Assembly: GCA_000998275.1 (NCBI GenBank)
Contig: LCDA01000003.1
Location: 1,596-65,595, forward strand
Source: Candidatus Collierbacteria bacterium GW2011_GWA2_42_17
Lineage (GTDB): Bacteria > Patescibacteriota > Microgenomatia > UBA1400 > MFAQ01
Length of the DNA: 64,000 nucleotides
Direction of reading: 5' to 3'
The notes beneath the pieces were generated by a model. It made no database searches. It saw only the letters and a program-made list of their open reading frames with translations, and was not told the origin of the DNA. A program made the translations under genes and the position numbers. Positions within the stretch are counted from its first letter, which is position 1; each line of letters starts with the position of its first letter. Below are positions 1 through 64,000 of the stretch, one piece after another.

Positions 1-1
1 C

Positions 2-442
2 GAGGCTTTGGAAATTAACGATAGCAAACCTTGGGGAGCATACTGGAAAATTGATGATGAAAGAATCGAGATGTTTGTGGACATCTTTTTTCCGGAAATA
101 AAAAGCAAACTTTTGAAAAGTAAATTTAACTTGAGCCCCAAATTTTTGTTGGTGGCTCCGGGTGAGAAACTATCTTGGCAGTATCATCATCGAAGAGCCG
201 AAAACTGGAGGGTGGTGGCAGGAACAGTGGGTATTAAAGTGAGTGACACTGATATTGAGCCGGAAGGATTTGGAAAATATAAAGCAGGAGAGAGTATTAG
301 CTTTGACAGGGGAACACGCCATAGATTGATTGGGCTGGATGGATGGGGATTGGTAGCGGAGATTTGGAAACATACCGATTTGAATGAACCTTCCAATGAA
401 GAGGATATTGTGAGATTGAAGGATGATTATGCGAGGATTTAG
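2..442 (+). CDS. Cupin-domain protein (mannose-6-phosphate isomerase type II C-terminal-like), 5' partial at window edge
   Basis: ORF runs from the window start. Motif WQYHHRRAENWRVVAGT plus a downstream G..H...G match the cupin fold of phosphomannose-isomerase-type cupins. Confidence 0.5.
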   Translation, partial: EALEINDSKPWGAYWKIDDERIEMFVDIFFPEIKSKLLKSKFNLSPKFLLVAPGEKLSWQYHHRRAENWRVVAGTVGIKVSDTDIEPEGFGKYKAGESISFDRGTRHRLIGLDGWGLVAEIWKHTDLNEPSNEEDIVRLKDDYARI

Positions 443-446
443 GAAA

Positions 447-477
447 TAAAAAGCCCGCCGAGGTGGCGGGCAAAAAC
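447..477. terminator. Bidirectional intrinsic terminator between convergent genes
   Basis: Stem gcccgcc / loop gaggt / ggcgggc, flanked by A-runs on both sides (aaaaagcccgccgaggtggcgggcaaaaa). Confidence 0.6.
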
Positions 478-490
478 TGATCAGTCATCG

Positions 491-961
491 TCAGTCAAAG
501 AAGAAAGAACCTACAAGGAAAAAGGCAACTCCCCAGGCAAAAATGGTAACGACTAAGTACAGTAGCGAAAAAATGATCGCTTCTTCAAAACCACCACGAA
601 CAGTGATTTTGGTTGGTGTTTCCGAGTAAAAATCGGCCGAGGCTTTCAGGAGAAGGTATTTCCCTGGAGGGGGATTCTTGATATTAAAATGAGTGTTGGT
701 TTCTCCAATAGCTGGGGGAATAACTTCTGGGAGAGTAATCTCTTTGGAAACAAGGTCTTGAATTTCAAAGTAGTTTTGGCCGGTGATGGTGATGTTGGAC
801 TCAGGTATGGTTACTGTGCTCTGGCTGGAGACAGAAGCGATTTTGTGAGGTCCAACCTCAACGGTGTTGATGTTCCAAAGATCAATAGTAATCTTTATGG
901 AAACAAACAAGGTCAGAAGAACAATAATAGCCCAAATAACTAATCCAACTGCGGTTTTCAT
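491..961 (-). CDS. Hypothetical membrane-anchored protein (N- and C-terminal hydrophobic segments)
   Basis: 156-aa ORF with an N-terminal TM/signal (VGLVIWAIIVLLTLFV) and a C-terminal TM (IIFSLLYLVVTIFAWGVAFFLVG). No recognisable catalytic motif. Confidence 0.45.
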   Translation of the reverse strand: MKTAVGLVIWAIIVLLTLFVSIKITIDLWNINTVEVGPHKIASVSSQSTVTIPESNITITGQNYFEIQDLVSKEITLPEVIPPAIGETNTHFNIKNPPPGKYLLLKASADFYSETPTKITVRGGFEEAIIFSLLYLVVTIFAWGVAFFLVGSFFFD

Positions 962-1098
962 GGTGCCTCCTTTGGCATTTTAAGGTTCTCGAGTATGTTA
1001 CCAATATTATAGGCAATAGTCAAGTGAACGAGCCTAGAAGAAGGCGTTTTGTGGTACAATATGTGAGTCGAAAAGACAGGAAAGGAATTTTTATTAAA

Positions 1099-2229
1099 AT
1101 GAGCAAAGCTCAAACAGAAGTTATTACTAAACAGTCAATGTCCGTTATGGACAAGCTAATGGAGGGTGCCAGCGCGTTCCCAGGAGCCTTAAAAAAGGGC
1201 CAAAAGGTGGAAGGTGTGGTTTCCTCGATTGGGAAAAAGATGGTCCTCGTGGACATTGGAGCCAAGACGGAGGGTGTCGTGACCGGTGAAGACTTGGTAG
1301 AGGCCTATGACGTACTAGCCGACCTTAAAGTTGGAGACAGAACCGAAGCCTATGTCAAGTTCCCAGAAAACGATCAGGGACAGATAATTCTCTCTCTTAA
1401 ACAGGCTGCCGATGAAAACCGCTGGTCTCGTTTCAAGAAACTGATGGAAGAGGAAAAAGAAGTGGAAGTTACTGGGGTTGAGGTTAATAAAGGTGGTATG
1501 GTGGTCAAGGTGGGCGAGATTCGCGGATTTGTACCAACGTCACAGTTTGGGGAGAAGTTCCTCGGCAACATGGAGGAGCTATTGAACAAGACCTTCAAAG
1601 TGCGGGTGATTGAAGTTGATAAAGATCAAAACAGATTAATTTTCTCCGAGAAGATGGTATCCGATTCCGAGTCACTTGCCAAAAAGGGTGAAGCTTTGGA
1701 ACTTGTTACCGTGGGTGACAAACTTGAAGGAACCGTGTCCGGAATCATGCCTTTTGGTGTGTTTGTGACCGTCAATGTTCCAATGAAGGATAAAGAGAAA
1801 GAAGGTGAGATGGCAAGGGTTGAAGGTCTCATTCATATTTCTGAGATTTCATGGGAGAAAGTGGAAGATCCAAACGAAATGTTTAAAGTGGGTAAAGACG
1901 TTAAGGTTCAGGTTATCGGAATTGATAAAGGAGCCGGAAAACTTAACCTATCCATTAAGCAGATGACCGATGATCCATGGAAAGAAATCGAAAAGAACTA
2001 TGCTGTGGGTACCAAACATACAGGTAAGGTGGTGCGCATTGCTCCTTACGGTATCTTCGTAAACTTCGAAAAAGGTGTCGATGGTTTGATTCATATTTCC
2101 AAGAAACCAGCAGACAAAGAGTTTGCTATGGGCGATAAAGTGGAAGCTTTTGTGGAAATGATTGATGTCAAAGCTCGAAGAATGTCTCTTGGAGTAGTCT
2201 TGACCGAGGTTCCGGTTGCGTACAAATAA
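1099..2229 (+). CDS. rpsA: 30S ribosomal protein S1 (four S1 domains)
   Basis: Four S1 RNA-binding repeats (G.KVEGVV..., VEVTGVEV..G.VVKV, LEGTVSGIMPFGVFV...GLIHISE, GTKHTGKVVRIAPYGIFV...GLIHISK). The ATG at 1099 (MSKAQTE) is the more plausible start than the upstream alternative start at 1024. Confidence 0.9.
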   Translation: MSKAQTEVITKQSMSVMDKLMEGASAFPGALKKGQKVEGVVSSIGKKMVLVDIGAKTEGVVTGEDLVEAYDVLADLKVGDRTEAYVKFPENDQGQIILSLKQAADENRWSRFKKLMEEEKEVEVTGVEVNKGGMVVKVGEIRGFVPTSQFGEKFLGNMEELLNKTFKVRVIEVDKDQNRLIFSEKMVSDSESLAKKGEALELVTVGDKLEGTVSGIMPFGVFVTVNVPMKDKEKEGEMARVEGLIHISEISWEKVEDPNEMFKVGKDVKVQVIGIDKGAGKLNLSIKQMTDDPWKEIEKNYAVGTKHTGKVVRIAPYGIFVNFEKGVDGLIHISKKPADKEFAMGDKVEAFVEMIDVKARRMSLGVVLTEVPVAYK

Positions 2230-2239
2230 GTCTTATAAA

Positions 2240-2263
2240 GAAGCGAGCCTGTTGGCTCGCTTC
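2240..2263 (+). terminator. Hairpin downstream of rpsA (weak terminator, no clear U-tract)
   Basis: 10-bp stem gaagcgagcc / tgtt / ggctcgcttc immediately after the rpsA stop. Confidence 0.3.
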
Positions 2264-2303
2264 TGGTAAGATGAGTTATTAAATAAAACAATTTAAACTA
2301 AAA

Positions 2304-2456
2304 TGGCAAAAACTAAAATGATTGTAAAAGAGGATCAAATCCTCGTAGATGTGGAAACTATCTTCAAAGAAATTGAGGCGGCTGGTGGTGACTGGAAGAA
2401 AGTTTGGGAGGAGTTCAAAAGCTATCTAAAAGACGTCAAAGGCGAGGGTAAGTAAG
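2304..2456 (+). CDS. Small hypothetical protein (50 aa)
   Basis: ORF MAKTKMIVKEDQILVDVETIFKEIEAAGGDWKKVWEEFKSYLKDVKGEGK, too short for the ORF track. No obvious SD. Protein-like composition. Confidence 0.25.
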
Positions 2457-2462
2457 TCTTTC

Positions 2463-2708
2463 CTATTCCGGTTGGTAGCCAAGATTAGTGATGACCTTCT
2501 TGATGGAGTTGAGATCTGTTTTTTCCGGATCAAAAGTAATTTTGGCTACGGATTTTTGGTAGCTAGTGTCGGATGAAGAAACCCCCGGTGTATCCTCGAG
2601 AGCGAGATCAATGTTGGCGGCACAGGAGGTGCAGTGGAGACCAGAAAGTTTTAGAGTAGTAGTTTGGAGGTGATCATTTTTGGTTTTGGATTTAAGAAAA
2701 TTGAACAT
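2463..2708 (-). CDS. HMA-domain metallochaperone (CopZ-like, CxxC variant GLHCTSC)
   Basis: 81 aa. LSGLHCTSCAANIDLAL carries the CxxC of the heavy-metal-associated ferredoxin-like fold. It lies 9 bp downstream of the DsbD_2-like gene on the same strand. Confidence 0.75.
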   Translation of the reverse strand: MFNFLKSKTKNDHLQTTTLKLSGLHCTSCAANIDLALEDTPGVSSSDTSYQKSVAKITFDPEKTDLNSIKKVITNLGYQPE

Positions 2709-2717
2709 AAGTATTGA

Positions 2718-3740
2718 TTAATTAATAATATTGAAACGGCCGGTGTACATACCCATGGAGCAGGAGAAGACAAGAGCACCGAGTTTTTTGGGGGTGAACT
2801 CGATGATGGTTTCTCCGGTTTCGGGGAGAAGTTTTTGAATGTTTAAGGCAGGGATAGTGAAGGAACGAGAGCAAGACTGAACATTGATAGTCCTAAGAGT
2901 GAGGCGGACAGGAATGTCTTTTTTTAGGGTAAGGGAGTTAGGAGAGTAACCACTATTGTTGACGGTGATAGAGATGTTTTGAATACCGTTTTTAACTGAA
3001 ACATTGGTATCGTCGGTACTCGCTGAAAGAACCGAAGGGTTGACGGCAGCTCGATAGAAGTTCTGGATGGTGTAAACAGAACCAGTTAAACCGACGCCGT
3101 TGTTTACGGAGTAAATGGACATACCGATAAGGGCGGCAGCGGCAATTTGGGGAAAATACTTTTGAAAAGCTTTGGCACCGGAGCTAAGGAGGAAACCAAA
3201 AAGCAGGAAGGTAGGCGAGGTGCCTACAATAAAGGCAAACATAATAGCGGCGCCGTATAAAGGATTGCCGGTACCAATGGCGATAACCTCAGTAGCCTGG
3301 GTGACAGCGCAAGGAAGAAAGACTGTTGATAAACCCAGAAGAAAAGGAGCAAAAAGAGACTGACTTTGAGACTCATTTTTGGCCAGACGGACTAGAAATT
3401 TGGGGGGTTTGATGACGAAGTAACGGAAAAGGGGGTGGAGGTTAAGAAGGTTACCGGCGATACCCAAAAGATAAATGCCGATGATGATCTGAATCCAACC
3501 TCGAGTGATAGGAGAAAGGACGAGGGTTTGGCCGAGAGCACCAAGAAGGAAGCCGAGGAGAGTATGAATTAAGAGTTTACCGGTGAGGAAGGAGACGATG
3601 GGGAGGGCCTTGTTGGTTTTGATCAGACTGTTTTCCTGATGGGCGATTACCGAAGTAAGAAGTCCTCCCTGGATGGCAAGGCAGGTGAGTCCGCCGGTAG
3701 TTAAGCCGGTGAGGAAGATGAAGAAGAGATTAGTGTTCAT
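2718..3740 (-). CDS. DsbD_2-like polytopic membrane protein fused to a C-terminal cupredoxin-like domain
   Basis: Multiple TM helices with an LPC motif (FLPCAVTQATE) and GNPLYGAAIMFAF, as in the second family member at 5153-6691. The C-terminal roughly 100 aa (PNSLTLKKDIPVRLTLRTINVQSC...FSCSMGMYTGRFNI) is a cupredoxin-like beta-sandwich signature. Start set at the internal ATG (MNTNLFF). Confidence 0.65.
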   Translation of the reverse strand: MNTNLFFIFLTGLTTGGLTCLAIQGGLLTSVIAHQENSLIKTNKALPIVSFLTGKLLIHTLLGFLLGALGQTLVLSPITRGWIQIIIGIYLLGIAGNLLNLHPLFRYFVIKPPKFLVRLAKNESQSQSLFAPFLLGLSTVFLPCAVTQATEVIAIGTGNPLYGAAIMFAFIVGTSPTFLLFGFLLSSGAKAFQKYFPQIAAAALIGMSIYSVNNGVGLTGSVYTIQNFYRAAVNPSVLSASTDDTNVSVKNGIQNISITVNNSGYSPNSLTLKKDIPVRLTLRTINVQSCSRSFTIPALNIQKLLPETGETIIEFTPKKLGALVFSCSMGMYTGRFNIIN

Positions 3741-3773
3741 AAATCGGTATTTATTACTATACCAGCTTTGCGT

Positions 3774-3788
3774 GCTACAATACGTAGT
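3774..3788. promoter_or_regulatory. Candidate BlaI/CopY-type operator (GCTAC-N5-GTAGT) abutting the repressor start codon
   Basis: gctacaatacgtagt, with GTAGTAT directly before ATG 3791. Related to the dyads at 5138-5152 and 13316-13330. Confidence 0.4.
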
Positions 3789-3790
3789 AT

Positions 3791-4165
3791 ATGGAATCAA
3801 AATTGTTTGGTTGCTTGGAACAACAGATTATAGATGTTCTTTGGCAAGAAAAGAAACCCTTAAAGCCATTGGATGTCTTGAAACAGCTTAAAGGGGATTA
3901 TGCCTACACGACAGTGATGACGGTTTTGAAGAGAATGTCAGATAAAAAGGTATTAACCAGAGAAATGGTTGGTAAAGCATATGTCTACTCTCCAGTTTCG
4001 AACAAAGAGGTCTATATTAAGAAGAGCTTGAAAAACCTGTATGGTAATTTGATGGATACTTATGGCGAACTTGCGATATCTCAGTTCGTAGACATGGTAA
4101 AAAACGACCGAGAGGATATGAACCTTCTTAAACGGTTTATTGATTCTTCCAAAAAAGCTAAATGA
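3791..4165 (+). CDS. BlaI/MecI/CopY-family winged-helix transcriptional repressor
   Basis: LEQQIIDVLWQEKKPLKPLDVLKQL...YAYTTVMTVLKRMSDKKVL matches the penicillinase-repressor family N-terminal wHTH. There is no C-terminal CxC...CxC copper motif. ATGA overlap with the next gene. Confidence 0.85.
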   Translation: MESKLFGCLEQQIIDVLWQEKKPLKPLDVLKQLKGDYAYTTVMTVLKRMSDKKVLTREMVGKAYVYSPVSNKEVYIKKSLKNLYGNLMDTYGELAISQFVDMVKNDREDMNLLKRFIDSSKKAK

Positions 4166-5109
4166 ATTATAGAAAGTTAAATTCTTTTTCTAATCTTTTT
4201 TTCGTGTTTTTGGTGTTTGTGGGTTTGATTTATACGGTGTTCCTTTTTAAATTATTTTTGGATACGTCTCCCGGGTTGGTGATGTTGTTGATTTTTTTGA
4301 TGGATGCGATTCGGTATGGATACAGTATGGTTTCGATCCAGTCTTTGGGTGTACTACTTGTCTCTTCCCTGATTAGTATTACCACTCAAGTTCTGATATA
4401 CAGATACATCAAAGCGTTGTTGATGACATTAAAGATTGTGGGTGGCACCCGTCATTTTACGAAGAGTCTCGAACTGGTTTCAATAAAGGATAAAATAGTT
4501 ACCTTTAGTTCCAGTTCTATCAGAGCTTTCACTTCTGGACTGTTACATCCAAGAATTCATCTCCCTAAAAACCTTAAGGAAACGAATTCTAGTCTGGAAG
4601 TAAAAGCGATAATGCTCCACGAGAAACAACACACTTTGGCTTTCGATCCGTTTAAGAGCTGGGTCGTTGGTGGAATTAAGGAGATATTACCGGGATTTCC
4701 TTTCAAAAAATGGATATTTGGACACTATGATGTCTTGGTGGAGTTAACGGCCGATGCATACGCCGAAAAAATATTAAACAAAAGACTGCCAATAATTTCT
4801 GCCTTATATAAACAGTATGAAGGCAGCGGCAAAAATATTATTCCAGCGGTCGGTTTTTCGAATAGCCAATCAGAAAGGATTCATATCTTGGTGGGGAAGG
4901 AACGAGTCAAAATAAAAGGACCTTTGGTGGTATCGTCTGTTGTGGTAATGACATTATTTGTTGGTACATTGCTGACGAGGAACAAAGACTTATTTTATAG
5001 CTGCCCACACTTAGATTCGTGTATTTTAAATGTCATTGCCCAAAAAACAAGTAACTTTGGGGTGTCGGAAATAGAAGCCGCCCAGTCAGTATTAGGTAGC
5101 CATCAATGA
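4162..5109 (+). CDS. BlaR1/MecR1-like M56 family membrane metallopeptidase (signal transducer without a penicillin-binding sensor domain)
   Basis: N-terminal TM helices, then AFTSGLLHPRIHLPKNL and the zinc motif HEKQH (HExxH) typical of M56. Translationally coupled to the BlaI-like gene. Confidence 0.8.
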   Translation: MNYRKLNSFSNLFFVFLVFVGLIYTVFLFKLFLDTSPGLVMLLIFLMDAIRYGYSMVSIQSLGVLLVSSLISITTQVLIYRYIKALLMTLKIVGGTRHFTKSLELVSIKDKIVTFSSSSIRAFTSGLLHPRIHLPKNLKETNSSLEVKAIMLHEKQHTLAFDPFKSWVVGGIKEILPGFPFKKWIFGHYDVLVELTADAYAEKILNKRLPIISALYKQYEGSGKNIIPAVGFSNSQSERIHILVGKERVKIKGPLVVSSVVVMTLFVGTLLTRNKDLFYSCPHLDSCILNVIAQKTSNFGVSEIEAAQSVLGSHQ

Positions 5110-5134
5110 ACTTCTCCTTGACAATTAATGAAAA

Positions 5135-5155
5135 CATACTACACTATGTAGTATG
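5135..5155. promoter_or_regulatory. Perfect 9/3/9 palindrome operator CATACTACA-cta-TGTAGTATG overlapping the start codon; TTGACA -35 at 5118-5123
   Basis: The palindrome is read directly. Its right arm ends in ATG 5153. Core ACTAC-N5-GTAGT. The -35-like TTGACA lies 30 nt upstream of the ATG, suggesting a leaderless or very short leader. Confidence 0.55.
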
Positions 5156-6691
5156 TTGAATTATAATCAGGAGCGGACAGGCTTAAAATTTTATATAAGG
5201 GGGATGCACTGTGCTTCTTGCGAGATGATTATTGAGAAGAAGTTGCGCAAAGAAAAGGGAGTTTTGCTGGTTGAGGTTGACTTGAATAAAGGATTGGTGG
5301 AGATAGCAACATCTGGAAATAGCCATCTTTCGGAAGATTATCTAAATTATCTTTTTAAAGATGACGGCTATACCTTTTTTAGTAAACCGATCGATAAATC
5401 GATACAGGTCAAGGGAAAAACCGAGTGCGAAACTGCCTGCGAGAATAAGCCCAGCGGAGAAATAAACTACACGCCTTATATGATAGCGGCCTTGTTTTTG
5501 GCTGGTTTTTATATCTTGCAAAAAACAGGCTTTGCTTCATTGGTTTCCGTTAATTCCCAGTCCTCACTACCGGTATTTTTCTTGTTTGGCATACTGGCCG
5601 GACTATCAAGCTGTGCGGCTTTGGTGGGAGGAATCATTCTTTCGTTAAGTAAACAATGGCTGTCTATTTATGATAAAAATGATTCTTCGCTAAAAAAATC
5701 CGAACCGCATATTCTTTTTAACGTCGGTCGGGTTTTGGGATACGGAGTTTTTGGGGGTTTGTTGGGGTTTTTGGGAAATGTATTTAGAGTTTCCCCGGCT
5801 TTTTCGGCATCTTTAGTAATTGGGGTTTCGATTTTGATGATACTTCTTGGTTTGCAAATGCTTGGAGTTAAGGCTTTAGCTAAGTACCAGCTACGCTTCC
5901 CAAAATCTATCACTGGTAAATTTTCTAACGAAGAAAACTTTCAGGGTAGGTTTGGGCCATTTTTGATGGGAGCACTTACTTTCTTTCTACCTTGTGGATT
6001 CACAATCACTGTTCAGGCGCTGGCCCTAGCTTCGGGAAATCCGCTACAAGGAGCTTTGATAATGGCGGTTTTTGCCTTAGGTACAATTCCCGGTTTGTTG
6101 GTGATTGGACTGAGTAGTGTGAAACTATTTAGTAATCCCGAAATAGCGAAACAATTTTCGATTGTGGCAGGAATCTTGGTTCTATTTTTTGCCGCTTTTA
6201 ATATTAACGCTCAGATGTCCGTCTTGGGATTATCAAATATTAGTGATGTCTTGGCGGCGACAACTTCGGCGGGATCTTCGGATAAAAGCCGCGACACTTC
6301 CTTGGTGCCTGTCGTGTCCGGAAAACAAATTATCAAGATGAATGCCTCGTCAAGAAGTTATACCCCGAACCGATTTAAGATTAAAGTCGGTCAGCCGGTA
6401 CGATTGGAGGTTACTGATGTGGGAACGAGCGGCTGTACCAATGCCATAATTTCTAAACTGTGGAATGGTCAAATATCATTAACTCAGGGTAAGACATCCG
6501 TAAAAGAGTTTACTCCCTCAAAGGTGGGTCTTTATAAATTTTCTTGCTGGATGGGTATGGTTTCCGGAACAATTGAAGTGGTTGACGGAACGGGTTCTTC
6601 AGGGACAACGACAAGTACCAAACCAATCGAGTCCGGCGCCAAAGGATGCGGTTGTGGTGGGGGTAGTGGTTCCTGCGGAGGTTCTAAGTAA
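5153..6691 (+). CDS. HMA domain + DsbD_2-like membrane domain + cupredoxin-like domain fusion protein with a Cys/Gly-rich C-terminal tail
   Basis: N-terminal GMHCASCE (HMA), polytopic core with FFLPCGFTITVQALALASGNPLQGALIMAVFALG, C-terminal PNRFKIKVGQPVRLEVTDVGTSGC...FSCWMGMVSGTIEV cupredoxin-like module, and a GCGCGGGSGSCGGSK tail. Confidence 0.7.
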   Translation: MLNYNQERTGLKFYIRGMHCASCEMIIEKKLRKEKGVLLVEVDLNKGLVEIATSGNSHLSEDYLNYLFKDDGYTFFSKPIDKSIQVKGKTECETACENKPSGEINYTPYMIAALFLAGFYILQKTGFASLVSVNSQSSLPVFFLFGILAGLSSCAALVGGIILSLSKQWLSIYDKNDSSLKKSEPHILFNVGRVLGYGVFGGLLGFLGNVFRVSPAFSASLVIGVSILMILLGLQMLGVKALAKYQLRFPKSITGKFSNEENFQGRFGPFLMGALTFFLPCGFTITVQALALASGNPLQGALIMAVFALGTIPGLLVIGLSSVKLFSNPEIAKQFSIVAGILVLFFAAFNINAQMSVLGLSNISDVLAATTSAGSSDKSRDTSLVPVVSGKQIIKMNASSRSYTPNRFKIKVGQPVRLEVTDVGTSGCTNAIISKLWNGQISLTQGKTSVKEFTPSKVGLYKFSCWMGMVSGTIEVVDGTGSSGTTTSTKPIESGAKGCGCGGGSGSCGGSK

Positions 6692-6709
6692 TTACAAATT
6701 ATAAAAAAT

Positions 6710-6928
6710 ATGAAGATAAACAATCTTTCCTTTCTAATAAATGACATGCACTGTAAATCATGTATTAAAATAATTGAAGCTACCCTTTCAGAGATCCCGG
6801 GTGTAAAAATAACCGACTCGGATTTTAAGAAAAAAACTGTAAGTATTACTTACAACATTGATACGACGACCCCGGAAATATTAATAAATACCATAAAAGA
6901 AATCGGTTATAAAGCTGAGATCGTCTAA
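6710..6928 (+). CDS. copZ: Copper chaperone CopZ (HMA domain)
   Basis: 72 aa with [14 protein letters not shown] (CxxC) and a ferredoxin-like HMA layout, immediately upstream of the Cu-ATPase. Confidence 0.85.
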
Positions 6929-6933
6929 AACTT

Positions 6934-9315
6934 ATGAGCGTCACCAACAATGAGGTAAAAGACAGCACTTCCCAGGTAGCCTATCTGGAAATTTCCGGTA
7001 TGCATTGCAGTAGTTGTGCGAGTCTGATTGAAAGGTCTCTTACAAAAACAAAGGGAGTTCAGGAGGCAAATGTTAATTTTGCGACGAGTAAAGCCAGAGT
7101 CAAGTTTGATACAAAACTGGCAACTTTGAAAAACCTCAAGGAAGCCGTTAAATCCGCCGGTTACAGAGCGGAGGTTCCTTCAGAAACAAGTTCCAAGTCG
7201 GAAACCGAAAAAAGATCGCTCGAAATTAAGTATTGGTTTACCAAGTTTATTGCCGGCTTGGTGTTAAGTTTACCGATGCTGTTCTTTATGGTGTATGACT
7301 TTGTCCCCAATCTTCCCTTCGCCAGAACAATCATGCCTATCTCCGGATTGATTTCTTTAATTCTTGCCACGCCGGTTCAGTTCTGGGTCGGTAATAACTT
7401 TATTCAAGGGGCGATCTCTGCCTTTAAGATGAAAACCTTTAGCATGGATTCGCTAATTGCCATTGGTACACTGACGGCCTTTGTTTATAGTACCTTTGAG
7501 TATGTAGCGTACATTGTGAATACCGGCTCAGTTTTTGGTTTAGATGGAATGAAAATAGGGAATCTATATTATGAAGTAGCGTCTCTTTTGATTACGTTTG
7601 TGGCTTTGGGAAAATGGCTCGAAGCTAAAGCTAAAGGAAAGACTTCACAGGCAATCGAAAAACTGGTCGGGTTGGCACCGAAAACGGCCAGAGTAATGAG
7701 AGATGGTTCTCCGGTTGACCTTCCCGTTGGAGAGGTGATTGTCGGAGACATTGTCGTTGTTCGTCCAGGAGAGCGAATTCCCGTGGATGGAGTAATTGTT
7801 TCAGGGTCGAGCTCGGTAGATGAGTCAGCTCTTACCGGAGAGTCGATTCCCGTAGAAAAAGTGGTTGGAGCGAAAGTGTTTACAGCGACGATTAATAAAA
7901 CCGGAAGTTTTGAGTTTGAGGTACAAAAAGTGGGTGATGATACAGTATTGTCGCAGATAGTTAAATTGATTGAGGATGCTCAAGGAACCAAGGCTCCAAT
8001 TCAAGGATTTGCCGACAAAATATCTTCGATTTTTGTGCCTACAGTTATCGTGATAGCGATACTGACTTTCCTACTTTGGTACTTTATTCTGGGAGCCTCC
8101 TTTGAGTTTGCTATTTTGGCCTTTGTCTCGGTAATTGTGATTGCCTGTCCGTGTGCTTTGGGACTTGCTACCCCTACTGCGATCATGGTGGCGACAGGTA
8201 AGGGTGCCGAACAAGGAATCCTGATTAAGGGTGGAGAGCCATTGGAAACTGCCTGCAAGATTGAGACTATTGTTTTCGACAAAACAGGGACACTCACTAA
8301 AGGCCAACCGGAAGTGACGGATATCGTGAACTACTCAGACAAATCGGAGCAGGAAATACTAGCGATTCTTTATGCTTTGGAGTCAAAATCCGAGCACCCC
8401 TTGGCGGCGGCCATTGTTGATTACTGCAAGAGTCGAGTTTCGACAAAAGACAGGCAGACTGCAACGGCGGACTTTAAAGCAGTTCCTGGTCATGGAGTTG
8501 AGGGCAAGATTAACGGAAAAACGTATTTTGTGGGTAATCGCCGCTTGATGGAGTTGAAGAATATTCACTCATACTCACTTGTGGATTTGGAGAAACTGGA
8601 AGAGGGTGGTAAAACGGCGATGCTAATTGCTTCGACGAAAAAAGTATTGGGTATCGTAGCCGTGGCTGATCGAGTGAAAGAAACAACGGCCAAGGTAGTA
8701 AAAAAACTGCAGGATCAGGGAATTGAAGTTTATATGATCACCGGCGACAACCAGAGGACGGCCAACGCGATTGCTAAACAAGTTGGCATTACCAAGGTAC
8801 TGGCTGAAGTACTGCCACAGAATAAGGCGGAGGAGGTCAAGAAGTTACAAGCACAGGGAAAGATTGTGGCCATGGTAGGGGACGGTATTAACGACTCTCC
8901 GGCATTAGTTCAATCCGACCTGGGAATTGTGATGGCATCTGGTGCCGACGTGGCTTTGGAGTCCGGAAGTATCATCATTATGAATAATGATCTGGAAGGG
9001 ATACTAACAGCGATCAAATTGAGTAAAGAGACGGTTGGAAAGATTAAACAAAATATGTTTTTTGCTCTCTTTTACAATGTTTTGGGTATCCCGGTAGCGG
9101 CTCGAGCTTTTGTCTCGTTTGGTTTGGTTCTTAAACCAGAACTGGCCGGACTAGCGATGGCTTTGTCTTCGGTCTCGGTGGTAAGCAACTCATTACTACT
9201 TAAAGGATTTAATCCAAAACGGTTTAATCTCATTTCCCGTCTGGCTCCCATTGTAATGACCGTGGGTTTCCTTTTTATCTTTTGGCAGTTTGCTTCTGTC
9301 TCATCAATGAAGTGA
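6934..9315 (+). CDS. copA: Copper-translocating P1B-type ATPase
   Basis: N-terminal HMA (GMHCSSCAS), TM4 [17 protein letters not shown] phosphorylation site, [10 protein letters not shown] hinge, TM5 YN and TM6 MALSS Cu(I) signature. Confidence 0.95.
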
Positions 9316-9327
9316 GACGGGAGATCG

Positions 9328-10443
9328 TTATCTAATTGATTTGTAACCGCCAAGAACTCCTCTTTTGGACAAGACGATTTGCCAGAGCTGAATATTCCTG
9401 GATCTAAACGATCCGGCAGAGGAGAGGAGATAGTATCGCCACATGCGATAAAATTTTTCGTCGTAGTTTGATCTTATTAACTTCCAGTTTTTTTCAAAAT
9501 TACTATGCCAAGCCATTAATGTCTTGTCGTAATTAACTCCGAGATTATGCCAGTCTTCCATGACAAATAGTCCTTCTATGGACTGACCTAACTGTTTAAT
9601 CGAGGGCAGCATAGAGTTGGGAAAGATATATTTACCGGTCCAGGGATCAGTTCCCGTCACTGAGATGTTGCCACCAATGGTGTGGAGCAAAAACAAACCA
9701 TCATCCTTAAGGACTTTGTGGGCGACTTTCATAAAAGTTCGATAATTTTTGTAGCCTACGTGTTCAATCATGCCGAGAGACACGATGTGGTCATAGCTAC
9801 CTTTGATATCACGGTAATCTTGAAGCAGAGTTTCAACAGGAAGACCTTTGTAAAGTGAGTCGGCAAGTATTTTCTGTTCTTTAGAGACAGTGATCCCTTT
9901 GGTTTTTGCACCATATTTTTCGGCAGCGAAACCAAGAAAACTACCCCAACCGGAACCAATGTCTAGGACTCTTTGTCCAGGTTTAAGACTAATCTTCCGA
10001 CAAATGAGGTCTAGCTTGGCTTCTTGGGCGTCATCAAGATTGGTGGAGTTTTCCCAGTATCCGCAGGTATAGGTGAGGCGTTTGTCTAGCATGGCCCGAT
10101 ACAAGTCATTGCCGATGTCGTAGTGTTTACGGCCAATTTCAAAAGCTTTTGATTTTCTACCCGCATTTAAGACGACGTTTAAAGTGAGTCTGGCGGCTAG
10201 GGCTAGATTATTTTTGACCTTACGGTCCAGACTAGCAGAAAGAATCTTGTCAAAAAACTGGTCGAGTTTTTTACAGTCCCACCAACCGTCCATGTAGGCT
10301 TCGCCAAGACCCAGTGATCCATGTTTGAGTACTCGTCCATAAAAATCTTCGTTGTGTATTTGGGGGTCGTACGGACGACTACCATTTATGGTGACACCTG
10401 TTCCGGAAAGCAATGCTTTGATAATCGCTTTATCCTTGGTCAT
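9328..10443 (-). CDS. cfa: Cyclopropane-fatty-acyl-phospholipid synthase family SAM-dependent methyltransferase
   Basis: VLDIGSGWGSFLGFAAEKYGAKTKGITVSKEQ (motif I), HVGYKNYRTF, and a length of about 370 aa typical of CFA synthases. Confidence 0.85.
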   Translation of the reverse strand: MTKDKAIIKALLSGTGVTINGSRPYDPQIHNEDFYGRVLKHGSLGLGEAYMDGWWDCKKLDQFFDKILSASLDRKVKNNLALAARLTLNVVLNAGRKSKAFEIGRKHYDIGNDLYRAMLDKRLTYTCGYWENSTNLDDAQEAKLDLICRKISLKPGQRVLDIGSGWGSFLGFAAEKYGAKTKGITVSKEQKILADSLYKGLPVETLLQDYRDIKGSYDHIVSLGMIEHVGYKNYRTFMKVAHKVLKDDGLFLLHTIGGNISVTGTDPWTGKYIFPNSMLPSIKQLGQSIEGLFVMEDWHNLGVNYDKTLMAWHSNFEKNWKLIRSNYDEKFYRMWRYYLLSSAGSFRSRNIQLWQIVLSKRGVLGGYKSIR

Positions 10444-10496
10444 ATGCTTTTATGATACGCCAAGTGAAAGATTTTTCACAGTTTTTAATTTAATAT

Positions 10497-10694
10497 TTAG
10501 TGACAATTTTTTTTGGAATTATCACCACTATTATCATGGCTCATGTTTTTCATCATAAAGATATGCATAACCGGACAGATGAGAAAAATACCATATGGTA
10601 GCAGAATATTCCAGGGAACTTTGAGGACATAGACAACAATAAAAGAGAGAGTAACTAAGACAAGAGATATTTTAAAGGTATTGTTTATTTTCAT
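10497..10694 (-). CDS. Small membrane protein, DUF2933-like (CP.MH..MM motif)
   Basis: Taken from the internal Met MKINNTFK... It has one TM plus LICPVMHIFMMKNMSHD, resembling the metal-island-associated DUF2933 signature. Start is uncertain. Confidence 0.4.
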   Translation of the reverse strand: MKINNTFKISLVLVTLSFIVVYVLKVPWNILLPYGIFLICPVMHIFMMKNMSHDNSGDNSKKNCH

Positions 10695-10696
10695 GT

Positions 10697-11008
10697 TCAA
10701 GGTAAAAGAGGTCCGCCGTTGTATCCCGGTATCCACCAGGGAATAAATAAATAAACGATAAAGATGTAGCTTGTGATTGAATAGATGGCGACAAGCAAAA
10801 GTGCTTTTAACAGGCCCGTTTTTTGTCTGCGGAGTTGCCACCAAGCAAGAAATAACAGGAGCAAACTAGGAATTAATAAATATTTATTTTGGCTCTCATT
10901 GGTGAGTTTCAATAAATATCCCGAGCTGATGAGGAAGATGAGAATACCGCCACAACAAATGAAGTGAATTATGATGAAGGGAATTGCGCCTCCAATTAAT
11001 TTTTTCAT
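10697..11008 (-). CDS. MerT-like small membrane protein with a vicinal Cys pair in TM1
   Basis: 103 aa, three predicted TMs. IHFICCGGILIFL recalls the MerT CC motif. Lies within the metal island. Confidence 0.4.
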   Translation of the reverse strand: MKKLIGGAIPFIIIHFICCGGILIFLISSGYLLKLTNESQNKYLLIPSLLLLFLAWWQLRRQKTGLLKALLLVAIYSITSYIFIVYLFIPWWIPGYNGGPLLP

Positions 11009-11035
11009 GGTTGTGGCAGCACTTGGATATTTTAT

Positions 11036-11980
11036 TTAAACTCCACAACCGCCACCGCCCTGCTTGGGTGGTTGTTCAATGATGCCTTCACTGCTTAGCC
11101 ATTGCTTGGCTGCCTGCCAGCCGGAGGATGAAGAGAACTCTCGACCAAGGAGTGTTTTGGCATCGATGTCGGCGAAGTTTTTACTTTCTTTATTTTTGAA
11201 ATACAAGGCTAGGTCATAGTAGTTACCTGGGAACCAAAAAGCGCTGAAATATTTACCTGCCTCGTACATTTCTTTTTCACTGGCTCCGTTTGAGGCCATT
11301 AACTCTAAGACAGCGAGTAAGGCCATGCCATGATTACAGTCGGGGAAAGCGGTAGAGTTGTTGCAGCAAGGACGGAAAATATTTGAAGCAACTTCTTTTA
11401 CCAGTTTCTCTTGTGCCGGGGTGAGTTTGATGAAGTTTGCTTTGGAGTAGTATTTCATGGCATCACCTTTTGCCAGAGTCCAACCACCGGTAGAAGCAAA
11501 TCTAGCGGCACCTTTAAGCCCGCCGTCTTTTACCATGTCTCCCGCGTCCAAGATGGATGATTTGTTGGACAACCCAAGTGCCCAGAAGAAGTTCAGGAGA
11601 AATTTGCTGTTTAATGAGGTAATTTTTACAGGAGTGTTGCTACCTTTGGTGAGGATATCAAGCTGTTCCTGATCGAGGTCTTGTCCGGAAGCACTGTATG
11701 CCGCTTTAAATTTTTCCAAGTCGATAACACCGAGAGCGATCATTTTTGGACCCAGATCACCAAAAGCGGCGTTTATTTCATATCCTTGATCAGGATTGAC
11801 CTCTTCAAGGGAGACAGTTTCCCCTTTGTTTGTTTGACTCTGTGTGGTTTGTTCTTGGTTGGCGGTTCCGCCACTATTAATTTTCACAATATAGAAGCCT
11901 TGGCCTATATTCACTCCAAAACTGGCGAGTAAAAGTAGGGGAATAACTTTACTTCGGAAATTAGTCGTCTTTTCTTTCAT
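11036..11980 (-). CDS. Secreted hypothetical protein with Cys-rich segment and GGGGCGV C-terminus
   Basis: Signal peptide (VIPLLLLASFGVNIG), RPCCNNSTAFPDCNHGMA cluster, C-terminal QPPKQGGGGCGV. Overlaps the upstream gene by 20 nt, consistent with an operon. Confidence 0.55.
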   Translation of the reverse strand: MKEKTTNFRSKVIPLLLLASFGVNIGQGFYIVKINSGGTANQEQTTQSQTNKGETVSLEEVNPDQGYEINAAFGDLGPKMIALGVIDLEKFKAAYSASGQDLDQEQLDILTKGSNTPVKITSLNSKFLLNFFWALGLSNKSSILDAGDMVKDGGLKGAARFASTGGWTLAKGDAMKYYSKANFIKLTPAQEKLVKEVASNIFRPCCNNSTAFPDCNHGMALLAVLELMASNGASEKEMYEAGKYFSAFWFPGNYYDLALYFKNKESKNFADIDAKTLLGREFSSSSGWQAAKQWLSSEGIIEQPPKQGGGGCGV

Positions 11981-12800
11981 AGTTTTTAAATTTAATAATT
12001 AATTTATAAAATAAAAATAAGATGAGGGAAAAAACTAAGAGATCGACAATTCGATTTTGGAAATACTTTGATATATTAAAGACGATATTCCTGATCACTT
12101 GACCATAGACATCTTTTTCTGAACTCATTTGGATTTTGTCGAAGTAGTTTAAAATCGTAATGGTGATGCCGGACAAGAAAAAAATGCCTACTCCAAGAAA
12201 CTGGAATATTTTGTATATTTTGGCTCTATTTTTGCCGATGAGGCCGGTCACCTTTGAGTAAGACATGGAGATGAGCATGAGAGGAAACACGATTCCCAGC
12301 ACATAAGCGATAGAGACTAGTAGGGCTTGGAACATAGTGGGTGAGAGAGAGGTCAGTGTAACCGCGGCAAAAAGAACCGGGGCGCAACAGGCTGAGGTGA
12401 GGCCGGACATCAAACCGAGAACGAACACCGACCAAGTGTTGGTTTTTTGACCAACCCGGGGGTTGACATGGAAAATTTGGGGGAGATGAAATACAGGCCA
12501 GATGGTCATTAGCCCCATAAATACCATAAAGGCGCCACCTAAGTAGTAGACTTCTTTGTGGTAAGCATCCAAAAAGAAAATGAAAAAGCGGAAACCTAAG
12601 GATATCGGAATAAGAATGAAGGAGAGACCCAAAGCAAAAAGCAGGGTATAGAGCAGAACCCTTTTGCGATCTTTGAAGATAGTACCGAAGTAAGAAGGCA
12701 AGAGAAAGGTAATGCAGCAGGGGGCAAAGAGAGCCAAGACTCCGGCGATGAAAGAAGCGGTGAGAGAGACTCCCAGGAAAAGATTTGGATCTAAGTTCAT
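11961..12800 (-). CDS. CcdA/DsbD-family-like polytopic membrane protein with two CC motifs
   Basis: About 7 TM helices. FAPCCITF in TM1 and TSACCAPVLF in a later TM. Resembles cytochrome-c-biogenesis CcdA / thiol:disulfide or metal transfer proteins. Confidence 0.6.
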   Translation of the reverse strand: MNLDPNLFLGVSLTASFIAGVLALFAPCCITFLLPSYFGTIFKDRKRVLLYTLLFALGLSFILIPISLGFRFFIFFLDAYHKEVYYLGGAFMVFMGLMTIWPVFHLPQIFHVNPRVGQKTNTWSVFVLGLMSGLTSACCAPVLFAAVTLTSLSPTMFQALLVSIAYVLGIVFPLMLISMSYSKVTGLIGKNRAKIYKIFQFLGVGIFFLSGITITILNYFDKIQMSSEKDVYGQVIRNIVFNISKYFQNRIVDLLVFSLILFLFYKLIIKFKNYERKDD

Positions 12801-13315
12801 TTGGTAATGTTGGCTTTCATTCTTAATATGATCTTTGAGAAATCGGGGTCGTTGGTGTCGATGTATACCTCACGGATGATGACACCATAAACCGGCATGG
12901 TGAAGGGGCGATAGATGACTCTAATGGTTGCTTCAGCTCCAGGAGCTATGTTGACTACCTCGAGAGATCGCTTGCTCATACCATATTCTTTGGTTTCTTG
13001 GTCTCCGCTAATTATTTTGGCTGAGGTACAACCGCAACTGGAATTAATATTTCTAAGCTGAAGTGTTTTTTCACCAATATTTTTGACAATAAAGTCTCTC
13101 GTAATGGTGTCTTTTAATTTCGAGATTCCCGTGTCGACAAAGTTTTCGGGTAATTCAACTTTGGGTTTTTGGGTATCTGTCTGGGTGTAAGAGGTGGTAG
13201 GGGAGCTTGAGGTTTTTTTACTGAGGAGACTGATGGCAAACAGCGAAAGTATCGCTACTAAAGCTGTGCCGAAGACGATCATAATGATTGTTTTGATGCT
13301 GGTAGTATTCAACAT
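12797..13315 (-). CDS. DUF1573-family membrane-anchored protein (SCGCT motif)
   Basis: N-terminal TM, then an Ig-like region with NINSSCGCTSAKI, characteristic of DUF1573. Start is probably the ATG at 13315 (the track's longer ORF starts at an alternative codon at 13351). Confidence 0.55.
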   Translation of the reverse strand: MLNTTSIKTIIMIVFGTALVAILSLFAISLLSKKTSSSPTTSYTQTDTQKPKVELPENFVDTGISKLKDTITRDFIVKNIGEKTLQLRNINSSCGCTSAKIISGDQETKEYGMSKRSLEVVNIAPGAEATIRVIYRPFTMPVYGVIIREVYIDTNDPDFSKIILRMKANITK

Positions 13316-13333
13316 ACTACCTAGTGTAGTAGA
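13313..13333. promoter_or_regulatory. Second ACTAC-N5-GTAGT dyad operator in the divergent promoter region; -10 TATAAT at 13340-13345
   Basis: catACTACctagtGTAGTag. On the minus strand this reads CTACTACA-ctag-GTAGTATG, ending in the ATG of the DUF1573 gene. A perfect TATAAT sits 9 nt before ATG 13354. Confidence 0.5.
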
Positions 13334-13353
13334 ATATTTTATAATAGTCAACT

Positions 13354-13806
13354 ATGAAAATATTAGCCGTCTTTCTTACCATTGCAGTTATCGTCGTTGG
13401 TGTCGTGATATTCAAATCATCACGAGCGAAACCATTGATTGTTTACGATGATCAAGAAATAACCAGATACGTGGCTCCGACAATAGAGCCACGAGTCGAG
13501 CCGAAACCCACTTCGACATCAAGTCAAAAAGCAGTTCAAGTGATTAGAGCCACTTACAATATTGAGGATGGTCTTAGCCCAAGCCGATTTAAAGTGAAAG
13601 CCGGTGTTCCGGTTAGACTGGAAGTTAAGGCCATTGTTGATGGTCTGGGTTGTATGGGAAGTATTACAATTCCTGAGCTAACGGATGAGGTTTATGGATT
13701 TGAGAAGGATGTAACTAATGTATTCGAAGTAACACCACCCTCTCCAGGAGAGTACGTGATTACCTGTGCTATGGGAATTCCACACGGAGTAATTATTGCC
13801 GAGTAA
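13354..13806 (+). CDS. Membrane-anchored cupredoxin-like domain protein
   Basis: N-terminal TM, then SPSRFKVKAGVPVRLEVKAIVDGLGCMGSITIPEL...GEYVITCAMGIPHGVII. Same module as the C-termini of the two DsbD_2 fusions. Confidence 0.6.
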   Translation: MKILAVFLTIAVIVVGVVIFKSSRAKPLIVYDDQEITRYVAPTIEPRVEPKPTSTSSQKAVQVIRATYNIEDGLSPSRFKVKAGVPVRLEVKAIVDGLGCMGSITIPELTDEVYGFEKDVTNVFEVTPPSPGEYVITCAMGIPHGVIIAE

Positions 13807-14287
13807 CAAAGTTTTTACGGACGCTGGTGATCATTTGTTTGACACACCATTGGGCATACATATATCCAAAAAGGAAGCCAAGTAGTCGAGCTGCTCCTCT
13901 GGGTAACTCGTAGTCGATAAAGACAACCAATCGAGACCCTTTCTCTTGAGGTGTAATTTCAAAACCCATGCGGTAATTGCCAATCACATAAAGTTTGGGG
14001 TAGGCAACCGTTTCCCATGATTTTAATTTGGGTGGTTCGTGTTGGGTGACCACTTCGTCGAGATAGATGTTTAGTCCAAAAGCTTTGCCTTTGAGCTGAA
14101 TATGAGAACCAACTTTTTGACCTAAATCATTGTCAATTTCAGTGACCATACTGCCTCCTCCCATCATCAGGGAAGACCGTCCCATGTGAGACGAAAGATT
14201 GGCGTGGTTGTCAACAAAAGAAAAGAGCGCTTGGGGGGAGGCGGAGACGATTAAAGATTCAGCATAATGGTAGGGTAGTTTAAACAT
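13793..14287 (-). CDS. SRPBCC (START/polyketide-cyclase-like) superfamily protein
   Basis: 164 aa. Spacing of hydrophobic beta-strands and a C-terminal helix (ARLLGFLFGYMYAQWCVKQM) is consistent with Polyketide_cyc2-like folds. Confidence 0.5.
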   Translation of the reverse strand: MFKLPYHYAESLIVSASPQALFSFVDNHANLSSHMGRSSLMMGGGSMVTEIDNDLGQKVGSHIQLKGKAFGLNIYLDEVVTQHEPPKLKSWETVAYPKLYVIGNYRMGFEITPQEKGSRLVVFIDYELPRGAARLLGFLFGYMYAQWCVKQMITSVRKNFVTRQ

Positions 14288-14299
14288 ATTATTGATCGT

Positions 14300-16552
14300 T
14301 TATGAAATAAGATCTTTTTCAACCCTTTTAAGTAAGACGGCGTTGACGGCGACGATAATTGATGAGATAGACATGAGCAAGGCAGAAAATTCAGGACGAA
14401 GAGTAATGCCAAATCGTGGGTAAAGTACTCCGGCGGCAATGGGGATGGCCAGTAGGTTGTAAACACTAGCCCAAGCCAGGTTTTCTTTCATCTTTCTGAC
14501 GGTAGCCTTACTTAATTTTATGGCTCTAAGAATATCAAGGGGGTCTGATTTCATCAAAACAACATTGGCCGTTTCGATAGCGACGTCTGTGCCAGCACCA
14601 ATGGCGATACCAATGTTGGACTGGGCCAAGGCCGGCGCGTCGTTGACGCCGTCACCAACCATGGCGACAAATTTCCCCTCATCTTGGAGTTTTTTGACAT
14701 ACCGAGCTTTGTCTCCTGGAAGAACATCGGCGAAAATGCGGTCTATTCCCAGCTGTTTTCCGATGGTTTCGGCGGTTTTACTGTTGTCTCCGGTAATCAT
14801 AGCGATTTCGAGACCGAGATGCTTCATTCGTTCGACGGCGACTTTGGCGGTTGGCTTAATGGGATCTTGGGCGGCAGCCACTCCAGCAATTTTTCCATCA
14901 ACTGCTAAGATCATGATTGTTTTTCCTTCCGAAAGTAATCTATCGATATCCAATTTAAGGGGAGAAATGTCTACCTTTCGATCAGACATGAGCTTAATCG
15001 TCCCGACCAAGATGTGTTTTTGAGAAACAATTGCTTCCACTCCATGGCCGGCAATGGAATTAAATTTTTCAATTTTTTCCGGGAACTTAAGACCACGTTT
15101 TTTTGTTTCTTCCAGGATGGCTTTGCTTAAGGGGTGGCCGGACTTTGCTTCTACGGCGCTGTCTAGTATAAGGATTTCATCAGACTTAAAACCCTCGGCG
15201 GCAAGGACATCGGTAATTTTTGGTTTTCCTTCCGTAAGGGTTCCTGTTTTGTCCATGACTATCGTTTGAATCTTGGAGACCTGTTCCAAGGTAGGGGCGT
15301 CTTTAATCAAAATATTATATTTGGCACCCAAGCCGGTACCAACGGCGACGGCAGTTGGAGTGGCAAGACCAAGAGCGTCCGGACAGGCGATGACTACCGT
15401 GGAGATGGCGAAGGTGAGAGCGACCAACAAGGGCTGACCGATGATAAAGAACCAAATAATAAAGGTAAGGAGACCGCCGCCAACGGCTACGACGACCAGA
15501 TATTGAGCAAAGCGGTCAGCTATTTTTTGACCTGGAGCTTTGGAGTTTTGGGCTGTTTCGACCATTTTGACAATCTGCCCCAGAGCAGTGTCGGCGCCAA
15601 TTTTGGTAGCTTTAAACTTGACGGAACCGGAGGTGTTGATAGAACCGCCGATAACTTCCGCACCAATGGTTTTGGATACCGGTATAGATTCTCCCGTAAC
15701 CAAGGATTCGTCGATTGCTGTTTGACCTTCGGTAATTACGCCATCGACAGGCACTTTGTCTCCCGGTTTTAGAATAATAGTGTCACCGACAAGAACTTCA
15801 GCGGTAGAGACGAGTACTTCTTTACCATGACGGAGTACTCTTGTTTGGGGTGGTACCAGATCGAAAAGAGCTTGAAGGGCATCGGTAGTGCCTCTTCTGG
15901 ACTTCATTTCCATCCAGTGACCAAAAAGGACAAAGGTGGTGAGCATGGCAGCCGCTTCGTAAAAAGACTCATTACTACCCAAGAGTGTTAAAGCAATACT
16001 AAAGAAGTAAGCAGCACTGATACCGACAGCGATCAACACGGCCATGTTGAGAGTTTTTTGTTTGAAAATGGCGATGTATGAAGAGTAGAGAAAAATCCAA
16101 CCACAGTAAAAATAAACAGGAGTTGTTAAGAGAAGAAGCAACCAGTTTACGGGGATAGGTGAAGGAAGACTCAGACCAAAGATATTGACGCCCATTTGAG
16201 AGTAGAGGACGATGGGAATGGTGAGAATCAGAGAAACAAAAAATTTGTTTCTAATGTCTTCTTCCATCATTTTGGCCATTTCACGACCAGCGAGTCCAGT
16301 GTGATCCATACCCATAGCCATAGTCATACTCATCTTAAATTTTTCCCAGAAACCCATTTGGGCAACCGGTTTCATGGTATGGCCCTGATGGCTTTCATGT
16401 TTGTTGTCTGAAGAAGGGGTTTCGTGGTGTTCGTGATCACTATGTTTCATCTCTTGGGGAACAAGAGCCATTCCACACTTAGGACAGTTCCCCGGCTTGT
16501 CGGAGGTGACTTCGGGGTGCATAGGGCAGACGTAAGAAGGGGTCATGTTCAT
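14300..16552 (-). CDS. P1B-type heavy-metal ATPase with CPD TM4 motif, N-terminal CxxxxC...CPxCG metal-binding module, and His- and Met-rich linker
   Basis: YVCPMHPEVTSDKPGNCPKCGMAL (HMBD-type N-terminus), HSDHEHHETPSSDNKHESHQGH, MSMTMAMGMDH. TM4 reads IACPDALGLATP (checked on the DNA). DKTGTLT, GDGVNDAPAL, TM5 YN, TM6 MSISS. Start at ATG 16552 (MNMTPSY); the upstream extension in the track is unlikely to be coding. Confidence 0.9.
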   Translation of the reverse strand: MNMTPSYVCPMHPEVTSDKPGNCPKCGMALVPQEMKHSDHEHHETPSSDNKHESHQGHTMKPVAQMGFWEKFKMSMTMAMGMDHTGLAGREMAKMMEEDIRNKFFVSLILTIPIVLYSQMGVNIFGLSLPSPIPVNWLLLLLTTPVYFYCGWIFLYSSYIAIFKQKTLNMAVLIAVGISAAYFFSIALTLLGSNESFYEAAAMLTTFVLFGHWMEMKSRRGTTDALQALFDLVPPQTRVLRHGKEVLVSTAEVLVGDTIILKPGDKVPVDGVITEGQTAIDESLVTGESIPVSKTIGAEVIGGSINTSGSVKFKATKIGADTALGQIVKMVETAQNSKAPGQKIADRFAQYLVVVAVGGGLLTFIIWFFIIGQPLLVALTFAISTVVIACPDALGLATPTAVAVGTGLGAKYNILIKDAPTLEQVSKIQTIVMDKTGTLTEGKPKITDVLAAEGFKSDEILILDSAVEAKSGHPLSKAILEETKKRGLKFPEKIEKFNSIAGHGVEAIVSQKHILVGTIKLMSDRKVDISPLKLDIDRLLSEGKTIMILAVDGKIAGVAAAQDPIKPTAKVAVERMKHLGLEIAMITGDNSKTAETIGKQLGIDRIFADVLPGDKARYVKKLQDEGKFVAMVGDGVNDAPALAQSNIGIAIGAGTDVAIETANVVLMKSDPLDILRAIKLSKATVRKMKENLAWASVYNLLAIPIAAGVLYPRFGITLRPEFSALLMSISSIIVAVNAVLLKRVEKDLIS

Positions 16553-16624
16553 ACATTTAGTATAAGCATTTTTTTTGATAAATATTTTTTCGGCCTTGAT
16601 TTGGGAATGATGTAGAATCGAGTT

Positions 16625-17104
16625 ATGAACGAAAAAATAAAGCCAGTACCGACTGATTTTAATTCGGAAAAAATGGAGATTGTTATGAGGGCAAACGACG
16701 AAGGTCCACTGGGGGAGATAGAGAGTTGGAAGGAAGCTTTTCCGGAGGTTGAGTTTATGGATGTTGATGAAGCGTTTAGCGGTGACAAGATCGATTGGGA
16801 TCAAAGGACAGTAGTGGAGAAGGCGCTGTTTGTTGCTTTTATGAAAGATCCTCAGTCGACAAGTGTTAGATATGAAATGAAGCTGGACAATATTTACCTG
16901 TCCAAGACAGTTACCGACTCCGAAAGAGTCTGGTGGATGTGGATGGCAGGCTGTTTTTCCGGTGGGGAGCTTGATGAAAAAGCAATAAAAACGTTTTTAT
17001 GGTATGTGGATGAGAGTATTTTAGCGAGACGATTTACCAGGGATATAGATCTGGAAAGGGTAAAAAACATCAAGTACAAAATAAAAGTGGCGCCTTTGGA
17101 ATAA
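16625..17104 (+). CDS. Hypothetical protein
   Basis: 159-aa ORF, acidic N-terminal half and W-rich segment (RVWWMWMAGCFSGG). No known motif. Confidence 0.45.
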   Translation: MNEKIKPVPTDFNSEKMEIVMRANDEGPLGEIESWKEAFPEVEFMDVDEAFSGDKIDWDQRTVVEKALFVAFMKDPQSTSVRYEMKLDNIYLSKTVTDSERVWWMWMAGCFSGGELDEKAIKTFLWYVDESILARRFTRDIDLERVKNIKYKIKVAPLE

Positions 17105-17225
17105 CAAAGAACCTCCTTGCGGAGGCTCCTTGCGAAAATCACTTGCGTAACTTTCTGACTTAATGATTGCTCATTAAGCTATTTATAACTGTAATGTATA
17201 TTACAGATTTTGTCAAGGGGGTAGT
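17105..17225 (+). repeat. Structured repeat element copy A (three hairpins)
   Basis: Hairpin 1 is cctcc-ttgc-ggagg, hairpin 2 is cttaatga-ttgc-tcattaag, hairpin 3 is ctgtaat-gtat-attacag. Ends in TGTCAAG...ATATAAAAA. Confidence 0.45.
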
Positions 17226-17235
17226 TGGATATAAA

Positions 17236-17330
17236 AAGAGACCTCCTTGCGGAAGTCTCTAGCTTACAACCTGCATTGTAGAGCTGGTTCTTTGTAACAT
17301 ATATTACAAAATGTGTCAAGTTATAAAAAT
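17236..17330 (+). repeat. Structured repeat element copy B (same three-hairpin architecture with compensatory substitutions)
   Basis: Hairpin 1 is gagacctcc-ttgc-ggaagtctc, hairpin 2 is ctacaa-cctgca-ttgtag, hairpin 3 is ttgtaa-catata-ttacaa. Ends in TGTCAAGTTATAAAAATAG. Confidence 0.45.
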
Positions 17331-17331
17331 A

Positions 17332-17358
17332 GGCCCCGGGGTTAGCGGGGCCTTTTTC
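17332..17358. terminator. Intrinsic terminator (GC-rich stem + T-tract), usable in both orientations
   Basis: ggccccg-gggttag-cggggcc followed by tttttctt. An A-run precedes it on the other side. Confidence 0.7.
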
Positions 17359-18150
17359 TTAGTGAGGAAGGCTAAGGTTGGTGCACTTTTTAATCTCGTA
17401 GCGGAAGGTGGTTTCCCCTCCGAGGTCAACGAGATCGTCCTTCTCCCATTCAAGCAGGTCGCCGGTCTGCATAATGCGCAGGCCGAGATGATGATTGAAG
17501 GGAACGGCCTTCCAGTGAAGGCGGGCATCGAAGCCCGGCTTAAAAGCTACGGTCCCTACTCCGCGGAGCAGGGAGAAAGAGACAACCATGCCTTCAGGGA
17601 GGTTCTCAGGTGAAGGCGAGTATTCTTCGGTGACGAAGAAAAAACGCCCGTTCTGATTGGCAATACCGATATTGTAGGTATTGCCAGGAACCTCCAAACA
17701 GACCATGTTGGCCGGCCAGCGGGCAATTTGCCCGGTGCCGGTGGAGCAGTCGATGGTAAAGTTTTTCGTATACCCCCCGAGTTCATTTTTAGCCTTGGGG
17801 ACCTTCTGTAACCCTTGGGGGTTGAGAGTGAAGCAGGTGTGTTCACCTTTAACACTCAGGTGGAGGGCGATTTTGGTTCCATGGCGGAAAACGCCGAGGA
17901 AACCATTACCCTCATCCGGGGTAATGATGCGACCAGACTGGTCAAAAAGCACGATCGAAATATTGGGAAGAGCTTTGGGGGAAAACAGGAACTTTTGCAT
18001 GAGAAATCTCCTCGAACGGACGATATGGATAGATTTAAGGAGCAAGCCCATCATTGGGCTGAGAATGAGTCCTATAGTATCATAAGGAGGCTGAAAAGTC
18101 AAGTATTTGCCATAAAAAAAGGCAGGGGTTAGCCTGCCTAATGTGGTCAA
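17359..18150 (-). CDS. Hypothetical protein (locally GC-rich gene)
   Basis: 263-aa ORF (alternative start; a likely ATG start exists further in at MQKFLFSP). No recognisable domain. GC content is noticeably higher than the flanks. Confidence 0.45.
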   Translation of the reverse strand: MTTLGRLTPAFFYGKYLTFQPPYDTIGLILSPMMGLLLKSIHIVRSRRFLMQKFLFSPKALPNISIVLFDQSGRIITPDEGNGFLGVFRHGTKIALHLSVKGEHTCFTLNPQGLQKVPKAKNELGGYTKNFTIDCSTGTGQIARWPANMVCLEVPGNTYNIGIANQNGRFFFVTEEYSPSPENLPEGMVVSFSLLRGVGTVAFKPGFDARLHWKAVPFNHHLGLRIMQTGDLLEWEKDDLVDLGGETTFRYEIKKCTNLSLPH

Positions 18151-18710
18151 GGGAAGGATTTTCCAATGAGCCTTTTTGCAACTTCAAAGCTGATTTCTGG
18201 AAAGATGTTGGAGGCAAATTCGTGTCCCGTGTCAAAGTAATCGTCTCTGGTAAATGGTCTTTCTAATAGATATCTTAAAATCAGCCTCCCGGTGATGTCT
18301 CTTAACAGTAGATCCTTCGTAATATCCAGATGCTCTCTAACGTGTTGGATATAAAGAAGGATTCCTGGGTTCGAATCTGGCAAAAAGAGATCTTTTACGG
18401 CTTCGTCTTTTGAGTTGGTGACGAGGTACGCCCCAGTAGCCAGTATGGTATCAAAGAGATATCGGTAACCCAGGATTAGGAGTTTGAGATCAACCATGGT
18501 GGTGCCAAAGTTACTAACGATTTTCGATTGTTCGGGCACGAGATTGTTTTCGATATGGAACGCCATCATGTGGATCGTTTCAAGACAAACAGCTATTGTA
18601 GGAGGAATACCTTTGTTGATGTCTCCCATAACGCTGTCACTAATACTCTCAACATCGTAAAAGGGGATAAAAGGGGAACCAGTGTAATAGTACTTGGCTG
18701 TGGGTGACAT
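18147..18710 (-). CDS. Hypothetical protein
   Basis: 187-aa ORF overlapping the next gene by 4 nt (operon). No recognisable motif. Confidence 0.45.
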   Translation of the reverse strand: MSPTAKYYYTGSPFIPFYDVESISDSVMGDINKGIPPTIAVCLETIHMMAFHIENNLVPEQSKIVSNFGTTMVDLKLLILGYRYLFDTILATGAYLVTNSKDEAVKDLFLPDSNPGILLYIQHVREHLDITKDLLLRDITGRLILRYLLERPFTRDDYFDTGHEFASNIFPEISFEVAKRLIGKSFP

Positions 18711-18799
18711 TTACCTCTCCTTGAAACCAGGATTGTGAAAGTACTTTAGTGGATTATAAGCTGAGAGATTCCTCGTGTAAAGGGGACTCAGGCAGGAGG

Positions 18800-20146
18800 C
18801 TAATCAATTCTTTTCTTTTTAGAAAAAGAAATAGCGCGAATGGTTTTATGTGTGCCTGGAGAGAAAATTTTGTCGTAACCTAAGGATTTGGCTTCTTTGA
18901 GCATTTTATCGGAGAAACCAACCTTGCGAATCTCTCCCAGTAGCCCAAGCTCGCCAAAGCAAATGGAGTTTTCGGGGAGAGGGGTGTCTTTGGCTGAAGA
19001 GATGATGGCAAGGGCGATACCGAGGTCAGCTCCAGGGTCTTTGATGTCTAGACCCCCGGTGACGTTGACAAAAACATCTTTTTCACCGATGGGAAGGTGA
19101 AGATGCTTGGTGAGAATGGCGCAGATAAGCTGGAGACGGTTGGTGGAGATACCTTTGGCAATTCGGCGGGGAATGGGGAGGGGAGAAGAGACGACAAGAG
19201 CTTGTATCTCAACAGTAAGAGGTCTGGTTCCTTCCATAATCATGGTGAGACAGGATCCTGGAGCATTTTTAATGCGACCTTCCAGAAGAATTGCCCCCGG
19301 ATCTTTGACTTCTTCTAGGCCACTGCCGGTCATTTGAAAGATACCGGTTTCATCGGTTGGGCCAAAGCGGTTTTTTATAGTCCTAAGCAAGCGCAAAAGG
19401 TGCTGTCTATCGCCATTTAATTCAAGAACTGTATCAACCATGTGTTCAAGCATTTTTGGTCCGGCAATGTTGCCATCTTTGGTAACATGACCAACTATTA
19501 TGAGGGGAGTTGAGTGTTCTTTAGCGGTTTGGATGAGTAATGAAGCGCTATCTCTTATTTGGGACGGAGATCCGGGAGTAGTGACGTTTTGGTTGGTGTA
19601 AACAGACTGAATGGAGTCAATAATAATGAGGGAGTTGGGGTTTTTGGCGATGGTTTCGCAGACACTATCGACAAGGGAGGTATTTAAAAGGTGAATATGG
19701 GGAGTTTCTTTCTTGCTGAGACGTTTGATTCTGGTAGCGACTTGAGCCGGGTTTTCTTCCGAACAGACGTAGTAAACATCATTGGGAACAGAGATGGCTA
19801 GTTGGGTCAGCAGAGTAGATTTGCCGATACCAGGTTGACCGGCAAGCAGGTAGACACCACCACGGGTGATTCCGGGACCAAGAACGCGGTCAAACTCGCT
19901 AATTCCAGTAGAGAGGGTGTAACCTTCTTGGGAAGTGAGAGCGTCTTTGACCGAGAAAGACTCGACGGATTTGGTGGAGATTTTTTTGGCACCGCCCCTT
20001 GGGGTCTTTAAGAAAGGGGTGGCCTCGACAAGAGTGTTCCACTCATGGCAAGTGGGGCACTGACCAGACCACTTGGCAAACTCGTTGCCGCAGCTATTAC
20101 AGAAAAAAACGGTAGTGGACTTGGACATTCTATCTTTAATATACAC
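18800..20146 (-). CDS. radA: DNA repair protein RadA/Sms
   Basis: N-terminal C4 zinc finger (FFCNSCGNEFAKWSGQCPTCHEWNT), Walker A LAGQPGIGKST, the KNRFG motif, and a Lon-protease-like C-terminal domain. Confidence 0.95.
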   Translation of the reverse strand: MYIKDRMSKSTTVFFCNSCGNEFAKWSGQCPTCHEWNTLVEATPFLKTPRGGAKKISTKSVESFSVKDALTSQEGYTLSTGISEFDRVLGPGITRGGVYLLAGQPGIGKSTLLTQLAISVPNDVYYVCSEENPAQVATRIKRLSKKETPHIHLLNTSLVDSVCETIAKNPNSLIIIDSIQSVYTNQNVTTPGSPSQIRDSASLLIQTAKEHSTPLIIVGHVTKDGNIAGPKMLEHMVDTVLELNGDRQHLLRLLRTIKNRFGPTDETGIFQMTGSGLEEVKDPGAILLEGRIKNAPGSCLTMIMEGTRPLTVEIQALVVSSPLPIPRRIAKGISTNRLQLICAILTKHLHLPIGEKDVFVNVTGGLDIKDPGADLGIALAIISSAKDTPLPENSICFGELGLLGEIRKVGFSDKMLKEAKSLGYDKIFSPGTHKTIRAISFSKKKRID

Positions 20147-20257
20147 GACAAAGGGGGAGACCTGTAGGGGGTATATTTGAGGCTAAAAATAGTATAGGGT
20201 ATGGTTAAAATCGGCTATAGGTTGATATGCTTGACAGAGTGTGATATATTTTCAGAT

Positions 20258-20537
20258 AGATCCAGTAAATTTAAAAACTAATGATAAATCTGCTCATCAA
20301 ATTAGTGAACTCTCGTAAAAAATCGGTTCGTGTTAACCGTAGTTTTGGCCGTAGAGCCGTGTCTTTTCAGATTGCCAAAATGGGTAGAATGGGCCAGCAG
20401 TTGGTGGTGGCCAGCCGATAAAACCGGATAAACCTTAAAATTTTGAACTTTGGATAAGTGAGTTTTTTTAGCCTTAAATCGAGGCAAGAAAAAAGCATTA
20501 CTACCGTAGCCTAACTCGAATAGCAATGCTTTTTTGC
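20258..20537 (+). ncRNA. Candidate small RNA or structured leader, unclassified
   Basis: Extended -10-like TGaTATATT at 20242-20250. There is no credible ORF (the 89-aa ORF on the opposite strand has poor composition). It ends in a 15-bp stem hairpin at 20489-20535 with U-tracts on both sides. A second large hairpin + T-tract lies at 20617-20682. Confidence 0.25.
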
Positions 20538-20715
20538 AGTGGTTAATGAAAGGACAGTTTCCATCAACCACCTACAGATTAACACTACAAAAATTTACTG
20601 TCAACTAGAACAAAAGGCCTCAGAGTTGGGAGTGATGACGAGTTGGGCAGGCACGTCATCACCCCAGTTGTGAGGCTTTTTGTTGACTAGTTAATTTTGT
20701 TTGAGGAGGAAATAA

Positions 20716-20937
20716 ATGGACAATAAGTGGTGGAAGTATTTGGTTTTTGAGGTTTTCGCTGGTAAGGTAATAAGGGCTCAAAGTACAGATGCGGTTTTAA
20801 ACCAAAGGTTAATAGAGCTGCCGGCTTTTGAGGCGATGACTTGTGTTGGTATTTGTGGTTGGGAGTTGGTAAGTGTGTTGCCTATCGATGGACATCCTGA
20901 TCAGTATGGGATGTATTACTTTAAGAGTTTGGATTGA
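20716..20937 (+). CDS. DUF4177-like small protein
   Basis: 73 aa with a strong SD (gaggagg, 7 nt upstream). W-KY-VFEV...GWELVSVLP...YYFK pattern typical of DUF4177. Confidence 0.5.
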   Translation: MDNKWWKYLVFEVFAGKVIRAQSTDAVLNQRLIELPAFEAMTCVGICGWELVSVLPIDGHPDQYGMYYFKSLD

Positions 20938-20946
20938 GAGGTTTAC

Positions 20947-20972
20947 CCCCGGTATTTTACCGGGGTTTTTAT
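20947..20972 (+). terminator. Intrinsic terminator
   Basis: ccccggt-atttt-accgggg followed by ttttt. Confidence 0.65.
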
Positions 20973-20975
20973 TAT

Positions 20976-23900
20976 CTACTCGTCTTTGGTTTGGTAGCGA
21001 TTGAGGGTGAGGAAAATGACGAGAGCAATGATAGGGGCGAGAACTAAAAGGGTGAGGCCAAAGAACTCAAGATACTGAGGAAGGTAGACAAGAATAAGGT
21101 TGGAGTTACCCTCCGGCAGATTCCAGGAGTTGTGCCACGAAGATGTACTGGTTGGGTCGAGTTTGGGTAAGAAAGGGGAGACAAAGGGAACGATGAGGGA
21201 AAGTAACCATGAGGGTGTTTGGGTGTCTGTTGGGGATACCTGGATGGCCTTCCAGGAGAACGATTGGGTCTGGTAGAGACTAAGTGAGCCTTGGCCACCT
21301 TCAATATTTGCGGTGTAAAGAAAAGGATAGGGATGGGTGGAGTTGGTGATTGTCGGTGAGGAGTCGGTGCTGAGAGAAGAGAGCGAGATGTCTTGGAGGA
21401 ACTGAAGAGGAATGGGACGAAGAGAGATGGACTTGATGAGATTTGAGGTAATACGATTGCCAAAAGACTGGTTATATATATGGAGAGTAAAGCCGGGAGC
21501 TTCGGAGAGGTTGGCGATGGGCTGGATGAGAGACTGGATTTGGTTGGTTTTGAGAAGACGCTCGTGGATGTCACAACGACGGGAGGAGTGATTTTCAAGA
21601 CAGACAGTCGGAGTGAGACCTTTTTGGAAACGGTAATCGAAGGAGATTAAATAGTTGAGGGAGTGAGGCAGATGACGAAGATTTAGAATATCGCATTCTG
21701 AGGCATTTTGACTTTGGTAGAGGAAACCATCTTTGGTCACTTGTTTGATCGTTTTACCATTGTTCCATTGATCACAGTTAAGACTTTCGGGAAAAAGACT
21801 GTTGGAATTTGGAGTCTCATTCATATCGAGTTCGGTGTCTGTTTGGAGAAGGGAAACCTGAAGGCGTTCAATCTTATTTTTAAGAACAATATTTTTCTGG
21901 GTGATGAGGGGGAGAGAGGCAGTAGAGGAGTAGATGAGGGGAAGAACACTGATCTCGATATTGTCGTAGTTGATTTCTTTGACGGTTCTGGTTTCTCCAG
22001 CTTCAAGAAGGAGATTGACCTGTTGGAGGGTTCCGGTTGAAGGGGTGAAGATGCGGGCACGGGAGGGTTTTTCTTTGGTTTCTAGGGGTTGGGGAAGACT
22101 TTGGGCGGAGAGATCCGACCCTGAGATATTGACACTAGCCAAGGTGAGAGTGGGTGAGGAGTAAGTAAAGGCGAGAGAGATGAGGTTACCTCGAGTGGTG
22201 TACGGAAGAGTGGCCGAGAGACAGCCAACAACGTCAGTGCCGATTAAAGAGATACCATTCTGGGTAGTGATTTTTTCGACTTTGCGATTTGGTCTTATTC
22301 TGTAACACTGCTCGGGGGTAGCTTCACCAAGTCTGTCGGTGAGGTCGTATGAGCCGATTTCGGAACTAGAGAAGAGAGAAACGGAGAAGGCATTGTGACT
22401 GGGGAGATAGACGGTAGTGAGGGGATAGAAATCGGAGAAACTATCAATCTCGGCCGGGAGCTGGAGTTCGAAGTAGTTTTTGTCCAACTCGAGAATGAAA
22501 CCGGTGCCGGTAGTTCCCGGGATGGTGAGGGTAAGGGGCTGGGTTTGGAGATCTATTTGGCTGTTGTCCAGGAAAATTGTGGGGATGATGGGGGTAAGAC
22601 GAAGATTGAGACTAGTGCCCAGTTTTTGGTACTCGATGCGGATGGGGAGAAGAGTTTCGGAAGTCGTAAGAGAGGGAATGATGAGAGTATCACCTTCGTT
22701 ACCGACTGCTGGTGAAGCGATGTTTAGGTATTCTCCCTTTTTGGTCCAGTCGGTATTGGGGCGAAGAGAGAGGGAGGCAAAAGGATGAGTGATGCCAACA
22801 GGGCTTTGAAGAGAGATGAAGTTTTGGGGTTTATCTTTCAAAGCAACTTGGTAGAGAGAGATTTTGTTGCCGAATTTTTGGTCCAGAGAAAATTTGGGAG
22901 AGCCGGTGACGTATTTTTTAAGGGTAAGCAGACCGGAGTCGGTAGCGTTTTCGGGAAGGGTTAAGTGTTCGTCAATGAGAATCCAGTTGATCGAGTATTT
23001 ATCGAGGATATTTTCAAAAGCGTTTTGGTTGTCGGAGTAGAGAGCGGTACTCATTTCCTCGTAGTATTTTTCGCTGTTTTTGTCCCAGGCGTCGAAGGCG
23101 CGATCCATCAGAGGTTGGCGAAGTCCATACCAAAGGAAGCCTGAACCACGATATCCCCAGTCATAACTTTCCCAACCCCAAAAGGAGAATTGGGGAAAGT
23201 TGGCCACACGAGTGGCTGTGTCTTGGGTTTTCATGTAGGCAAAAAGCTCAAAGTATTCCTGAGGTATTGGTTGGCGCATTGAGGGAGAGATGAGGTTACC
23301 GGAGAAGGCCGGAGACATAAAGAGAACGAGAGAAAAAGCGACGGTAAAGAGGGTAAGGTAGTAGGTTAGTCGGGTGTGAAGAAAAGAAAAAAGATCCAGT
23401 AGGAAGATGGTGCCGATGGAGAAGAAAAAGGAGTAAGCAAGAGAAAGAGGAATGGAAAACTTAGTGAAGGGAGAGCGGAAAAGTTCACCGATGAGGGGGA
23501 TTTTGTTGTTTACTAATAGACCACCTCCGAGAAGGAAAAAGAGACAGAGAACGAGAAGGGCAACAAAGGACTTGGTCCAGGCAAAACGCTTTTTAAAAGA
23601 GTAGTAGAGACCGGTAAGAACAAGAACGAAGGAGAGAAAACCAAGAAGACTGACGATGGAAATATCAAGATGACTGCGCCAGACGGAGAGGAGATAGGTG
23701 TATTTGTTGTCTTGGCCGAGGTCGAGGTAGTTGAAGAGATATCCCTTCATAAGGGCGGTGTCTTTGAGAGTGGCAAACTGGAGATTTCGGGCGTAGGTTT
23801 CGGGAGAAGAGAGAAGATTGTTTTTGGCTTGCTCGGGAACAGTGCCATTGGTGATGACAAAAAAAGCAACGGGAAGGAGCCAGAAGAGGTGAGGAATGAC

Positions 23901-24665
23901 GAGGGTAAAAAGGGAGAGAAGGGAGGTCTTGAGGTGTTGGGCTTTGTGTTTTTGTTGCTTTAAAAACTCGACAAAGAAAGGAAGAACGGCGACAAAGAAA
24001 ACCAGAAAAATGGTCTCGACATAAAAGGAGGGGGCGGAGAAAAAAGAGATTAAAAAGAGAACAAAGAGATTAATTTTGGTGGGTTTTTGAAGGTAGGTGA
24101 TGATGAAATACAAAAGCCAAGGAAGGGCACCGTAGAACCAAGTGAAAGTTTCGAAAGGGACGAAGAAAGTCTGGAGAGTGTTGAGATTAAGAAGATAGTA
24201 GAGGGCACCGAGAAAGGAAGCAAACTGAATGGTTTTGGCATCAAGTTTGCTTTTAAAAAGATGATTGTAGAAAAGAAGGTAAACCCCAAGAGGACCGAGA
24301 ACCAGGGGGAGGAAGGTGGTGATGTAGCGGATTAGGTCTGGGGTAAGTTTGGCGGCAAGAAGTAGGGCAGCAAACAAAACTCTGGGGAGATCGGCAGCGT
24401 GAGCCATGCCACCGAGAAGTCCGGGTCCGCGGTATTCCTGCCAGACGGAGAAGAGGGCTCTTTTAAGATTCTCGTCGATATCAAACTCGGGATGGAGATT
24501 GTCCCAGCCGGTGAGAAAAGTATTCGGCTCGAAGTTGAGAAAAATGAGGAGACCGGTAACAAAGAGGAGAGCGATGACGGGCCAGAGACGGGTGAGGAGC
24601 TTGCCCAGGTGACGAAGCTCTCGAAGGGGGAAGCGGTGTTTTGCTTTGGTAATATTCTTGGCCAC
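20976..24665 (-). CDS. Large polytopic membrane protein with extracytoplasmic C-terminal domain (GT-C-like glycosyltransferase or YfhO-like, tentative)
   Basis: 1229 aa. More than 12 N-terminal TM helices with an acidic first-loop motif (WDNLHPEFDIDEN). A long non-membrane domain of about 700 aa, then a C-terminal TM (LLVLAPIIALVIFLTL). The many S/P-rich ORFs in other frames are ignored. Confidence 0.55.
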   Translation of the reverse strand: MAKNITKAKHRFPLRELRHLGKLLTRLWPVIALLFVTGLLIFLNFEPNTFLTGWDNLHPEFDIDENLKRALFSVWQEYRGPGLLGGMAHAADLPRVLFAALLLAAKLTPDLIRYITTFLPLVLGPLGVYLLFYNHLFKSKLDAKTIQFASFLGALYYLLNLNTLQTFFVPFETFTWFYGALPWLLYFIITYLQKPTKINLFVLFLISFFSAPSFYVETIFLVFFVAVLPFFVEFLKQQKHKAQHLKTSLLSLFTLVIPHLFWLLPVAFFVITNGTVPEQAKNNLLSSPETYARNLQFATLKDTALMKGYLFNYLDLGQDNKYTYLLSVWRSHLDISIVSLLGFLSFVLVLTGLYYSFKKRFAWTKSFVALLVLCLFFLLGGGLLVNNKIPLIGELFRSPFTKFSIPLSLAYSFFFSIGTIFLLDLFSFLHTRLTYYLTLFTVAFSLVLFMSPAFSGNLISPSMRQPIPQEYFELFAYMKTQDTATRVANFPQFSFWGWESYDWGYRGSGFLWYGLRQPLMDRAFDAWDKNSEKYYEEMSTALYSDNQNAFENILDKYSINWILIDEHLTLPENATDSGLLTLKKYVTGSPKFSLDQKFGNKISLYQVALKDKPQNFISLQSPVGITHPFASLSLRPNTDWTKKGEYLNIASPAVGNEGDTLIIPSLTTSETLLPIRIEYQKLGTSLNLRLTPIIPTIFLDNSQIDLQTQPLTLTIPGTTGTGFILELDKNYFELQLPAEIDSFSDFYPLTTVYLPSHNAFSVSLFSSSEIGSYDLTDRLGEATPEQCYRIRPNRKVEKITTQNGISLIGTDVVGCLSATLPYTTRGNLISLAFTYSSPTLTLASVNISGSDLSAQSLPQPLETKEKPSRARIFTPSTGTLQQVNLLLEAGETRTVKEINYDNIEISVLPLIYSSTASLPLITQKNIVLKNKIERLQVSLLQTDTELDMNETPNSNSLFPESLNCDQWNNGKTIKQVTKDGFLYQSQNASECDILNLRHLPHSLNYLISFDYRFQKGLTPTVCLENHSSRRCDIHERLLKTNQIQSLIQPIANLSEAPGFTLHIYNQSFGNRITSNLIKSISLRPIPLQFLQDISLSSLSTDSSPTITNSTHPYPFLYTANIEGGQGSLSLYQTQSFSWKAIQVSPTDTQTPSWLLSLIVPFVSPFLPKLDPTSTSSWHNSWNLPEGNSNLILVYLPQYLEFFGLTLLVLAPIIALVIFLTLNRYQTKDE

Positions 24666-24772
24666 AAATTAGTTTAACATTTTCAATATATTCTTAGGCT
24701 CATTATCTTATAGATTGACATTACAGGTAGTTAGACCCCTTCCTTTTTTATGAGTTAGAATATATTTACAAA

Positions 24773-26029
24773 ATGATTGATGATGGTCAAATTAAAGTTG
24801 AACAAATTGCACACGAATATGAAAGTGTGTATCGGGAAAATAACTTAACCGACTCACTTGGGGATATTGTTTTTATTGCTGAAGAAGAGAGACGGAGTGC
24901 AATTGAGAGATATGGAAAACTTCCAAGTCCAAAAATAGCATCTCTAAAAGCCTATGTGGTTTATTGTATTCGAAAAAAAATAATTACCGATATTGGGGAA
25001 AAAACAATTGAAAAAGTTTCTATAGATAGTAGTAATCCTGTTTCGGCATCTTTAGCAGAATTGTTACAATCGACTCCAAAAAGTTTACTGGAGAATACAG
25101 CTGAAGAATTGTTTGTAAAATTGCCTTTTAGTGAGCGGAAAAAATATTGGAAAACTAAGGAACATTTGTTTGCAGACTTTGAGAAGAAATATTTGAAGGT
25201 GGTCGACTCGAAAAATATTATGGCAATAAAAAAAGGCTATAGAGACTTTGTTGAGTTTAATTTAATAAATGACAAAATTCCTAAGAAAGCCTTTCAGTTT
25301 TTTTTGGCCAATTTAGATAAATACATTGAGTATTGTAACGAGCAAGTGAAAGAAATTGTGGTAAAGAAAGATGAATTTTTTAGTGAGTATTCTTCGGCAC
25401 CTTGTTATATTTGTGCTCAGGAATTTTTGAAAGTTAACTCCGCAGATGAACTATTGGAGTTGATGGCTGTTGATTATCCAGTGTTGAGAAAGAACAAAAA
25501 GAAAATACAAGTTTCTTTGGGAGATGGAGCAGCGACGAAGTATATAACGGAGACAGATTCTTTTTTGGTGACAGTTCGAAAGAAGGTTAATTCAAGGCAT
25601 CAAATTTTGGATTTAATACATGAATTCAGTCATGTAATTTTAATGATGGAGGGCATGAATAAAGGTGCTGATTATTTAGGACAGGGAAGATATCTTCAGG
25701 AAAAGAGTGTGTCGGAAATTGTGTTGAGATTATTGAAAAAATATTCTCTAAAAGTCTACAAGGCATATTTGGGAAACAAACTGATTGATTTACAGATTGC
25801 TCTGTTTGAGTTGGAAGTTTACCGTAATACCCAAAAAAAATTACCGGAGCTGAGTGCGGAGATTTTTAACAAGTGTTTTCTTGGTGCTAACCAAGAGGAA
25901 AACCCCCTATTTATGCTGAATACTTACCTACTATTTGGACCCCTAAAATCTTTATTGTATGCGGTTGTGGATGTCGAAACAGTAATGTCCTCAGCCAACA
26001 AATTGGCACCTCTAGCGCTGAAAGTATAG
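24773..26029 (+). CDS. Hypothetical protein with HExxH motif (possible zincin-like metallopeptidase)
   Basis: 418 aa. DLIHEFSHVILMMEG contains HEFSH with a downstream Glu-rich segment. Ends at TAG 26027-26029, with an in-frame open continuation (see findings). Confidence 0.5.
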   Translation: MIDDGQIKVEQIAHEYESVYRENNLTDSLGDIVFIAEEERRSAIERYGKLPSPKIASLKAYVVYCIRKKIITDIGEKTIEKVSIDSSNPVSASLAELLQSTPKSLLENTAEELFVKLPFSERKKYWKTKEHLFADFEKKYLKVVDSKNIMAIKKGYRDFVEFNLINDKIPKKAFQFFLANLDKYIEYCNEQVKEIVVKKDEFFSEYSSAPCYICAQEFLKVNSADELLELMAVDYPVLRKNKKKIQVSLGDGAATKYITETDSFLVTVRKKVNSRHQILDLIHEFSHVILMMEGMNKGADYLGQGRYLQEKSVSEIVLRLLKKYSLKVYKAYLGNKLIDLQIALFELEVYRNTQKKLPELSAEIFNKCFLGANQEENPLFMLNTYLLFGPLKSLLYAVVDVETVMSSANKLAPLALKV

Positions 26030-26290
26030 GCAGCACTAGTTCGTTGTATCGATGACAAGATAGTGGTTATTCCTGTTGGAGAAACTATTACCGATGAAGA
26101 GATCGAGAAGTTAACGGAGTTTCAGGAGAAGTGGTTTAAACACGAGATTGTGAGATAAGTTTTGAATTATGACTTCATGGTGGAAATGAGGGGTTCTTTG
26201 GTGGTGATTATTTGAAGAGCATCCCGAAACCTTTTTCCGAGAAATCATTAATTGAAATATAAAATTATTACGGAGTGAGTTGGTCTTGAT

Positions 26291-27127
26291 TTGAGGGGGA
26301 ATATACCTAATAATGGAGGGATAGTTTCCAAGAATGAATTTATGAGATTTGCCACATATACAAAGACGGCGGTGTTGGGGTTTTTACAGGTAGCCAATTA
26401 CCGGACTGAGGTATGGTTTCAGGTGTTTGCAAAGATATTGGTTTTTGCCGGAATCGTTTTGTTTTGGAGTGTGGTGGGCACCGGTAATACAGGGCAGACA
26501 TATTATCAGCTGATTGCGTATTTTTTGGTGGCCAATGGAGCACGAGAGCTCATTGATGCATTGTACGGAAAGTTTGGTAGTACGATAATTGATGATATAA
26601 AAGATGGAAAGATTAGTTCTTATTTGTTGCAACCAACACACACCGTAATTTTTATGTACTTTAAACATTTTGGGACAAGAGGTGTAACAATTGTTTTTTC
26701 TATTTTATATATTATCGTGGGAATTGTTCTGGCACCACCAACTTCTCTCGTGGCAGGACTATTATTTTTGGTAGTTGTCGGGTCGGGAGCGATAATTTGT
26801 TTTTCTCAGAGTACGATTGTTGGCTGCGGTGCTTTTTGGATGACTGAGGCTAAGGGAATTAAAAATGTGGTGAACCATATTTCTAAAGTATTTAGTGGAG
26901 CTATGATTCCTTTGACGTTTTTTCCAATTGCCTATCAAACATCGGTGATGCTTTCGCCATTTGCTTCTTACGCTTATCTTCCGGCAACGTTGATGCAAAC
27001 TAAAACTGTTGACTCGTTTGTTTTTTTACAAGTGGGAGTGTCAATTGGTTGGGCAGTGATTTTGCTGTTTTTGAGCAGGCTGGTTTGGAGAAAGGGGGTA
27101 AAACGATATGAAGCGATTGGAATTTAA
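26291..27127 (+). CDS. ABC-2 family transporter permease
   Basis: Six-TM profile and the conserved pattern of ABC-2 (DUF990-type) permeases. TTG start with a GGAG 11 nt upstream; an alternative ATG at 26342. Confidence 0.65.
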   Translation: MRGNIPNNGGIVSKNEFMRFATYTKTAVLGFLQVANYRTEVWFQVFAKILVFAGIVLFWSVVGTGNTGQTYYQLIAYFLVANGARELIDALYGKFGSTIIDDIKDGKISSYLLQPTHTVIFMYFKHFGTRGVTIVFSILYIIVGIVLAPPTSLVAGLLFLVVVGSGAIICFSQSTIVGCGAFWMTEAKGIKNVVNHISKVFSGAMIPLTFFPIAYQTSVMLSPFASYAYLPATLMQTKTVDSFVFLQVGVSIGWAVILLFLSRLVWRKGVKRYEAIGI

Positions 27128-27938
27128 GAAGAGTATAAAACTTCGTTGGAAGATTATTTCTTCTTGTACGATGTTTGGTTTTAAAGAGTCGATGGCTTAT
27201 TCACTAAATAACTGGGGTAATTTATTGTCGATGATCGTTTACATGATTACCTATTTGATTTTCTTAGATGTACTTTTTGGAAGGGTGAAGATGATTGCAG
27301 GTTATGGTTATACGGAAATGCTCTTCTTTACCCTGATTGTTCAAATTAATTACTATCTATTATTTATTATTACTCAAGTTAACACAGAAAGACTTGATAC
27401 CAGTATTAACACCGGTGAGTTAGATCTGTGGCTTGTCAAGCCGGTGCCAGCGTTGTGGTTTGTGTCTTTCAGAAAGATTAATTTGGGTGAGCTATTATTT
27501 GGTGCTTTTCCGGCGACGATTCCATTGTTGGTAATATTGTCCGGAAAATGGAGCGTGTTAAATATGTCATTTGGGGGAGTAATGGCCGGGATTATTTTTA
27601 TCATTTTGGGTCAGATTATCATCCATTGTTTTGTATTTATGATTGCAATGACGGCCTTTTTTACAGGAGAGGGGAAACATGCAAGAAACGTTGGGGTGGA
27701 GCTTTCGATATTTGGAGACTCAATTCCCCTTGAAGGATATCCAAAGTTTTTGAAATATATTGGACTTACAATTGTTCCCTTTTTGGTACATACGGCTTTG
27801 GCAGTATCATTTTTCTTGGGTAAAAACACCAACTATTATTATCTTGTCTATGTCTTTGGTTTGGCAGTATTTTTCTTGTGGTTGAAAACGGTCGCTTGGA
27901 AATTTTCTTTAAAACATTATTCATCAGCATCATCATAA
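27108..27938 (+). CDS. ABC-2 family transporter permease (second subunit)
   Basis: Paralogous polytopic protein. GGGGG SD 8 nt upstream. Overlaps the previous gene by 20 nt. Confidence 0.65.
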   Translation: MKRLEFKKSIKLRWKIISSCTMFGFKESMAYSLNNWGNLLSMIVYMITYLIFLDVLFGRVKMIAGYGYTEMLFFTLIVQINYYLLFIITQVNTERLDTSINTGELDLWLVKPVPALWFVSFRKINLGELLFGAFPATIPLLVILSGKWSVLNMSFGGVMAGIIFIILGQIIIHCFVFMIAMTAFFTGEGKHARNVGVELSIFGDSIPLEGYPKFLKYIGLTIVPFLVHTALAVSFFLGKNTNYYYLVYVFGLAVFFLWLKTVAWKFSLKHYSSASS

Positions 27939-27943
27939 AAAAT

Positions 27944-28909
27944 ATGGAAAAAATAATTGAGGTAAAAAACCTCTCCAAAAAATTTAAGGTACCGGTTAAA
28001 CAGGGATTTGTCCGCAGTATTTTTATTCCGAAAAATAAAGAAATCGTGGCGGTGGATAATATTTCTTTTACGGTCGAGAGAGGGGAAGCGGTGGCCTTTC
28101 TCGGTCCTAATGGTGCCGGGAAAACGACAACCTTGAAAATGCTTACCGGACTGCTGTATCCAACAAGCGGGTCAGTGAAAGTATTGGAAACGATTCCTGT
28201 GGAGAGAAAATACACTTTTTTAAGAAAGATTGCCTTGGTTATGGGTAACAAGAGTGGTTTGTCGTGGGACCTGTCGGCGAGGCAGAGCTTTGACTTATTT
28301 GAGAGTATCTATGACCTTGATCATCAAGAGGCGATGAAAACGGTGGGCTACTTGGCGGAAATTTTAGAGGTATCTAAAAGTTTGGATTTACCGATTCGGA
28401 AGTTGTCACTGGGACAGAGACTAAAAATGGAGCTGATTGGGGCGATCCTGCATAGTCCGGAGATTGTATTTTTGGATGAGCCCACACTAGGACTGGATGT
28501 GGTGGCCAAGAGAAATATTCGAGAGTTTTTGAGAAAAACTAATAAAGAAAAAGGGACAACAATAATATTGACCAGTCATGATATGGCAGATATTGAAAAA
28601 GTGTGCAATCGGGTCATCGTGATTAACCACGGAAAAATTATGTTTGATGATGCGATTGGGAAACTAACAGGGAGATATAGGGGGAGGAAATATTTGACCT
28701 TGATTTTTACGGAGGAAGTCGCGCAGGAAGAGGTAGAAAAGTACGGTAAGGTGATTGATAAAAAGCCACTAACCTATACCATTGAAGTGGCAGGTGACGA
28801 ACAGGCAAAAGTAATTGCAGCAGTGAGCGAGAACCTACCTATTGATGATATTGATATTACCCATGTGCCATTGGACGAAATCATGGCGGATATGTTCGGG
28901 AAGAGGTAA
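27944..28909 (+). CDS. ABC transporter ATP-binding protein
   Basis: Walker A GPNGAGKTTT, signature LSLGQRLKM, Walker B IVFLDEP, H-loop TSHDM. Start taken at MEKIIEVKNLSKKF. Confidence 0.9.
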   Translation: MEKIIEVKNLSKKFKVPVKQGFVRSIFIPKNKEIVAVDNISFTVERGEAVAFLGPNGAGKTTTLKMLTGLLYPTSGSVKVLETIPVERKYTFLRKIALVMGNKSGLSWDLSARQSFDLFESIYDLDHQEAMKTVGYLAEILEVSKSLDLPIRKLSLGQRLKMELIGAILHSPEIVFLDEPTLGLDVVAKRNIREFLRKTNKEKGTTIILTSHDMADIEKVCNRVIVINHGKIMFDDAIGKLTGRYRGRKYLTLIFTEEVAQEEVEKYGKVIDKKPLTYTIEVAGDEQAKVIAAVSENLPIDDIDITHVPLDEIMADMFGKR

Positions 28910-28918
28910 AATTCTGAC

Positions 28919-29692
28919 ATGAGTATTTTTCGATTGAGTATAGTTTTGGGAACTGAAGAAGTGGTGGAGAAAGAACTTTTGTCAAAGTTTCCGAAAGCGG
29001 AAATTGTAGGAAGAACAAAGGGAAAAATAGATTTTCAGGTGGAGGGGAGGGTGCTAGGTGACTTTTCATCGCTGCTTTCGCCTCTTAGAATCCAAGATAC
29101 AAATCGTGGTGACGAGGATTTGTATAAGAGAGGATGGAGGAAAGCGTTTGTACCAGCTGGGATAAATCCTTCTTTGGCCTATGTACTTTGTGATTTGGCT
29201 GAGTTGAATGAAGATGATGTTGTGCTAGATCCATTTTGCGGTGGATCAACTATTCCAATCACAGCCGTTATGTATTTTGGGATTAAGAAAGCGTTTGCTT
29301 CGGATATAAGTGGAAAGGCAGTTGATATTAGCCTTGAAAATTGGAAAGCTTCAGGTGTAAAAAAAGACAAATTTGTTTTGTTTAGAAGTAATGTGTCGAC
29401 ATTGAAGTTGTCACCAAAATCAATCACGAAGGTAATTACCAATATGCCTTTTGGAATTCGGGTTGGGAATCATGAGATGAATAAAAAGCTGTATCGGAAT
29501 TTTGCGTTTAAGTTGAATAGATTGTTGAAAGATGATGGGTCTGCGATTGTGTTGACTCAAGAAAAAGAACTATTTGAGGAAGTGATGAAAAATGATTTTG
29601 AGGTAAGTGTAGAAATGACGCCGGAAGTGGGAGGATTGAGGCCAAATGTATATAAAGTTACTCGAAAAAGTGTAAAATACTTCGTAAAATGA
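28919..29692 (+). CDS. THUMP-domain SAM-dependent RNA methyltransferase (UPF0020 / N2-guanine or N6-adenine family)
   Basis: Motif I VLDPFCGGSTI and motif IV NMPFG (a D/N-PP-F/Y variant). N-terminal THUMP-like region. Confidence 0.7.
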   Translation: MSIFRLSIVLGTEEVVEKELLSKFPKAEIVGRTKGKIDFQVEGRVLGDFSSLLSPLRIQDTNRGDEDLYKRGWRKAFVPAGINPSLAYVLCDLAELNEDDVVLDPFCGGSTIPITAVMYFGIKKAFASDISGKAVDISLENWKASGVKKDKFVLFRSNVSTLKLSPKSITKVITNMPFGIRVGNHEMNKKLYRNFAFKLNRLLKDDGSAIVLTQEKELFEEVMKNDFEVSVEMTPEVGGLRPNVYKVTRKSVKYFVK

Positions 29693-30408
29693 AAACTAAT
29701 AGAATAAAAAGTTCCGTTAACATATCTAAAAAACAATTTAATCCAAATTATCTTCTTGTTGCAATCCCTTCTCGAGGAATGGTCAGTTGTGAGTTTGTAT
29801 CTTCTTTGTTGGCACAAGGTGACCCACTAAATATGTCTATTTCGTATCGTTTTGAAGTTGGCGGAGAAGTAGGGGAATCTCGAAACCGATTGGTTGGACA
29901 CGCACTAAAGATTGGAGCAGAGTATATATTGTTTATTGATGATGATGTAATATTGCCAACGAACTGTTTCAATAAACTTGTTTATTGGGCAAAAAAGGGA
30001 CATGATGTTGTCTCTGGGGTGTATTACAGTAAACAGGTTCCTCCTCAGCCCCTTATTTTTAAAGGTAGAGGCAATGGATATTTAAGTGACTGGAAGGTGG
30101 GTGACATTATCGAAGATGCTGATGGAATTGGAATGGGGATCACACTAATTAAAACAAGTGTTTTTAGAAATATCTCAAAACCATGGTTTAAATCGGTCGT
30201 TAATCAAAAAGAAAAAAATAGAGAAGAATTTATTTCTGTTGATGAGTCACTTTACTTTTGTGATAAGCTCGAGCTGAACGGAATTAAAATATTAATTGAC
30301 ACTTCGATTCAAGGAATTCATTTTGATTCAAATTCAAAAACCTTTTTCTTTAATAGTAATGGTGAACCCGTTGTTGTAAGAGATAATAAAGTAATAAATA
30401 ATATTTAG
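29689..30408 (+). CDS. GT-A fold glycosyltransferase-like protein
   Basis: LLVAIPSRG..., ILFIDDDVILP (DxD), no TM segments. ATGA overlap with the upstream methyltransferase. Confidence 0.45.
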   Translation: MKTNRIKSSVNISKKQFNPNYLLVAIPSRGMVSCEFVSSLLAQGDPLNMSISYRFEVGGEVGESRNRLVGHALKIGAEYILFIDDDVILPTNCFNKLVYWAKKGHDVVSGVYYSKQVPPQPLIFKGRGNGYLSDWKVGDIIEDADGIGMGITLIKTSVFRNISKPWFKSVVNQKEKNREEFISVDESLYFCDKLELNGIKILIDTSIQGIHFDSNSKTFFFNSNGEPVVVRDNKVINNI

Positions 30409-30411
30409 ATC

Positions 30412-31545
30412 ATGTCAATTCATAATTATCTTCCAAACAATATTAGTATCATAGAGAACGATAGGACAACTATTGAGATTGGTAATGTTTCGACGAGGCT
30501 ACTTCAGGAAATAAATTTGTCTGCGTCTAAAAAAATGATTGAGATTTTTTCTCCATCTGGGGTTTTTGGGGTTATTGCTTCTAAACAAAATCCAAAATTG
30601 GAGATATGTGAATTTGTAACTAATATACAAGATAAAAAAACTGTTTCCAAGATTTTTGACATAAATGGTATAAAAAATGGTTGCGTTTTTCCGATAACTG
30701 ACTTGTTTGCATATAAGAATGAGGTTGATGTTGTAGTAATCAGAACAGTATTGGAAAAACGAAAATCTTTGATTATCAAATCAGCTACTTTTGCAGCCTC
30801 TCTACTAAAGGGGAATGGGCAACTCTTTCTTGTGGGTGCTAAAAATGAGGGGGTTCAATCTATTGCAAAACAATTGTCAAAAATATTTTTGATTAATTCG
30901 GAAACAGTACAGTATAAACAAGGGGTTCACTTAATTAAATTTAGTTTCCCCTTAGGTTTTAAAAGAAAAATCGACGGGGAAGAGGAAGATGATGTCCAGG
31001 AATACGATATCAATGGCGTTTCTTTAAAACTAATTACTGACGAAAATGTGTTTGCAAAAGGGAAGCTCGATTCAGCAACAAAACTATTACTGGAAAATCT
31101 GATAATAAATGATAGCGATAAAATCTTAGATTTGGGGTGTGGGTCGGGTGTTATTGGATTATTCGCTTCGAAAAAAGCGAAAGATGTAAGGGTGACCCTT
31201 GTTGATGATGACTATATCTCTATTAAAACTGCTGAAAGAAATTTGATTCTAAATAAGGTTAATAACTACCAATTATTTGTTAGTGATGGGCTGAGTGAAA
31301 TGAAAGAAGGGTTGTTTAATTGTATTATTTCAAACCCACCATTTCATCAGGGAAGAGAAATATCTCATTTAGTCGCCGAGCGATTTATTAGAGAAAGCTA
31401 TAAGTATCTGCTTCCCGGAGGGAAATTGTATATAGTTTGTAATATATTTTTAGCTTACGAGAAAATTTTCAAAGAGATATATAATGATTCGAAGATTATC
31501 GCCAAAAATAAATCCTTCAAAGTGATTCTGGGTGTCAAGAAATAA
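30412..31545 (+). CDS. RsmC/RlmG-like two-domain rRNA (guanine-N2) methyltransferase
   Basis: C-terminal active domain with ILDLGCGSGVIG (motif I) and NPPFH (motif IV). N-terminal degenerate MTase-like domain. The length of 377 aa matches RlmG. Confidence 0.65.
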   Translation: MSIHNYLPNNISIIENDRTTIEIGNVSTRLLQEINLSASKKMIEIFSPSGVFGVIASKQNPKLEICEFVTNIQDKKTVSKIFDINGIKNGCVFPITDLFAYKNEVDVVVIRTVLEKRKSLIIKSATFAASLLKGNGQLFLVGAKNEGVQSIAKQLSKIFLINSETVQYKQGVHLIKFSFPLGFKRKIDGEEEDDVQEYDINGVSLKLITDENVFAKGKLDSATKLLLENLIINDSDKILDLGCGSGVIGLFASKKAKDVRVTLVDDDYISIKTAERNLILNKVNNYQLFVSDGLSEMKEGLFNCIISNPPFHQGREISHLVAERFIRESYKYLLPGGKLYIVCNIFLAYEKIFKEIYNDSKIIAKNKSFKVILGVKK

Positions 31546-31822
31546 GCAATGTTTTTGGAATTAAATTCAAGTAGTATCTTTTTATTTCCTCAATAACGTC
31601 AGATATGGGGTATCCCAGGGCATTTTCAATTTCTTTTTGTAATTGATTATTATCTATAGTTTTGTGATGATTTAATAAAACAAATCCTGTTATTTTGTCC
31701 AAGAAAAAGAACCTCATAGCCTTGACGGAATAGAAGCAGTATCCGTGCCCTTCGATCCTATAAAGTAATTTTCCTTCAGATGTTCGTAATGAAAATAAAT
31801 TATTTTTCATTTTCTTGAGCAT
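31535..31822 (-). CDS. PqqD-like small protein (possible RiPP recognition element) coupled to the radical SAM gene
   Basis: 95 aa. YSVKAMRFFFLDKITGF ... ISDVIEEIKRYYLNL resembles the YxLNetAaxIWellDG ... DVxxFlxeL pattern of PqqD/RRE proteins. Its start overlaps the end of the rSAM gene by 23 nt. Confidence 0.4.
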   Translation of the reverse strand: MLKKMKNNLFSLRTSEGKLLYRIEGHGYCFYSVKAMRFFFLDKITGFVLLNHHKTIDNNQLQKEIENALGYPISDVIEEIKRYYLNLIPKTLLIS

Positions 31823-32897
31823 AAAAACAATGAGTATCTGATGCGTTTATCTTGTTTGAATCATAATATGCGGCAGCTCTGCATCCACCACCACACCACT
31901 TATTTTTGCATGTCGAACAAGGACCAATTAATGATTTTTTTGATAGATTTCTAAATTCTGCAAAGAGCTTGGAAGATTTCCAAATATTGCTAAATTCATT
32001 CTTCCTCACATTACCGGCACTCATTGTCGGGTTAGAGACAAACATTTCACAAGGATAGACGGAACCGTCTTCCCCAATTGAGCAAACAGAAATTCCAGCC
32101 ACACAGGATATATCAGAGCGATTCTTTGTATTTTGTTCCCAAACATCTTTCAGTAGATTTAGCTTGTTGAGTTTTTTTAATGGATAATAGTATTCCCAAA
32201 ATACTGGACCTTCATTGGTGACATTTAGGTTTATTTTTGGAAATTTGTTTGTATTTTGATAATTGATTAGGTCGTTTACAAACTTTATGTACCTTTTTCT
32301 TTCAGGTATGAAATCCATATTTTTTGATAGTCTTCCTGCAGGGCATAATACCTGTATCCCAACAATATCGATATCCATTGGCCTGACTAAATCGATTGTG
32401 TCAAAAACACAATCGATATTGTAAGAGTTTAAAGTTAGACCAATTGCTGTGTTTAACTTGTGTTTCTTAAGTAGTTTAATTGCTTTGAGTGCTTTTTCAA
32501 AAGATTGTCCACCCTTAATTTTGTCATGTAATTCAGCATTGTTAGCCTCTAAAGATACGGTAATCAGCTCAAAGTTGCATTTAGAAAGCTTAATACAAAT
32601 TTCTTCAGTTAAAAAATACCCCGTCGTATTTAACGATAGGGAAAAATCATATTTCTTTGTTATTGAAAGAATATCTAAAAAATCACTTCTCATTAACGGT
32701 TCGCCGCCTGCAAGTTGAACACGAAAAACGCCAATTTTTTGAAACTCAGAAAATAACTTGTCAAGTTCATCAATGGTTAACTCTTTGGAAGTGTTAGTAG
32801 CTTCATTTGCTGAGGCATAACAATACTTACAATTTAGGTGACATCGATTAGTCAAATTCAAATCAACTCTCAAGGGAGCCGATAAAAAATCTCTCAT
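31800..32897 (-). CDS. Radical SAM enzyme with C-terminal SPASM domain (peptide/protein-modifying maturase type)
   Basis: CHLNCKYC (CxxxCxxC), GGEPLM. C-terminal Cys clusters CVAGISVCSIGEDGSVYPC and CSTCKNKWCGGGCRAAAY typical of SPASM auxiliary Fe-S sites. Confidence 0.9.
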   Translation of the reverse strand: MRDFLSAPLRVDLNLTNRCHLNCKYCYASANEATNTSKELTIDELDKLFSEFQKIGVFRVQLAGGEPLMRSDFLDILSITKKYDFSLSLNTTGYFLTEEICIKLSKCNFELITVSLEANNAELHDKIKGGQSFEKALKAIKLLKKHKLNTAIGLTLNSYNIDCVFDTIDLVRPMDIDIVGIQVLCPAGRLSKNMDFIPERKRYIKFVNDLINYQNTNKFPKINLNVTNEGPVFWEYYYPLKKLNKLNLLKDVWEQNTKNRSDISCVAGISVCSIGEDGSVYPCEMFVSNPTMSAGNVRKNEFSNIWKSSKLFAEFRNLSKKSLIGPCSTCKNKWCGGGCRAAAYYDSNKINASDTHCFYAQENEK

Positions 32898-33129
32898 TAT
32901 TTGTGAATTATATCTGATTACGCAGCTCTGCCCCAGGTTTTATAGATGACTACCTTAGGATTAAGCCTATTTTTTAAATCTGATATAACTTTTTGTATTC
33001 TTTTCTTACTCAATTGACTCACCCCCAATCATGTTTAGTGATAATGTACTAATAATAACATCTGTGTTTCTGGTTAGTGAGCGCAGTTTATTCTTAACGA
33101 TACACAAACAAGGAATTTTTTTGAAGTGA

Positions 33130-33903
33130 TTATATTTTTTGTGCGATAACACCGATGATGGGATCGTTATTTTTGAATGAGACAATGCCATGTTTGTTAT
33201 CATAAGAACCATACATCAATTTAGTGCGTAAACCGAAACTTTCAATAAGTTTGGTTACTTGGTCTAGCGTGTATAGATACATTTTGTTATTGCTGGTATT
33301 TTTATCAAGTTTCCCATCGATGATGACCGACTGATTTATTTCAAGAGTTTGGTCCTGCTTGTTTAGTTTTTGTTTTGTCCTTCTAGATAGACGATGTAGT
33401 TTATCTGACTTAAATTCTTTTTCAATAAAATACTTATTATCAAATTCAAAAGTTTTGACATTTTCAAAGTTTATGACGTCGAAACATATTATTCCATCGC
33501 TTTTTATTGAATCAATCATATTTTTGATTACTATGGAAAAGTCATGATAATTAATATCACCAATCACATTGTAAAGGCAAATTGCTGCATCAAATTTTTC
33601 TGTAATTACATCTCTAATGTCGGACAATATGAGGTTTGGTTTAAGCTTATTTTTTATAATTTTTCTCTTTGCAATTTTTAGCATGTCAGCACTTATATCG
33701 ATTCCTAATAAATCAAAACCTTGTTTGGCAAGAGGAATATAAAAATTACCAGTACCACACCCGAGGTCGACTATGGTTTTGACATTATTTTTTCTAAATA
33801 TTTTTGTTAGTGTGTCTGCTATCGCATCGTATGGTATTCCATCAGCATCAATTTGATCGTAATATTTTGCATTGTATTTGTACCAATTAAAGTTTTTATT
33901 CAT
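33130..33903 (-). CDS. Class I SAM-dependent methyltransferase
   Basis: IVDLGCGTGNF (motif I), DLLGIDIS, LYNVIGDINY. Length 257 aa. Confidence 0.8.
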   Translation of the reverse strand: MNKNFNWYKYNAKYYDQIDADGIPYDAIADTLTKIFRKNNVKTIVDLGCGTGNFYIPLAKQGFDLLGIDISADMLKIAKRKIIKNKLKPNLILSDIRDVITEKFDAAICLYNVIGDINYHDFSIVIKNMIDSIKSDGIICFDVINFENVKTFEFDNKYFIEKEFKSDKLHRLSRRTKQKLNKQDQTLEINQSVIIDGKLDKNTSNNKMYLYTLDQVTKLIESFGLRTKLMYGSYDNKHGIVSFKNNDPIIGVIAQKI

Positions 33904-34017
33904 GTAATTTATTGAATGATTGTGACACGACTTGTTTCAAGAGGTGGTGGCTAGTTTTGTTATTATGTGACAATTATAGATTGTGTTGTGTGAGAATTGA
34001 TAAGGTTGGAGAAGCAT

Positions 34018-34041
34018 TGGAGAGTATCTGTCTAGATAGAT
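34018..34041. promoter_or_regulatory. Near-perfect 24-bp palindrome in the divergent methyltransferase/GNAT promoter region
   Basis: GAGTATCT-gtctagat-AGATACTC (8-bp perfect arms around a TCTAGA core), 27 nt upstream of the GNAT ATG. Confidence 0.35.
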
Positions 34042-34067
34042 ACTCCTTTGTATTATAAAATGCAGAG

Positions 34068-34526
34068 ATGATTATCAGAAATGCGAGGATTGAAGATGTT
34101 TCTCGATTGAGAGAAGTTAAACCTGTTTTAGATATTGAGAAAATAAATAGACGGCTTGAGGAACAAGATGGGGGTAGGGCGAATTTTTTGATTGTGGAAG
34201 AAAATGGTGAAATAGTAAGTTTTGTTTACTTGAAGTTTTTTGGAAGCGATATTCATCCGGACTATCCAGATATTGAGGACCTTTTCACCAAAGAAAGTGA
34301 GAGAGGGAGGGGTTTTGCATCTATGTTAATTAGAGAGTGTGAAAAATTGGCAAAAGAGAGAGGTTTTAAAAAGATAGGGTTGGCCGTAAATCCCGATCTT
34401 AATAATTCTGCAAGAAAATTATACGAATATTTAGGTTTTCATAATGTCGGAGAGAAACCTTATGTTGATGCAGTTTACGACGGAGTAAAAGACTGGTGCA
34501 TCGATATGGTAAAAAGATTGAGTTGA
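34068..34526 (+). CDS. GNAT family N-acetyltransferase
   Basis: FLIVEENGEIVSFVYL, motif A RGRGFASMLIRECEKLAKERGFKKIGLAV, YEYLGF. Confidence 0.85.
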   Translation: MIIRNARIEDVSRLREVKPVLDIEKINRRLEEQDGGRANFLIVEENGEIVSFVYLKFFGSDIHPDYPDIEDLFTKESERGRGFASMLIRECEKLAKERGFKKIGLAVNPDLNNSARKLYEYLGFHNVGEKPYVDAVYDGVKDWCIDMVKRLS

Positions 34527-34612
34527 TGAGTGAAGAACTATACCGACGATGATGTCGAAATTACGTATGTTCAATTGGACGAGATTGTGGCGGATATGTT
34601 CGGGAAGAGGTA
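34527..34612 (+). pseudogene. Remnant of an ABC ATPase 3' end (duplicate of the end of the gene at 27944-28909)
   Basis: Encodes VKNYTDDDVEITYVQLDEIVADMFGKR*, versus the ATPase C-terminus ...DDIDITHVPLDEIMADMFGKR*. The DNA is near-identical over ggcggatatgttcgggaagaggtaaaatt, including the downstream spacer up to the next ATG. Confidence 0.6.
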
Positions 34613-34641
34613 AAATTATTTCATGAAAGGGGGTGAGTTCG

Positions 34642-34749
34642 GATGAATGAAGTTGAAACAATAAAAAAAGCTGAAGAAATAGATATTGAAGAGGTGATAA
34701 ATCAAGAAAAAACCAAAAAAGAAGTGATTTTTATGGAGGCAGAGTGTAA
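34642..34749 (+). CDS. Small acidic peptide ORF (35 aa), candidate precursor or leader peptide
   Basis: MNEVETIKKAEEIDIEEVINQEKNQKRSDFYGGRV. GGGGGTG SD 10 nt upstream. Lies between the ABC-fragment remnant and the Asn-synthetase-like gene. Confidence 0.35.
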
Positions 34750-34811
34750 TAGAAAAAGTAGTCGTTATCCCGAAGGACGACGACCTCATTATTAATAGCG
34801 AAATATGAATT

Positions 34812-36395
34812 ATGGTTTTTCCTAAAATAACCATCAAAAAGATTGCTGGTGGACTGGGTTTGGAGGTGGTTTGGCCTGAAAGGGAGCTGCCTGAAAAAGT
34901 AGTTTATGAAGATGACGATTACAAAGCCTGGGGGTATCAGGTTGATTACGATGGGGTATCCTTTGAGGAAAAAGTGAAGTTGATGATAGCCGGGAAAGAG
35001 AAAGAGATTGTTTTGATCGACGGAGATTTGTTAATGGTACTTTGGAATAAAAAGAAAAATGAGGTGAAGGCAATGGTGGGTATGTCGGGTATGTTTCCAT
35101 TATATTTTGCCAGAGAAGGTGACGTGTTTTACCTTTCTCCGGATTTTTACGAGGTTTTTAAAGAAATAAAAAAACCAAAGATTAATAAAGATGAAGTATT
35201 GGATTATCTTTTGCAAGAATATTTTATTTATCAGACGGATAAAACTTTTATTGATGGCGTTTCCAGATTACCTGCCGGGTGTTTGCTGACCATAACGAGT
35301 GATTTGAAATATCAGGCTGAAGAATTGGTTGATCTTAAAGAAATAATTGCAAATCCCGGAAAGGATCTGAGTGCCGTTGAAGCCACAAAAGAAATTGAAA
35401 ATACTTTAACGACAGCGATCAAGAAGAGGTTGGAATATTTTAAAGACAAACCACTCGTTTGTGATTTTTCGAGCGGGTTTGATTGCATGATGGTAGGTTA
35501 TCTGATGAAAAATTTGGGGGCGGATTTTACCGGGTATAGTTGGTATACAAAAGAAAACAATGATGACAGCGATCCGAGTATCGTGGCAAAATGGTCGGAG
35601 GTCAATGGAGTAAACTGCAAATTTTCTGACGTAACAAATATTTTATTTTTTCATGATGAGGCAGACTTGAAATGGAATGCGACTCATTTTTTCCCCGCCT
35701 GGCACTCATTATCACTGGCTTTGGCTAACGAGAAAGATAAAGTAAAATTGTTTGGGAAAAACGTGGTGACTTTTACAGGTGAAGGGGGAGATGAATTTTT
35801 ACACGCGAGTGACCTTTTGGGGTATTTGAACGACATTAATAAGAATGAACATGAATTTATCAAGGAATATGCCGAGGGAGGTGCCGAAAGTATTTATACA
35901 AAAACGGCCTATGATCGATTGGTGAGTGAGGATAGAGCAAACTCTACAAAGTTTTATGGTAATAGATATGGTTCGGCGGTTGGGGAACAGTGCTATTTTG
36001 CAATTTATTGGGAAACGGGAACATGGATGAGCAATCCTTATGATACCTTACCAATGCTAAAGCTTTCCCAAAGACTGCCAAAAGACGAAAGGGGAAATAC
36101 AATCAACAAGCAGAAAATATATTTTGGAAATACAAAAGCTTTCATTCCAGAGCAGTATCGGGTGAAACTGCCCTATCATGAACAAGTTTATCGATTCTTG
36201 GATGAGAAAAAAGATATTTTGATTAATATTTTAGAAAACTCGGTACTGGGGAAATTGGGGATTGTTCAGTCAGAAGAGTTACTGAAGGCCTTACGCGAGG
36301 GGAGTATTAAAGGGGTAGTTAAAGAACACTATCTTTGTTTTGGAAATTTATGTCGTTTGGAAGTGTTTTTGCAGGCAAATGGGGTAAGAGGATGA
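34812..36395 (+). CDS. Asparagine-synthetase-family protein lacking the N-terminal catalytic Cys (lasso-cyclase-like or amidotransferase-like)
   Basis: 527 aa. N-terminus MVFPK (no Cys2), so no glutaminase activity. The central region LVCDFSSGFDCMMVGYLM is a degenerate PP-loop (SGGxDS). Overall Asn_synthase domain organisation. Confidence 0.6.
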   Translation: MVFPKITIKKIAGGLGLEVVWPERELPEKVVYEDDDYKAWGYQVDYDGVSFEEKVKLMIAGKEKEIVLIDGDLLMVLWNKKKNEVKAMVGMSGMFPLYFAREGDVFYLSPDFYEVFKEIKKPKINKDEVLDYLLQEYFIYQTDKTFIDGVSRLPAGCLLTITSDLKYQAEELVDLKEIIANPGKDLSAVEATKEIENTLTTAIKKRLEYFKDKPLVCDFSSGFDCMMVGYLMKNLGADFTGYSWYTKENNDDSDPSIVAKWSEVNGVNCKFSDVTNILFFHDEADLKWNATHFFPAWHSLSLALANEKDKVKLFGKNVVTFTGEGGDEFLHASDLLGYLNDINKNEHEFIKEYAEGGAESIYTKTAYDRLVSEDRANSTKFYGNRYGSAVGEQCYFAIYWETGTWMSNPYDTLPMLKLSQRLPKDERGNTINKQKIYFGNTKAFIPEQYRVKLPYHEQVYRFLDEKKDILINILENSVLGKLGIVQSEELLKALREGSIKGVVKEHYLCFGNLCRLEVFLQANGVRG

Positions 36396-36826
36396 TTAAT
36401 TTTTTTGATGACGTACTTTGTATCGTTTATCGCGTATAGATACCCAGTTTTTTGACCACTAATTATTTTTGCGAGGGGTGCGTGTTCGCCAAGGAGAATA
36501 ATATCGTCGATTTTTTTACCACCTAAGCCTTCAGGAACAATAAGAAAGTTATTTCTTTGTTTACTATCGACATTTTCAGTTTCGACGAACGAACCAATTG
36601 TTGCATAATCTACTGATTTGGTCTGATGATTTACGTTTATTTTAATAGCTAATAGCTCTGCTTTGTTTTTTTGGAGAGCTTGAACAAGTTGATCTGCGTG
36701 TTGTCTTGTTTGATCGTGTTGTGATTCCATGGGGGTGGCGGCTTCATCTCTTTGTTTTTTGGCGTTATCGATGGCTTTGTTAATCGATTCGATTTCTTGG
36801 TTAATAATATTTTCGATACTTATCAT
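36329..36826 (-). CDS. Hypothetical protein (166 aa from the internal ATG)
   Basis: The track ORF extends to 37000, but its first 58 codons are an lpxC 3' remnant. The likely real start is MISIENIINQ. 67-bp convergent overlap with the preceding gene. Confidence 0.35.
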   Translation of the reverse strand: MISIENIINQEIESINKAIDNAKKQRDEAATPMESQHDQTRQHADQLVQALQKNKAELLAIKINVNHQTKSVDYATIGSFVETENVDSKQRNNFLIVPEGLGGKKIDDIILLGEHAPLAKIISGQKTGYLYAINDTKYVIKKINHPLTPFACKNTSKRHKFPKQR

Positions 36827-37000
36827 AGGCGAAATTATATACTTTAAAACTTGCGGAATTTTATGACTCAGAGTATTCCGATTTACAAAAGATAATTGAC
36901 GGATGTGTTTAGGGGAAAGTGACCTAAGATTTTTGAAGTGGAGACGGTAACCAACTAGGGCGAGATCACCAATTATATCGGGGAGTTTGTGAGAGGGCAC
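36827..37000 (-). pseudogene. Remnant of an lpxC 3' end fused in-frame to the downstream ORF
   Basis: Encodes HKLPDIIGDLALVGYRLHFK...HIRQLSF, versus the LpxC C-terminus RHKLLDLIGDLALIGFHLQAK...KIRQSLF at 40690-40800. About 70% DNA identity. Confidence 0.5.
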
Positions 37001-37234
37001 CTTGAATGGAAGTCGTAGTTATAGATTGAGTTGACATGGTATTATTTATGTGTGCTGGAAAATGATAATTCGTGCGCTAGTTGCGAGAATAATTGTTGTA
37101 AAAAATTTAGACTATATCAGTCGGGAGTTGTAGAGACTATCCAAACGACAGACCACCATTTTGTGAAAAAACCGGAGTAAAAAATAGACCAGCGGCAAAC
37201 TGTAAATTAAACGATTTAGTTAAAAAAGAAAAAA

Positions 37235-38392
37235 ATGACTAATAACAGATTAAAGGTAATGGTTGTTTATGGCGGAGTAAGTCCGGAACATGAGGTAGCA
37301 ATTGTGACTGCCTTACAGGTAATGAACGCTTTGGAAGAGGCAGATTTTGAAGTTTTACCGATATATATTTCCAAGGAAGGAAACTGGTATATGGGGGATA
37401 GTAGCTTCTTGAAACCGGAAGCATACAAAGATTTACGATCATTGTTAAAAAAAGGTAAACAGGTGATTTGGTCGGCAGATCCAAATTTTGGATTGCTTGA
37501 GAAAAGTTGGTGGGGTTTTGTAGCGACAGGGAAACAGCCAGACGTGGTGTTTCCGGTGATTCATGGTCGTGGGGGTGAAGATGGGACCTTGCAGGGATTA
37601 CTTGAAATGGCCGGTACTCCTTATGTTGGATGTTCGGTAACAGCGAGTGCGGTCAAAATTGATAAGTATATCGCGAAAAAGATTGCACAAGCCTGTGGAT
37701 TGGAAGTATTGAAAGACAGATTGGTGATTAAGGGTGAAAAGATAAGTGCAACTGAAAAGGAGGCGATTAAATATCCGGTGATGGTAAAACCAGTCGGTTT
37801 GGGGTCAAGTATTGGTCTGACGAAGGTGAAAAATAAGAGGGATTTAGATGATGCCTTGGAGTTGGCTTTTTGCTACGACAGACGGGTAATTGTTGAAGAG
37901 GCGCTAGATGATTTCTCCGAGGTAAATATTTCTGTATTGGGAAATAATCCTTATGAAGTGTCGGTAACTGAGGAGCCAAAATCCAGCGGAGAGATGTTGA
38001 GTTTTGAAGATAAGTATGAGAGGCAGGAGAAGTCTAGAGGAATGGCAGGATCAAAAAGATCGATTCCGGCAAAACAAAAATTAGAGGTAATCAAAAAAAT
38101 TGAAAAAGGGGCGATAGATTTTTTCAGGTCGATTGGAGGAAAGGGAATCGCAAGGGTTGATTTTATGGTAGATAAGAAAGGAAAGGTTTATTTTAATGAG
38201 ATAAATACAATGCCTGGTTCTTTAGCGTTTTATCTTTGGGAAGCAAGTGGTTTGTCGTTTAAAAAGTTGGTGGGGAGGTTGGTTGATTTAGCTTTAGAAG
38301 AAGGTAAGGAAAAAGATTCATTAATTAAGACTTTTGAGAGTAATATTCTGACAGGTTTTTCTCGCAACGGTCTTAAGGGAAGCAAGTTTTAA
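37235..38392 (+). CDS. ddl: D-alanine--D-alanine ligase
   Basis: VMVVYGGVSPEHEVAIVTA, HGRGGEDGTLQGLLEMAGTPYVG, ATP-grasp region, EINTMPG. Confidence 0.9.
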   Translation: MTNNRLKVMVVYGGVSPEHEVAIVTALQVMNALEEADFEVLPIYISKEGNWYMGDSSFLKPEAYKDLRSLLKKGKQVIWSADPNFGLLEKSWWGFVATGKQPDVVFPVIHGRGGEDGTLQGLLEMAGTPYVGCSVTASAVKIDKYIAKKIAQACGLEVLKDRLVIKGEKISATEKEAIKYPVMVKPVGLGSSIGLTKVKNKRDLDDALELAFCYDRRVIVEEALDDFSEVNISVLGNNPYEVSVTEEPKSSGEMLSFEDKYERQEKSRGMAGSKRSIPAKQKLEVIKKIEKGAIDFFRSIGGKGIARVDFMVDKKGKVYFNEINTMPGSLAFYLWEASGLSFKKLVGRLVDLALEEGKEKDSLIKTFESNILTGFSRNGLKGSKF

Positions 38393-39861
38393 CAGTTGTC
38401 GGGGAGGTCGTTTTCCAGAAGTATCCAGTCGTATTTTTTTGAAAGGTCTTGAATGATTGGCCAAAGATTGGTGGCATTGTTGAGGTAGCTTATTTTTTGT
38501 GTATTTCCAACGCCAATCTCAAAATTTTTTGTTCTTTCTGATTGTCCGACGAGGATGATATGGTCGAAGACTGGGGCAGCTAACTGTCCCAGTTTTTGGT
38601 GTACACTAGCCATTTTTGGACCAAGTTCAATTATCCCGGGTGTGAGAAGGACTTTCTTACCCTTAAGATTTTTAAGATCGTTGAGAATGGCGGTAAACCC
38701 TTCTTCGTTTGAACTAAAGGCGTTGTCTATAAGGGTGGCCCGGTTTATCCTTTTAAGGTCAAGCCGATGGGGTGAGGGTTTGAGAGAGGCGACAGACCCC
38801 TTTATTTTTTCCAGGGGTACTTTTAGAAGGAGACTCATAGAAATTGCGGCAACAAGATTATAGAGATTGCTGGTGCCGAAAAGAGGTGAGACGAAGTCGA
38901 GGGGTTTCCCCCGATAGACAAGGCGGAATCGGATACCTTTTGGGGTGAGGGTATATTTTTCGACGAAAAAATCAGCTTTGGGGTCGGTAAGAGAGTAAGT
39001 TTTTACTTTTCGGTATTGAGGAAGAGTGAGATGAGCTTTGATCAAGGGATTGTCAAGATTGACTAGGGCATTCTGGGGTTGGACAACATCAACTAGCTCA
39101 AACTTAGCCAGGGTGGTATTTTCTAGGGTTTTAAAGCGTTCTAGGTGTTGAGAACCGACTGAGGTGAGGATGGCATACTGGGGATCAACCATGTGGCAGA
39201 TTTCTGCGATTTCTCCACGAGTATATGCGCCCATTTCGCAAATGAAGCGACGTGTTTTTTGAAATATTTCCATTTTTACAACTTTGGCGATGCCAAAGAT
39301 GGTGTTGTAGCTTTCCGGGGTTTTAACGGTTTGTTGATAACTGGTGAGAATGGAGTAAAGAAAATCTTTGACTGAGGTCTTGCCGAAAGAACCGGTGACG
39401 CCAATAACGCTTAAGTGGTGGTAACTACGAATAAGGGTATTTATTTGTTTAATCGTTTTTTTACGATTGATTTTTTCATAAGGAGTAATGAGGGTGATTG
39501 CAAGAAAAAGATAGAGATAGGGGGTGAAGAAAAAAGAGAGCATCAGGATGATGGTGAGGGGGATCTGTTTTAGAACTAGCAAAAAAAGAAAGAGTGCGGC
39601 AAAAGAAGTGTAAGACAGTAGGGTGAGAAGGCGGGCCTTAGGAGTAAGATCCAGGGGTTTTTTTGAAGAAATAGTAAAAGTGACAGGATGAGAAAGCCAC
39701 CAAGTAAAAAAGCGAGTGACGGAGTAGCCTTCCTGTTGAAAAATGGTGAGGTGAGTTTTAAATGGTTTGATGAACATGGTTTTCGATAATGGTGTTAAGA
39801 AGAAAAATAAACTTCGGGAAAAAGGTAACGTGTGGACTATGGTCCGCTCCGTAAAGTACAT
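38389..39861 (-). CDS. murF: UDP-N-acetylmuramoyl-tripeptide--D-alanyl-D-alanine ligase (Mur ligase; MurF by context)
   Basis: VIGVTGSFGKTSVKDF (Mur ligase P-loop), central and C-terminal Mur ligase domains, N-terminal hydrophobic extension. The start is uncertain because it overlaps the next gene. Confidence 0.75.
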   Translation of the reverse strand: MYFTERTIVHTLPFSRSLFFFLTPLSKTMFIKPFKTHLTIFQQEGYSVTRFFTWWLSHPVTFTISSKKPLDLTPKARLLTLLSYTSFAALFLFLLVLKQIPLTIILMLSFFFTPYLYLFLAITLITPYEKINRKKTIKQINTLIRSYHHLSVIGVTGSFGKTSVKDFLYSILTSYQQTVKTPESYNTIFGIAKVVKMEIFQKTRRFICEMGAYTRGEIAEICHMVDPQYAILTSVGSQHLERFKTLENTTLAKFELVDVVQPQNALVNLDNPLIKAHLTLPQYRKVKTYSLTDPKADFFVEKYTLTPKGIRFRLVYRGKPLDFVSPLFGTSNLYNLVAAISMSLLLKVPLEKIKGSVASLKPSPHRLDLKRINRATLIDNAFSSNEEGFTAILNDLKNLKGKKVLLTPGIIELGPKMASVHQKLGQLAAPVFDHIILVGQSERTKNFEIGVGNTQKISYLNNATNLWPIIQDLSKKYDWILLENDLPDNC

Positions 39862-40516
39862 GGAGATGGGAATTGGGAATTTTTGCGGCGAGTAACTTAC
39901 CGGAGTAAGGAATGGTGGTGTCTTTTTCGCCCCAGATAATGGAGGTGGGGATAGAAATATCTTTTATTTTTGAGGAGTAGTCTTGGTAGAGAATTTTGTT
40001 TAGGATCTCTCTTTGGGTAGGGGTGGATTTGAGATAGTTCTCCGAGGCAATCCTTTTAAAGATATGGTCGTAGAGCCCGGGTGTGAGAACTTTCAGAAGA
40101 GGTTTGGCGGCTTTAGCCAGTTGTGATTTTTTGCCCGGGTGTAACTTACGGATACAAGCAGGTGAGACAAGAATGAGGTGGCTGATCAATTTGGGAAAGC
40201 GGAGGGAAAAGTCAACGGCGATCTGTCCGCCGAAAGAGTGGCCAAGAAGAGTGACATTTTTAAGTTTTTGTTTGTCGATGAAACTTTTGACAAAGTTGGA
40301 GTATTCGGGTACACCGGGGTTGTTCGGAAGAGGTTGGGTTCCACCAAAAGAGGGAAGGTCCAGGGCGATGCCGGTAATTCCAGGCGGGAGGTTGTCTAAA
40401 GTATTTTGCCAATTTAGGGAAGACTGTCCCCAGCCATGCAGTATCAGAAGAGTGTGTTTTTCTTGTGGGTGGACAATCTGGTAGTTCGTAAGAATGTCGT
40501 TGATGACCTTTTGCAT
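39758..40516 (-). CDS. Alpha/beta hydrolase fold protein
   Basis: HGWGQS (oxyanion), GHSFGG nucleophile elbow, and a C-terminal His. Confidence 0.75.
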   Translation of the reverse strand: MQKVINDILTNYQIVHPQEKHTLLILHGWGQSSLNWQNTLDNLPPGITGIALDLPSFGGTQPLPNNPGVPEYSNFVKSFIDKQKLKNVTLLGHSFGGQIAVDFSLRFPKLISHLILVSPACIRKLHPGKKSQLAKAAKPLLKVLTPGLYDHIFKRIASENYLKSTPTQREILNKILYQDYSSKIKDISIPTSIIWGEKDTTIPYSGKLLAAKIPNSHLHVLYGADHSPHVTFFPKFIFLLNTIIENHVHQTI

Positions 40517-40689
40517 TTGTGAAGATTATTATACGATTTGGTGAGTCAATAAGCCCAGCGGGTAAAAAACAAAGTCCTCTCATTCCTAATATGTGGGTGA
40601 TGCGTACATTGACTTGGTGGCGCGTTGAAAGTATTACAAACCTATGGAAAAACCCTTAGGCAGGCTTAAGAGGTGGTAATTGAAATATT

Positions 40690-41571
40690 TTAATTGTTAA
40701 AAAGTGATTGACGAATTTTTTTAGCAATGAGATGCGTAAATTTGTGGCCAGGTTCGTTGATATCAATTTTTGCTTGCAGATGAAACCCTATCAAGGCTAA
40801 ATCACCGATCAAATCTAAAAGTTTGTGTCGTGCAGGCTCGTTATTTTTTTTGAGTGGAGTAAGAAATTCTTTTTCGGTGAATGTAATAATTGGCGATTGA
40901 CGAGGATCTTCCGGAAGAGATCTAAAGACTGAACGAATTCCTTGCCATTTAGAGAGATCCTGGAGATCTAAAGGAGATCGAAGAAAAGTTCTTGCCCAAG
41001 ATATGTCTTGAGAAAATGCTTTTGAGTCTTCTTCAAAAACAACAGTATGTTCTCCAATTGGCTGGGGAAATGGGGCAATACAATTGATGTACAGCTTTGG
41101 AAATGGGGCAAATTTTGCAAAACGATTGGGGAATTCTGGCTGAGTAATAATGCTGGAATCGTTGACAACGATAACTTTTTTAAAAGCATTTTGTTTTATG
41201 ATACCTGCTTTAAGAAGCGCTTTGACATAAGGTTCGGCAGAGCCGTCTTTGGCGGGAATGACGCTATTAGAAAGAACAATTTTTAAATTGTCGATGTTTA
41301 GTCCCCAGATGGCTGCCAATAAATGCTCTACTGTGGAGACATCAACGCCATCCTTACTTAGGACAGTGGTGTGGATATCGGTTTGTTTGATATATTCTGC
41401 AAGGGCGGGGATGCAGATTCCATGAAGATAAAAATTGATTCCGGTGTTTATTTCAGCAGGTTCAATCTTCATTGAAAGCAATTCACCAGAAAATAGAGAG
41501 TAGCCATTAAATTTGATAGCTTTTTTAATGGTTGTTTGATGATTTGTTGTTACTTTGGTGAATGCTTGCAT
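40690..41571 (-). CDS. lpxC: UDP-3-O-acyl-N-acetylglucosamine deacetylase
   Basis: STVEHLLAAIWGLNIDN, DGSAEPYV, ISWARTF, RHKLLDLIGDLALIG, GHKF. All conserved LpxC blocks are present. Confidence 0.85.
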   Translation of the reverse strand: MQAFTKVTTNHQTTIKKAIKFNGYSLFSGELLSMKIEPAEINTGINFYLHGICIPALAEYIKQTDIHTTVLSKDGVDVSTVEHLLAAIWGLNIDNLKIVLSNSVIPAKDGSAEPYVKALLKAGIIKQNAFKKVIVVNDSSIITQPEFPNRFAKFAPFPKLYINCIAPFPQPIGEHTVVFEEDSKAFSQDISWARTFLRSPLDLQDLSKWQGIRSVFRSLPEDPRQSPIITFTEKEFLTPLKKNNEPARHKLLDLIGDLALIGFHLQAKIDINEPGHKFTHLIAKKIRQSLFNN

Positions 41572-41842
41572 ATATACGGATGTGTCAATTATAAACCGTG
41601 ACCAAATTTACACTTGGACATTATTCTACTGAGGGACATTGGGGAATCTGCATCTGATGGATCATATTCGGTGATTGTAGGTGGAAATTTTCGACTCTGT
41701 CCACTTGGAACAAGAGTGGTTACCAGGGGAATATTGGATGTTACGGCAATTGTGGATACTGTAGGAATTAGACTTGTTCACCCAGACCCAAAATATTTGA
41801 TGGTTGATTGACTTGAGGGTGGAATAAAAGTATTATAAGTTT

Positions 41843-43366
41843 ATGGAAAACAGAATTGAGAGTTCGTCAGAAAAGAAAGTATATTCACATACATATGATA
41901 GTTTGGTACGAGAACTGGCTTCGACGATGGAGGTAGACAATACGAAGCTATTCCCTAAAACAGAAGGAGAGTTCAATCATGAAGACATAGCAAGCTGGAT
42001 TGGGACAGTGGAGTTTAAAGGAGGGAAAGCCCCAGATATTCAAGCAAGTCTGTCCTCGGATAGAGGAAGAAATATCTTGAAGTTTGAGGTGGCAGAGCAG
42101 AAGACGGTTGAGGGGGGTGATGTACCGGCCACTAAAGAAGAGTTGATCTACTCGATGGCTTTAACCGAGGCAAAGATGAAGGTAGTCTCGGATATCGCCG
42201 AGGACACATACCCAGCAGTAGCTTTTCAGATTAAAGATTACCGGAAAGAGATGGAGGGGGTGCGGGAGGAGATTTTGGGAAATAACAGGGAAAAGGTAAG
42301 TTTAAATGAAGTTGTTCACGGAGTGCTGTCCAGAAAGAATGTGGCAGCAGCGGTGATAGTTGGAGGAATGATACTTTCGGCTTGTGGCTTTAGCGTGGAG
42401 ATTGTGACACCCAACGCAACAGCAACGGAGACACAACCAAGAGTGACGGAGACGGTGGAGTTAGGCGCAACTGAGACACCATTCCAGCCGGGAGTGACGG
42501 AGACGATGGAGTTGGGCGCAACTGAGACACCAACCTTGGAAGTGACACCAACGGCAACAGAAGTGGCACCTACACCAACAGAAGTAGTAGTCAGAACAGA
42601 GTTTGCAAGAGGTGAGGTGATGACCCCTGAGGAAATTAAAGTAAATGTGGATTGGTATTACAACCTTACCGATGAAGAACTAAATCAACTAACGGAGGGT
42701 AATTTATGGAGTTTTTCGGAGTATAAGGGTGATGGTAGACCGAGAGATATCAATGGAAACATACTGAGTGAGACACAGGATTTGGGATATCTAAATGTTT
42801 ATGACGAAAAGATTGAAAATCTTGGCTTGACAGATAGGATAGAGCATTATAATGCTCTATTTTTGGGGTTAACTAAAGTAAGGGGCGAAAATGGAGTAGA
42901 GTACTTTGTGGGGGCGTTTGGGATGAAAGATGCTAAGGGGGAGAGAATGGTGGTTTATGGAGCACCAGATGTAGTTGGTTATAGTTCAATGTCTGGGGCA
43001 GTCTTTCACTCAGGTCTTTATGATGGAGTGAGATTTTTTGGAAAAAGATCTGCTGAACCAGTTAACGAAAATGAATATGTTCAGAAGTTGCTAAATACAC
43101 AACTTAAGGGCATTGTTCTTTTAGAAATGGGGCAGTTTATTGAAATGGGTACATTCAGACCGTCTGGACAAATAGCCTTACTTGAAAAATTGAAGGGAGG
43201 TGAGGTCCTCTTTGAGATGTTAAAGAGTCAGTATTCAGGAGGAGTGGAGTCACCCAAAGCATATTTTGAGGAGATATTGACTGCGGAGGGTACTTTACCG
43301 TTGGAGTATACCGAAGAAAGCATTGCTAAATTAATGAGAATATATATGATAGGAATTAATGAGTAG
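41843..43366 (+). CDS. Hypothetical membrane protein with internal TM/lipobox-like segment and tandem TETxELGATETP repeats
   Basis: 507 aa. VAAAVIVGGMILSACG hydrophobic segment. A roughly 90-bp tandem DNA repeat at 42441-42531 encodes PRVTETVELGATETP / PGVTETMELGATETP. Confidence 0.5.
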   Translation: MENRIESSSEKKVYSHTYDSLVRELASTMEVDNTKLFPKTEGEFNHEDIASWIGTVEFKGGKAPDIQASLSSDRGRNILKFEVAEQKTVEGGDVPATKEELIYSMALTEAKMKVVSDIAEDTYPAVAFQIKDYRKEMEGVREEILGNNREKVSLNEVVHGVLSRKNVAAAVIVGGMILSACGFSVEIVTPNATATETQPRVTETVELGATETPFQPGVTETMELGATETPTLEVTPTATEVAPTPTEVVVRTEFARGEVMTPEEIKVNVDWYYNLTDEELNQLTEGNLWSFSEYKGDGRPRDINGNILSETQDLGYLNVYDEKIENLGLTDRIEHYNALFLGLTKVRGENGVEYFVGAFGMKDAKGERMVVYGAPDVVGYSSMSGAVFHSGLYDGVRFFGKRSAEPVNENEYVQKLLNTQLKGIVLLEMGQFIEMGTFRPSGQIALLEKLKGGEVLFEMLKSQYSGGVESPKAYFEEILTAEGTLPLEYTEESIAKLMRIYMIGINE

Positions 43367-43395
43367 TACTAGGGTGATTTTGATATACTGAAAGA

Positions 43396-43983
43396 GTGAG
43401 GAAAACAGCTTTATGGGGAACGTTTTTTGTAGTTCTATTTTTATTGGTAGTTGGAGGGGTTTTGATTTTAAATTTGGGATGGATAAAATGTAGCAGTTTT
43501 ATAATGAAGGATACCGGGGAGAAAGCCAGTTGCGGTGTGTGGAGATTTGATGCTACCGGGCTAGATTCAAATAATGGGGAAAAGTATGTAGGGTACGGAA
43601 GAGTGGTGGGCATACAGTCCGTCGGCCAGAATGTAATACTTAGGGCCAGAATCGGCTTGGGGGGTAGATTTTTCTATATTCAAAATTTTCGTCTGTCTCC
43701 GAGAGATGATGGGAAGTTTGAGATATCTGAGGAGAGAAGAAAGTGGATAGGGTATTTTGATAACAGCAGGATGATAAGATTTGGTATGGAAGAAGTGCCA
43801 ACAATGCAAAAAGAATTAAGGGGAAAAGAAGTAATGCTGACATATGTTTCCTCGGGTGATGATAAAGGTATTGCTTGGAAGAGGGCAGTGGAAATGGGGA
43901 GTAATGTTTGGGAAAAGATAATATTGATGTTTAAGGGATTATTAAATATAAATACTCTAGATGCGACTCAAGCTGGCTATTAG
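43396..43983 (+). CDS. Hypothetical membrane-anchored protein
   Basis: 195 aa with an N-terminal TM (ALWGTFFVVLFLLVVGGVLIL). No known motif. Confidence 0.45.
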   Translation: MRKTALWGTFFVVLFLLVVGGVLILNLGWIKCSSFIMKDTGEKASCGVWRFDATGLDSNNGEKYVGYGRVVGIQSVGQNVILRARIGLGGRFFYIQNFRLSPRDDGKFEISEERRKWIGYFDNSRMIRFGMEEVPTMQKELRGKEVMLTYVSSGDDKGIAWKRAVEMGSNVWEKIILMFKGLLNINTLDATQAGY

Positions 43984-46486
43984 TTCATCCTTGTTGTTTT
44001 TAGGATTTCTTTTTTTGGGGACGATTTCCCCGGCCAAGGCAGCCCTTGAGTGTCACGGAAGCGGGCCAGCATCGATTATCAGTAGCTCGTGTGACTATTT
44101 TTCTGGAACAGGTACCTATAGCTGTGGTACGTCAACATCCAATTACACCTCTACTTGTAGTTTTTCCGGAGGATGTAGGAGAATGGGATTGGGGAGTACA
44201 GATGATACTGGGTGTAGTATTAGTTTTGATGAAAAATCTTGTGATGTAAACCCTGGTGGTCTAGCCGTGTACACGACTAGTGGTTGTTGGACGTGTGATA
44301 ACGCTGTGTGGAGTGCTTGCTCTGCTTCTTGTGATGGTGGTACTCAAACAAATCAGTGTGGTGGCACTCAATCGTGTAATACACAACCGTGTTGTTCTTC
44401 AAGTGGTCCGGATACACCAACCTTGTCCAGCCCGGCTAATGGGGCGAGTCTCAAGGGAACTGCAGTTACTTTGATCTGGAACGGTATAAGTAACTGGGGT
44501 ACGGAGTGTAGCAGTTCGGTTCCTAGAGACTATCAAATCTGTGCCGGTACAAACGCCGGCGACCCTTGTAGTGGTGGTTCTAGTTTTACTGTGGGTAGCG
44601 GAACTACCTCCCAAGTGTATACACTTCCCGATTCATTCCCCAGAACATACTACTGGAAAGTGAAGGCAGACAATACGAATCCTTCGGCTTCCGGTTGGTC
44701 GACGATTTGGAGCTTTAATGTGACTAATAACGCTCCTACGATTGTTTCGACATCTCCGGCAACAATTCCATCTAGTGGTAATGCAAGCTTAACGATAGTG
44801 ACAAGTGATGCCGATGGGGCGACCGACTTGCGAAGAGTCTTTTTCGCGTTTAATAACTGTAGTGTTGATCCGGGTGATGCAAACTGGAGTAATTTTGAGC
44901 ATAATAATGCCAATTATTTCGGGGCATTTACGTATGGTGGGGCAAATATCAATGTAGCAAATAACAATACTAGTGCGGCTTGTACAGGAGTATCGGCCAG
45001 TCCACCCACTCCGTGGGGTACAGTAGCGCCGTTTACGAACGCTTTGGGAACATTGAGGATTAACAGTGTCACTGATACTCGGGCGGGGAATAACTGGACT
45101 TCGGCATTTAACGTAACGACGACCAATTTTCCCGGGGGAACCTACAACTATTACGCAATGGTACAGGATAATGAGCTACTATGGCACACGGGAGGACCGA
45201 GTTGGAAGAAAATGGGAACAGTGTGTGTGGAAAGTGGAGCAGTCCTTGGAGCATGGGCGTCTTGTGATGGCAACCATAAACGAACTCGAACATGTACGGA
45301 AAGTTGTGGAACAGATGACTGTACGGCAGCCGGAGCCGTGGCCGGAGTAATTACCGAAGATTGTATCGGCACGATTCAAGGAACCTTGTTTGATGCTTCA
45401 GATCTTTCTTCTTGCCCGGCAAATATAGGGACGGATGCGGGGTATGCTTCTTTGAGACTAGGAAGTGCGGCCTTTGGTATTCTTGGTATGTGGCCAGCGA
45501 TTACAGCACCGGTTAGTACCGATGCCAACGGAAACTACTCAGAGCAGGTTTATGCCTCGACGACAAACGGAACGTACTCTTTTGATTATGCCGATCTGAT
45601 CTCCTCTGGAAGAGCGTCCGGAGTCAAGCTTCAGTGCCAGGGGGCTTCGGCTTCGGTAACGACCCAAGGGCAGGTGGTGACAAAAGATACCGGTTTTTGG
45701 AGAGTGTATAGCGGATGGTGGCAAGGGGTTGGCGGAAGTGTCTATGCAAGAAGCGGAGTCAGAAGCTATATACCGGCGAGTGTGGTTCCGGCAACCAATC
45801 AGAAATTGATTTTGGCAAACGCAGGCGGAAGAGTGGGAGTGCTGAGCCATGGATTTGTCTGGCAAGGGACGGAGCTGGGAACAAATCCCAACGCAGGAGT
45901 AAGTAGTTCTTTGTGGAGGATCCAGAGTCTTTATGAAGGACTGCGCTATGACTTTGATTTTTACAAGACGAGAATGGATGTGTTTCCTTTTACGGCGTGG
46001 GATGGGGGGGCTATCAACTACGATGATGGGGGAAGAGGATACCAGATATTCAAACACACGGGAGATGTGACTTTAAATTACAGCGGACCAACAGGAACAC
46101 AGAAGGCTATTTTGTTAGTAGATGGAAACGTAACGGTGAGTAACAACGTCGTTGTCCCAAGCGGGGCGTTCTTGGGAGTGATTGCCAAGGGTAATATTAT
46201 CTTTAATGCAAATTTGACCACGGCACAGGGTTGGTTTGTAGCGGAGAATCTTAGTGTTCCTTGTGTTGACACGGTGGCTCCCTTGGGTACTTGTGACAAG
46301 ACAGACGTCCAGTTTGATGGCCAGGGGTCGTTTGTGGGATGGACAGGGATAGCCTTGGCTAGAGATATGGGGGCGGGAAATAACACGACTCCGTCTGAGA
46401 AATTTACGTACAGGGTAGATATGGCGCTAAATGCACCAACACCAATAAAAGTATTCGCGAAAAAGTTTTCCCCCTTTATTCCTTAG
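43961..46486 (+). CDS. Large secreted Cys-rich protein with thrombospondin-type-1-like modules
   Basis: Signal peptide (SSLLFLGFLFLGTISPAKA). WSACSASCDGGTQTNQCGGTQSCNTQPC and WASCDGNHKRTRTCTESCGTDDC resemble TSP1 repeats. Many further Cys pairs. 841 aa. Confidence 0.65.
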   Translation: MRLKLAISSSLLFLGFLFLGTISPAKAALECHGSGPASIISSSCDYFSGTGTYSCGTSTSNYTSTCSFSGGCRRMGLGSTDDTGCSISFDEKSCDVNPGGLAVYTTSGCWTCDNAVWSACSASCDGGTQTNQCGGTQSCNTQPCCSSSGPDTPTLSSPANGASLKGTAVTLIWNGISNWGTECSSSVPRDYQICAGTNAGDPCSGGSSFTVGSGTTSQVYTLPDSFPRTYYWKVKADNTNPSASGWSTIWSFNVTNNAPTIVSTSPATIPSSGNASLTIVTSDADGATDLRRVFFAFNNCSVDPGDANWSNFEHNNANYFGAFTYGGANINVANNNTSAACTGVSASPPTPWGTVAPFTNALGTLRINSVTDTRAGNNWTSAFNVTTTNFPGGTYNYYAMVQDNELLWHTGGPSWKKMGTVCVESGAVLGAWASCDGNHKRTRTCTESCGTDDCTAAGAVAGVITEDCIGTIQGTLFDASDLSSCPANIGTDAGYASLRLGSAAFGILGMWPAITAPVSTDANGNYSEQVYASTTNGTYSFDYADLISSGRASGVKLQCQGASASVTTQGQVVTKDTGFWRVYSGWWQGVGGSVYARSGVRSYIPASVVPATNQKLILANAGGRVGVLSHGFVWQGTELGTNPNAGVSSSLWRIQSLYEGLRYDFDFYKTRMDVFPFTAWDGGAINYDDGGRGYQIFKHTGDVTLNYSGPTGTQKAILLVDGNVTVSNNVVVPSGAFLGVIAKGNIIFNANLTTAQGWFVAENLSVPCVDTVAPLGTCDKTDVQFDGQGSFVGWTGIALARDMGAGNNTTPSEKFTYRVDMALNAPTPIKVFAKKFSPFIP

Positions 46487-46504
46487 TTTGAGGCTAAATT
46501 ATTG

Positions 46505-46561
46505 TTTTGACTATCCGAAATAGCGCTACTTGCGCTAGTAGACTCTCCGAAATAGCGCTAC
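46505..46561 (+). repeat. Two copies of a 25-bp direct repeat, each a hairpin (tagcgc-tactt-gcgcta)
   Basis: ccgaaatagcgctacttgcgctagt occurs twice, 7 bp apart, between the big secreted-protein gene and the M16 peptidase gene. Confidence 0.5.
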
Positions 46562-46595
46562 TTGCGCTAGTTATAATCCTAGTAAAATAACAAGT

Positions 46596-47837
46596 ATGGA
46601 TACAAATTTTCGTCAAATAAATATTAACGGAGCGTTAGTTGCCTTGTATAAAACAAATTCATTAAAAACGATTAGCCTTGATGTAAGAATTAAAGCTGGA
46701 TCTTGGTATGAAGATAGTGAAAAGTGGGGGAAGGCACATTTGCTTGAACATATGATGTTTCAAGGTACTGAGATGTTTTCCGATAGTAAGGCAATGGAGA
46801 TTTACAAAGAAGAAAACGGGATTTGGAGTAATGCGTCGACGAGTGGTCAAAGGATTGAATTGATAATGAAGATGCCAAGTGAATCAATTATCGCCGGATT
46901 AAGACTAATGGAGGAAATGTTGTTTAAGACGAAAATCTCTGAGGATAAACTGGCAAAAGAAAAAAAGGTTGTATTACAGGAGTATGAAGATAAATGGTCT
47001 AGGTCCGGAGTAAGGTTTTCAAAAAAAGTAGATCAACAATATTTTGGAAAAAACCATCTCTACACAAGAGATGGTCTGGGCGATAAAGAATACCTGAATA
47101 CTGTTTCAATGGCAGATTTAATTGAGTATCAGAAAGAAATGTTTGTGCCTGCAAATATGGTAATTGGAATAGCGGGAAATATCGATTTTGAATCGATTGA
47201 AAAAGAACTACGGAAGATGCTTATCCTATCGGGAAATGTAATTGAAAAGAAATTTAACAAAGTACAACCACAAACAGAAAGACTGATTCATTATGAGTCG
47301 GGAATGTCGACAGTGATTATTGATGTCGGTTGGACGATTGGGGGTATTGCAGAGACTACCTTTGAGGATCGATTAAAAATGGGAATTGCGGCATACATTC
47401 TTGGAGGGAGTCCGAGGTCATTATTACATTCAAAAGTTCGTGAGGAGTTAGCTTTGGCTTACAGTATTTCGATGGTTTTTGGATACTATCAAGTTGCGGG
47501 ATGGATTAGTGTGAAATCTTCAGTAAAACCGGAAAATCTGGAAGAAGTACTGAAAGAGATAGATTCTGTGATTGAAACATTCGTAGACCATCCAATTAAA
47601 GCCGATCTTTTTAATAGGGCAAAAAAATATTTAGGAATGAGTGAACAAATGAAGTTTGAATCGACAATGAATATTGCAGGAAATCTTTGTGGTTATTTAT
47701 TTTGGGAGGGTAGGGTTGTTCTTCCTGAAGAATACGAAGCAATTTTGGAAAAAATAACAGAAGATCAAGTAAGAATGGTTCTAAAGGAGGCAATTGATGG
47801 AAAGAAGCCATTGATATCAATAATGAAGTCAGAGTAG
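46596..47837 (+). CDS. M16 (pitrilysin/insulinase) family zinc peptidase
   Basis: Inverted zinc motif HLLEHMMF (HxxEH) at the N-terminus, a downstream Glu, and an overall length of about 410 aa. Confidence 0.8.
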   Translation: MDTNFRQININGALVALYKTNSLKTISLDVRIKAGSWYEDSEKWGKAHLLEHMMFQGTEMFSDSKAMEIYKEENGIWSNASTSGQRIELIMKMPSESIIAGLRLMEEMLFKTKISEDKLAKEKKVVLQEYEDKWSRSGVRFSKKVDQQYFGKNHLYTRDGLGDKEYLNTVSMADLIEYQKEMFVPANMVIGIAGNIDFESIEKELRKMLILSGNVIEKKFNKVQPQTERLIHYESGMSTVIIDVGWTIGGIAETTFEDRLKMGIAAYILGGSPRSLLHSKVREELALAYSISMVFGYYQVAGWISVKSSVKPENLEEVLKEIDSVIETFVDHPIKADLFNRAKKYLGMSEQMKFESTMNIAGNLCGYLFWEGRVVLPEEYEAILEKITEDQVRMVLKEAIDGKKPLISIMKSE

Positions 47838-47852
47838 GAGGAAAAATGGATA

Positions 47853-48731
47853 TTATGAGGCTAGGCGGAGATTGAGGTTTTCAAGCTTTTCTTTGATTTT
47901 GGTGCCTCTAAGGAAGGTGTAGAGAGGAAAAACGAGAACACTGGGAATAACAGAGAGGATGAGGGACTGGGCTCCGGCTAAAAGCCTGGACTTTAAGCTT
48001 GGTTTGTAGCCATATTTACTGACGGCAAGACGACGAACTCTTTGAGTAACGTTGAAAGTATGCTTGGGATCTCTAAAGGTTTCGGAGTCACCGTGCTGGC
48101 GGTACATGAGGGTAGTGGTCTTGAGATTGGCGTAAAGACCGAACTTGCCTAAACGAAAGTAGAGATCGAGGTCTTCGGCGGGAGTGAGATGGGGATTGTA
48201 CCAAACGAAGTCCTGGGGTAACAATCTTCGGTTGATCATGATGCCGGGGTGCTGGAGGGGATTGGCGGTGAACATAAGCTCATGAATGGCGATGTGATTT
48301 ACAGGGAAGAGCTTTTTACCTGTTATATGGCTATCTTTGTCCATGGTTAGACATTGGCCTCCAACGATAACGACACCGGGATGTTTGGTGAGGAAATTGA
48401 CCTGTTTTTGGAAACGGCTAGGTAAGGCGATGTCATCGGCGTCCATACGGGCTATTAGATGACCCTTGGCCTTGGTGAGGCCGAAATTGAGGGTGTTGGC
48501 GATTCTGAGGTTAGTTTTATTGTGATATACCTTGAAACGAGAGTCTATTTGGGTATAGTTTCTGAGAATCTTGTAAGAATCGTCCGTAGAAGCATCGTCA
48601 ATGGCGATTACTTCGAAGTAGGGATAGGTTTGGTAGCGAAGGCTTTCAAGAGCCTCCACAAGATACTTTCCGGCGTTGTAGACCGGAAGAATGACGGAGA
48701 TGAGAGGATTTTGAGTAATAGTATGTCTCAT
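47853..48731 (-). CDS. Family 2 glycosyltransferase
   Basis: ISVILPVYNAGKYLVEALESL, AIDDASTDDS (DxD), C-terminal TM. Confidence 0.85.
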   Translation of the reverse strand: MRHTITQNPLISVILPVYNAGKYLVEALESLRYQTYPYFEVIAIDDASTDDSYKILRNYTQIDSRFKVYHNKTNLRIANTLNFGLTKAKGHLIARMDADDIALPSRFQKQVNFLTKHPGVVIVGGQCLTMDKDSHITGKKLFPVNHIAIHELMFTANPLQHPGIMINRRLLPQDFVWYNPHLTPAEDLDLYFRLGKFGLYANLKTTTLMYRQHGDSETFRDPKHTFNVTQRVRRLAVSKYGYKPSLKSRLLAGAQSLILSVIPSVLVFPLYTFLRGTKIKEKLENLNLRLAS

Positions 48732-48876
48732 AGTGATATATACAGGATAGTACGTGAATATCCGTTTGTCAAGTACTACAGGGGAAAAGAGATTATTTGT
48801 GCCTATATTGAGTAAAAAATGCCCCGACGGGTTAGGTCGGGGCTTAGCAAAGGAGGAGGAACCTTTGAGTGTTGTC

Positions 48877-49044
48877 TTATTTTTTCATTTTAGTGCTGAA
48901 TGCGAGGGTTATTAGTCCCAGAACTACAAGAACTAGTCCAGGGAGGGAAAGATGGGCTTGGGGATCGGTAGCATGGAGAAAAAGAAGGATTGATCCCAGG
49001 GCAAGGCTAATAAAGCCGCCAAAGACGACAAAGTTTTTTTCCAT
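48877..49044 (-). CDS. Small two-TM membrane protein (55 aa)
   Basis: MEKNFVVFGGFISLALGSILLFLHATDPQAHLSLPGLVLVVLGLITLAFSTKMKK. AAGGAG SD 6 nt upstream. Not in the ORF track (under 60 aa). Confidence 0.45.
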   Translation of the reverse strand: MEKNFVVFGGFISLALGSILLFLHATDPQAHLSLPGLVLVVLGLITLAFSTKMKK

Positions 49045-49153
49045 TTCAGACTCCTTTTTTTTGAATGAGCATTGAGTTTTCTTTTAAGGTCGAGTTTCAG
49101 CCTCAAGAGAAAACTCCCCTGAGCTAGGCTCAGGGGATAGTTGTACTTGGAAA

Positions 49154-49645
49154 CTATTTGAGAAATTCGGCCGGAGGCGGAACAACCAGTTGGTTGTAGG
49201 TTTTGCCCTCATGCTGGGGCTTGGCTCCGTAGTTGCCTACGTGCAAATCCCAGGCACAGTCCAGCCCTGCTTGATTGGGGAGGGTCCACCAATGGCCTTT
49301 GACGCCATGAATGGTGATTTTTTCCCCAACATCAACACGTTGGACACCCTCGTTTGAGCCACCTGTCCACCATTCGTAAATGGCGGGACCTTCAATAGTG
49401 GTGACAACATAGGGGTCGAGCTCGCCCATATCATTGAATGGAACAGAGCTCGGGTCGCAAACGGCGACCGGGGCCACGGGTACGGGAACGGGGTCGCAGG
49501 TTTGCACGGCGACCGGGATTGGGGCAGAGTTTAATAACAGCTGCTGGTATATACCAAACAGCGCCTTGCCCACAAAGATACTGGCAATACAAAACAAAAT
49601 CAATGCAAGTATTGCAATTACAATCCACAAACCTCTTTTAGTCAT
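49154..49645 (-). CDS. Hypothetical N-terminally anchored secreted protein
   Basis: 163 aa. Signal/TM LWIVIAILALILFCIASIFVG. Pro/Val-rich linker (PVPVPVAPVAV). W-rich globular part. Confidence 0.45.
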   Translation of the reverse strand: MTKRGLWIVIAILALILFCIASIFVGKALFGIYQQLLLNSAPIPVAVQTCDPVPVPVAPVAVCDPSSVPFNDMGELDPYVVTTIEGPAIYEWWTGGSNEGVQRVDVGEKITIHGVKGHWWTLPNQAGLDCAWDLHVGNYGAKPQHEGKTYNQLVVPPPAEFLK

Positions 49646-49783
49646 TTCATTCCTCCTTTGGAATGGTTATTTTCCGCTTACGCGGTTTTTTTAGCTTCCA
49701 ATTTTAAAGTACGTAGACTTTTGAGATCTACTCTCCGTCCTCTAGTTAGGCTCGAGGACAGAGGTAAGTTTCAAAAGTTAGAG

Positions 49784-50236
49784 TTAGTGTTTTAAAGTCT
49801 TGGCTTTGACGAAGGAGAGAAGGCCGCCAAGGTAAGCAATGCCGGCAAAGTTGAAGAAGGCAGCACTATCGGCACCAGTATCAACGGTAACGTGCTCGGT
49901 GCAGGTGTCGGCTGAGCCGTAGACCGGAGTACAAATAGTAGTTTTGGTGACGATGGTTGAAGCGGCAACTGACTGTCCGCCTTTGGTGGTTACTTTGTCG
50001 GTAACTTTAGGCATAGCGGTAGGGGTAACCGAGGGGATAGGAGTAATTATTACCGTAGGACTGGGTGTAGGAGTTAGGGTGCTATCGTTTTCGATCTCGT
50101 TGGCCGGAACGCCGATACTATCGACTGGTTTTTGAGGGGTAATTCTTTTGGCCAGAGAATAGGTGACCGCGCCGGTGAGGACGAGAATGACGAAGATAAT
50201 AGGCAAAATTGATTTCATATGGGCGAATGATAACAT
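49784..50236 (-). CDS. Secreted protein with C-terminal sorting-signal-like tail (candidate sortase substrate)
   Basis: N-terminal signal. T/P-rich linker. The C-terminus VDTGADSAAFFNFAGIAYLGGLLSFVKAKTLKH is a hydrophobic helix with a basic tail. Lies immediately downstream of the sortase gene. Confidence 0.45.
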   Translation of the reverse strand: MLSFAHMKSILPIIFVILVLTGAVTYSLAKRITPQKPVDSIGVPANEIENDSTLTPTPSPTVIITPIPSVTPTAMPKVTDKVTTKGGQSVAASTIVTKTTICTPVYGSADTCTEHVTVDTGADSAAFFNFAGIAYLGGLLSFVKAKTLKH

Positions 50237-50283
50237 GGCGAAGGCCTAATGTCAACCTATAGTGAAAGGAAGGCGGTAACTAT

Positions 50284-50976
50284 TTATATCCTGTTGGCGT
50301 AGACAAAGAACCTCACAGGACTGTTCCATAACTGACACGTGTAGAGAATTAGGTCCGTGCTGTAATCGGTTATTTTCGTGCCTGAAGATACAGAGTAAAT
50401 TTTATATTCATATTGACGCTGATTCCAGATTATTTTGATAGTATCACCGGCCACCAGGTCCGGAAGACTGTAAAAGGAGTTGAGTTTTCGGAAAGCGGCG
50501 GACCAGTTGAGATAGCCCCAACGATGGGCGGCGAGAATAACGGGGCGAGAGTTGTCTTCCGGGGTACCAAAGTCGGGAACCCTCCAGACACCTTGTTTGA
50601 GGATTTCTTCCCAGTCGGAGCCTTCGTGTATTTCTCCTTTAACCCCAATTTTGTCGATGAGGAGACCATTTTCTTTGGGGAGTGAGGGGTCAATGTCTGG
50701 GAGGGGAGGGATGACGGCCGGGGTGGGGGTTGGTGATGGTAAAGATGTAGGAGTTGCGTCGACAGAGACGGTTGAGGCGATTGTGGAGGCAAGTATGCCT
50801 GAAGTCTGCGGGAAAAGACGGTAGTAGAGGTGGGGCCAGGAAGGAAGCAAGGCTAAAATGGTGGCGGAAAGCCAAAAAGTAACTCCGATGGTGACAAAGG
50901 ATCTTTTGGTAAATCGCATATACTTAAGTTTAGCAGTAGTTTGGAGCAAACTACTCTTGCATGTAATCAGTAACAA
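50284..50976 (-). CDS. Sortase family transpeptidase
   Basis: PVILAAHR (active-site His), LILYTC (TLxTC Cys), downstream conserved Arg (SPVRFF), N-terminal TM anchor. The start may be the internal MRF at 50917. Confidence 0.75.
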   Translation of the reverse strand: MLLITCKSSLLQTTAKLKYMRFTKRSFVTIGVTFWLSATILALLPSWPHLYYRLFPQTSGILASTIASTVSVDATPTSLPSPTPTPAVIPPLPDIDPSLPKENGLLIDKIGVKGEIHEGSDWEEILKQGVWRVPDFGTPEDNSRPVILAAHRWGYLNWSAAFRKLNSFYSLPDLVAGDTIKIIWNQRQYEYKIYSVSSGTKITDYSTDLILYTCQLWNSPVRFFVYANRI

Positions 50977-51235
50977 TACTGATTATTTTTCTAATCTTTT
51001 CATTACAGTCTTTAAAAGAAATTCTATCTAATATGGAGTTTCCGTATTTTCTAAACAGATCACTTATGAGTGCGTGTATGAATGATTGAGTTGCTGCCTC
51101 AACCCCTTTAAAATTCAAGATAATATCTTCACCATTTTCTAACATGGGAATTAACTCGTTTAATCTGATGTTTCGTGCGATATCTTTGTTTTCAGCAAAA
51201 TTTCCTGTTTTTGGTAATAAGATTATTTCTGTCAT
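50951..51235 (-). CDS. STAS-like small protein (DUF4325/SiaC-like), partner of the adjacent GHKL ATPase
   Basis: 94 aa. The alpha/beta pattern (DIILNFKGVEAATQSFIHALISDLF) is reminiscent of anti-sigma-antagonist-like STAS folds. ATGA overlap with the ATPase gene. Confidence 0.45.
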   Translation of the reverse strand: MTEIILLPKTGNFAENKDIARNIRLNELIPMLENGEDIILNFKGVEAATQSFIHALISDLFRKYGNSILDRISFKDCNEKIRKIISIVTDYMQE

Positions 51236-52194
51236 ATGAATTTTGCTTCTTTATGCCTAATTCTTTTTCTTTCCGTGAGACCTTCTGAATAGGCTTTTCT
51301 GATAAGGTCGAGTAGTTTCGTGAAGTCGTTGTTTTGATTGAGCGTGATATCAATACCAACAACCGTTCCTTGCCAGCTAGGTAAATCTGTATTTTCTGAG
51401 TGGCCGTCTTTATTTGGGTCAGCGAACAAACGGACGTTTTTGTTAACAGGTGTTCTTAGTAGTTTAAATAATGAGTGGCCGCTATAAATCATAAAAAAGT
51501 CTCTACTGACTTTGGCGATTGACTTGATAAAAAACAATCCTGCCCCCGCATTTGTTTCCGTTCCGCCAATTTTGGTTGTTGTTCCGGTAATTCCCGGAAC
51601 AAGTGCGAGCTTGATCGCGGTCATGTCGTCTTCGACACTATATGACTGTCTCATTGAGTTTTTTATGCCGATACCGGTATCGGCGATTCCTATTCGAATT
51701 CTGTTTACATCTGGGTAGTACTGAGCACACAAAATGGCTCCGTATGGTGATTCGGAGTGTTCAAAAACATTTCTAGCTAGTTCCGAGATGACATATTTAA
51801 TGGGTTCAGCCTGAACTGGATCCAGGTGGAGAAGGGGAATGACTTCGGTAATAAAATAGGTTAGTTCATCCGAGTTTCTAATTATTGTTAAGGGGATAAA
51901 ACGCCCAGCGGCTTCATGTTCATGTATTTTTATACCAGAGTCAATGCCAAGTATTTTGAACATACCCATTCTCTCAAAATAATTTTTTGATTTTGCTTCA
52001 AATGGTTCGCAGTAAATGTTGTCTTTGCCGATTGTAAGACCCAAAGAAGCAACCATTGAAAGAACAACGGGGTGTACTGAAATCCAGTTTTTATTTGCGG
52101 TGATTTCTAGTCTTGACCTGTCGGAAAAATCGATAGAACGTAGAAAAGAGTCGATGTTTCCAATAAAAGCACTGTTTGGTAAGTGAATCTTCAT
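51232..52194 (-). CDS. GHKL/HATPase_c-type ATP-binding protein with a 120-aa N-terminal domain of unknown function
   Basis: N-box ISELARNVFEHS, G1 IGIADTGIGI, G2 NAGAGLFFIKSIA (Bergerat fold). No HisKA/DHp domain recognisable. Confidence 0.65.
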   Translation of the reverse strand: MKIHLPNSAFIGNIDSFLRSIDFSDRSRLEITANKNWISVHPVVLSMVASLGLTIGKDNIYCEPFEAKSKNYFERMGMFKILGIDSGIKIHEHEAAGRFIPLTIIRNSDELTYFITEVIPLLHLDPVQAEPIKYVISELARNVFEHSESPYGAILCAQYYPDVNRIRIGIADTGIGIKNSMRQSYSVEDDMTAIKLALVPGITGTTTKIGGTETNAGAGLFFIKSIAKVSRDFFMIYSGHSLFKLLRTPVNKNVRLFADPNKDGHSENTDLPSWQGTVVGIDITLNQNNDFTKLLDLIRKAYSEGLTERKRIRHKEAKFI

Positions 52195-52204
52195 AGACGT
52201 ATTT

Positions 52205-52276
52205 TACCGGGATTCCCGGTATTTGTCAAGATTACCGGGATTCCCGGCATTTTATGGATTATTCAGGATTCCTGGA
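52205..52276. repeat. Three copies of a quasi-palindromic motif (ACCGGGATTCCCGG x2, TCAGGATTCCTGGA) in the divergent region upstream of the ATPase operon and rho
   Basis: Read directly at 52205-52219, 52232-52246 and 52263-52276, 28-31 bp apart. Confidence 0.4.
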
Positions 52277-52381
52277 ACATTTTGCCGATTAAAGCGAGAT
52301 CCATCGCTGAAAAAGGCAGGAGAGAATGGTGATGCTGTAATTGATAGATTGATATACTTGAGTAGACCTATATAACACGGG

Positions 52382-52410
52382 TTGACAAAGTTAGGTTCAG
52401 ATGATATACT
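52382..52410 (+). promoter_or_regulatory. Sigma-70-type promoter for rho with a leader of about 370 nt
   Basis: TTGACA, a 17-nt spacer, then TATACT. The rho ATG is at 52797. Confidence 0.5.
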
Positions 52411-52796
52411 GCCTCTTAGTTTGACATACTTTTGATTCGATTGAAGGTGAAATGGGTTTGGTTCGCAGTACCAACCTTAAAACCTGGCGCTGCAGCTAAG
52501 GCCTTACGCGTTTCACCCTTAATCGACTTAATTGATTTCGAACTAACCTCCCTTCCGTTGATTCTAAAAATATCCTCGAAATGTCGAGGATGATACATGT
52601 TTGTATTTATCCAGAGTGGGGTTTTGACTACGAGCTCCGCCTCATGGTGGTGAGTTGTAGTCACATTTAGCTTACCGGACTTGACAGCGAGTCTATCCGT
52701 TGTAGAATTGAGATGTTCCTATCTAATTTCCCTCCAATCGCAGATGATTTTTTCTAGTTTCCAAAATTTTACTAATAAAACCTAATTTCCTATCTT

Positions 52797-54200
52797 ATGG
52801 CAGAAAAAGCCAAGACCCGTGTTAAAAAAACTGTTGCCGTTGCAGAGTCTCCGGTAACTCCTATTGCTGAACCTGTAGCTTTGTCGACCGCTCCCTCAAA
52901 AGAGGAAACTCCTGTAGCTACTCCCGTGGCTCCCGTATCCCGACCTGTCGTTCCCGGCAACCAACTACCGCCGCAGTATCAAGGCAGACCTTACGTGAGG
53001 CCACAGTATCAGCAACGTCCGATGATGCGACCTTCATTTGTACGCGCACCACAAGAACCGGTAATTACCGAAGAGGTAACCGGCATTGTGGATGTTTTTG
53101 GATCCGATGGCCGAGCAATGGCTCGTGCCGAGTACCGACCAGGAGAGAATGACGTATTTATTACCTCACAGATGGTGAGAGCCTCCAAACTTCGTCCCGG
53201 GGATGTGGTAGTTGGCCTTGCCAGACGTCCTAAAGAGAACGAGCCTTACTGGAATATGGTACAGATCACCAAGATTAACGGAGTGGATGCAACCACGGTT
53301 ACCGAAAGGCTGCGATTTGAAAAAGGTGTCCCAATTTACCCTTACGAGAAGCTAAAACTGGAAACGGGCAAAGAAATATTGTCGACCCGTTTGATTGATC
53401 TTTGTGCTCCGATTGGCCGAGGACAGAGAGGTATTATTGTGTCTCCTCCTAAAGCCGGTAAAACAACCATCATTAAAGAAATTGCGTCTGGAATTGCGGC
53501 CAACTATCCCGAGATTCACATCATTGCCGTTCTTGTGGGTGAGCGCCCCGAAGAAGTGACCGATATTTCTCGACATATTAAAGCCATTACCAAAGACTCG
53601 GACATGTTGGGTGAGACAGCTGCCAGCAACTTTGACGAAAAAGCCGAGGAACAAACCAAAGTAGCAGAGATCGCTCTGGAACGGGCGAAGCGCTTAGTGG
53701 AGCAGGGAAAAGACGTAGTGATACTTTTGGACTCCGTTACTCGTCTTGCCCGTGCCTACAACTTGGCTATTCCAACATCCGGTCGTACGTTGTCCGGTGG
53801 ATTTGATCCGGCAGCTTTGTATCCTCCTAAGAAATTCTTTGGTGCGGCACGTAAAATCGAGGGTGGCGGAAGTTTGACCATTATTGGTACCGCACTAATC
53901 GATACCGGCTCACGTATGGATGATCTCGTTTACGAAGAGTTTAAGGGTACCGGCAACATGGAGCTTCACTTGGATCGCCATTTGGCAGAGAGACGCATCT
54001 ACCCATCTATTGACGTGATGAGAAGTGGTACTCGTCGCGACGACTTGCTTTTTGACAACGTGGAGTACCAGAGCATCATCCTGATGCGTAGAATGCTGGA
54101 CATGTTGGGTGACAATGAGAGAACGGAAGTACTCTTGTCCCGTTTGCAAAAGACAAAATCAAATAAGGAGTTCTTGGCCTCACTGAAAGACGGCGGGTAA
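52797..54200 (+). CDS. rho: Transcription termination factor Rho (with low-complexity N-terminal insertion)
   Basis: P-loop GQRGIIVSPPKAGKTT, Q/R loops, CSD-like RNA-binding region, N-terminal P/Q/R-rich extension. Confidence 0.95.
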   Translation: MAEKAKTRVKKTVAVAESPVTPIAEPVALSTAPSKEETPVATPVAPVSRPVVPGNQLPPQYQGRPYVRPQYQQRPMMRPSFVRAPQEPVITEEVTGIVDVFGSDGRAMARAEYRPGENDVFITSQMVRASKLRPGDVVVGLARRPKENEPYWNMVQITKINGVDATTVTERLRFEKGVPIYPYEKLKLETGKEILSTRLIDLCAPIGRGQRGIIVSPPKAGKTTIIKEIASGIAANYPEIHIIAVLVGERPEEVTDISRHIKAITKDSDMLGETAASNFDEKAEEQTKVAEIALERAKRLVEQGKDVVILLDSVTRLARAYNLAIPTSGRTLSGGFDPAALYPPKKFFGAARKIEGGGSLTIIGTALIDTGSRMDDLVYEEFKGTGNMELHLDRHLAERRIYPSIDVMRSGTRRDDLLFDNVEYQSIILMRRMLDMLGDNERTEVLLSRLQKTKSNKEFLASLKDGG

Positions 54201-54205
54201 TCCCC

Positions 54206-55231
54206 CTATATATTACTAATGAAGAGACCGAAGATGACGAGGATTGTTGTGGCTAGCCAAGCCCGTTGAGTTAGTTGAGATTCTTTCCAACCTTTTTTCA
54301 AAAACAAATAATGGATCGGGGCAACGGGCAAAATTGGTCTTTTGATGATAGCTTTGGCGGACAGTTGTATAAAGCTGGATAAGAACTCTACGAAAAAAAG
54401 GAGTCCAAAAATGAAGATGATGAATACTTTGCCGCTTAGAAGAGCGATGGTGGCCAGTGTGGCTCCAAATGAAAGGGAACCAACGTCACCCAAAAAAACA
54501 TTAGCGGGATAAACATTGAAATAGAGGAAAGCAACAATGGTACCAATCCAGATACCAATAAAAGTAGAGAGGGGTGTGTCGATAATATTAACGCTGATGA
54601 TCAAATAACCAAACAAACAAATTAAAAGAATTCCCATACTTAGACCATCGACACCGTCTGTAAAATTAACCGCGTTGGAAAAGATGATGATGACAAGTGC
54701 GGCAAAGATTATAAAGATAGGACCAAGATGGAGTATACCGATTATGGGGAAGTTGATGAAGTTTATTCCTAACCCAAAATACATAAATGAGGAGATGGCC
54801 GTAGCGAGCAACACCTGAATTAAAAGTTTGGTCTTGGTTTTTATTCCAGAAAATCCTCTATCTTGTTGAAGCTCAAAAAACTTGACGATATCATCGTATA
54901 GTCCGAGTAGCCCGAACGATATAAGGCTAAAGATGATAATGCCGATTTCTTTGACAATCGGGAAGTTTGAGGTGATATTGCCATTAACGCTGTGAAAAAG
55001 CGTAAAAATCGAGAGAAAGAGAAAAATAATGACGATAATTAATAACAGACCTGCTCCTTCGGGGGTTCTTGATTTGCTTTTTAGGTGAGTAATGGCGGCG
55101 TTTTTGTTTAGTGAAGTGATAGCAGTTTTCTTTTTGAAAAATTTTAGTTTATAGAGAAAATTTATAAAAGGAACTATCAAAACGGCAGTGATGAAAAATG
55201 AAGTGATGATGGTTGTGAGGGCTATAAACAT
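54206..55231 (-). CDS. mraY: Phospho-N-acetylmuramoyl-pentapeptide transferase
   Basis: 10-TM profile. NAVNFTDGVDGL and DVGSLSFGATLATIA motifs of MraY/WecA-family transferases. Length 341 aa. Confidence 0.9.
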   Translation of the reverse strand: MFIALTTIITSFFITAVLIVPFINFLYKLKFFKKKTAITSLNKNAAITHLKSKSRTPEGAGLLLIIVIIFLFLSIFTLFHSVNGNITSNFPIVKEIGIIIFSLISFGLLGLYDDIVKFFELQQDRGFSGIKTKTKLLIQVLLATAISSFMYFGLGINFINFPIIGILHLGPIFIIFAALVIIIFSNAVNFTDGVDGLSMGILLICLFGYLIISVNIIDTPLSTFIGIWIGTIVAFLYFNVYPANVFLGDVGSLSFGATLATIALLSGKVFIIFIFGLLFFVEFLSSFIQLSAKAIIKRPILPVAPIHYLFLKKGWKESQLTQRAWLATTILVIFGLFISNI

Positions 55232-55298
55232 ACTGATACTATTACTATTTCTAGGTTATAGAATGTTAAAAACAAGTGAATTTTTTGGTTTGGAGGCA

Positions 55299-55571
55299 CT
55301 ATTCAAAGACATCAAAAAATACTTTTTGATTGTTACTATCTAATACGTTAACCAAAGATTCAAGATGAGTTTTTTGACATTGGTCGAGTCCATTAATCGC
55401 ACTTTGCATGATGCGAACGAAAGAAGAGTCGGTGAGAAGTTTTAATTGGTCTTCTGAACTTGCCTGCTTAAGCATTGTTAGACCTATACCAAATGATTCG
55501 TGTGCTGTTTTTGCAGTATACAGAGGGAGAATGTCTTCAGAGATACCCTTGCCGTAAACATTTTCGACCAT
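55299..55571 (-). CDS. Hypothetical protein
   Basis: 90-aa ORF, no motif. Confidence 0.35.
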   Translation of the reverse strand: MVENVYGKGISEDILPLYTAKTAHESFGIGLTMLKQASSEDQLKLLTDSSFVRIMQSAINGLDQCQKTHLESLVNVLDSNNQKVFFDVFE

Positions 55572-55590
55572 ACGTGTATTATATAGTATA

Positions 55591-56787
55591 GTGTCAAGAA
55601 AATTTCTTAAAACATATCACTTTTTGAGATCGGTGGTGGCATTGATATTTTACAGATTTCCGTCTCGAAAATTAAAAGTAATTGGGGTAACGGGGACAGA
55701 CGGTAAGACCACAACAGTGACAATGATCTATAAAATTCTCAAAGCTGCCGGAAAGAGAGTCTCGATGGTGTCTACCGTAGATGCGGTAATCGGATCGAAG
55801 AAAATCAGGACAGGACTGCACACAACGACTCCGGATCCATTTTTGATGCAAAAATTACTACGAAGAATGGTTGACGAAGGAGATGAGTATGCTGTTTTGG
55901 AGGTTAGTTCTCACGGGATTGATCAGTTTAGGGTTTTTGGTGTGAATTTTTTAGTGGGCGTGTTGACTAATATCACGAGGGAACATCTCGATTATCATGG
56001 GAGCTTTGACAGTTACCTGTCGACAAAAGCTATTTTTTTGAAGTCGGTTAAGACGGCGGTACTTAATAAAAGTGATGGATCTTATAAGGCTGTAAGAAAA
56101 ATAGTCGCTTCCGGAAATAAAATTGTCGAGTACCCCATATCCAGTCTGTCAGAAAGTCTCAAGAAAGGAGTAGAAAAATTCTCCGAACCATACAATCAGC
56201 TCAATGCTCAGGCAGCCATCATGGCAACTAAAGCAGTGGGGATAGCAGAAACAGAGATCGTTCAAGGACTTGCTTCGTTCAAGAGTATTGAGGGAAGGAT
56301 GGAGGAAGTTAAAAATGAGCGGGGAATTAGAATAATTGTGGACTTTGCTCATACGCCAAACGCATTGACAAATGTGTTGTCTATTCTAAGAAAAAAAGCC
56401 AAGAAAAGGGTGATCTGTGTTTTTGGTTGTGCCGGGGAGAGGGATCGTGAAAAGAGGCCGGTAATGGGTGAAATTGCAACCAGACTGGCTGATATAGCGA
56501 TCTTTACGGCAGAAGACCCTAGGAATGAGAGTATTAATGACATCATTAACTCGATGGAAAAAGGGGCATTAAAAGGAAAAAAGATCTATAAAATCCCAGA
56601 AAGGGGGGAGGCAATCAGATTTGCGATCAATGAAGTGGCTAAAAAAGATGATTTTGTGGTAATTTGCGGTAAAGGACATGAGAGGTCGATGGCATATGGA
56701 AAGGTCGAGTATCCTTGGTCGGATGCGGAAGCGGTGAAAAAAGCCTTGAAGAACAGAGTTATGCTTGTAAAAAGACCTGGTGTGTGA
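55591..56787 (+). CDS. Mur ligase family protein (MurE-like, short form lacking the N-terminal domain)
   Basis: VIGVTGTDGKTTT P-loop, central domain motifs (EVSSHG, NITREHLDYHG), C-terminal domain. 398 aa. Confidence 0.75.
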   Translation: MSRKFLKTYHFLRSVVALIFYRFPSRKLKVIGVTGTDGKTTTVTMIYKILKAAGKRVSMVSTVDAVIGSKKIRTGLHTTTPDPFLMQKLLRRMVDEGDEYAVLEVSSHGIDQFRVFGVNFLVGVLTNITREHLDYHGSFDSYLSTKAIFLKSVKTAVLNKSDGSYKAVRKIVASGNKIVEYPISSLSESLKKGVEKFSEPYNQLNAQAAIMATKAVGIAETEIVQGLASFKSIEGRMEEVKNERGIRIIVDFAHTPNALTNVLSILRKKAKKRVICVFGCAGERDREKRPVMGEIATRLADIAIFTAEDPRNESINDIINSMEKGALKGKKIYKIPERGEAIRFAINEVAKKDDFVVICGKGHERSMAYGKVEYPWSDAEAVKKALKNRVMLVKRPGV

Positions 56788-56867
56788 TGCCACGTTGACT
56801 TTAGACATTCCGTCACGGGATCAGCTCGAGTACGCGATTCGCAGTGACGAGGTAGTATGATTGAAAT

Positions 56868-57587
56868 ATGGATAAAAGGGGAAAATTGATTTATGCTTTC
56901 GTGGATGCGGCGAATATGTTTTATGGCGGTGAGCGAAGTTTGCACTGGAGAGTCGATTACGAAAAGTTGATAGCATATTTACGGGAGAAGTTCATGGTGT
57001 CCAGGGTTTTTTACTACTCAGGAATCGACGTAGATCAGTACAAAGAGGAGGGAAAAGAAGTCGATCTGGAAAAACTAGTAGCGTATTACAAAGGTGAGCT
57101 TTTGAATAAGGAAAAAACCGAAGAAGAAAAAGTGCTTTTGGGAAAACACCTGGAAAAAGCAAAGTTTTATCGAGATCTGGACAAATTTGGATATGAATTG
57201 AGAATAAAACCAACAAAAGTATTTACCAGCACCGAAGGCACAACTACCACCAAGGCTAACTGTGATGTGGATCTCACATTTGACATGATGAGATATATGT
57301 CGCAGTACAGCGAAGCGGTGGTGTTGTCCGGAGACGGGGACTTTGCCCCCATTTTGGAGTACCTGAAGAGAAAAAAGAAAAAGATTAGGGTGCTGGCGCG
57401 ATCCGAGCGGACGGCGAGGGAGATGAGAGAATTGGCGGGAGAGGATTTTGTGGATTTTAAATCAATCCGAGAAGAGGTTGAAGCCGACAAGGTGGAAAAG
57501 AAAACGGAAATAAAAAAGGAAATTGCGGTTACTGGCAAGAGAAAAGCTTTTGAGAGGAAGGTTCCAGTGTTTCGAAAAGGGTTTTAG
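56868..57587 (+). CDS. NYN-domain (LabA-like, PIN-related) protein
   Basis: YAFVDAANMFY, NCDVDLTFDMM, VVLSGDGDFAPIL acidic motifs. Lys/Glu-rich C-terminal tail. Confidence 0.7.
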   Translation: MDKRGKLIYAFVDAANMFYGGERSLHWRVDYEKLIAYLREKFMVSRVFYYSGIDVDQYKEEGKEVDLEKLVAYYKGELLNKEKTEEEKVLLGKHLEKAKFYRDLDKFGYELRIKPTKVFTSTEGTTTTKANCDVDLTFDMMRYMSQYSEAVVLSGDGDFAPILEYLKRKKKKIRVLARSERTAREMRELAGEDFVDFKSIREEVEADKVEKKTEIKKEIAVTGKRKAFERKVPVFRKGF

Positions 57588-58882
57588 TTTTCAACCTTGA
57601 AGTCGTTTTCGAGGTTGGTGGAGAGAGTCTGATTGTCGATATTGATTGTTTGAGGTGAGGAAACAAGGCCGTGTTGTTTAAGAATGGTTAGGGAGTAGTT
57701 ATCACCGGAGATGGGGAGAGTGTAGGAAAGAGTGACTTGGGTCTGATTTTGAGCGGGAGTAGTTAACCAGAAGCCAATCTCGGTGAGACCGTATTTTTGA
57801 ATAATGGACGCGGGTTTGAAAACAGCAGTTTCTTTGTTGGCAATCTCCGGTATTTCGCGGTCGATGTTTATATTTTCGGCATTGGCGGGAAGATAGAAAC
57901 GAAGATAGGCGATGTAGTCACCACCATAATGGAAGGGAGGATTGGGGCTGGCTTCAACTGAGGCGTTATGAAATTTGACGGTGATTTTGTGGGTAACCAG
58001 ATTGTTTTGGAGGGAAATGATATGGCTGGTTTTCCGTTGGATATAGGCGTTGGCTTTGTTGGCGCCAAGGTTGGTTTCGATCAATAAATAGGTATCCGGG
58101 CTAGAGGAAACCAGTTGGCCGGCGAAGTTTTTCTTTTCCAGGAAGTTTTGGAAGTTTTCATCGGTAGAGTTTATGACGATGTTTTGATTGACTAGGTCCT
58201 GATACATGATTTTGGAGACCTTGACCTTTTTGTTTAGAGGAAGATTGAGGATTTCTTTTTTGAAAGATAGACCGACAGCCGTAAGGGTGTCTTTTTTTTG
58301 AGTGGAGCCAGGGAAAAAGTTCATTTCAGTCTTACCTTGGAGAAAGAGATAGAGATTGTCGGGGGTAATTTGGGCATCGTACTCGGGGACAGTAAAAGTG
58401 CCGACAACATCGAGAACTTTCTTGATGGTCGTTAGGTTGAGAATGAGGAGATTGTCGGGATTGATCTCTCCCCCTTTTTCCATAAACCAACGGAGAGTGG
58501 TGGCCGTGGTGGGGAAGTCCGGTTCCCAGTCGGCGTTGGCGAGCTCCCAGGAGCCGTGTTTGAAAGCTTCCTGAATGGGAGCGGGAGGGGTGACGTAACC
58601 TTTGAGCTGACCGTTGGGGACGTAGATATCCTGAAAGGAGAGCTCAAATTTGGGGTAGTTGGCGATGAGCTTGGCGTAGGATCCGGCAAAACCACCGTTG
58701 GCGCGCATCTCGGCGTCGTTTCCGAGAAGGATGAGGTAGGAGACGGGTTTGTTGATACCTAGAAGGTAGTTGGTGAAGGGAAGGTAGGGCTTGATAAAAC
58801 GGGTGAGAGGAAGGGAAATGATGATAAAAAGGCTGAGGATGAGGGATAAGATGAGAAAGAAAGACGGTGATGTCCGACGCAT
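57584..58882 (-). CDS. DUF4012 domain membrane-anchored protein
   Basis: N-terminal TM, then LLLGNDAEMRANGGFAGSYA, diagnostic for DUF4012. Confidence 0.6.
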   Translation of the reverse strand: MRRTSPSFFLILSLILSLFIIISLPLTRFIKPYLPFTNYLLGINKPVSYLILLGNDAEMRANGGFAGSYAKLIANYPKFELSFQDIYVPNGQLKGYVTPPAPIQEAFKHGSWELANADWEPDFPTTATTLRWFMEKGGEINPDNLLILNLTTIKKVLDVVGTFTVPEYDAQITPDNLYLFLQGKTEMNFFPGSTQKKDTLTAVGLSFKKEILNLPLNKKVKVSKIMYQDLVNQNIVINSTDENFQNFLEKKNFAGQLVSSSPDTYLLIETNLGANKANAYIQRKTSHIISLQNNLVTHKITVKFHNASVEASPNPPFHYGGDYIAYLRFYLPANAENINIDREIPEIANKETAVFKPASIIQKYGLTEIGFWLTTPAQNQTQVTLSYTLPISGDNYSLTILKQHGLVSSPQTINIDNQTLSTNLENDFKVEN

Positions 58883-58884
58883 AA

Positions 58885-59229
58885 CTAATTAAAAACTGCA
58901 GATTCTAGACGATCAATTCTTTTGTCTTGTTTTTCGATACGCTGTCTGAAGGAAGAGTTTATTTCGGTTTCTTGGCGGAGCTCTTTAATTTCGGTGATGA
59001 TAGCATCCTTAAAGTCGAGAAGATCGTTGCGAAGTTCGTGTCTTAAGTCCTCACCGTCTTGTTTGGTAAATAAATCTGATTTTTCTACAAGAAACTCTTT
59101 CTTAGTGAGGAGGTCTTTCTTTGCATCAAGAAACTCTTTCTTAGTGAGGAGGTCTTTCTTTGCATCAAGAAACTCTTTCTTAGTGAGAAAGTGCTTTTCC
59201 ATCAACTCAATGTCTTTTGGGGTTAACAT
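58885..59229 (-). CDS. Coiled-coil protein with internal LTKKEFLDAKKDL repeats
   Basis: 114 aa. A 39-bp DNA tandem repeat (59089-59195) encodes 2.5 copies. C-terminal heptad region. Confidence 0.45.
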   Translation of the reverse strand: MLTPKDIELMEKHFLTKKEFLDAKKDLLTKKEFLDAKKDLLTKKEFLVEKSDLFTKQDGEDLRHELRNDLLDFKDAIITEIKELRQETEINSSFRQRIEKQDKRIDRLESAVFN

Positions 59230-59258
59230 ACTATCAGTATATCAATTAAAATAGAGGG

Positions 59259-59945
59259 ATGACACTTAGAGAGAGGTTATTACTATCACCCCTTTATGAT
59301 TGGTTTGGGAAGCGATCCTATGCTCAGTCAGGGGAGGATATTATTGCCGATCTGGAGTTAGGCAGAAAAGGTAAAGGAGTATATATAGATGTAGGAGCTT
59401 TTCACCCTAAACTGTTTTCGAACACCTATTTGTTTTATAAACGGGGATGGAGTGGAGTATGTATTGAGCCGAGACCGGAAGCAAAAGAGTGGTTTTTGAA
59501 GGTAAGAAACCGTGATAAGTTTGTGGGGATGGGAGTAGGAGCCAAAAAAGATGTTTTGGAGTACTTTGAGTTTGATGATAGTGCTACAAATACTTTTTTG
59601 AAAGATCAAGTAGAAAAAAATATCAAAGAAGCGGGGAGGAAACTAAAACGAAAAATAAATGTGGCAGTGATGCCCCTAGCCGATATTTTGGCGAGTAGTG
59701 GGTTGGGGAATGCCCCTATTGATTTGATGTCTGTGGACGTTGAAGGGATGGATTTGGAAGTTTTGGCTTCAAATGACTGGAAAAAATATAGACCAAAACT
59801 GGTTATCTGTGAGGATTTGGAGTATGATTTTGAGAGTCCGAAGTCGTCTGGAACAGTAAAATATCTTTTGGGTCTAGGATATGGGTTGGTTGCCAAGACG
59901 CCTTACAGTTTGATATTTAAGGATAAAAATACTAGAGAAGAGTGA
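59259..59945 (+). CDS. FkbM family methyltransferase
   Basis: YIDVGAFHPKLFSNT...GVCIEPRPEA matches the FkbM motif (DVGA..G, ..EP.P). Confidence 0.65.
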   Translation: MTLRERLLLSPLYDWFGKRSYAQSGEDIIADLELGRKGKGVYIDVGAFHPKLFSNTYLFYKRGWSGVCIEPRPEAKEWFLKVRNRDKFVGMGVGAKKDVLEYFEFDDSATNTFLKDQVEKNIKEAGRKLKRKINVAVMPLADILASSGLGNAPIDLMSVDVEGMDLEVLASNDWKKYRPKLVICEDLEYDFESPKSSGTVKYLLGLGYGLVAKTPYSLIFKDKNTREE

Positions 59946-60068
59946 GTTGTAGAAGGATTGGGAAAATTTGGTAAAATTTGTGAGGTTTGATTTGGAGAGC
60001 TTAAAAGGGTTAAAATTATAAGAGAAAAAGAAGTACTGTGCTAAAATATTGGTCGATTAAGTAAACAA

Positions 60069-61220
60069 ATGAAACATTTTTTAAACTACTGGATAAAAGA
60101 CTTTTTTGAATACATAGGGCTGCTTTTTTCTCATTTCGTAAAGTATTACCTTTCACCCAAGTTTGCGGTTTTTGAGTCTTTTAAATCTCTCTTGGTGGGT
60201 AAGATGTATCAGCATCGAGGTAAAAATGCCCAACTTTTTGTGAATGCGGCGATGGTGACGGTGATGGTGGTGGGAATAGCGTTTGGACCTTCTTTGGTGA
60301 CTAACGATTCTCAAACACAAGCAGTTTTGGCCTCTGGTTTTAGGAGTAAATTTGTTTTTGCCGAAGAAGGTACCGGAACTGGGGGAAGCCAAGTTTTGGG
60401 ATTAACTACTGATGCACAAATGACAGTGGATCCTTTGACGCAGGTTTCTGATAAACCTAGAGCGGATGTTTTTGAGTACACGGTGGAGGATGGAGACACA
60501 CTAGCAGCAATTGCCAAAAAGTTTGGCGTGGACACGGACTCAATTAAGTGGTTGAACTCGGGCTTGAACGAGAAAAAAATTAAACCAGGCACGGTAATGA
60601 AGATTCCACCGGTAACGGGTGTGATGCACACGGTAAAGAGTGGCGAGACGGTTTACTCTATTGCTAAACGTTACAATGTGTCTGCTCAGGCGATTGTCGA
60701 CTTCCCCTTTAACGAGTTTAGTAATGACGAAACCTTTGCTTTAGCGATTGGTCAGGAGATTGTGGTTCCTGATGGTGAGATGCCTGAGGAAATAATTACT
60801 TCACCAAGAAGCAACTTGGCTAATACTCTGACACCTAATGCCGGTGCGGTATCGGCTACCGGAAGCTGGATATGGCCGGCAGCGGGGACGATTACTCAGT
60901 GGTACAAAGCATGGCATAAAGGATTGGATATTGCCAACCGTAGTGGGGGAAATATCTTGGCGGCGGATTCCGGAACGGTAATAGTGGCCGGATGGCCGGA
61001 TAACTCGGGTTACGGAAACCGAGTGATGATTGATCATGGAAACGGATATAAAACTTTGTATGCACATATGAGTAAGATTGCGGTGACTGTGGGTCAAACA
61101 GTGAAGAGGGGAAATGTTATTGGCCAAATGGGTTCAACAGGGAGATCAACGGGAACTCACCTCCACTTCGAGATTCGCTCGGATGCGGGGAATAGAGATC
61201 CAATTGGAGTGTTGAAGTAA
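60069..61220 (+). CDS. LysM-domain M23 family metallopeptidase
   Basis: Two LysM repeats (YTVEDGDTLAAIAKKFGV, HTVKSGETVYSIAKRYNV) and an M23 core (HKGLDIA, DHGNGYKTLYAHM, GSTGRSTGTHLHFEIR). N-terminal TM. Confidence 0.85.
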   Translation: MKHFLNYWIKDFFEYIGLLFSHFVKYYLSPKFAVFESFKSLLVGKMYQHRGKNAQLFVNAAMVTVMVVGIAFGPSLVTNDSQTQAVLASGFRSKFVFAEEGTGTGGSQVLGLTTDAQMTVDPLTQVSDKPRADVFEYTVEDGDTLAAIAKKFGVDTDSIKWLNSGLNEKKIKPGTVMKIPPVTGVMHTVKSGETVYSIAKRYNVSAQAIVDFPFNEFSNDETFALAIGQEIVVPDGEMPEEIITSPRSNLANTLTPNAGAVSATGSWIWPAAGTITQWYKAWHKGLDIANRSGGNILAADSGTVIVAGWPDNSGYGNRVMIDHGNGYKTLYAHMSKIAVTVGQTVKRGNVIGQMGSTGRSTGTHLHFEIRSDAGNRDPIGVLK

Positions 61221-61273
61221 CCCGAAACATGGGAAAAGTATCTATGTACGGCGATAAATGTTAGAATACAGGC

Positions 61274-62350
61274 ATGGTTGACCATGTAAATATATTTGTA
61301 CGAGCGGGAAACGGTGGAGCTGGTGCCGTGTCTTTTCGGAGAGAGAAATTTATTCCCAAGGGTGGTCCTGATGGCGGTGACGGGGGTAAGGGTGGAAATG
61401 TGTATTTGGAGACCGATCCAAATCTGTCGACATTACAAGACTTTGCACATAATAAAAAGTTTGCGGCGGGAGATGGAATGAAAGGTGGGGGTAAAAAAAT
61501 GTCCGGTGCCAAGGGTGAGGACATTATCATAAAAGTTCCGGTAGGTACTCTGGTGAAACTGACGCGACTGGCTTTGGAGACGGACGAGGAAAAAGACATC
61601 CGTGTTCGGGGGATGAAACTGGGCGTTTTGGGAAAACTTTTTAGACAGGGACATATTGAGGGAGAAACATGGCAGCACTTGGACATGAGTGAACCCGGAA
61701 TGAGTCTTCGAATTGCCCGCGGAGGTAAGGGAGGAAGAGGTAACGTACATTTTAAAGGCTCGAGTAGAACGACACCCATGATTGCCGAAGATGGACAGAT
61801 GGGAGAGTCTTTTGAAGTAGAGTTGGAACTGAAACTTTTGGCCGATGTGGGCTTGGTGGGTTTGCCAAATGCCGGAAAATCAACTTTATTATCGGTGCTG
61901 TCTAACGCTCGTCCTAAGGTGGCCGATTATGAGTTTACTACCCTGGAGCCAAATCTGGGGGTGTTAAAAGCGGCGGATAAACATCTGGTAATTGCCGATA
62001 TTCCCGGGCTCATTGAAGGGGCTAGCGAGGGTAAGGGACTGGGAATAAAATTCCTCAAACATATTGAACGAACCAGGGTTTTGGTGCATCTCGTACCAAG
62101 TATTGGTGGAACTCCCGAAGAAATTTACGCGAAGTATAAAGTGATTAGAAAAGAACTGAAAGCCTTTGAAGCGGGTTTAGAAGATAAGAAAGAGATTGTA
62201 GTACTTTCGAAAATCGATTTAGTTGATGATGGACTGGTCAAAAAAACGGTTAGTTACTTTAAGAAAAAGAAAATAGCGTTGTTACCAATGTCGGCAGCGA
62301 CGGGCAATGGAGTAAAACAACTGGTGAGTGAGATTCTAAAAAAGAGCTAA
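61274..62350 (+). CDS. obg: GTPase Obg/CgtA
   Basis: Gly-rich Obg fold N-terminus (AGNGGAGAVSFRREK..GGPDGGDGGKGG) and G domain (GLPNAGKSTLLS, DIPGLIEGA). Confidence 0.95.
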   Translation: MVDHVNIFVRAGNGGAGAVSFRREKFIPKGGPDGGDGGKGGNVYLETDPNLSTLQDFAHNKKFAAGDGMKGGGKKMSGAKGEDIIIKVPVGTLVKLTRLALETDEEKDIRVRGMKLGVLGKLFRQGHIEGETWQHLDMSEPGMSLRIARGGKGGRGNVHFKGSSRTTPMIAEDGQMGESFEVELELKLLADVGLVGLPNAGKSTLLSVLSNARPKVADYEFTTLEPNLGVLKAADKHLVIADIPGLIEGASEGKGLGIKFLKHIERTRVLVHLVPSIGGTPEEIYAKYKVIRKELKAFEAGLEDKKEIVVLSKIDLVDDGLVKKTVSYFKKKKIALLPMSAATGNGVKQLVSEILKKS

Positions 62351-63027
62351 AAATCGACACACTCTCTTATATATTCATTCGAGTCAGGGTATTTTGTGCT
62401 GCAGTTGGTGATGGAGCCATCCTGGTTGGTTATCGGACTGCAGTTTGAGGTGCAAAATGACGGACTACAGGCAGGAATTTCGTCTTGGGAAACCACGACA
62501 CAGGCACCATTTTTGCACCCATAATGAATTGGACACAACTGCCGGAAACTACAACCAAAAGAGATATCGGCGTTTAGCATTCCCGGAGAGTTAAAAGCAA
62601 TTGTTTTGGGACAGTAGTCAATGTTGTTTGCTTGGCTGTCGAAAAAGGAGTATATCTGAGCATAGACGGCGTATTGTTGGGGACAAGAGGAGTTTACGGG
62701 TGTGACATAGATGGTGTAGGGTTTTTTAGAGTTGGGATCACAGGGAATGGCGTCAAGGTAGGGTTTGAGAAAGTCGGAGTCGCAAGCGTAACTAGGGCGG
62801 CCTTGAGAGTCTGTTAGAGGAAACTGTGGATAGCAGTCGTGATCGGAGTAGTAGGATTCCAGAGCAATCTTGATTTTGGAAAGGTCGGATTTACGGCGAG
62901 AGTCATATCCTTTAAAGATCTGGGCCATGGGGTTTATGCCGACTAAAAGAGCCATGCCAAGAACGACGATGATGGTAACGACGACCAGAATTTCGCTTAG
63001 GGTGAAGCCTTTGTGTTTGGTGGTCAT
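62347..63027 (-). CDS. Type IV pilin-like protein (prepilin N-terminal methylation motif) with Cys-rich C-terminal domain
   Basis: KGFTLSEILVVVTIIVVLG (GFTLxE class III signal plus hydrophobic helix). Ten Cys in the C-terminal half. Confidence 0.75.
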   Translation of the reverse strand: MTTKHKGFTLSEILVVVTIIVVLGMALLVGINPMAQIFKGYDSRRKSDLSKIKIALESYYSDHDCYPQFPLTDSQGRPSYACDSDFLKPYLDAIPCDPNSKKPYTIYVTPVNSSCPQQYAVYAQIYSFFDSQANNIDYCPKTIAFNSPGMLNADISFGCSFRQLCPIHYGCKNGACVVVSQDEIPACSPSFCTSNCSPITNQDGSITNCSTKYPDSNEYIRECVDF

Positions 63028-63083
63028 AATTTATTGTATTACGAAATTAACTGTTAGTTTGATTAATATTTTGAATTGGCTCA

Positions 63084-64000
63084 TTATTTTGTTTCGACTA
63101 ACCAGAAGTTAAAGGAAATATCAGCGGTTGATTTTTTGGCGATGGCGATGGTGAAGCCCACTCCGCTTTGTTTTGACTTAACATAAAGCACTTCACCACC
63201 AGTGTCGGAGGTGGGAGTGACGTAGATGAGAGTAGTATCGGTAATCTTGGTGTTGAGAATATTTATTTCGGTGGTATTGGCAGTGATAGTGCCTGTGCCG
63301 ATGGTAGCGTTAGTGTTGGTTTGAGTACTGCCGGAGCCGGAGGAAGAATTGTTTCCCGAGGCAATGATTAAACCATCGGTAGTAAGCTCAGTGAATCTAG
63401 CCGATTCGGTGGCGATAGTAGAGGAACCGACGGCGAGAGTACCGGAAACGGTAGCTGTTTGGGTGTCTAAACTCTTGGACAGTAGGTTGCCAGTGACTAA
63501 AAGATCGCCATTAACCACTACTTTGCCATCAGGATCGAGAATCATGAGTTTGTTTGAGATGTACACAAGTTTGTCTCCCGTTGGTTGAATATATAGATCG
63601 GTATCGAAGGCAGAGATTGATTGGGTAAAGATGGCTCCGTTGGCCAGCATGTCATTAGTGATGAGAGTATGCACATTTAGAGAGTTGAGGGCAAGGTCAG
63701 AGGGAATAATGGGAGTAGTTTTGGCAAGTGGAGAAAGCGCGAGGGGATCTCCGGAGATGATAGCTGAGGAAGTAGCACCAAAAAGTGAGGAGTAGGTGGA
63801 GTAACGCGCTTCAAGGTCGGCGAGAATTCCCGAAGCAGTTGAGTATTTTTTGTCGAGGAGATTAATTTCAGTGCGAAGATTATCTACCGTTTCACTTTTA
63901 ATGTTATCGGCGTAAAGGGTACCGGAGATAGTGGCATCAATTGTTTTTAGTTGATCGATGTCGGCTAAGGGCGAAATAAGTTTGGTTTTAACAGTAAGAT
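63084..64000 (-). CDS. Ser/Thr-rich secreted or surface protein, 5' end beyond window
   Basis: The reading frame stays open upstream of the track's GTG start through to the window end (LTVKTKLISPLADIDQLKTIDATISGTLYADNIKSETVDNL...). T/S/G-rich repetitive composition. Confidence 0.45.
   Translation of the reverse strand, partial: LTVKTKLISPLADIDQLKTIDATISGTLYADNIKSETVDNLRTEINLLDKKYSTASGILADLEARYSTYSSLFGATSSAIISGDPLALSPLAKTTPIIPSDLALNSLNVHTLITNDMLANGAIFTQSISAFDTDLYIQPTGDKLVYISNKLMILDPDGKVVVNGDLLVTGNLLSKSLDTQTATVSGTLAVGSSTIATESARFTELTTDGLIIASGNNSSSGSGSTQTNTNATIGTGTITANTTEINILNTKITDTTLIYVTPTSDTGGEVLYVKSKQSGVGFTIAIAKKSTADISFNFWLVETK

Follow-up and report, generated by a model that had tools for sequence, protein, structure and literature searches.

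A copper locus with a BlaI/M56 regulator pair and DsbD_2-CupA-type membrane proteins in a Candidatus Collierbacteria genome, and its proposed proteolytic switch

Known copper switches and the Collierbacteria locus

Proteolytic control of copper-responsive genes has a precedent in the PetR/PetP pair of Synechocystis sp. PCC 6803, in which a BlaI-family factor undergoes copper- and PetP-dependent degradation (Garcia-Canas et al., PNAS 2021; bioRxiv 10.1101/2020.07.31.226407). PetP needs copper in vitro, and its authors proposed a Met pair in the TM2-TM3 loop as the copper ligand (bioRxiv 10.1101/2020.07.31.226407). A copper-defence gene cluster of about 14 kb in Candidatus Collierbacteria, a groundwater candidate-phylum bacterium, resembles this pair in several ways. 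Both pair a BlaI/CopY-family factor that lacks the CopY Cys site with an M48/M56 membrane protease whose start is overlapped by the stop codon of the factor (PetP being compared by description). The protease has about 300 aa in either case, with four predicted TM segments and a cytoplasmic HExxH domain but no penicillin-binding sensor. They share the operator geometry xACA-N3-TGTx (GACA-N3-TGTC in PetR, TACA-N3-TGTA in the island) and, in the island by proposed analogy, a copper signal. They differ in target genes, which are copper-efflux and envelope genes in the island but plastocyanin and cytochrome c6 for PetR, and in that the island's host is a non-photosynthetic CPR bacterium.

BlaI/BlaR1 and MecI/MecR1 of Staphylococcus have the same repressor fold, a Phe at the cleavage position and an autoregulated two-gene unit, with the zinc-protease motif likewise in a cytoplasmic loop between TM segments. 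However, the island peptidase has 315 aa against about 585 in BlaR1/MecR1 and lacks their penicillin-binding sensor domain, and the island holds no beta-lactamase or PBP2a target genes. The CopY-CupA-CopA operon of Streptococcus pneumoniae (Fu et al. 2013; PDB 4F2E, 4F2F) also sets a gene for a membrane-attached CupA-type domain beside a copper ATPase and a BlaI/CopY-fold repressor. In the island, by contrast, the repressor has no metal site, CopA carries an ordinary HMA instead of a cupredoxin domain, and the CupA-type domain shares a chain with a polytopic DsbD_2 domain, has a predicted outward orientation and belongs to a large, phylogenetically broad DsbD_2-CupA family.

A preliminary description of the window (the whole 64,000-nucleotide stretch of DNA analysed) had proposed BlaR1-style derepression and a combination of DsbD_2 and cupredoxin domains not previously described. 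The second part stands as far as the literature search reached, which found no published account of the combination; the regulatory idea is not new, given PetR/PetP. Island proteins were searched against Pfam and NCBIfam models, and the DsbD_2, cupredoxin and M56 assignments all hold. Listed ORF starts are too long for several genes, more likely extents being 2718-3740, 12797-13315, 10497-10694 and 14300-16552.

Repressor, peptidase and predicted operators

The repressor (3791-4165, plus strand) is a BlaI/PetR-type winged-helix protein of 124 aa (Pfam Penicillinase_R, E 8e-21). Could it sense metal directly, as CopY does? CopY_TcrY is its best NCBIfam match, but at 41.6 bits lies far below the cut-off of 122. 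As claimed earlier, the C-terminal Cys cluster of CopY (CxCx4CxC) is absent from the sequence and the homologue alignment, and the single Cys is not conserved. Phe99, at the BlaI cleavage-site position, is invariant in the same alignment.

The stop codon of this gene overlaps the start codon (ATGA) of a sensor-less, PetP-like M56/M48-type membrane metallopeptidase of 315 aa (4162-5109, plus strand), in line with the coupling described earlier. The Peptidase_M56 match (E 1.5e-5, 24.8 bits) falls below the Pfam cut-off of 31, which counts against the explanation preferred here; the precomputed Pfam column of the database assigns PF05569 to an identical protein (P0121). The match to blaR1_generic reaches 25 bits against a cut-off of 400. 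The active-site motif HEKQH occupies residues 153-157, accompanied by E194 and D198, and homologues keep the HExxH, the downstream Glu and the Ala-Asp motif without exception. After the last TM segment the C-terminal tail carries FYSCPHLDSC...H. Among the 66 closest family representatives, 45 have its Cys-x-His-x3-Cys motif, and its Cx5C Cys pair recurs in 59 of the 66 closest relatives; this conserved, extracytoplasmic tail is a candidate sensor. The Met pair proposed for PetP is absent from the island peptidase, with the conserved tail present instead; the PetP sensing mechanism is therefore not simply transferable.

CTAC-N5-GTAG palindromes occur three times in the island against 0.28 expected, always within about 40 nt upstream of a start codon and overlapping predicted -10/-35 boxes. 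Two of the three are invariant across related genomes with M56 proteins of 29-69% identity; since they coincide with -10 boxes, this could partly be promoter conservation. Predicted operator 1 (CTACAATACGTAG, 3775-3787), in a 50-bp divergent region, overlaps a TACAAT -10 box that ends 9 nt short of the ATG of the repressor. In L001, L006, L009, L010, L011, L012 and L014 it likewise precedes the repressor gene, its 5-nt spacer differing by two changes at most. An identical sequence lies about 90 nt upstream of the called repressor start in L003, where that start probably leaves the protein N-terminally truncated. Predicted operator 2 (CTACACTATGTAG, 5139-5151) overlaps the promoter TTGACA-16-TACACT (5118-5151, plus strand), whose TTGAC and ACTACACTATGTAGTATG stay unchanged across six genomes around a variable spacer. 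As the ATG at 5153 follows the -10 box by only 7 nt, the fusion-operon mRNA is predicted to be leaderless. Predicted operator 3 (CTACCTAGTGTAG, 13317-13329) overlaps the -10 box of the promoter TTGACT-17-TACACT (13317-13351, minus strand); on that strand it is a near-repeat of operator 2, start codon included, and it is conserved in L014. No palindrome was found upstream of the second ATPase gene, another point against the preferred explanation. Paralogous or distant BlaI/M56 pairs have the same half-sites at other spacings, before both regulator and target genes.

The missing CopY Cys site, the invariant Phe99 and catalytic residues, the gene overlap and the conserved promoter palindromes fit proteolytic derepression rather than metal binding by the repressor, a reading that comparison and precedent support. 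It is unlikely that the repressor itself binds the metal, or that the peptidase reacts to a non-metal envelope signal with the copper genes placed in a general envelope-stress regulon. The tail Cys pair could be a redox switch rather than a metal site, and thiol-redox genes, possibly with the CFA synthase, belong to the regulon. Yet the genes under these operators, in those M56-linked contexts that were looked at closely, are either copper genes (fusion, CopZ, CopA) or, with paralogous second BlaI/M56 pairs (L001, L006, L014), genes for DsbA-like, YtkA and DUF302 proteins within the same metal islands. PetP's need for copper in vitro also speaks against a non-metal signal.

Copper pumps and DsbD_2-CupA-type membrane proteins

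Four HMA domains were found by Pfam: two stand-alone, one in a fusion protein and one in CopA; the three HMA chaperones counted earlier are thus two. One is a CopZ-type chaperone of 72 aa (6710-6928, plus strand; HMA E 3e-15), followed by a CopA-type P1B-1 Cu(I) ATPase with a single N-terminal HMA and a CPC motif (6934-9315, plus strand; Pfam, NCBIfam). A second copper P1B ATPase (14300-16552, minus strand; listed ORF 14300-16804; Pfam, NCBIfam) has an HMBD zinc-ribbon and a His-rich N-terminus, and CPD replaces CPC/CPH, a rare P1B-3-like subtype (PMC5552934). Both are copper ATPases by TIGR01511 (609 bits for 6934-9315 and 565 for 14300-16804, cut-off 397), which confirms the two P1B ATPases of the preliminary description.

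Directly upstream of copZ lies the gene for a 512-aa fusion (5153-6691, plus strand) of an HMA, an extra TM segment, a six-TM DsbD_2 domain, a CupA-type domain and a Gly/Cys tail (Pfam HMA 6e-9, DsbD_2 1e-31, Cupredoxin_1 1e-8). A 340-aa protein (2718-3740, minus strand) has the six-TM DsbD_2 and C-terminal CupA-type domains and no HMA (E 4e-28 and 1e-11); it starts at the ATG of MNTNLFF, whereas the listed 360-aa ORF (2718-3800) begins at an upstream TTG. These matches confirm the two proteins as first described. They are 30% identical over their full length, and the shorter one retains the TM1 Cys, the TM4 LPC and C...CxMxM. Its neighbour, an 81-aa CopZ-like HMA protein with the motif GLHCTSC (2463-2708, minus strand; E 6e-15), is its "split" cytoplasmic partner, and the pair recurs in the same orientation in L006/L007. 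A 150-aa CupA-like protein with a single-TM anchor (13354-13806, plus strand; Cupredoxin_1 30.3 bits, cut-off 27), also rightly recognised before, has C...CxMxIxH, its second Met being replaced in the alignment. The C-terminal modules of the two DsbD_2 proteins do match Cupredoxin_1, but by homology to CupA, with all four ligands (Cys2Met2) present, they are CupA-type Cu(I) chaperone domains and not generic cupredoxins.

Fusion-family proteins have a cytoplasmic GMxCxxC site and one invariant Cys each in TM1 and TM4, at helix breaks in the structural model. With helices taken from that model and charges read from the sequence, the membrane domain has 12 Lys/Arg in its three predicted cytoplasmic loops and 1 in its three predicted outside loops. 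The CupA-type domain is thus predicted to be extracytoplasmic, which would place copper-binding domains on either face of the membrane. The family comprises at least 2383 clusters, in Patescibacteria, Actinobacteria and others.

In each of the eight independent contexts examined, the fusion gene stands immediately upstream of a copper ATPase, from which no more than a single small gene (CopZ as a rule) separates it. The order regulator - fusion - (CopZ) - CopA occurs with BlaI+M56 in the window, L001/L014, L006/L007, L008, L011 and L012, and with CsoR in L004 and L013. Because other genomes repeat this order, the clustering is not due to chance.

Do the DsbD_2 domains conduct metal or electrons? 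The core is that of DsbD, CcdA and ScsB, with the essential-looking TM1 and TM4 Cys of the Pfam DsbD/CcdA superfamily. Such proteins have a known tie to copper tolerance (the Scs system), for which E. coli and Salmonella need DsbC/DsbD and ScsB/ScsC. As electron conduits they would pass cytoplasmic reducing equivalents to the CupA-like domain and DsbA-like partners, keeping Cys reduced for Cu(I) binding, reducing Cu(II) or repairing copper-oxidised envelope proteins. DsbA/thioredoxin-fold genes do lie in the same operons or regulons (L001, L006, L008, L012), though they fit a metal relay as well. CupA itself reportedly reduces Cu(II) in vitro via its S1 Cys residues (review PMC7558416). Unlike in DsbD, CcdA and ScsB, however, the flanking domains are metal-binding (HMA, CupA-type) rather than thioredoxin-like or Ig-like; the cytoplasmic partner, whether part of the same protein or encoded next to it, is an HMA bearing the GMxCxxC motif of metallochaperones, and a thioredoxin partner is not evident. 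At the low-affinity transfer site the Met ligands are invariant, as expected for copper trafficking and not for a pure redox substrate. Electron transfer is a possible but distinctly less probable function. In turn, the 340-aa paralogue lacks the Met/His residues that the 512-aa family conserves in its membrane part, which weakens the metal-pathway idea.

The arrangement also recalls MerP-MerT-MerA, with an HMA and a further metal-binding domain on opposite sides of the membrane, Cys in the TM protein (a small one in the Mer relay) and, as proposed for the island, thiol ligand exchange. The TM families are different, the island has no mer genes, and metal and direction are probably different. 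Import of copper or another soft metal (Hg(II), Ag(I)) for cytoplasmic handling, with no part in export, would suit this likeness and the sub-threshold matches of the HMA domains to MerTP and MerT/CopZ fusion families. It is very improbable: there is no MerA, MerR or MerB in the window or related loci, the fusion gene is always co-transcribed with or adjoins a copper exporter under CsoR or BlaI/M56, and the window has no cuproenzyme needing a copper supply.

Minus-strand operon and proposed mechanism

Operator 3 precedes a minus-strand run that begins with a 172-aa DUF1573 Ig-like protein with a CGC motif (12797-13315, from the ATG of MLNTTS; E 1e-9), which also gives a sub-threshold match to the OS_HP2 (seleno)protein domain. 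Next come a CcdA-like six-TM protein with PCC in TM1 and ACCAP in TM4 (11961-12800; DsbD_TM 29.4 bits, cut-off 27.1) and an anchored 314-aa protein (11036-11980) with an invariant RPCCNNSTAFPDCNHGMA and a C-terminal GGCG, from a large family with no Pfam model and in part resembling CcmH in fold. This trio is conserved beside metal genes in other genomes. A 103-aa membrane protein (10697-11008) had been called MerT-like; it has no significant match to any Pfam or NCBIfam family, and the likeness comes down to a CC motif in its first hydrophobic segment. A 65-aa DUF2933 membrane protein with CPVMH and MM motifs follows (10497-10694, start read from sequence; E 3e-9). The DUF1573, DUF2933 and two-CC CcdA-like proteins are as first described. 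The last gene, a cyclopropane-fatty-acid synthase (9328-10443; CMAS E 4e-83), is missing at L014, the syntenic locus, and could be a passenger. Also on the minus strand is an SRPBCC/polyketide-cyclase-like protein (13793-14287; Polyketide_cyc2 25.0 bits, below the cut-off of 27.4).

The explanation that seems rather probable combines a repressor-cleaving protease switch, Cu(I) pumps, relay proteins and envelope thiol repair in a Cu(I) defence locus at a fixed chromosomal site, which probably handles Ag(I) too. Domain content, conserved residues, gene order and palindromes are demonstrated; repressor binding and cutting, the kind of signal, and the transport with its direction we infer as follows. 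With no signal, the repressor would occupy the three palindromes over the promoter hexamers. It would thereby silence its own promoter, shared with the divergent HMA / DsbD_2-CupA promoter region, the promoter of the fusion-copZ-copA operon, and the minus-strand operon from DUF1573 through the CcdA-like, 314-aa and CC proteins to DUF2933 (and the CFA synthase). The co-translated peptidase would sense extracellular copper or copper-caused thiol oxidation, its Cys-x-His-x3-Cys tail being the likely detector, and cut the repressor near Gln98/Phe99 in the cytoplasm, as in BlaR1/BlaI and PetP/PetR, derepressing all three units. CopZ and CopA, with the second, CPD-type ATPase, would then expel Cu(I). 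The HMA-DsbD_2-CupA-like proteins most likely hand Cu(I) through the membrane by ligand exchange, either towards the outside domain or away from it, a step modelled on the Mer mercury relay. No driving force is obvious for passive Cu(I) export when the copper load is external, which counts against this scheme. The DUF1573, CcdA-like and CcmH-like trio would most likely supply reductant to the envelope and undo copper-induced thiol damage. Copper switching through a protease-cleaved repressor has so far been shown only in cyanobacteria, and the Collierbacteria island, by its sequence and by analogy with PetR/PetP, appears to be a non-cyanobacterial case.

Gene content and chromosomal slot

Metal-related genes fill about 14 kb, bounded by the gene for ribosomal protein S1 (1024-2229) and by a conserved 159-aa ORF (16625-17104), and we hold with high confidence that this is a copper-defence locus. 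Pfam and NCBIfam bear out nearly all the domain assignments of the preliminary description. They recognise two stand-alone HMA proteins (2463-2708, minus strand; 6710-6928, plus strand), a DsbD_2-Cupredoxin_1 protein (2718-3740, minus), a BlaI-family repressor with Penicillinase_R (3791-4165, plus), an HMA-DsbD_2-Cupredoxin_1 fusion (5153-6691, plus), a CopA-type ATPase (6934-9315, plus), an anchored Cupredoxin_1 protein (13354-13806, plus), an SRPBCC-like protein and a second copper ATPase with an HMBD (14300-16552, minus), together with DUF1573, DUF2933 and CFA synthase proteins encoded in a minus-strand run. The three HMA chaperones counted earlier come down to two stand-alone genes, the four HMA domains including those of the fusion and CopA, and the 103-aa protein called MerT-like has no Pfam or NCBIfam match at E<=0.01. 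Neither tRNA genes nor Rfam families occur in the 64-kb window.

The M56-like peptidase (4162-5109, plus) and a 314-aa protein of the minus-strand run are identical to entries deposited as Candidatus Collierbacteria (Microgenomates/CPR). The same slot exists in a syntenic contig (L014), with S1 on the left and the 159-aa ORF on the right, and the modules inside it differ: the divergent HMA/DsbD_2-CupA pair, the CFA synthase and segment 13354-16552 are absent, and a second BlaI/M56 pair stands there instead with DsbA-like, YtkA and DUF302 genes. Island modules are probably mobile among CPR genomes. In another locus a serine recombinase gene (L003, 8288-9604) immediately precedes the BlaI/M56 unit, and in a Collierbacteria assembly an IS200-type Y1 transposase gene (L006, 13301-13975) sits inside the island. 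Between S1 and the island, a 50-aa ORF (2303-2455, plus; MAKTKMIVKEDQILVDVETIFKEIEAAGGDWKKVWEEFKSYLKDV...) has no family match; its protein sequence is conserved in the syntenic contig (L014, 8518-8649). GC skew is strongly positive throughout the window (1-64000), up to 0.40 per 2 kb, lower within the island (0.07-0.16) and close to zero at 32-34 kb, where G+C falls to 0.32 over radical-SAM/SPASM and methyltransferase genes. Several large ORFs of the window (1229, 841, 527 and 418 aa) have no Pfam match.

The two ATPases are of different kinds. The first carries the motifs of P1B-1 (CopA) enzymes, CPC in TM6 and MALSS in TM8, and scores 609 bits against TIGR01511 (cut-off 397). The second, at 565 bits against the same cut-off, is a variant subtype with CPD and MSISS, a zinc-ribbon HMBD and a His-rich N-terminus, CPD replacing CPC/CPH in TM6. 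The CPD form is mentioned once, as a rare, novel P1B-3-like subtype (PMC5552934); it also occurs in a Woesebacteria contig (L015, 11068-13278). There is no palindrome upstream of the second ATPase gene.

Fusion proteins with CupA-type domains

Treating these genes as one neighbourhood, as the preliminary description did, proved sound, since the cop gene order recurs across the contexts examined. In every one of them a copper ATPase gene comes right after the fusion gene, separated from it by no more than one small gene, mostly CopZ. On the upstream side of the fusion gene stands a BlaI and M56-like pair in the window and in L012, in the syntenic 841-kb contig (L001/L014), two Collierbacteria assemblies (L006/L007), a Shapirobacteria contig (L011) and an unrelated assembly (L008); in L013 and an actinobacterial contig (L004) the regulator position is taken by CsoR. 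The order is conserved while the regulator varies, which makes the fusion a core structural gene of cop operons with an exchangeable regulator. Its family, annotated as "sulfite exporter TauE/SafE family protein", comprises at least 2383 protein clusters from Patescibacteria, Actinobacteria and others. Its product is discussed in no paper found; in the literature searched, "DsbD_2" together with "cupredoxin" returned no papers and PF13386 no mention.

The two DsbD_2 proteins score 99 and 111 bits in Pfam (cut-off 24.9). A six-TM core with Cys in TM1 and TM4 (C154 and C281, both invariant) places the 512-aa fusion in the DsbD/CcdA superfamily. The 340-aa paralogue retains these features and the C...CxMxM motif of the CupA-type domain but not the HMA, which the adjacent gene encodes, and the 150-aa stand-alone CupA-like protein retains C...CxM only. 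A PDB sequence search with the fusion matches CupA, the copper chaperone of Streptococcus pneumoniae (2MRY/4F2E; E 9e-5), as well as the cupredoxin metal-binding domain of S. pneumoniae CopA (4F2F), and as judged from sequence the cupredoxin modules are CupA-type Cu(I) domains. Seven TM segments are predicted in the fusion. Because Lys and Arg number 12 in the three loops predicted cytoplasmic and 1 in the three predicted outside, the HMA should be cytoplasmic, and the CupA-like domain and the Gly/Cys tail that follows should face outward. This tail (GCGCGGGSGSCGGSK, 6640-6691) ends the protein and is nearly invariant in the family. Streptococcal CupA differs in having a single N-terminal TM anchor and a cytoplasmic domain, whereas the fusions are polytopic with the domain predicted outside; CupA's partner CopA has a cupredoxin metal-binding domain, whereas the CopA here has an HMA. 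CupA itself is stated to occur in only a few streptococci (review, PMC7558416).

Would such a protein pass copper or electrons? We favour, with evenly balanced confidence, a Cu(I) relay across the membrane, in one direction or the other, because binding Cu(I) is the dedicated role of both domains that flank the membrane core and the HMA on the cytoplasmic side is of the chaperone type. The serious rival, less likely as we judge it, is a DsbD-like electron relay, which the superfamily core would suit and with which the recurrence of DsbA-like genes as neighbours is consistent. A Met/His "ladder" in the membrane domain was dropped as evidence for a metal path, its residues not being kept in the 340-aa paralogue. 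An HMA-DsbA/thioredoxin fusion protein after the DsbD_2 fusion in the unrelated assembly (L008, 9781-10770) and an FtrD-like membrane protein before the fusion in the actinobacterial CsoR operon (L004, 7405-7983) are further uncharacterised accessory genes of cop operons.

Repressor, operators and sensor-less peptidase

The 124-aa repressor lacks the CopY Cys cluster, and its single Cys is not conserved. The C-terminal CxCx4CxC metal site of CopY/TcrY is found in none of nine aligned locus repressors, and the match to TIGR02698 (CopY/TcrY) reaches 41.6 bits against a cut-off of 122. In the alignment of locus repressors Phe99 is invariant, and it aligns with Phe102 of the Staphylococcus aureus BlaI cleavage site (Asn101-Phe102). 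The repressor stop codon overlaps the start codon of the peptidase gene (ATGA).

The classical cop/bla box TACA-N2-TGTA has zero matches in the window and was set aside; the centre of the operators is 3 nt. The palindrome CTAC-N5-GTAG occurs three times in 64 kb, against 0.28 expected: at 3775, 4 nt before the repressor ATG (operator 1); at 5139, 2 nt before the fusion ATG (operator 2); and at 13317, in the gap that separates the DUF1573 operon from the CupA-like gene (operator 3). A promoter scan puts operator 2 on TTGACA-16-TACACT and operator 3 on a minus-strand TTGACT-17-TACACT. At both promoters the ATG is only 7 nt past the -10 box, which suggests that their transcripts may be leaderless. 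TTGAC and the 18-nt block ACTACACTATGTAGTATG are invariant, with a variable spacer, in six genomes, the M56 proteins of which share 29-69% identity. Operator 3 is kept in L014, a third N5 site stands in front of a DsbA-like gene in L012, and the CsoR loci bear CsoR-type boxes instead. Other BlaI/M56 pairs have the same half-sites at other spacings, N4 for the paralogous pairs in L001, L006 and L014 and N8 for L008, and each time such sites stand before the regulator gene as well as before the target operon. Repression of the three units by the BlaI-type protein, acting at the palindromes, is likely, and we state it with good confidence.

The second, paralogous pairs with CTAC-N4-GTAG lie at 15892-17224 in L001, at 15040-16354 in L006 and at 14914 and 16162 in L014, their N4 sites preceding DsbA-like, YtkA and DUF302 genes, and this suggests two insulated proteolytic switches in one island of related genomes. 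In the window, operator 2 (5139-5160) and the reverse complement of operator 3 (13310-13329) share 22/23 nt (ACTACACTAnGTAGTATGTTGAA), a stretch that takes in the start codon and the first two codons (Met-Leu-Asn); the two regions look like a duplicated promoter-operator-start cassette.

The M56 assignment of the peptidase held in its catalytic residues, HEKQH, E194 and D198 being invariant in homologues down to 21% identity, but not in its own Pfam score (PF05569, 24.8 bits against a cut-off of 31); a precomputed Pfam column assigns PF05569 to the identical protein P0121, as it does to most homologues. The 315-aa protein ends 43 aa past its last TM segment and lacks the sensor of BlaR1/MecR1, a C-terminal extracellular penicillin-binding domain of the class D beta-lactamase-like kind, and NCBIfam blaR1_generic matches residues 56-160 alone, at 25.4 bits against a cut-off of 400. 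A PDB sequence search returned nothing useful. A narrower M56 alignment scan of the genome collection gave two Collierbacteria loci only, and the breadth of the family was judged at the level of protein sequence, by a profile search of 1.8 billion representatives. Relatives number 66 at E<=1e-30, rising to 881 at E<=1e-10 and to 4495 at E<=1e-3, and the best 150 are all short and sensor-less.

The closest precedent we found by description is PetR/PetP of Synechocystis. [quoted passage not shown] The island pair shares this architecture (no Cys site, gene overlap, sensor-less 4-TM protease of M48/M56-like type), and its TACA-N3-TGTA has the same geometry. PetP has two conserved Met in the TM2-TM3 loop, proposed as the copper site, whereas the island protein lacks them: its loop is DAIRYGYSMVSIQS, in which the single Met is not conserved. 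No report of PetRP outside cyanobacteria was found in the literature searched. Relief of repression by proteolysis through the M56 protein seems likely, though we say so with some reserve.

Past the last TM segment, the short tail instead carries F(Y/F)xCxH(L/I)xxC, usually with a terminal His/Cys; CxHx3C is present in 45 of the 66 best relatives and Cx5C in 59 of them. The tail presumably faces outward, by homology with BlaR1 topology, and is for that reason the best candidate sensor. Our hypothesis, a tentative one, is that it senses copper or copper-driven thiol oxidation.

The minus-strand module and wider significance

Six minus-strand genes run from operator 3 with ends overlapping or nearly abutting, in the order DUF1573 (CGC motif), CcdA-like (PCC and ACCAP motifs, weak DsbD_TM match), 314-aa anchored protein, 103-aa CC protein, DUF2933 and CFA synthase. 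The first three (11036-13315) recur as a trio in L014, in the Woesebacteria contig (L015) and in L016, next to ZIP, DUF5676/DUF2933, YtkA, ArsR-type, two-component and P-type ATPase genes. From motifs, a moderate fold match and genomic context, we infer an envelope thiol-redox pathway tied to metal stress. The 314-aa family has at least 5982 clusters, is highly conserved (about 60-80% identity to the window protein in the 120 best matches) and has no Pfam model or annotation; its motif RPCCNNSTAFPDCNHGMA is invariant, as the tail GGGGCGV (11036-11060), predicted extracytoplasmic, nearly is. The protein has a weak CcmH-like fold, and a PDB sequence search with it gave nothing useful. Yet c-type cytochromes are not among the proteins expected in CPR bacteria. 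A frameshifted DUF5676-DUF2933 gene at 10497-11008 was rejected in favour of two adjacent intact ORFs.

The interpretation in the preliminary description is on the whole supported, the finding being real and coherent. Its parts have known relatives in PetRP, CupA, DsbD/CcdA and CopA; the combination is, as had been claimed, undescribed in the literature searched, and the same goes for how widely the fusion family is spread, for control of copper efflux by a PetRP-type switch and for the Cys/His tail. One could imagine that the HMA-DsbD_2-CupA-like proteins are widespread, so far uncharacterised ATP-independent transporters, in which Cu(I) would move between the cytoplasmic chaperone domain and the extracytoplasmic CupA-type site via two membrane-embedded Cys, a "cysteine ladder". 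In Microgenomates, a PetP-like protease would govern them, sensing copper via its short Cys/His tail, and the same regulator would tie copper efflux to a previously unrecognised envelope thiol-repair trio (DUF1573, CcdA-like, CcmH-like). Taken as a whole this scheme is speculative, and we think it somewhat unlikely.

Models of copper homeostasis in monoderms rest on CopY or CsoR, CopZ and CopA. The fusion adds a third structural gene beside CopZ and CopA in the cop operons of several phyla (at least 2383 clusters), and the CupA-type Cu(I) site, which has been described from a few streptococci only, occurs widely as a predicted outward-facing module. The exact operator and promoter sequences permit reporter and footprint work without culturing a CPR organism, and the compact Cys/His tail is a concrete, mutable candidate for the sensor, which in PetP is still to be defined. 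A PetR/PetP-type switch appears here as a regulator of copper efflux, and proteolytic copper sensing may be older and broader than the cyanobacterial choice between plastocyanin and cytochrome c6.

Follow-up and report, generated by a model that had tools for sequence, protein, structure and literature searches.

We analyzed a 64-kb stretch of DNA (the window; 64,000 nucleotides, numbered from its first base) from the genome of an uncultured Collierbacteria bacterium. Three copies of a 17-bp palindrome, TACTAC-N5-GTAGTA, are located on the promoters of a copper/thiol stress cluster in this window. The features of the cluster are given below, with gene families assigned by Pfam and sites scored over the 12 positions of the pattern TAC[TG]AC-N5-GT[AC]GTA.

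2463–3740, minus strand: unit divergent from the repressor gene, consisting of a DsbD_2-cupredoxin fusion (2718–3740) and an HMA protein (2463–2708)
3756–3764, minus strand: extended -10 element TGgTATAGT, read from the sequence, of the putative promoter of the gene starting at 3740
3773–3789, no strand: O1 (site 1), TGCTAC-AATAC-GTAGTA, 11/12, between divergent genes starting at 3740 (minus) and 3791 (plus)
3773–3781, plus strand: extended -10 element TGcTACAAT of the repressor promoter, inside the left half of O1; ATG 9 nt after the hexamer
3791–4165, plus strand: BlaI-family repressor, 124 aa (Penicillinase_R, 75.1 bits versus a cut-off of 22.6)
4162–5109, plus strand: BlaR1-like M56 membrane metalloprotease, 315 aa, with HEKQH (M56, 24.8 bits, below the cut-off of 31)
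5118–5145, plus strand: promoter TTGACA-16-TACACT, -10 hexamer (5140–5145) inside O2; ATG 7 nt after the hexamer
5137–5153, no strand: O2 (site 2), TACTAC-ACTAT-GTAGTA, 12/12, core of a perfect palindrome
5153–9315, plus strand: likely operon of an HMA-DsbD_2-cupredoxin fusion (5153–6691), an HMA chaperone (6710–6928) and a CPC-type P1B ATPase with an HMA domain (6934–9315)
10497–13315, minus strand: likely operon of DUF1573 (12797–13315), CcdA/DsbD_TM-like (11961–12800), a 314-aa protein of unknown function (11036–11980), a 103-aa membrane protein (10697–11008) and DUF2933 (10497–10694)
13315–13331, no strand: O3 (site 3), TACTAC-CTAGT-GTAGTA, 12/12, between divergent genes starting at 13315 (minus) and 13354 (plus)
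13323–13351, minus strand: promoter TTGACT-17-TACACT of the DUF1573 operon, -10 hexamer inside O3; ATG at 13315, 7 nt after the hexamer
13340–13806, plus strand: TATAAT (13340–13345), then 8 nt, then a cupredoxin-like gene (13354–13806), with O3 over its -35 region in a putative regulatory role

An initial annotation had described three ACTAC/GTAGT dyads in this region, and all of them proved to be real, correctly placed and non-random in the window. When at most one mismatch was allowed, ACTAC-N5-GTAGT had 5 matches against 0.79 expected, a number reached by none of 100 shuffles. On the fuller 12-position pattern, scores of at least 11 were found only at sites 1–3 (3 observed, 0.15 expected), two of them being 12/12 (0 expected). 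The remaining one-mismatch matches, at 48923 and 49928, both scored below 10/12 and were discarded as chance occurrences.

The inner dyad of site 1, GCTACAATACGTAGT (3774–3788), is followed by AT and then by the ATG at 3791, and its mismatch lies in the TGCTAC half. That of site 2, ACTACACTATGTAGT (5138–5152), is embedded in a perfect 9/3/9 palindrome, CATACTACA-CTA-TGTAGTATG (5135–5155), which ends in the ATG at 5153. At site 3, the inner dyad ACTACCTAGTGTAGT occupies 13316–13330, and the DUF1573 gene, on the minus strand, has its ATG at 13313–13315 (CAT); the string previously quoted for this site was placed correctly, but has 20 nt and thus spans 13313–13332. Sites 2 and 3 (minus strand) have 24 nt in common, ACTACACTA[T/G]GTAGTATGTTGAAT, including the first three codons. 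A dyad arm abuts the start codon at these two sites, as had been claimed for all three, but the ATG of site 1 is 2 nt farther from its dyad.

At each site, the left half-site doubles as a -10 element (TGcTACAAT or TACACT) located 7–9 nt before the ATG. This arrangement implies steric repression and mRNAs that would be leaderless or nearly so. At site 1, a leader of 1–3 nt is as likely as none because the ATG follows the -10 hexamer by 9 nt. The sequence TGCTACA[AC]T also occurs in loci L001, L003, L005, L010 and L093. Both promoter elements named in the initial annotation, TTGACA at 5118 and TATAAT at 13340, were confirmed; however, the latter is only 8 nt from the ATG at 13354 and not 25–35 nt upstream. 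The HMA domain of the fusion needs residues from position 13 on, which supports 5153 as its start, as does the L010 orthologue, whose GLHC in place of GMHC leaves that protein no internal Met as a start. For the DUF1573 gene, the ATG at 13315 is the one used by gene callers.

Leaderless geometry is a genome-wide habit in this organism and not special to the regulon: of 22 operon-leading genes in which a -10-like hexamer could be detected, 12 carry it 6–11 nt ahead of the start codon (binomial P 5.6e-5). Two further genes with leaderless-type geometry were also seen in this genome. Across these genomes, few genes are preceded by a Shine-Dalgarno sequence, and its absence at the regulon genes is therefore uninformative.

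In nine orthologous repressor promoters, only CTACA.T..GTAGTAT is invariant and the flanking DNA is not conserved. Similarly, HMA-gene promoters from four orthologous loci retain only TTGAC (-35) and TACTACA.T..GTAGTATG (with the -10). Both the dyad and its distance from the ATG are kept in orthologous loci whose repressors are just 39–76% identical. Among low-GC BlaI-family loci, 17 of 29 N5 dyads end -1 to +3 nt from the start codon.

It is possible, though doubtful, that the operators are real and the mRNAs are not leaderless, with transcription starting farther upstream and initiation being Shine-Dalgarno-independent on an operator-containing leader. The general scarcity of Shine-Dalgarno sequences would allow this, and in some BlaI-family loci the dyad is 10–50 nt from the start codon (about 33 nt at the HMA gene of L003). 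However, the only good -35/-10 pairs place the -10 inside the dyad and are kept at a constant distance in the orthologues; 14 low-GC loci have a fixed dyad-to-ATG distance of -1 or +1 nt; and unrelated genes in this genome show the -10-to-ATG spacing of 6–11 nt as well.

We consider it quite improbable that the palindrome acts in RNA, as a hairpin which hides the AUG in upstream-started transcripts and serves as a translational switch or processing site. Conservation tracks the half-site letters TAC.AC / GT.GTA without compensatory changes. Judging from the promoter elements, transcription probably starts within or beyond the 5' arm, which would then be missing from the main transcript. At site 2, the read-through RNA does fold into an 11-bp hairpin with the AUG (-13.4 kcal/mol, z -4.4), but sites 1 and 3 do not form the dyad hairpin (z -1.3 and a different pairing). 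No terminator was predicted in the 43-nt gap between the blaR1-like gene and the gene at 5153, and the blaI-blaR1 operon may read through into the latter; a hairpin would be at most a secondary effect on this read-through mRNA.

Returning to DNA operators, the family profile of the repressor was closest, among solved structures, to M. tuberculosis BlaI (2G9W, E 3.5e-15). In the alignment, its Q98-F99 occupies the scissile N101-F102 position of S. aureus BlaI and MecI, the equivalent bond being Q-F and not N-F, and no C-terminal CxC or CopY-type Cys motif was found. The profile of the M56-like protein matched BlaR1 (8EXP) only over residues 112–320, corresponding to the protease and transmembrane region (E 2e-5); in this comparison, the penicillin-binding sensor domain was absent. 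Instead, the tail after its last transmembrane helix contains C281-x-H283-x3-C287, and this CPHxxxC (CxHx3C) motif is conserved in orthologues, making it a candidate copper or thiol sensor.

Among 160 unique BlaI-family loci drawn from many phyla, 57 have an N5 dyad of at least 11/12 in the 160 nt preceding the repressor gene, where sites are 27 times as dense as in the rest of these loci. The dyad accompanies the BlaI family in Patescibacteria, Actinomycetota, Longimicrobium, Holophagae and other groups, irrespective of the target genes, and a second operator is typically found after the blaR1-like gene and before the target gene. The three dyads are thus almost certainly, as predicted from sequence, binding sites of the neighboring BlaI-family repressor (gene 3791).

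The closest known system is M. tuberculosis BlaI (Rv1846c), which has the same 6-5-6 operator, TAC[GT]AC-N5-GT[AC]GTA; the supplement of PMC4757040, citing Sala 2009, includes the sites TACGAC-AGCGA-GTAGTA and TACGAC-CGGTC-GTCGTA. In both organisms the repressor gene has its own site and is thus predicted to be autoregulated. M. tuberculosis BlaR (Rv1845c) also lacks the penicillin-binding sensor domain, a type described in a preprint as "atypical BlaIR" in M. tuberculosis, M. abscessus and P. aeruginosa. The systems differ in targets (copper/thiol-handling genes here, blaC and ATP-synthase-linked genes in M. tuberculosis), in host (here a CPR bacterium of about 43% GC), in the fusion of the operator to the -10 element and start codon and in the conserved CxHx3C tail.

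BlaI/BlaR1 and MecI/MecR1 of S. aureus and B. licheniformis likewise combine a Penicillinase_R repressor and an M56 protease gene in one operon with a dyad over the promoter. However, their operator core is TACA/TGTA with different spacing, their targets are beta-lactamase and PBP2a, and BlaR1 has a C-terminal beta-lactam sensor domain. CopY/CopR share the protein fold family and regulate the same kind of genes (copA, copZ), but carry a C-terminal CxCx4CxC metal site and are induced by direct Cu(I) binding rather than, as presumably here, by proteolysis. The dyad spacing here is one base longer than that of the cop box (TACAnnTGTA, or RNYKACANNYGTMRNY). We rejected TACA-N2-TGTA as a model, as TACA and TGTA are 3 nt apart here and occur together at site 2 only; the M. 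tuberculosis 6-5-6 pattern is the appropriate comparison. C. thermocellum BlaI_0696 and BlaI_1845 (DAP-seq) are also BlaI-family repressors of small self-regulated regulons with inverted hexamer repeats 5 nt apart, but their half-site is GTCTAT and they need pairs of dyads, whereas one dyad per promoter was seen here.

It is very improbable that another regulator encoded elsewhere (a CsoR-, ArsR- or MerR-type metal sensor) binds the dyads and the BlaI-like neighbor is incidental: although the regulated genes are copper-related by Pfam, such genes in most bacteria are under CsoR, CueR or CopY rather than BlaI/BlaR1-type systems, and no publication connecting BlaR1-like proteases with copper turned up in a literature search, the cluster has no other regulator gene, the window has a single Penicillinase_R gene, the dyad follows BlaI-family genes across phyla regardless of targets and it matches the experimentally defined M. 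tuberculosis sites listed in that supplement.

With regard to the extent of the BlaI-type regulon, sites 1 and 3 are each flanked by divergent genes and extend over the -35 region of the promoter facing the other way (O1 covers about -24 to -40 of the promoter for the gene starting at 3740). Five promoters, or about five transcription units, are therefore plausibly controlled rather than three. The genes of the 10497–13315 operon overlap or abut. The genes of the 5153–9315 operon are separated by 18 and 5 nt, and their order also occurs in L001, L005 and L010. The initial annotation had both ATPase genes outside the motif set, and neither has a site of its own; however, the first (6934) is downstream of the site 2 gene after these short gaps and thus very probably belongs to the regulon through its operon. 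Only the second (start about 16552, minus strand) is truly without a site.

All computational tests supported the earlier proposal of a small regulon of the BlaI-like repressor, with operators touching start codons and (near-)leaderless mRNAs; the evidence comprises the conserved dyad and ATG distance, co-occurrence with BlaI, the M. tuberculosis site match and the -10 inside the dyad. We regard the following scheme as probable as a whole. A repressor dimer would bind TAC[TG]AC-N5-GT[AC]GTA, whose left half-site would serve as the -10 (TGcTACAAT for the repressor gene and TACACT for the other two) of promoters of the sigma-70 type, so that bound repressor would block RNA polymerase; O1 and O3 would also cover the -35 regions of the divergent promoters. 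The five units would be the autoregulated blaI and blaR1-like pair; DsbD_2-cupredoxin with the HMA protein; the HMA-DsbD_2-cupredoxin fusion with a CopZ-like chaperone and a CopA-like ATPase; the DUF1573 and CcdA-like operon; and the cupredoxin-like gene. Transcription from the embedded -10 elements would begin at the A of the ATG or 1–3 nt before, leaving these three transcripts leaderless or nearly so. The co-transcribed BlaR1-like M56 protease would respond to a signal from the envelope, the likeliest being copper or thiol stress perceived by the extracytoplasmic C281-x-H283-x3-C287 tail, and would cut the repressor near Q98-F99, abolishing its dimerisation and DNA binding.

The module governs DsbA-like and peroxiredoxin-like genes in other lineages, and the inducing signal could therefore be thiol or redox stress instead of copper. 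Overall, the regulon is clean but largely ordinary, its operator type being already known from Mycobacterium tuberculosis.

All three ACTAC-N5-GTAGT dyads that the initial annotation described were located at the coordinates claimed for them:

3774-3788, site 1 (operator O1, 3773-3789): GCTACAATACGTAGT, followed by AT and then by the ATG of a 124-aa ORF at 3791
5138-5152, site 2 (operator O2, 5137-5153): ACTACACTATGTAGT, within a 9/3/9 palindrome at 5135-5155
13316-13330, site 3 (operator O3, 13315-13331): ACTACCTAGTGTAGT, with CAT at 13313-13315 being the ATG of the DUF1573 gene on the minus strand

The palindrome around site 2 is perfect, CATACTACA-CTA-TGTAGTATG, and its final triplet is the ATG at 5153. 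With at most one mismatch, ACTAC-N5-GTAGT was matched five times in the 64-kb window (0.79 expected). When both arms were lengthened by one base to give the 12-position pattern TAC[TG]AC-N5-GT[AC]GTA, a score of at least 11/12 was reached by sites 1-3 only (three observed versus 0.15 expected in 64 kb) and a score of 12/12 by two sites (0 expected in 64 kb), the individual scores of sites 1, 2 and 3 being 11, 12 and 12. One-mismatch matches at 48923 and 49928 were read as chance because they scored below 10/12 on the full pattern.

Sites 2 and 3 (the latter read on the minus strand) have 24 nt in common with one mismatch, ACTACACTA[T/G]GTAGTATGTTGAAT, at 5138-5161 and 13307-13330, covering the first three codons (Met-Leu-Asn). 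Orthologues lack this identity (that in locus L001 starts with Met-Val-Lys), and it could stem from recent copying of the promoter module inside this genome. An extra half-site, GTAGTA, occupies 13302-13307 within the coding region of the DUF1573 gene, at a distance of 7 nt from the site 3 TACTAC arm. A second possible inverted repeat results, GGTAGTAT-N5-ATACTACC, and it corresponds to the minimum-free-energy fold of the RNA there. Elsewhere, a direct repeat (CCGAAATAGCGCT, two copies at 46508-46559) surrounds an imperfect palindrome, GCGCTACTTGCGCTAGTAG, in the intergenic region before a peptidase M16 gene at 46596.

The source contig belongs to Candidatus Collierbacteria (CPR/Patescibacteria), and the genes around the sites, as assigned by Pfam, were as follows:

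2463-2708, minus strand: HMA protein
2718-3740, minus strand: DsbD_2 and cupredoxin protein
3791-4165, plus strand: Penicillinase_R repressor (75 bits)
4162-5109, plus strand: membrane protein with HEKQH and a sub-threshold M56 match
5153-6691, plus strand: HMA, DsbD_2 and cupredoxin fusion
6710-6928, plus strand: HMA protein
6934-9315, plus strand: P1B ATPase with an HMA domain and a CPC motif
10497-10694, minus strand: DUF2933 protein
11961-12800, minus strand: DsbD_TM/CcdA-like protein
12797-13315, minus strand: DUF1573 protein
13354-13806, plus strand: cupredoxin-like protein
14300 to about 16552, minus strand: second P1B ATPase, with an HMBD domain

Together these genes form an envelope island for copper and thiol handling that has one BlaI-family regulator, and no second repressor paralogue was found in the window. 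The second ATPase (HMBD) carries a His-rich N-terminal stretch, HSDHEHHETPSSDNKHESHQGH, and has CPD instead of CPC or CPH in its transmembrane metal site. Its gene has a leaderless-type promoter of its own (TATACT, 6 nt, ATG), and the 12-position scan of the window found no BlaI dyad there. The first ATPase gene is most likely co-transcribed with the gene behind site 2, because the intervening gaps are only 18 and 5 nt. The earlier statement that neither ATPase gene has the motif truly applies to the second only; the first has no site of its own but most likely belongs to a site 2 transcript. On the same contig, ahead of the window (L171:760-5148), a LAGLIDADG_2 homing-endonuclease ORF lies in more than 4 kb nearly free of called genes; this region may be an intron-containing rRNA gene, and rRNA genes with introns are known for CPR bacteria.

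The predicted operators are merged with promoter elements. A consensus scan gave TTGACA-16-TACACT at 5118-5145 for site 2 and TTGACT-17-TACACT at 13351-13323 on the minus strand for site 3; in both, the -10 hexamer is the inner portion of the left half-site and the ATG starts 7 nt beyond. At site 1, the left half-site, TGcTACAAT, is an extended -10 element (TACAAT, 9 nt, ATG). The elements reported initially, TTGACA at 5118 and TATAAT at 13340-13345, are both present, the latter serving the gene at 13354, and the divergent gene at 3740 has TGgTATAGT at 3764-3756. O1 and O3 overlie the -35 regions of the divergent promoters of the genes at 3740 and 13354, so that a single dyad could repress two divergent promoters, and the regulon would comprise five transcription units. 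The extended -10 element of the repressor gene itself lies within O1, an arrangement kept in 9 orthologous loci; as a dyad over the gene's own promoter, O1 points to the autoregulation expected of the BlaI/MecI/CopY family.

Homologues of the repressor were collected and their loci fetched, the repressors of orthologous loci being 39-76% identical to that of the window. A scan of genome contigs yielded distant relatives only (at most 51% identity), which served for the family-wide motif and not for the orthologous regulon. The gene order of repressor, M56-like gene, HMA-DsbD_2-cupredoxin fusion and ATPase was also found in L001, L005 and L010. Orthologous repressor promoters read TGCTACA[AC]T-NN-GTAGTAT-ATG, and the only invariant columns of the 9-sequence alignment were CTACA.T..GTAGTAT; in the promoters of the HMA fusion, these were only TTGAC (the -35 element) and TACTACA.T..GTAGTATG. 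L005 has two extra dyads, one adjoining a minus-strand ATG divergent from an ATPase gene and the other upstream of a YtkA-like gene.

On a wider scale, 160 unique BlaI-family loci were compared, drawn from Patescibacteria, Actinomycetota, Longimicrobium, Holophagae, Bacillota and others. In 57 of them an N5 dyad scoring at least 11/12 was present in the 160 nt ahead of the repressor gene, where site density was 27 times that of the remainder of the loci; N4 and N6 variants also occurred. Another perfect dyad usually stands between the blaR1-like gene and the target gene, and thus the general layout is operator, blaI, blaR1-like gene, operator, target. Genes preceded by this second operator in other lineages often code for DsbA-like, Thioredoxin_4, AhpC/TSA or Cys-rich secreted proteins.

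A second BlaI/M56 pair adjoins the orthologous one in L001 (16245-17512), with a repressor 36% identical to that of the window and the same half-sites separated by 4 nt: TACTAC-AATA-GTAGTA is 4 nt before its own ATG, and TACTAC-ACTT-GTAGTA is 3 nt before the ATG of a Thioredoxin_4/DSBA gene. N4 sites were also seen in the WWE3 loci L007-L009. Spacer length may insulate paralogous regulators from each other.

The palindrome might instead act in RNA, as a hairpin hiding the AUG. Read-through RNA across site 2 would indeed form a stable hairpin of this kind (-13.4 kcal/mol, z -4.4); however, sites 1 and 3 do not form an equivalent one, and conservation tracks the letters of the half-sites and not base pairing. 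No Rfam match was found anywhere in the window. An RNA role is at most a secondary effect at site 2. The reading as DNA operators of the adjacent BlaI-like repressor, forming a small regulon as originally proposed, draws support from the conserved dyads, their family-wide association with the repressor gene and a match to published M. tuberculosis sites.

The repressor matches Pfam Penicillinase_R (PF03965) with 75.1 bits (cut-off 22.6) over profile positions 2-114 of 115. It belongs to the BlaI/MecI/CopY family, which is marked by a winged-helix DNA-binding domain followed by dimerisation helices at the C-terminus, and its profile matches the structures 2G9W, 1SD4 and 1OKR, the closest being M. 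tuberculosis BlaI (2G9W, E 3.5e-15), ahead of BlaI and MecI of B. licheniformis and S. aureus. The supplement of PMC4757040 curates BlaI sites of M. tuberculosis after Sala et al. (2009), with TACGAC-AGCGA-GTAGTA at the promoter of BlaI itself and TACGAC-CGGTC-GTCGTA at blaC. Half-sites and spacing in these listed sites are the same as in the window (6-5-6, TAC[GT]AC-N5-GT[AC]GTA), and therefore the operator class is already known; by this likeness, the predicted regulon and its operator are of the M. tuberculosis BlaI type. BlaI_0696 of C. thermocellum is alike in having inverted hexamers 5 nt apart (PMC8457756).

The analogy to the CopY cop box, TACAnnTGTA or the 16-mer RNYKACANNYGTMRNY (PMC7253601), was only approximate. 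TACA and TGTA do occur together in site 2, as TACA-CTA-TGTA with a 3-nt gap, but the window sites are one base longer than the cop box, and sites 1 and 3 read CGTA or GGTA where the cop box has TGTA. In addition, CopY and CopR have a C-terminal CxCx4CxC Cu(I)/Zn(II) site, whereas no C-terminal cysteines were found in the window repressor or in 23 aligned homologues. A cop-box reading was rejected on these grounds.

The suggestion that the transcripts are leaderless or nearly so is supported by the distance between -10 element and ATG (7-9 nt), which is conserved. At sites 1-3 the -10 element always ends 7 or 9 nt ahead of the start codon, in the 6-9 nt range that marks leaderless geometry, and this spacing is kept in orthologues. 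Of the 29 N5 dyads in low-GC loci, 17 have their end within -1 to +3 nt of the start codon. Judged by this geometry, the regulon transcripts probably are leaderless or have a leader of 1-3 nt. Absence of a Shine-Dalgarno motif from the regulon genes proves nothing, because such motifs are rare ahead of genes throughout this and related genomes; as an argument for leaderless mRNAs it is uninformative, most genes in these genomes being without one. Public annotations differ on the start of the HMA fusion, giving 512 aa (5153) or 495 or 496 aa (5204). The short form takes the Met in the GMHCASC motif as its start and would cut the HMA domain, which starts at residue 13 (Pfam), with loss of its first beta-strand; the L010 orthologue has Leu at the position of this internal Met. 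A start at 5153 is thus supported.

Leaderless geometry is a genome-wide habit and is not particular to the regulon. In the window (for example at 16553-16627) and the same-genome loci L171, L173 and L174, a -10-like (TATAAT-like) hexamer was detectable at 22 operon-leading genes, and at 12 of these it stands 6-11 nt ahead of the start codon (P 5.6e-5, uniform expectation); two more unrelated genes with the same spacing flank 16552 and 16625. This suggests that leaderless mRNAs are widespread in this Collierbacteria genome. Several operon-leading genes also have a TTGACA-like -35 element at 16-18 nt. The two papers found to name both leaderless transcripts and Patescibacteria did not address their occurrence in this group.

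The M56-like protein contains HEKQH, and its gene overlaps the repressor stop codon by 4 nt. It scored 24.8 bits against Pfam M56, below the cut-off of 31; most of its homologues have precomputed M56 and M48 matches, and the profile of its orthologues matched S. aureus BlaR1 (8EXP, E 2e-5). The alignment covers BlaR1 residues 112-320 of 602, i.e., the transmembrane and protease region. The penicillin-binding (class D beta-lactamase-like) sensor domain is absent, the protein ending about 45 residues past its last transmembrane helix, and it therefore belongs among the "atypical" sensor-less BlaR proteins. Similar proteins without this domain occur in M. tuberculosis, M. abscessus and P. aeruginosa and have no known signal (bioRxiv 10.64898/2026.08.03.742534).

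In orthologues, the tail past the last transmembrane helix has a conserved F-Y-x-C-P-H-[LI]-x-x-C (C281, H283, C287), and 68 of 85 members of the M56-like family have CxnC in their last 75 residues, often His with three Cys. In the repressor, Q98-F99 sits in a near-invariant AISQFVD (F99 is invariant and the other six residues are each kept in at least 90% of sequences) and stands opposite N-F in BlaI and MecI and H-F in M. tuberculosis BlaI. The N-F bond of BlaI and MecI is reportedly the BlaR1-dependent cleavage site. It could be imagined that the extracytoplasmic Cys-x-His-x3-Cys tail of the sensor-less protease detects copper or thiol-oxidative envelope stress, and that the activated protease would then cut the BlaI-like repressor. 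We consider this course of sensing and cleavage possible but rather doubtful, and no link between BlaR1-like proteases and copper was found in the literature. Taken together, and as a hypothesis only, these features would make the module an envelope copper and thiol stress pathway with proteolytic signalling.

Overall, the initial observation was confirmed and its interpretation was supported with corrections. The result is a well supported promoter and operator map, the first cis-regulatory one for this uncultured Collierbacteria (CPR) lineage, and it sets out the operator, the promoter elements and the small stress regulon. The M. tuberculosis-type BlaI operator is common to many phyla, old and portable, and in AT-rich CPR genomes it has become joined to the -10 element and the start codon where genes are leaderless. 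These regulon findings do not overturn current understanding; of modest interest are the way in which operator, -10 element and start codon are fused in a CPR genome prone to leaderless genes and the pairing of a copper/thiol regulon with a Cys/His-tailed sensor-less BlaR. The copper/thiol content of the regulon and the conserved Cys/His tail of the protease suggest a possible signal for BlaR proteins that have no penicillin sensor. If true, a proteolytic copper and disulfide stress pathway, apart from CopY, CsoR, CueR and CusRS, would be widespread in CPR bacteria, and this would be the first concrete answer to the question of what "atypical" BlaR proteins sense.

Follow-up and report, generated by a model that had tools for sequence, protein, structure and literature searches.

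Gene content and family assignment

The window, by which we mean the whole 64,000-nucleotide stretch of contig LCDA01000003.1 from a Candidatus Collierbacteria bacterium that was analyzed, contains a gene for a P1B ATPase with Cys-Pro-Asp (CPD) in TM4. The positions of this gene, of the features within it and of its neighbors are given in Table 1.

Table 1. Features of the CPD pump and its neighborhood, with positions in the window and residue numbers of the CPD pump.
Feature	Position	Strand	Basis or remark
CPD-type P1B ATPase gene	14300..16552	-	ORF, 750 aa, stop codon included in coordinates
HMBD module (residues 7-32, CPMHPEV...CPKCGM)	16457..16534	-	Pfam PF19335, E 7.7e-16
His-rich linker (residues 37-58, 8 His), HSDHEHHETPSSDNKHESHQGH	16379..16444	-	Composition; varies among homologues
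Met-rich segment (residues 66-96), MGFWEKFKMSMTMAMGMDHTGLAGREMAKMM, directly before first membrane helix	16265..16357	-	Conserved
M170 in LNMAV, counterpart of the entry Met in LpCopA (M148) and AfCopA (M158)	16043..16045	-	3rfu alignment
GHWMEM (residues 211-216) around E215, equivalent to LpCopA exit residue E205; CopB-clade signature	15905..15922	-	Alignment
TM4 Cys390-Pro391-Asp392 (tgt ccg gac)	15377..15385	-	Reverse-strand read
DKTGT phosphorylation motif (D434)	15239..15253	-	Motif read; 43 residues past P391
TM5 Tyr698-Asn699 (YN motif)	14456..14461	-	Aligned to Y688, N689 of LpCopA
TM6 MSISS (M727...S731, residues 727-731)	14360..14374	-	M727/S731 equivalent to M717/S721 of LpCopA
SRPBCC-like gene, 12 nt downstream of ATPase, same strand	13793..14287	-	Polyketide_cyc2 E 2.6e-5, weaker than Pfam cut-off
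Cupredoxin_1-domain protein, convergent with ATPase unit	13354..13806	+	PF13473, E 4e-7
DUF2933 small membrane protein	10497..10694	-	Domain match; family recurs beside CPD ATPases
Second P1B ATPase, canonical CPC CopA type	6934..9315	+	Domain and motif reading

The reading frame of the CPD pump is full length, and the catalytic motifs TGES (residues 286-289), DKTGT (434-438), GHPL (472-475), MITGDN and GDGVNDAP (633-640) were all read intact, together with CPD at residues 390-392. The features required of the P1B subfamily, namely DKTGT, TGE(S), HP, GDGxNDxP and a TM4 xPx, are each present, and the Pfam domains are HMBD, E1-E2_ATPase and Hydrolase. The copper-translocating ATPase model TIGR01511 scored 565 bits against a cut-off of 397 and TIGR01525 scored 585 bits against 346; the ZntA models, at 315-362 bits, were far under their cut-offs of 1005-1240. 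The protein is 100% identical to P0001 of Candidatus Collierbacteria, and an identical protein is present on 13 contigs. LpCopA (3rfu) was the best match among solved structures, aligning with residues 98-744 at an E-value of 2e-165; no full-length CopB-clade chain was found among the 60 PDB matches listed.

The SRPBCC-like gene is probably co-transcribed with the CPD ATPase, judging by the spacing alone. The CPC CopA-type ATPase is 5 kb away, and the copper island of the window also holds two DsbD_2-Cupredoxin fusions, one of which includes an HMA domain, and a BlaI/CopY-type repressor; no regulator directly linked to the CPD ATPase gene was found in the window. A scan of positions 13300-17200 returned fewer promoter-like sites than shuffled sequence and no excess of terminator-like sites over the shuffles. 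DUF2933 also adjoins CPD ATPases on plasmids of Pseudomonas, Polaromonas and Nocardia, and the neighbors of plasmid CPD homologues include, besides DUF2933, multicopper oxidase, CopA (CPC ATPase), HMA proteins, CueP, a four-helix-bundle copper-binding protein and DUF305. Among the 120 GTDB loci listed, a multicopper oxidase occurred within 8 kb in 10 and a CPC ATPase in 11, these counts being based on 8-kb stretches in which the gene was not centered, and the HMA count in the same survey probably takes in N-terminal domains of the pumps themselves. Taken together, the gene context points to an association of the CPD pump with copper handling, and not to a particular transported species or direction of use in the cell.

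Occurrence and conservation of the CPD motif

The original prediction that TM4 reads CPD was borne out when the DNA was re-read on the reverse strand: the codons atc gcc tgt ccg gac gct ctt ggt ctt gcc act cca give IACPDALGLATP, with Cys at 15385-15383, Pro at 15382-15380 and Asp (GAC) at 15379-15377. In the 3rfu alignment D392 is paired with C384 of LpCopA. All of the 120 best-matching homologues (75-100% identity, Patescibacteria) have CPD, and a column comparison placed Asp at this position in 125 of 125 clade members, Cys in CPC pumps and His in the six CPH representatives. Scanning GTDB species genomes for CPDALGLATP yielded at least 120 loci, from about 10 phyla among the matches listed; the carriers include Actinomycetota, Proteobacteria, Chloroflexota, Patescibacteria and other phyla, often with the gene in plasmid copper-resistance islands. 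The Asp codon was GAC in 68 and GAT in 52 of the 120 GTDB loci listed and, since both codons are used, conservation is at the amino-acid level. As judged from this conservation the Asp is under selection, and its invariance in the 125 clade members excludes CPD as a chance motif. A sequencing or assembly error at the Asp codon, about which the original prediction had been cautious, and likewise a decaying, inactive paralogue can be dismissed, given the identical protein on 13 contigs, CPD in 120/120 best homologues and, with either Asp codon in use, in at least 120 GTDB species, and an intact frame with every catalytic motif, and no point in support of either was found.

N-terminal region and membrane-site residues

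The original prediction had described a Cys module, a His-rich stretch and a Met-rich stretch at the N-terminus, and all three were located: CPMHPEV...CPKCGM at residues 9-28, which is PF19335, the His-rich linker at residues 37-58 and MSMTMAMGMDH at residues 74-84. The HMBD module aligned to the YTCPMHPEIRQSAPGHCPLCGM segment of LpCopA, and PF19335 is assigned (precomputed Pfam) to all 120 of the closest homologues listed. Nine His fall within the first 100 residues, including HSDHEHHE...HESHQGH, and this region is 9% His and 15% Met compared with 0.9% His and 2.3% Met in the rest of the pump. Across 120 homologues the N-terminal His fraction has a median of 7%, with the linker sequence itself unconserved. 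The Met-rich segment is near-identical across the Patescibacteria homologues and has a counterpart in other CPD pumps, GM(S/D)MxDMxxDMRNRF; M92 and M96 are CPD-clade signatures that are rare in CPC pumps.

Also upheld was the assignment of TM5 YN and TM6 MSISS to the copper type, as Y698, N699 and residues 727-731 are present and aligned to LpCopA, S730 being paired with S720. TM5 of the CPD pump reads VYNLLAIP; the consensus of the CPD family is GYN in TM5 and MSGSS in TM6, with some members having MSAST. The LpCopA entry, binding and exit residues kept in the CPD pump are M170, E199, E215, D346, C390, Y698, N699, M727 and S731, and the entry role of the Met equivalent to M170 has been described (PMC9433437). 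Near the exit residue, H212, M216 and G221 occur in 97-100% of CPD pumps and in 6/6 CPH pumps, but in no more than 3% of CPC pumps.

Placement among the P1B subgroups

CPD and CPH pumps formed one clade in 100 of 100 neighbor-joining (NJ) bootstraps with 150 sequences and, after masking of the CPx column, in 50 of 50 with 264 sequences, and the CPH group was nested within a CPD grade, in trees that were built on cluster representatives picked by similarity to the CPD pump and in which CPH sampling was thin (n=6). CPD and CPH pumps have the same residues at nine positions (H212, M216, G221, L352, A356, G360, P671, M688 and A702), residues that CPC pumps have seldom or never, and the GHWxEM exit motif and TM3 signatures are likewise found in both CPD and CPH pumps and lacking in CPC pumps. 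A His/Met-rich N-terminus is a further feature in which the CPD pump resembles the CPH pumps. The CPH representative P0149 has the same architecture as the CPD pump, with HMBD, a His-rich segment and MSASS.

Of the P1B-1 features, CPC in TM4 is absent, with CPD instead, and YN in TM5 and MxxSS in TM6 are present. No N-terminal HMA (ferredoxin-fold) domain with CxxC was identified by Pfam in the CPD pump, which has HMBD instead; since LpCopA, a characterized P1B-1 pump, has the same HMBD-type N-terminus, the HMA domain is not universal in P1B-1. The P1B-2 marks (CPC, TM5 Lys and TM6 Asp) are missing, TM5 having YN and TM6 MSISS without Asp, and a Zn/Cd-type or Co-type pump was rejected on the grounds that the TM5 and TM6 signatures do not match. 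For P1B-3, CPH in TM4 is absent, Asp replacing the His, and where P1B-3 has GYN(x)4P / MSxST the CPD pump has VYNLLAIP / MSISS, with two CPH representatives also having xxxSS. By definition (PMC5552934), P1B-3 pumps carry a metal-binding stretch of 30-100 residues at the N-terminus that is rich in His, and such a region is present. The pump also groups with the CPH pumps, both in the NJ clade and at the nine shared positions. By sequence, the CPD pump is a member of the CopB-like (P1B-3) lineage, of a CPD subtype.

To our knowledge CPD is not among the textbook CPC/CPH/SPC signatures, and to this extent the original prediction, that the motif fits no standard subgroup, was correct; the protein, however, lies inside the CopB/P1B-3 clade in every bootstrap. 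It had also recognized that CPD being common in a known subgroup would count against it, and this is largely what we found (P1B-3a of Cubillas 2017; at least 120 GTDB loci, about 10 phyla). The name 'P1B-3a' was given to the CPD subtype by Cubillas et al. 2017 (PMC5552934) for pumps of Xanthobacter autotrophicus, Nitrobacter hamburgensis as well as Bradyrhizobium sp., and was defined by CPD in TM4 (TM6 in that paper's numbering), YN(x)4P, MSxSS and grouping with P1B-3, all of which apply to the present pump. The further descriptors in that paper, few N-terminal His and a length greater than that of CopB, were derived from three rhizobial sequences; they do not describe the present pump, with its His-rich N-terminus and 750 aa, and fail across the wider CPD family too. 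The CPD variant has, as such, been known since 2017 and the present gene is a further case; a new subgroup outside P1B-1 to P1B-7 is excluded by the trees, the signature positions and the earlier P1B-3a description. Searches of the literature by motif, peptide and plasmid-homologue accessions identified no biochemical work on CPD pumps, and only Cubillas 2017 surfaced.

Proposed function and alternatives

Based on these sequence comparisons, we think it probable that the gene encodes a metal exporter, driven by ATP and of the CopB-like (P1B-3) branch, which Candidatus Collierbacteria would use as a second copper pump beside the CPC CopA. By analogy, in both metal and oxidation state, the substrate is most likely Cu(I), given the current assignment of the sister CPH pumps to Cu+; against this reading is that Cu(I) is not usually partnered by a ligand as hard as a carboxylate. 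We envisage that the HMBD module in the cytosol and the His/Met-rich N-terminus would capture copper, or that copper would be handed over at the membrane platform, and that it would then move past M170 to the TM4 site of Cys390 and Asp392. Occlusion between TM4, TM5 and TM6 would involve Cys390, Asp392 and Met727, with Tyr698, Asn699 and Ser731 close by, and release past the GHWMEM exit motif would occur once Asp434 was phosphorylated. Asp392 may be a stand-in for the His of CopB CPH and the second Cys of CopA CPC (for the role of the latter, see PMC9433437), contributing an oxygen ligand to a site of mixed sulfur/oxygen type.

A bolder proposal, that the CPD pumps are a biochemically distinct class in the CopB lineage, is speculative and in our opinion unlikely. 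In such a class, the Asp, located where Ca- and Na,K-ATPases have their cation-binding Glu in M4, would create a mixed sulfur/oxygen site that alters the cargo (to Cu(II) or another divalent metal) or introduces a counter-transport of protons. CPD could also be the older state, with the CPH of classical CopB derived from it, as the trees nest the CPH group within a CPD grade.

It is also rather doubtful that the Asp shifts selectivity such that CPD pumps complement CopA by exporting Cu(II) or a harder divalent ion (Zn, Co, Cd, Pb) and not Cu(I). Consistent with a shift, the 43 residues from P391 to D434 match the spacing from P308 to D351 in SERCA, by which D392 would correspond in position to Glu309, a cation-binding residue of the Ca-ATPase. 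A CPD pump beside a CPC pump in the window, in Rhodococcus, at locus L131 and in 11 of the 120 GTDB loci listed suggests non-redundancy, but CopA/CopB pairs that pump the same metal are common. In addition, Asp392 would provide an oxygen donor at the position of the second CPC Cys, where anomalous copper density was observed in AfCopA (PMC9433437). On the other hand, TM5 YN and TM6 MSxSS are of the copper type, the CPD pump has neither a Zn-type (TM6 Asp, TM5 Lys) nor a Co-type (HEGxT) signature, and the neighbors of CPD pumps are copper proteins rather than Zn or Co ones. The same argument was, moreover, once used for CPH/CopB, a type whose substrate has been disputed, being considered first Cu2+ and later Cu+, and which has since been re-assigned to Cu+ (Purohit 2018, in the summary given in PMC10654040).

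Very improbable is that the protein is a low-rate pump (cf. FixI/CopA2, CtaA) feeding extracytoplasmic cuproproteins, here the neighboring cupredoxin-domain proteins, rather than a detoxification pump. A cupredoxin gene does adjoin the ATPase unit, two DsbD_2-Cupredoxin fusions are in the island and the separate canonical CopA could handle detoxification; however, copper binding by the Cupredoxin_1 domains is putative, transport rate leaves no distinguishing mark in sequence, and plasmid CPD pumps are located in resistance islands of the typical kind, among genes for multicopper oxidase, CueP and RND/TolC components and genes of mobile elements.

With a CopB-like second copper pump as the preferred reading, the consequence for the window is mainly an accurate annotation, that of a CopA/CopB-like pair in the copper island of a Candidatus Collierbacteria bacterium with a small genome. 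More broadly, the CPD pumps represent natural and widespread variation at a key ligand position and offer a ready test of the third CPx residue tuning metal choice.

Comparison with known systems

The CPD pump and the P1B-3a pumps of Cubillas have in common CPDALGLATP in TM4, YN(x)4P in TM5 and MSxSS in TM6, and a plasmid pump of Bradyrhizobium sp. BTAi1, from a genus named by Cubillas, is 47% identical to it and belongs to the same clade. Rhizobial and actinobacterial CPD pumps are about 810-830 aa long and have an HMA-like N-terminal domain without CxxC, CGYHC, and GYN / MSGSS, whereas the present pump has 750 aa, HMBD instead, and VYN / MSISS, and falls in a separate Patescibacteria sub-clade. 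Its similarities to the CopB/P1B-3 CPH pumps (CopB of Enterococcus hirae, Archaeoglobus fulgidus and Sphaerobacter thermophilus) are a single clade, the His-rich N-terminus, GHWxEM, the TM3 signatures, YN and its probable use as the second copper pump next to CopA; it differs from them by Asp at the defining His of CPH and by MSISS as opposed to MSxST in TM6. With Legionella pneumophila CopA (PDB 3RFU, 4BBJ; P1B-1 Cu(I)) it shares the N-terminal CPMHPE...CPxCGM and all site residues but one: LpCopA has CPC, and the CPD pump has D392 at C384, along with CopB-type residues near the exit Glu and in TM3. The CopA of the window and the CPD pump are both copper-type P1B ATPases of the same metal island, with 42% identity, but the former carries an HMA domain that includes CxxC, reads CPC in TM4 and has MALSS for TM6, and the CPD pump is without these.

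The CPD pump and its copper-handling neighborhood

The presence of a CPD motif (Cys390-Pro391-Asp392) in TM4 of the 750-residue P1B ATPase was confirmed on the DNA, where the minus-strand codons are atc gcc tgt ccg gac gct ctt ggt ctt gcc act cca (IACPDALGLATP) and the Asp codon is GAC at 15379-15377. The other elements named in the original prediction, the CPMHPE...CPKCGM module, the His- and Met-rich stretches and the TM5 YN and TM6 MSISS residues, were all located. His and Met account for 9% and 15% of the first 100 residues, versus 0.9% and 2.3% of the remainder. The catalytic motifs TGES, DKTGT, GHPL, MITGDN and GDGVNDAP are all intact, and, with a score of 565 bits for TIGR01511 (cut-off 397), NCBIfam assigned the protein to the family of copper P1B pumps. 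The gene is real and, judged by its sequence, functional-looking.

Features of the CPD pump and of the surrounding window
Feature	Window position	Strand	Residues of CPD pump	Remarks
DsbD_2-Cupredoxin_1 fusion	2718-3800	-
BlaI/CopY-type repressor	3791-4165	+
M56 peptidase-like protein	4162-5109	+
HMA-DsbD_2-Cupredoxin_1 fusion	5153-6691	+		Cys/Gly-rich tail
Canonical CopA	6934-9315	+		HMA, CPC, MALSS; 42% identical to CPD pump
103-aa membrane protein	10697-11008	-		HFICCGG motif
314-aa protein	11036-11980	-		RPCCNNSTxFPDCNHGMA motif (conserved), C-terminal GGGGCGV
CPD pump	14300-16552	-	750 residues	N-terminal start MNMTPSYVCPMHPEV
CPMHPE...CPKCGM module			9-28	Pfam HMBD, PF19335, E 8e-16
His-rich stretch			37-58
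MSMTMAMGMDH			74-84
TM5 VYN			Y698, N699
TM6 MSISS			727-731

The neighbors of CPD pumps in the window, in other Patescibacteria and on plasmids were all copper-handling. Further metal-island genes in the window encode DUF2933, DsbD_TM, DUF1573 and Cupredoxin_1, and the CPD pump is followed after 12 nt by an SRPBCC-like gene. In other Patescibacteria the neighbors include DUF5676, DUF305, DsbA, YtkA and DUF302, as well as two-component or ArsR regulators and a CopY-type repressor together with M56. One of these loci also has a second pump, of the HMA type. Plasmid-borne CPD pumps adjoin a multicopper oxidase, an HMA protein and a CPC pump (Rhodococcus), a copper oxidase, TolC and a metal-sensitive regulator (Bradyrhizobium), CueP and DUF305 (Deinococcus), or DUF2933, an ICMT-family gene, DUF305, a four-helix-bundle copper-binding protein and ppk2 (Pseudomonas, Polaromonas and Nocardia).

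Several other features of these loci were observed. In the window, positions 2718-9315 form a copper island upstream of the CPD pump, the cupredoxin (+) and SRPBCC-like (-) genes are convergent with 3' ends that overlap by 14 nt (13793-13806), and GC skew was positive in every 2-kb bin, with no switch within 1-64000. The 314-aa protein, for which there was no Pfam match, is 44% identical to the product of a gene (1398-2324) from the island that contains the CPD pump of a WWE3 bacterium (L127), and each of the two adjoins DUF1573 genes. Between its gene and DUF2933 lies that of the 103-aa membrane protein, which had no significant Pfam match. The polyphosphate kinase gene ppk2 was found in six of the 120 GTDB loci listed; on Pseudomonas pG20 (L123, 5893-6768) and Polaromonas pPNAP02 (L125, 5916-6770) it precedes the CPD pump by 23-24 nt, on Bradyrhizobium pBBta01 (L001, 3371-4162) it is ~3.6 kb away, and polyphosphate may thus be linked to this pump type. 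CPD pumps of cultivated bacteria (L001, L002, L123, L125 and L126) have an N-terminal HMA-like domain without a CxxC pair, then a conserved CGYHCxG motif and a linker, rich in His and Met, that ends in GM(S/D)MxDMxxDMRNRF, whereas those of Patescibacteria have HMBD instead of that domain.

Reality and spread of the CPD motif

A sequencing error at the Asp codon was ruled out, as a protein identical to the pump, recorded as hypothetical for Candidatus Collierbacteria, is known from 13 contigs, CPD is present in all 120 of its best homologues (75-100% identity; Microgenomates and other Patescibacteria) and two Asp codons are in use. A degenerate-DNA search for CPDALGLATP, with one genome per GTDB species, returned at least 120 loci, and the matches listed include Actinomycetota, Alpha-, Beta- and Gammaproteobacteria, Chloroflexota, Gemmatimonadota, Acidobacteriota, Armatimonadota, Bacteroidota, Myxococcota, Dormibacterota and several Patescibacteria lineages. 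Since both GAC (68) and GAT (52) occur in the 120 loci listed, selection is on the amino acid Asp. The family consensus is (I/V)(A/T)CPDALGLATP, GYN(x)3P and MSGSS, of which the VYN and MSISS of our pump are a Patescibacteria variant. The sole archaeon among the matches listed was a Bathyarchaeota MAG (L112, VBBR01000102.1), which could reflect horizontal transfer or genome-bin contamination.

Placement among P1B pumps

The best 150 representatives of 50%-identity clusters comprised eight CPD, 133 CPC and six CPH sequences; six of the eight CPD representatives held the top six ranks or rank 21, and the other two, at ranks 135 and 139, were fragments. In a neighbor-joining tree of 150 sequences (604 columns, 100 bootstraps), CPD and CPH pumps formed one clade (100/100) within which CPH was monophyletic (100/100) and CPD alone was not (1/100). 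The same was found with 264 sequences (123 CPD, six CPH, 134 CPC; 50 bootstraps) and the CPx column masked, the corresponding values being 50/50, 50/50 and 0/50. Patescibacteria CPD pumps are the first branch and the CPH group is nested in a CPD grade, because of which CPD may be an older state than the CPH of classical CopB, on a thin sampling of six CPH sequences and neighbor-joining.

Nine positions are common to CPD and CPH pumps but seldom or never found in CPC pumps: H212, M216 and G221 (GHWxEM around the exit Glu), L352, A356 and G360 (TM3), and P671, M688 and A702. In addition, the CPH representative P0149 has a like layout of HMBD, His-rich linker and MSASS, with His at the position of Asp. 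Given the clade, the common positions and this layout, the pump belongs to the CopB-like (P1B-3) lineage, and an unknown P1B subgroup was ruled out. The motif itself is neither CPC nor CPH, as had been predicted, but its bearer does not stand outside the known subgroups. Some CPD pumps, namely P0124 and one on a Deinococcus plasmid (L124, 6725-9238), combine CPDALALATP with a CopB-type MSAST in TM6, and look intermediate between MSGSS CPD pumps and CPH CopB.

CPD pumps have been grouped with P1B-3 as subtype P1B-3a, according to Cubillas et al. (PMC5552934), and a plasmid pump of Bradyrhizobium sp. BTAi1, from one of the three genera named there, shares IACPDALGLATP with our pump, to which it is 47% identical. 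The motif is common in a branch already noticed, and the searchable literature yielded no biochemical work on its pumps.

Role of Asp392 and the transported metal

The best solved relative is Legionella pneumophila CopA (LpCopA, PDB 3rfu; E 2e-165, residues 98-744), which likewise has a CPMHPE...CPxCGM module. In the alignment, its M148, E189, E205, D337, C382, C384, Y688, N689, M717 and S721 correspond to M170, E199, E215, D346, C390, D392, Y698, N699, M727 and S731, respectively. For Archaeoglobus CopA (AfCopA), PMC9433437 describes anomalous copper density at the second CPC cysteine, a transient entry site of both CPC cysteines and the entry Met, and passage of copper to a site including the TM6 Met. 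Since the second cysteine is a copper ligand in AfCopA, Asp392 would stand in for a direct ligand. The 43-residue spacing of P391 and D434 equals that of P308 and D351 in SERCA numbering, in which E309 follows P308; by this analogy, Asp392 would occupy the position of the cation-binding Glu309.

Family, clade, intactness, conservation and copper context are all established by this analysis; the ion, its oxidation state and the exact role of Asp392 are inferred. Asp could give the pump an altered metal specificity, as originally suggested, and the ligand chemistry of Asp is the one point in its favor in this analysis, and like reasoning proved misleading for CPH, as CopB pumps were at first assigned Cu2+ and are now regarded as Cu+ pumps (PMC10654040, citing Purohit 2018). 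The best-supported reading is that of a CopB-type copper exporter with Asp in place of the CopB His.

The most useful outcome is the family picture, in which the pump is one member of a widespread, already noticed CPD branch of CopB-like pumps. As CPD is common, forms one clade with CPH and has CPH nested inside it, these pumps are a sensible target for learning how the third residue of CPx sets metal choice. The CPD pump would work beside CopA; pairs of CPC and CPD pumps are recurrent across loci, as CopA/CopB pairs are.
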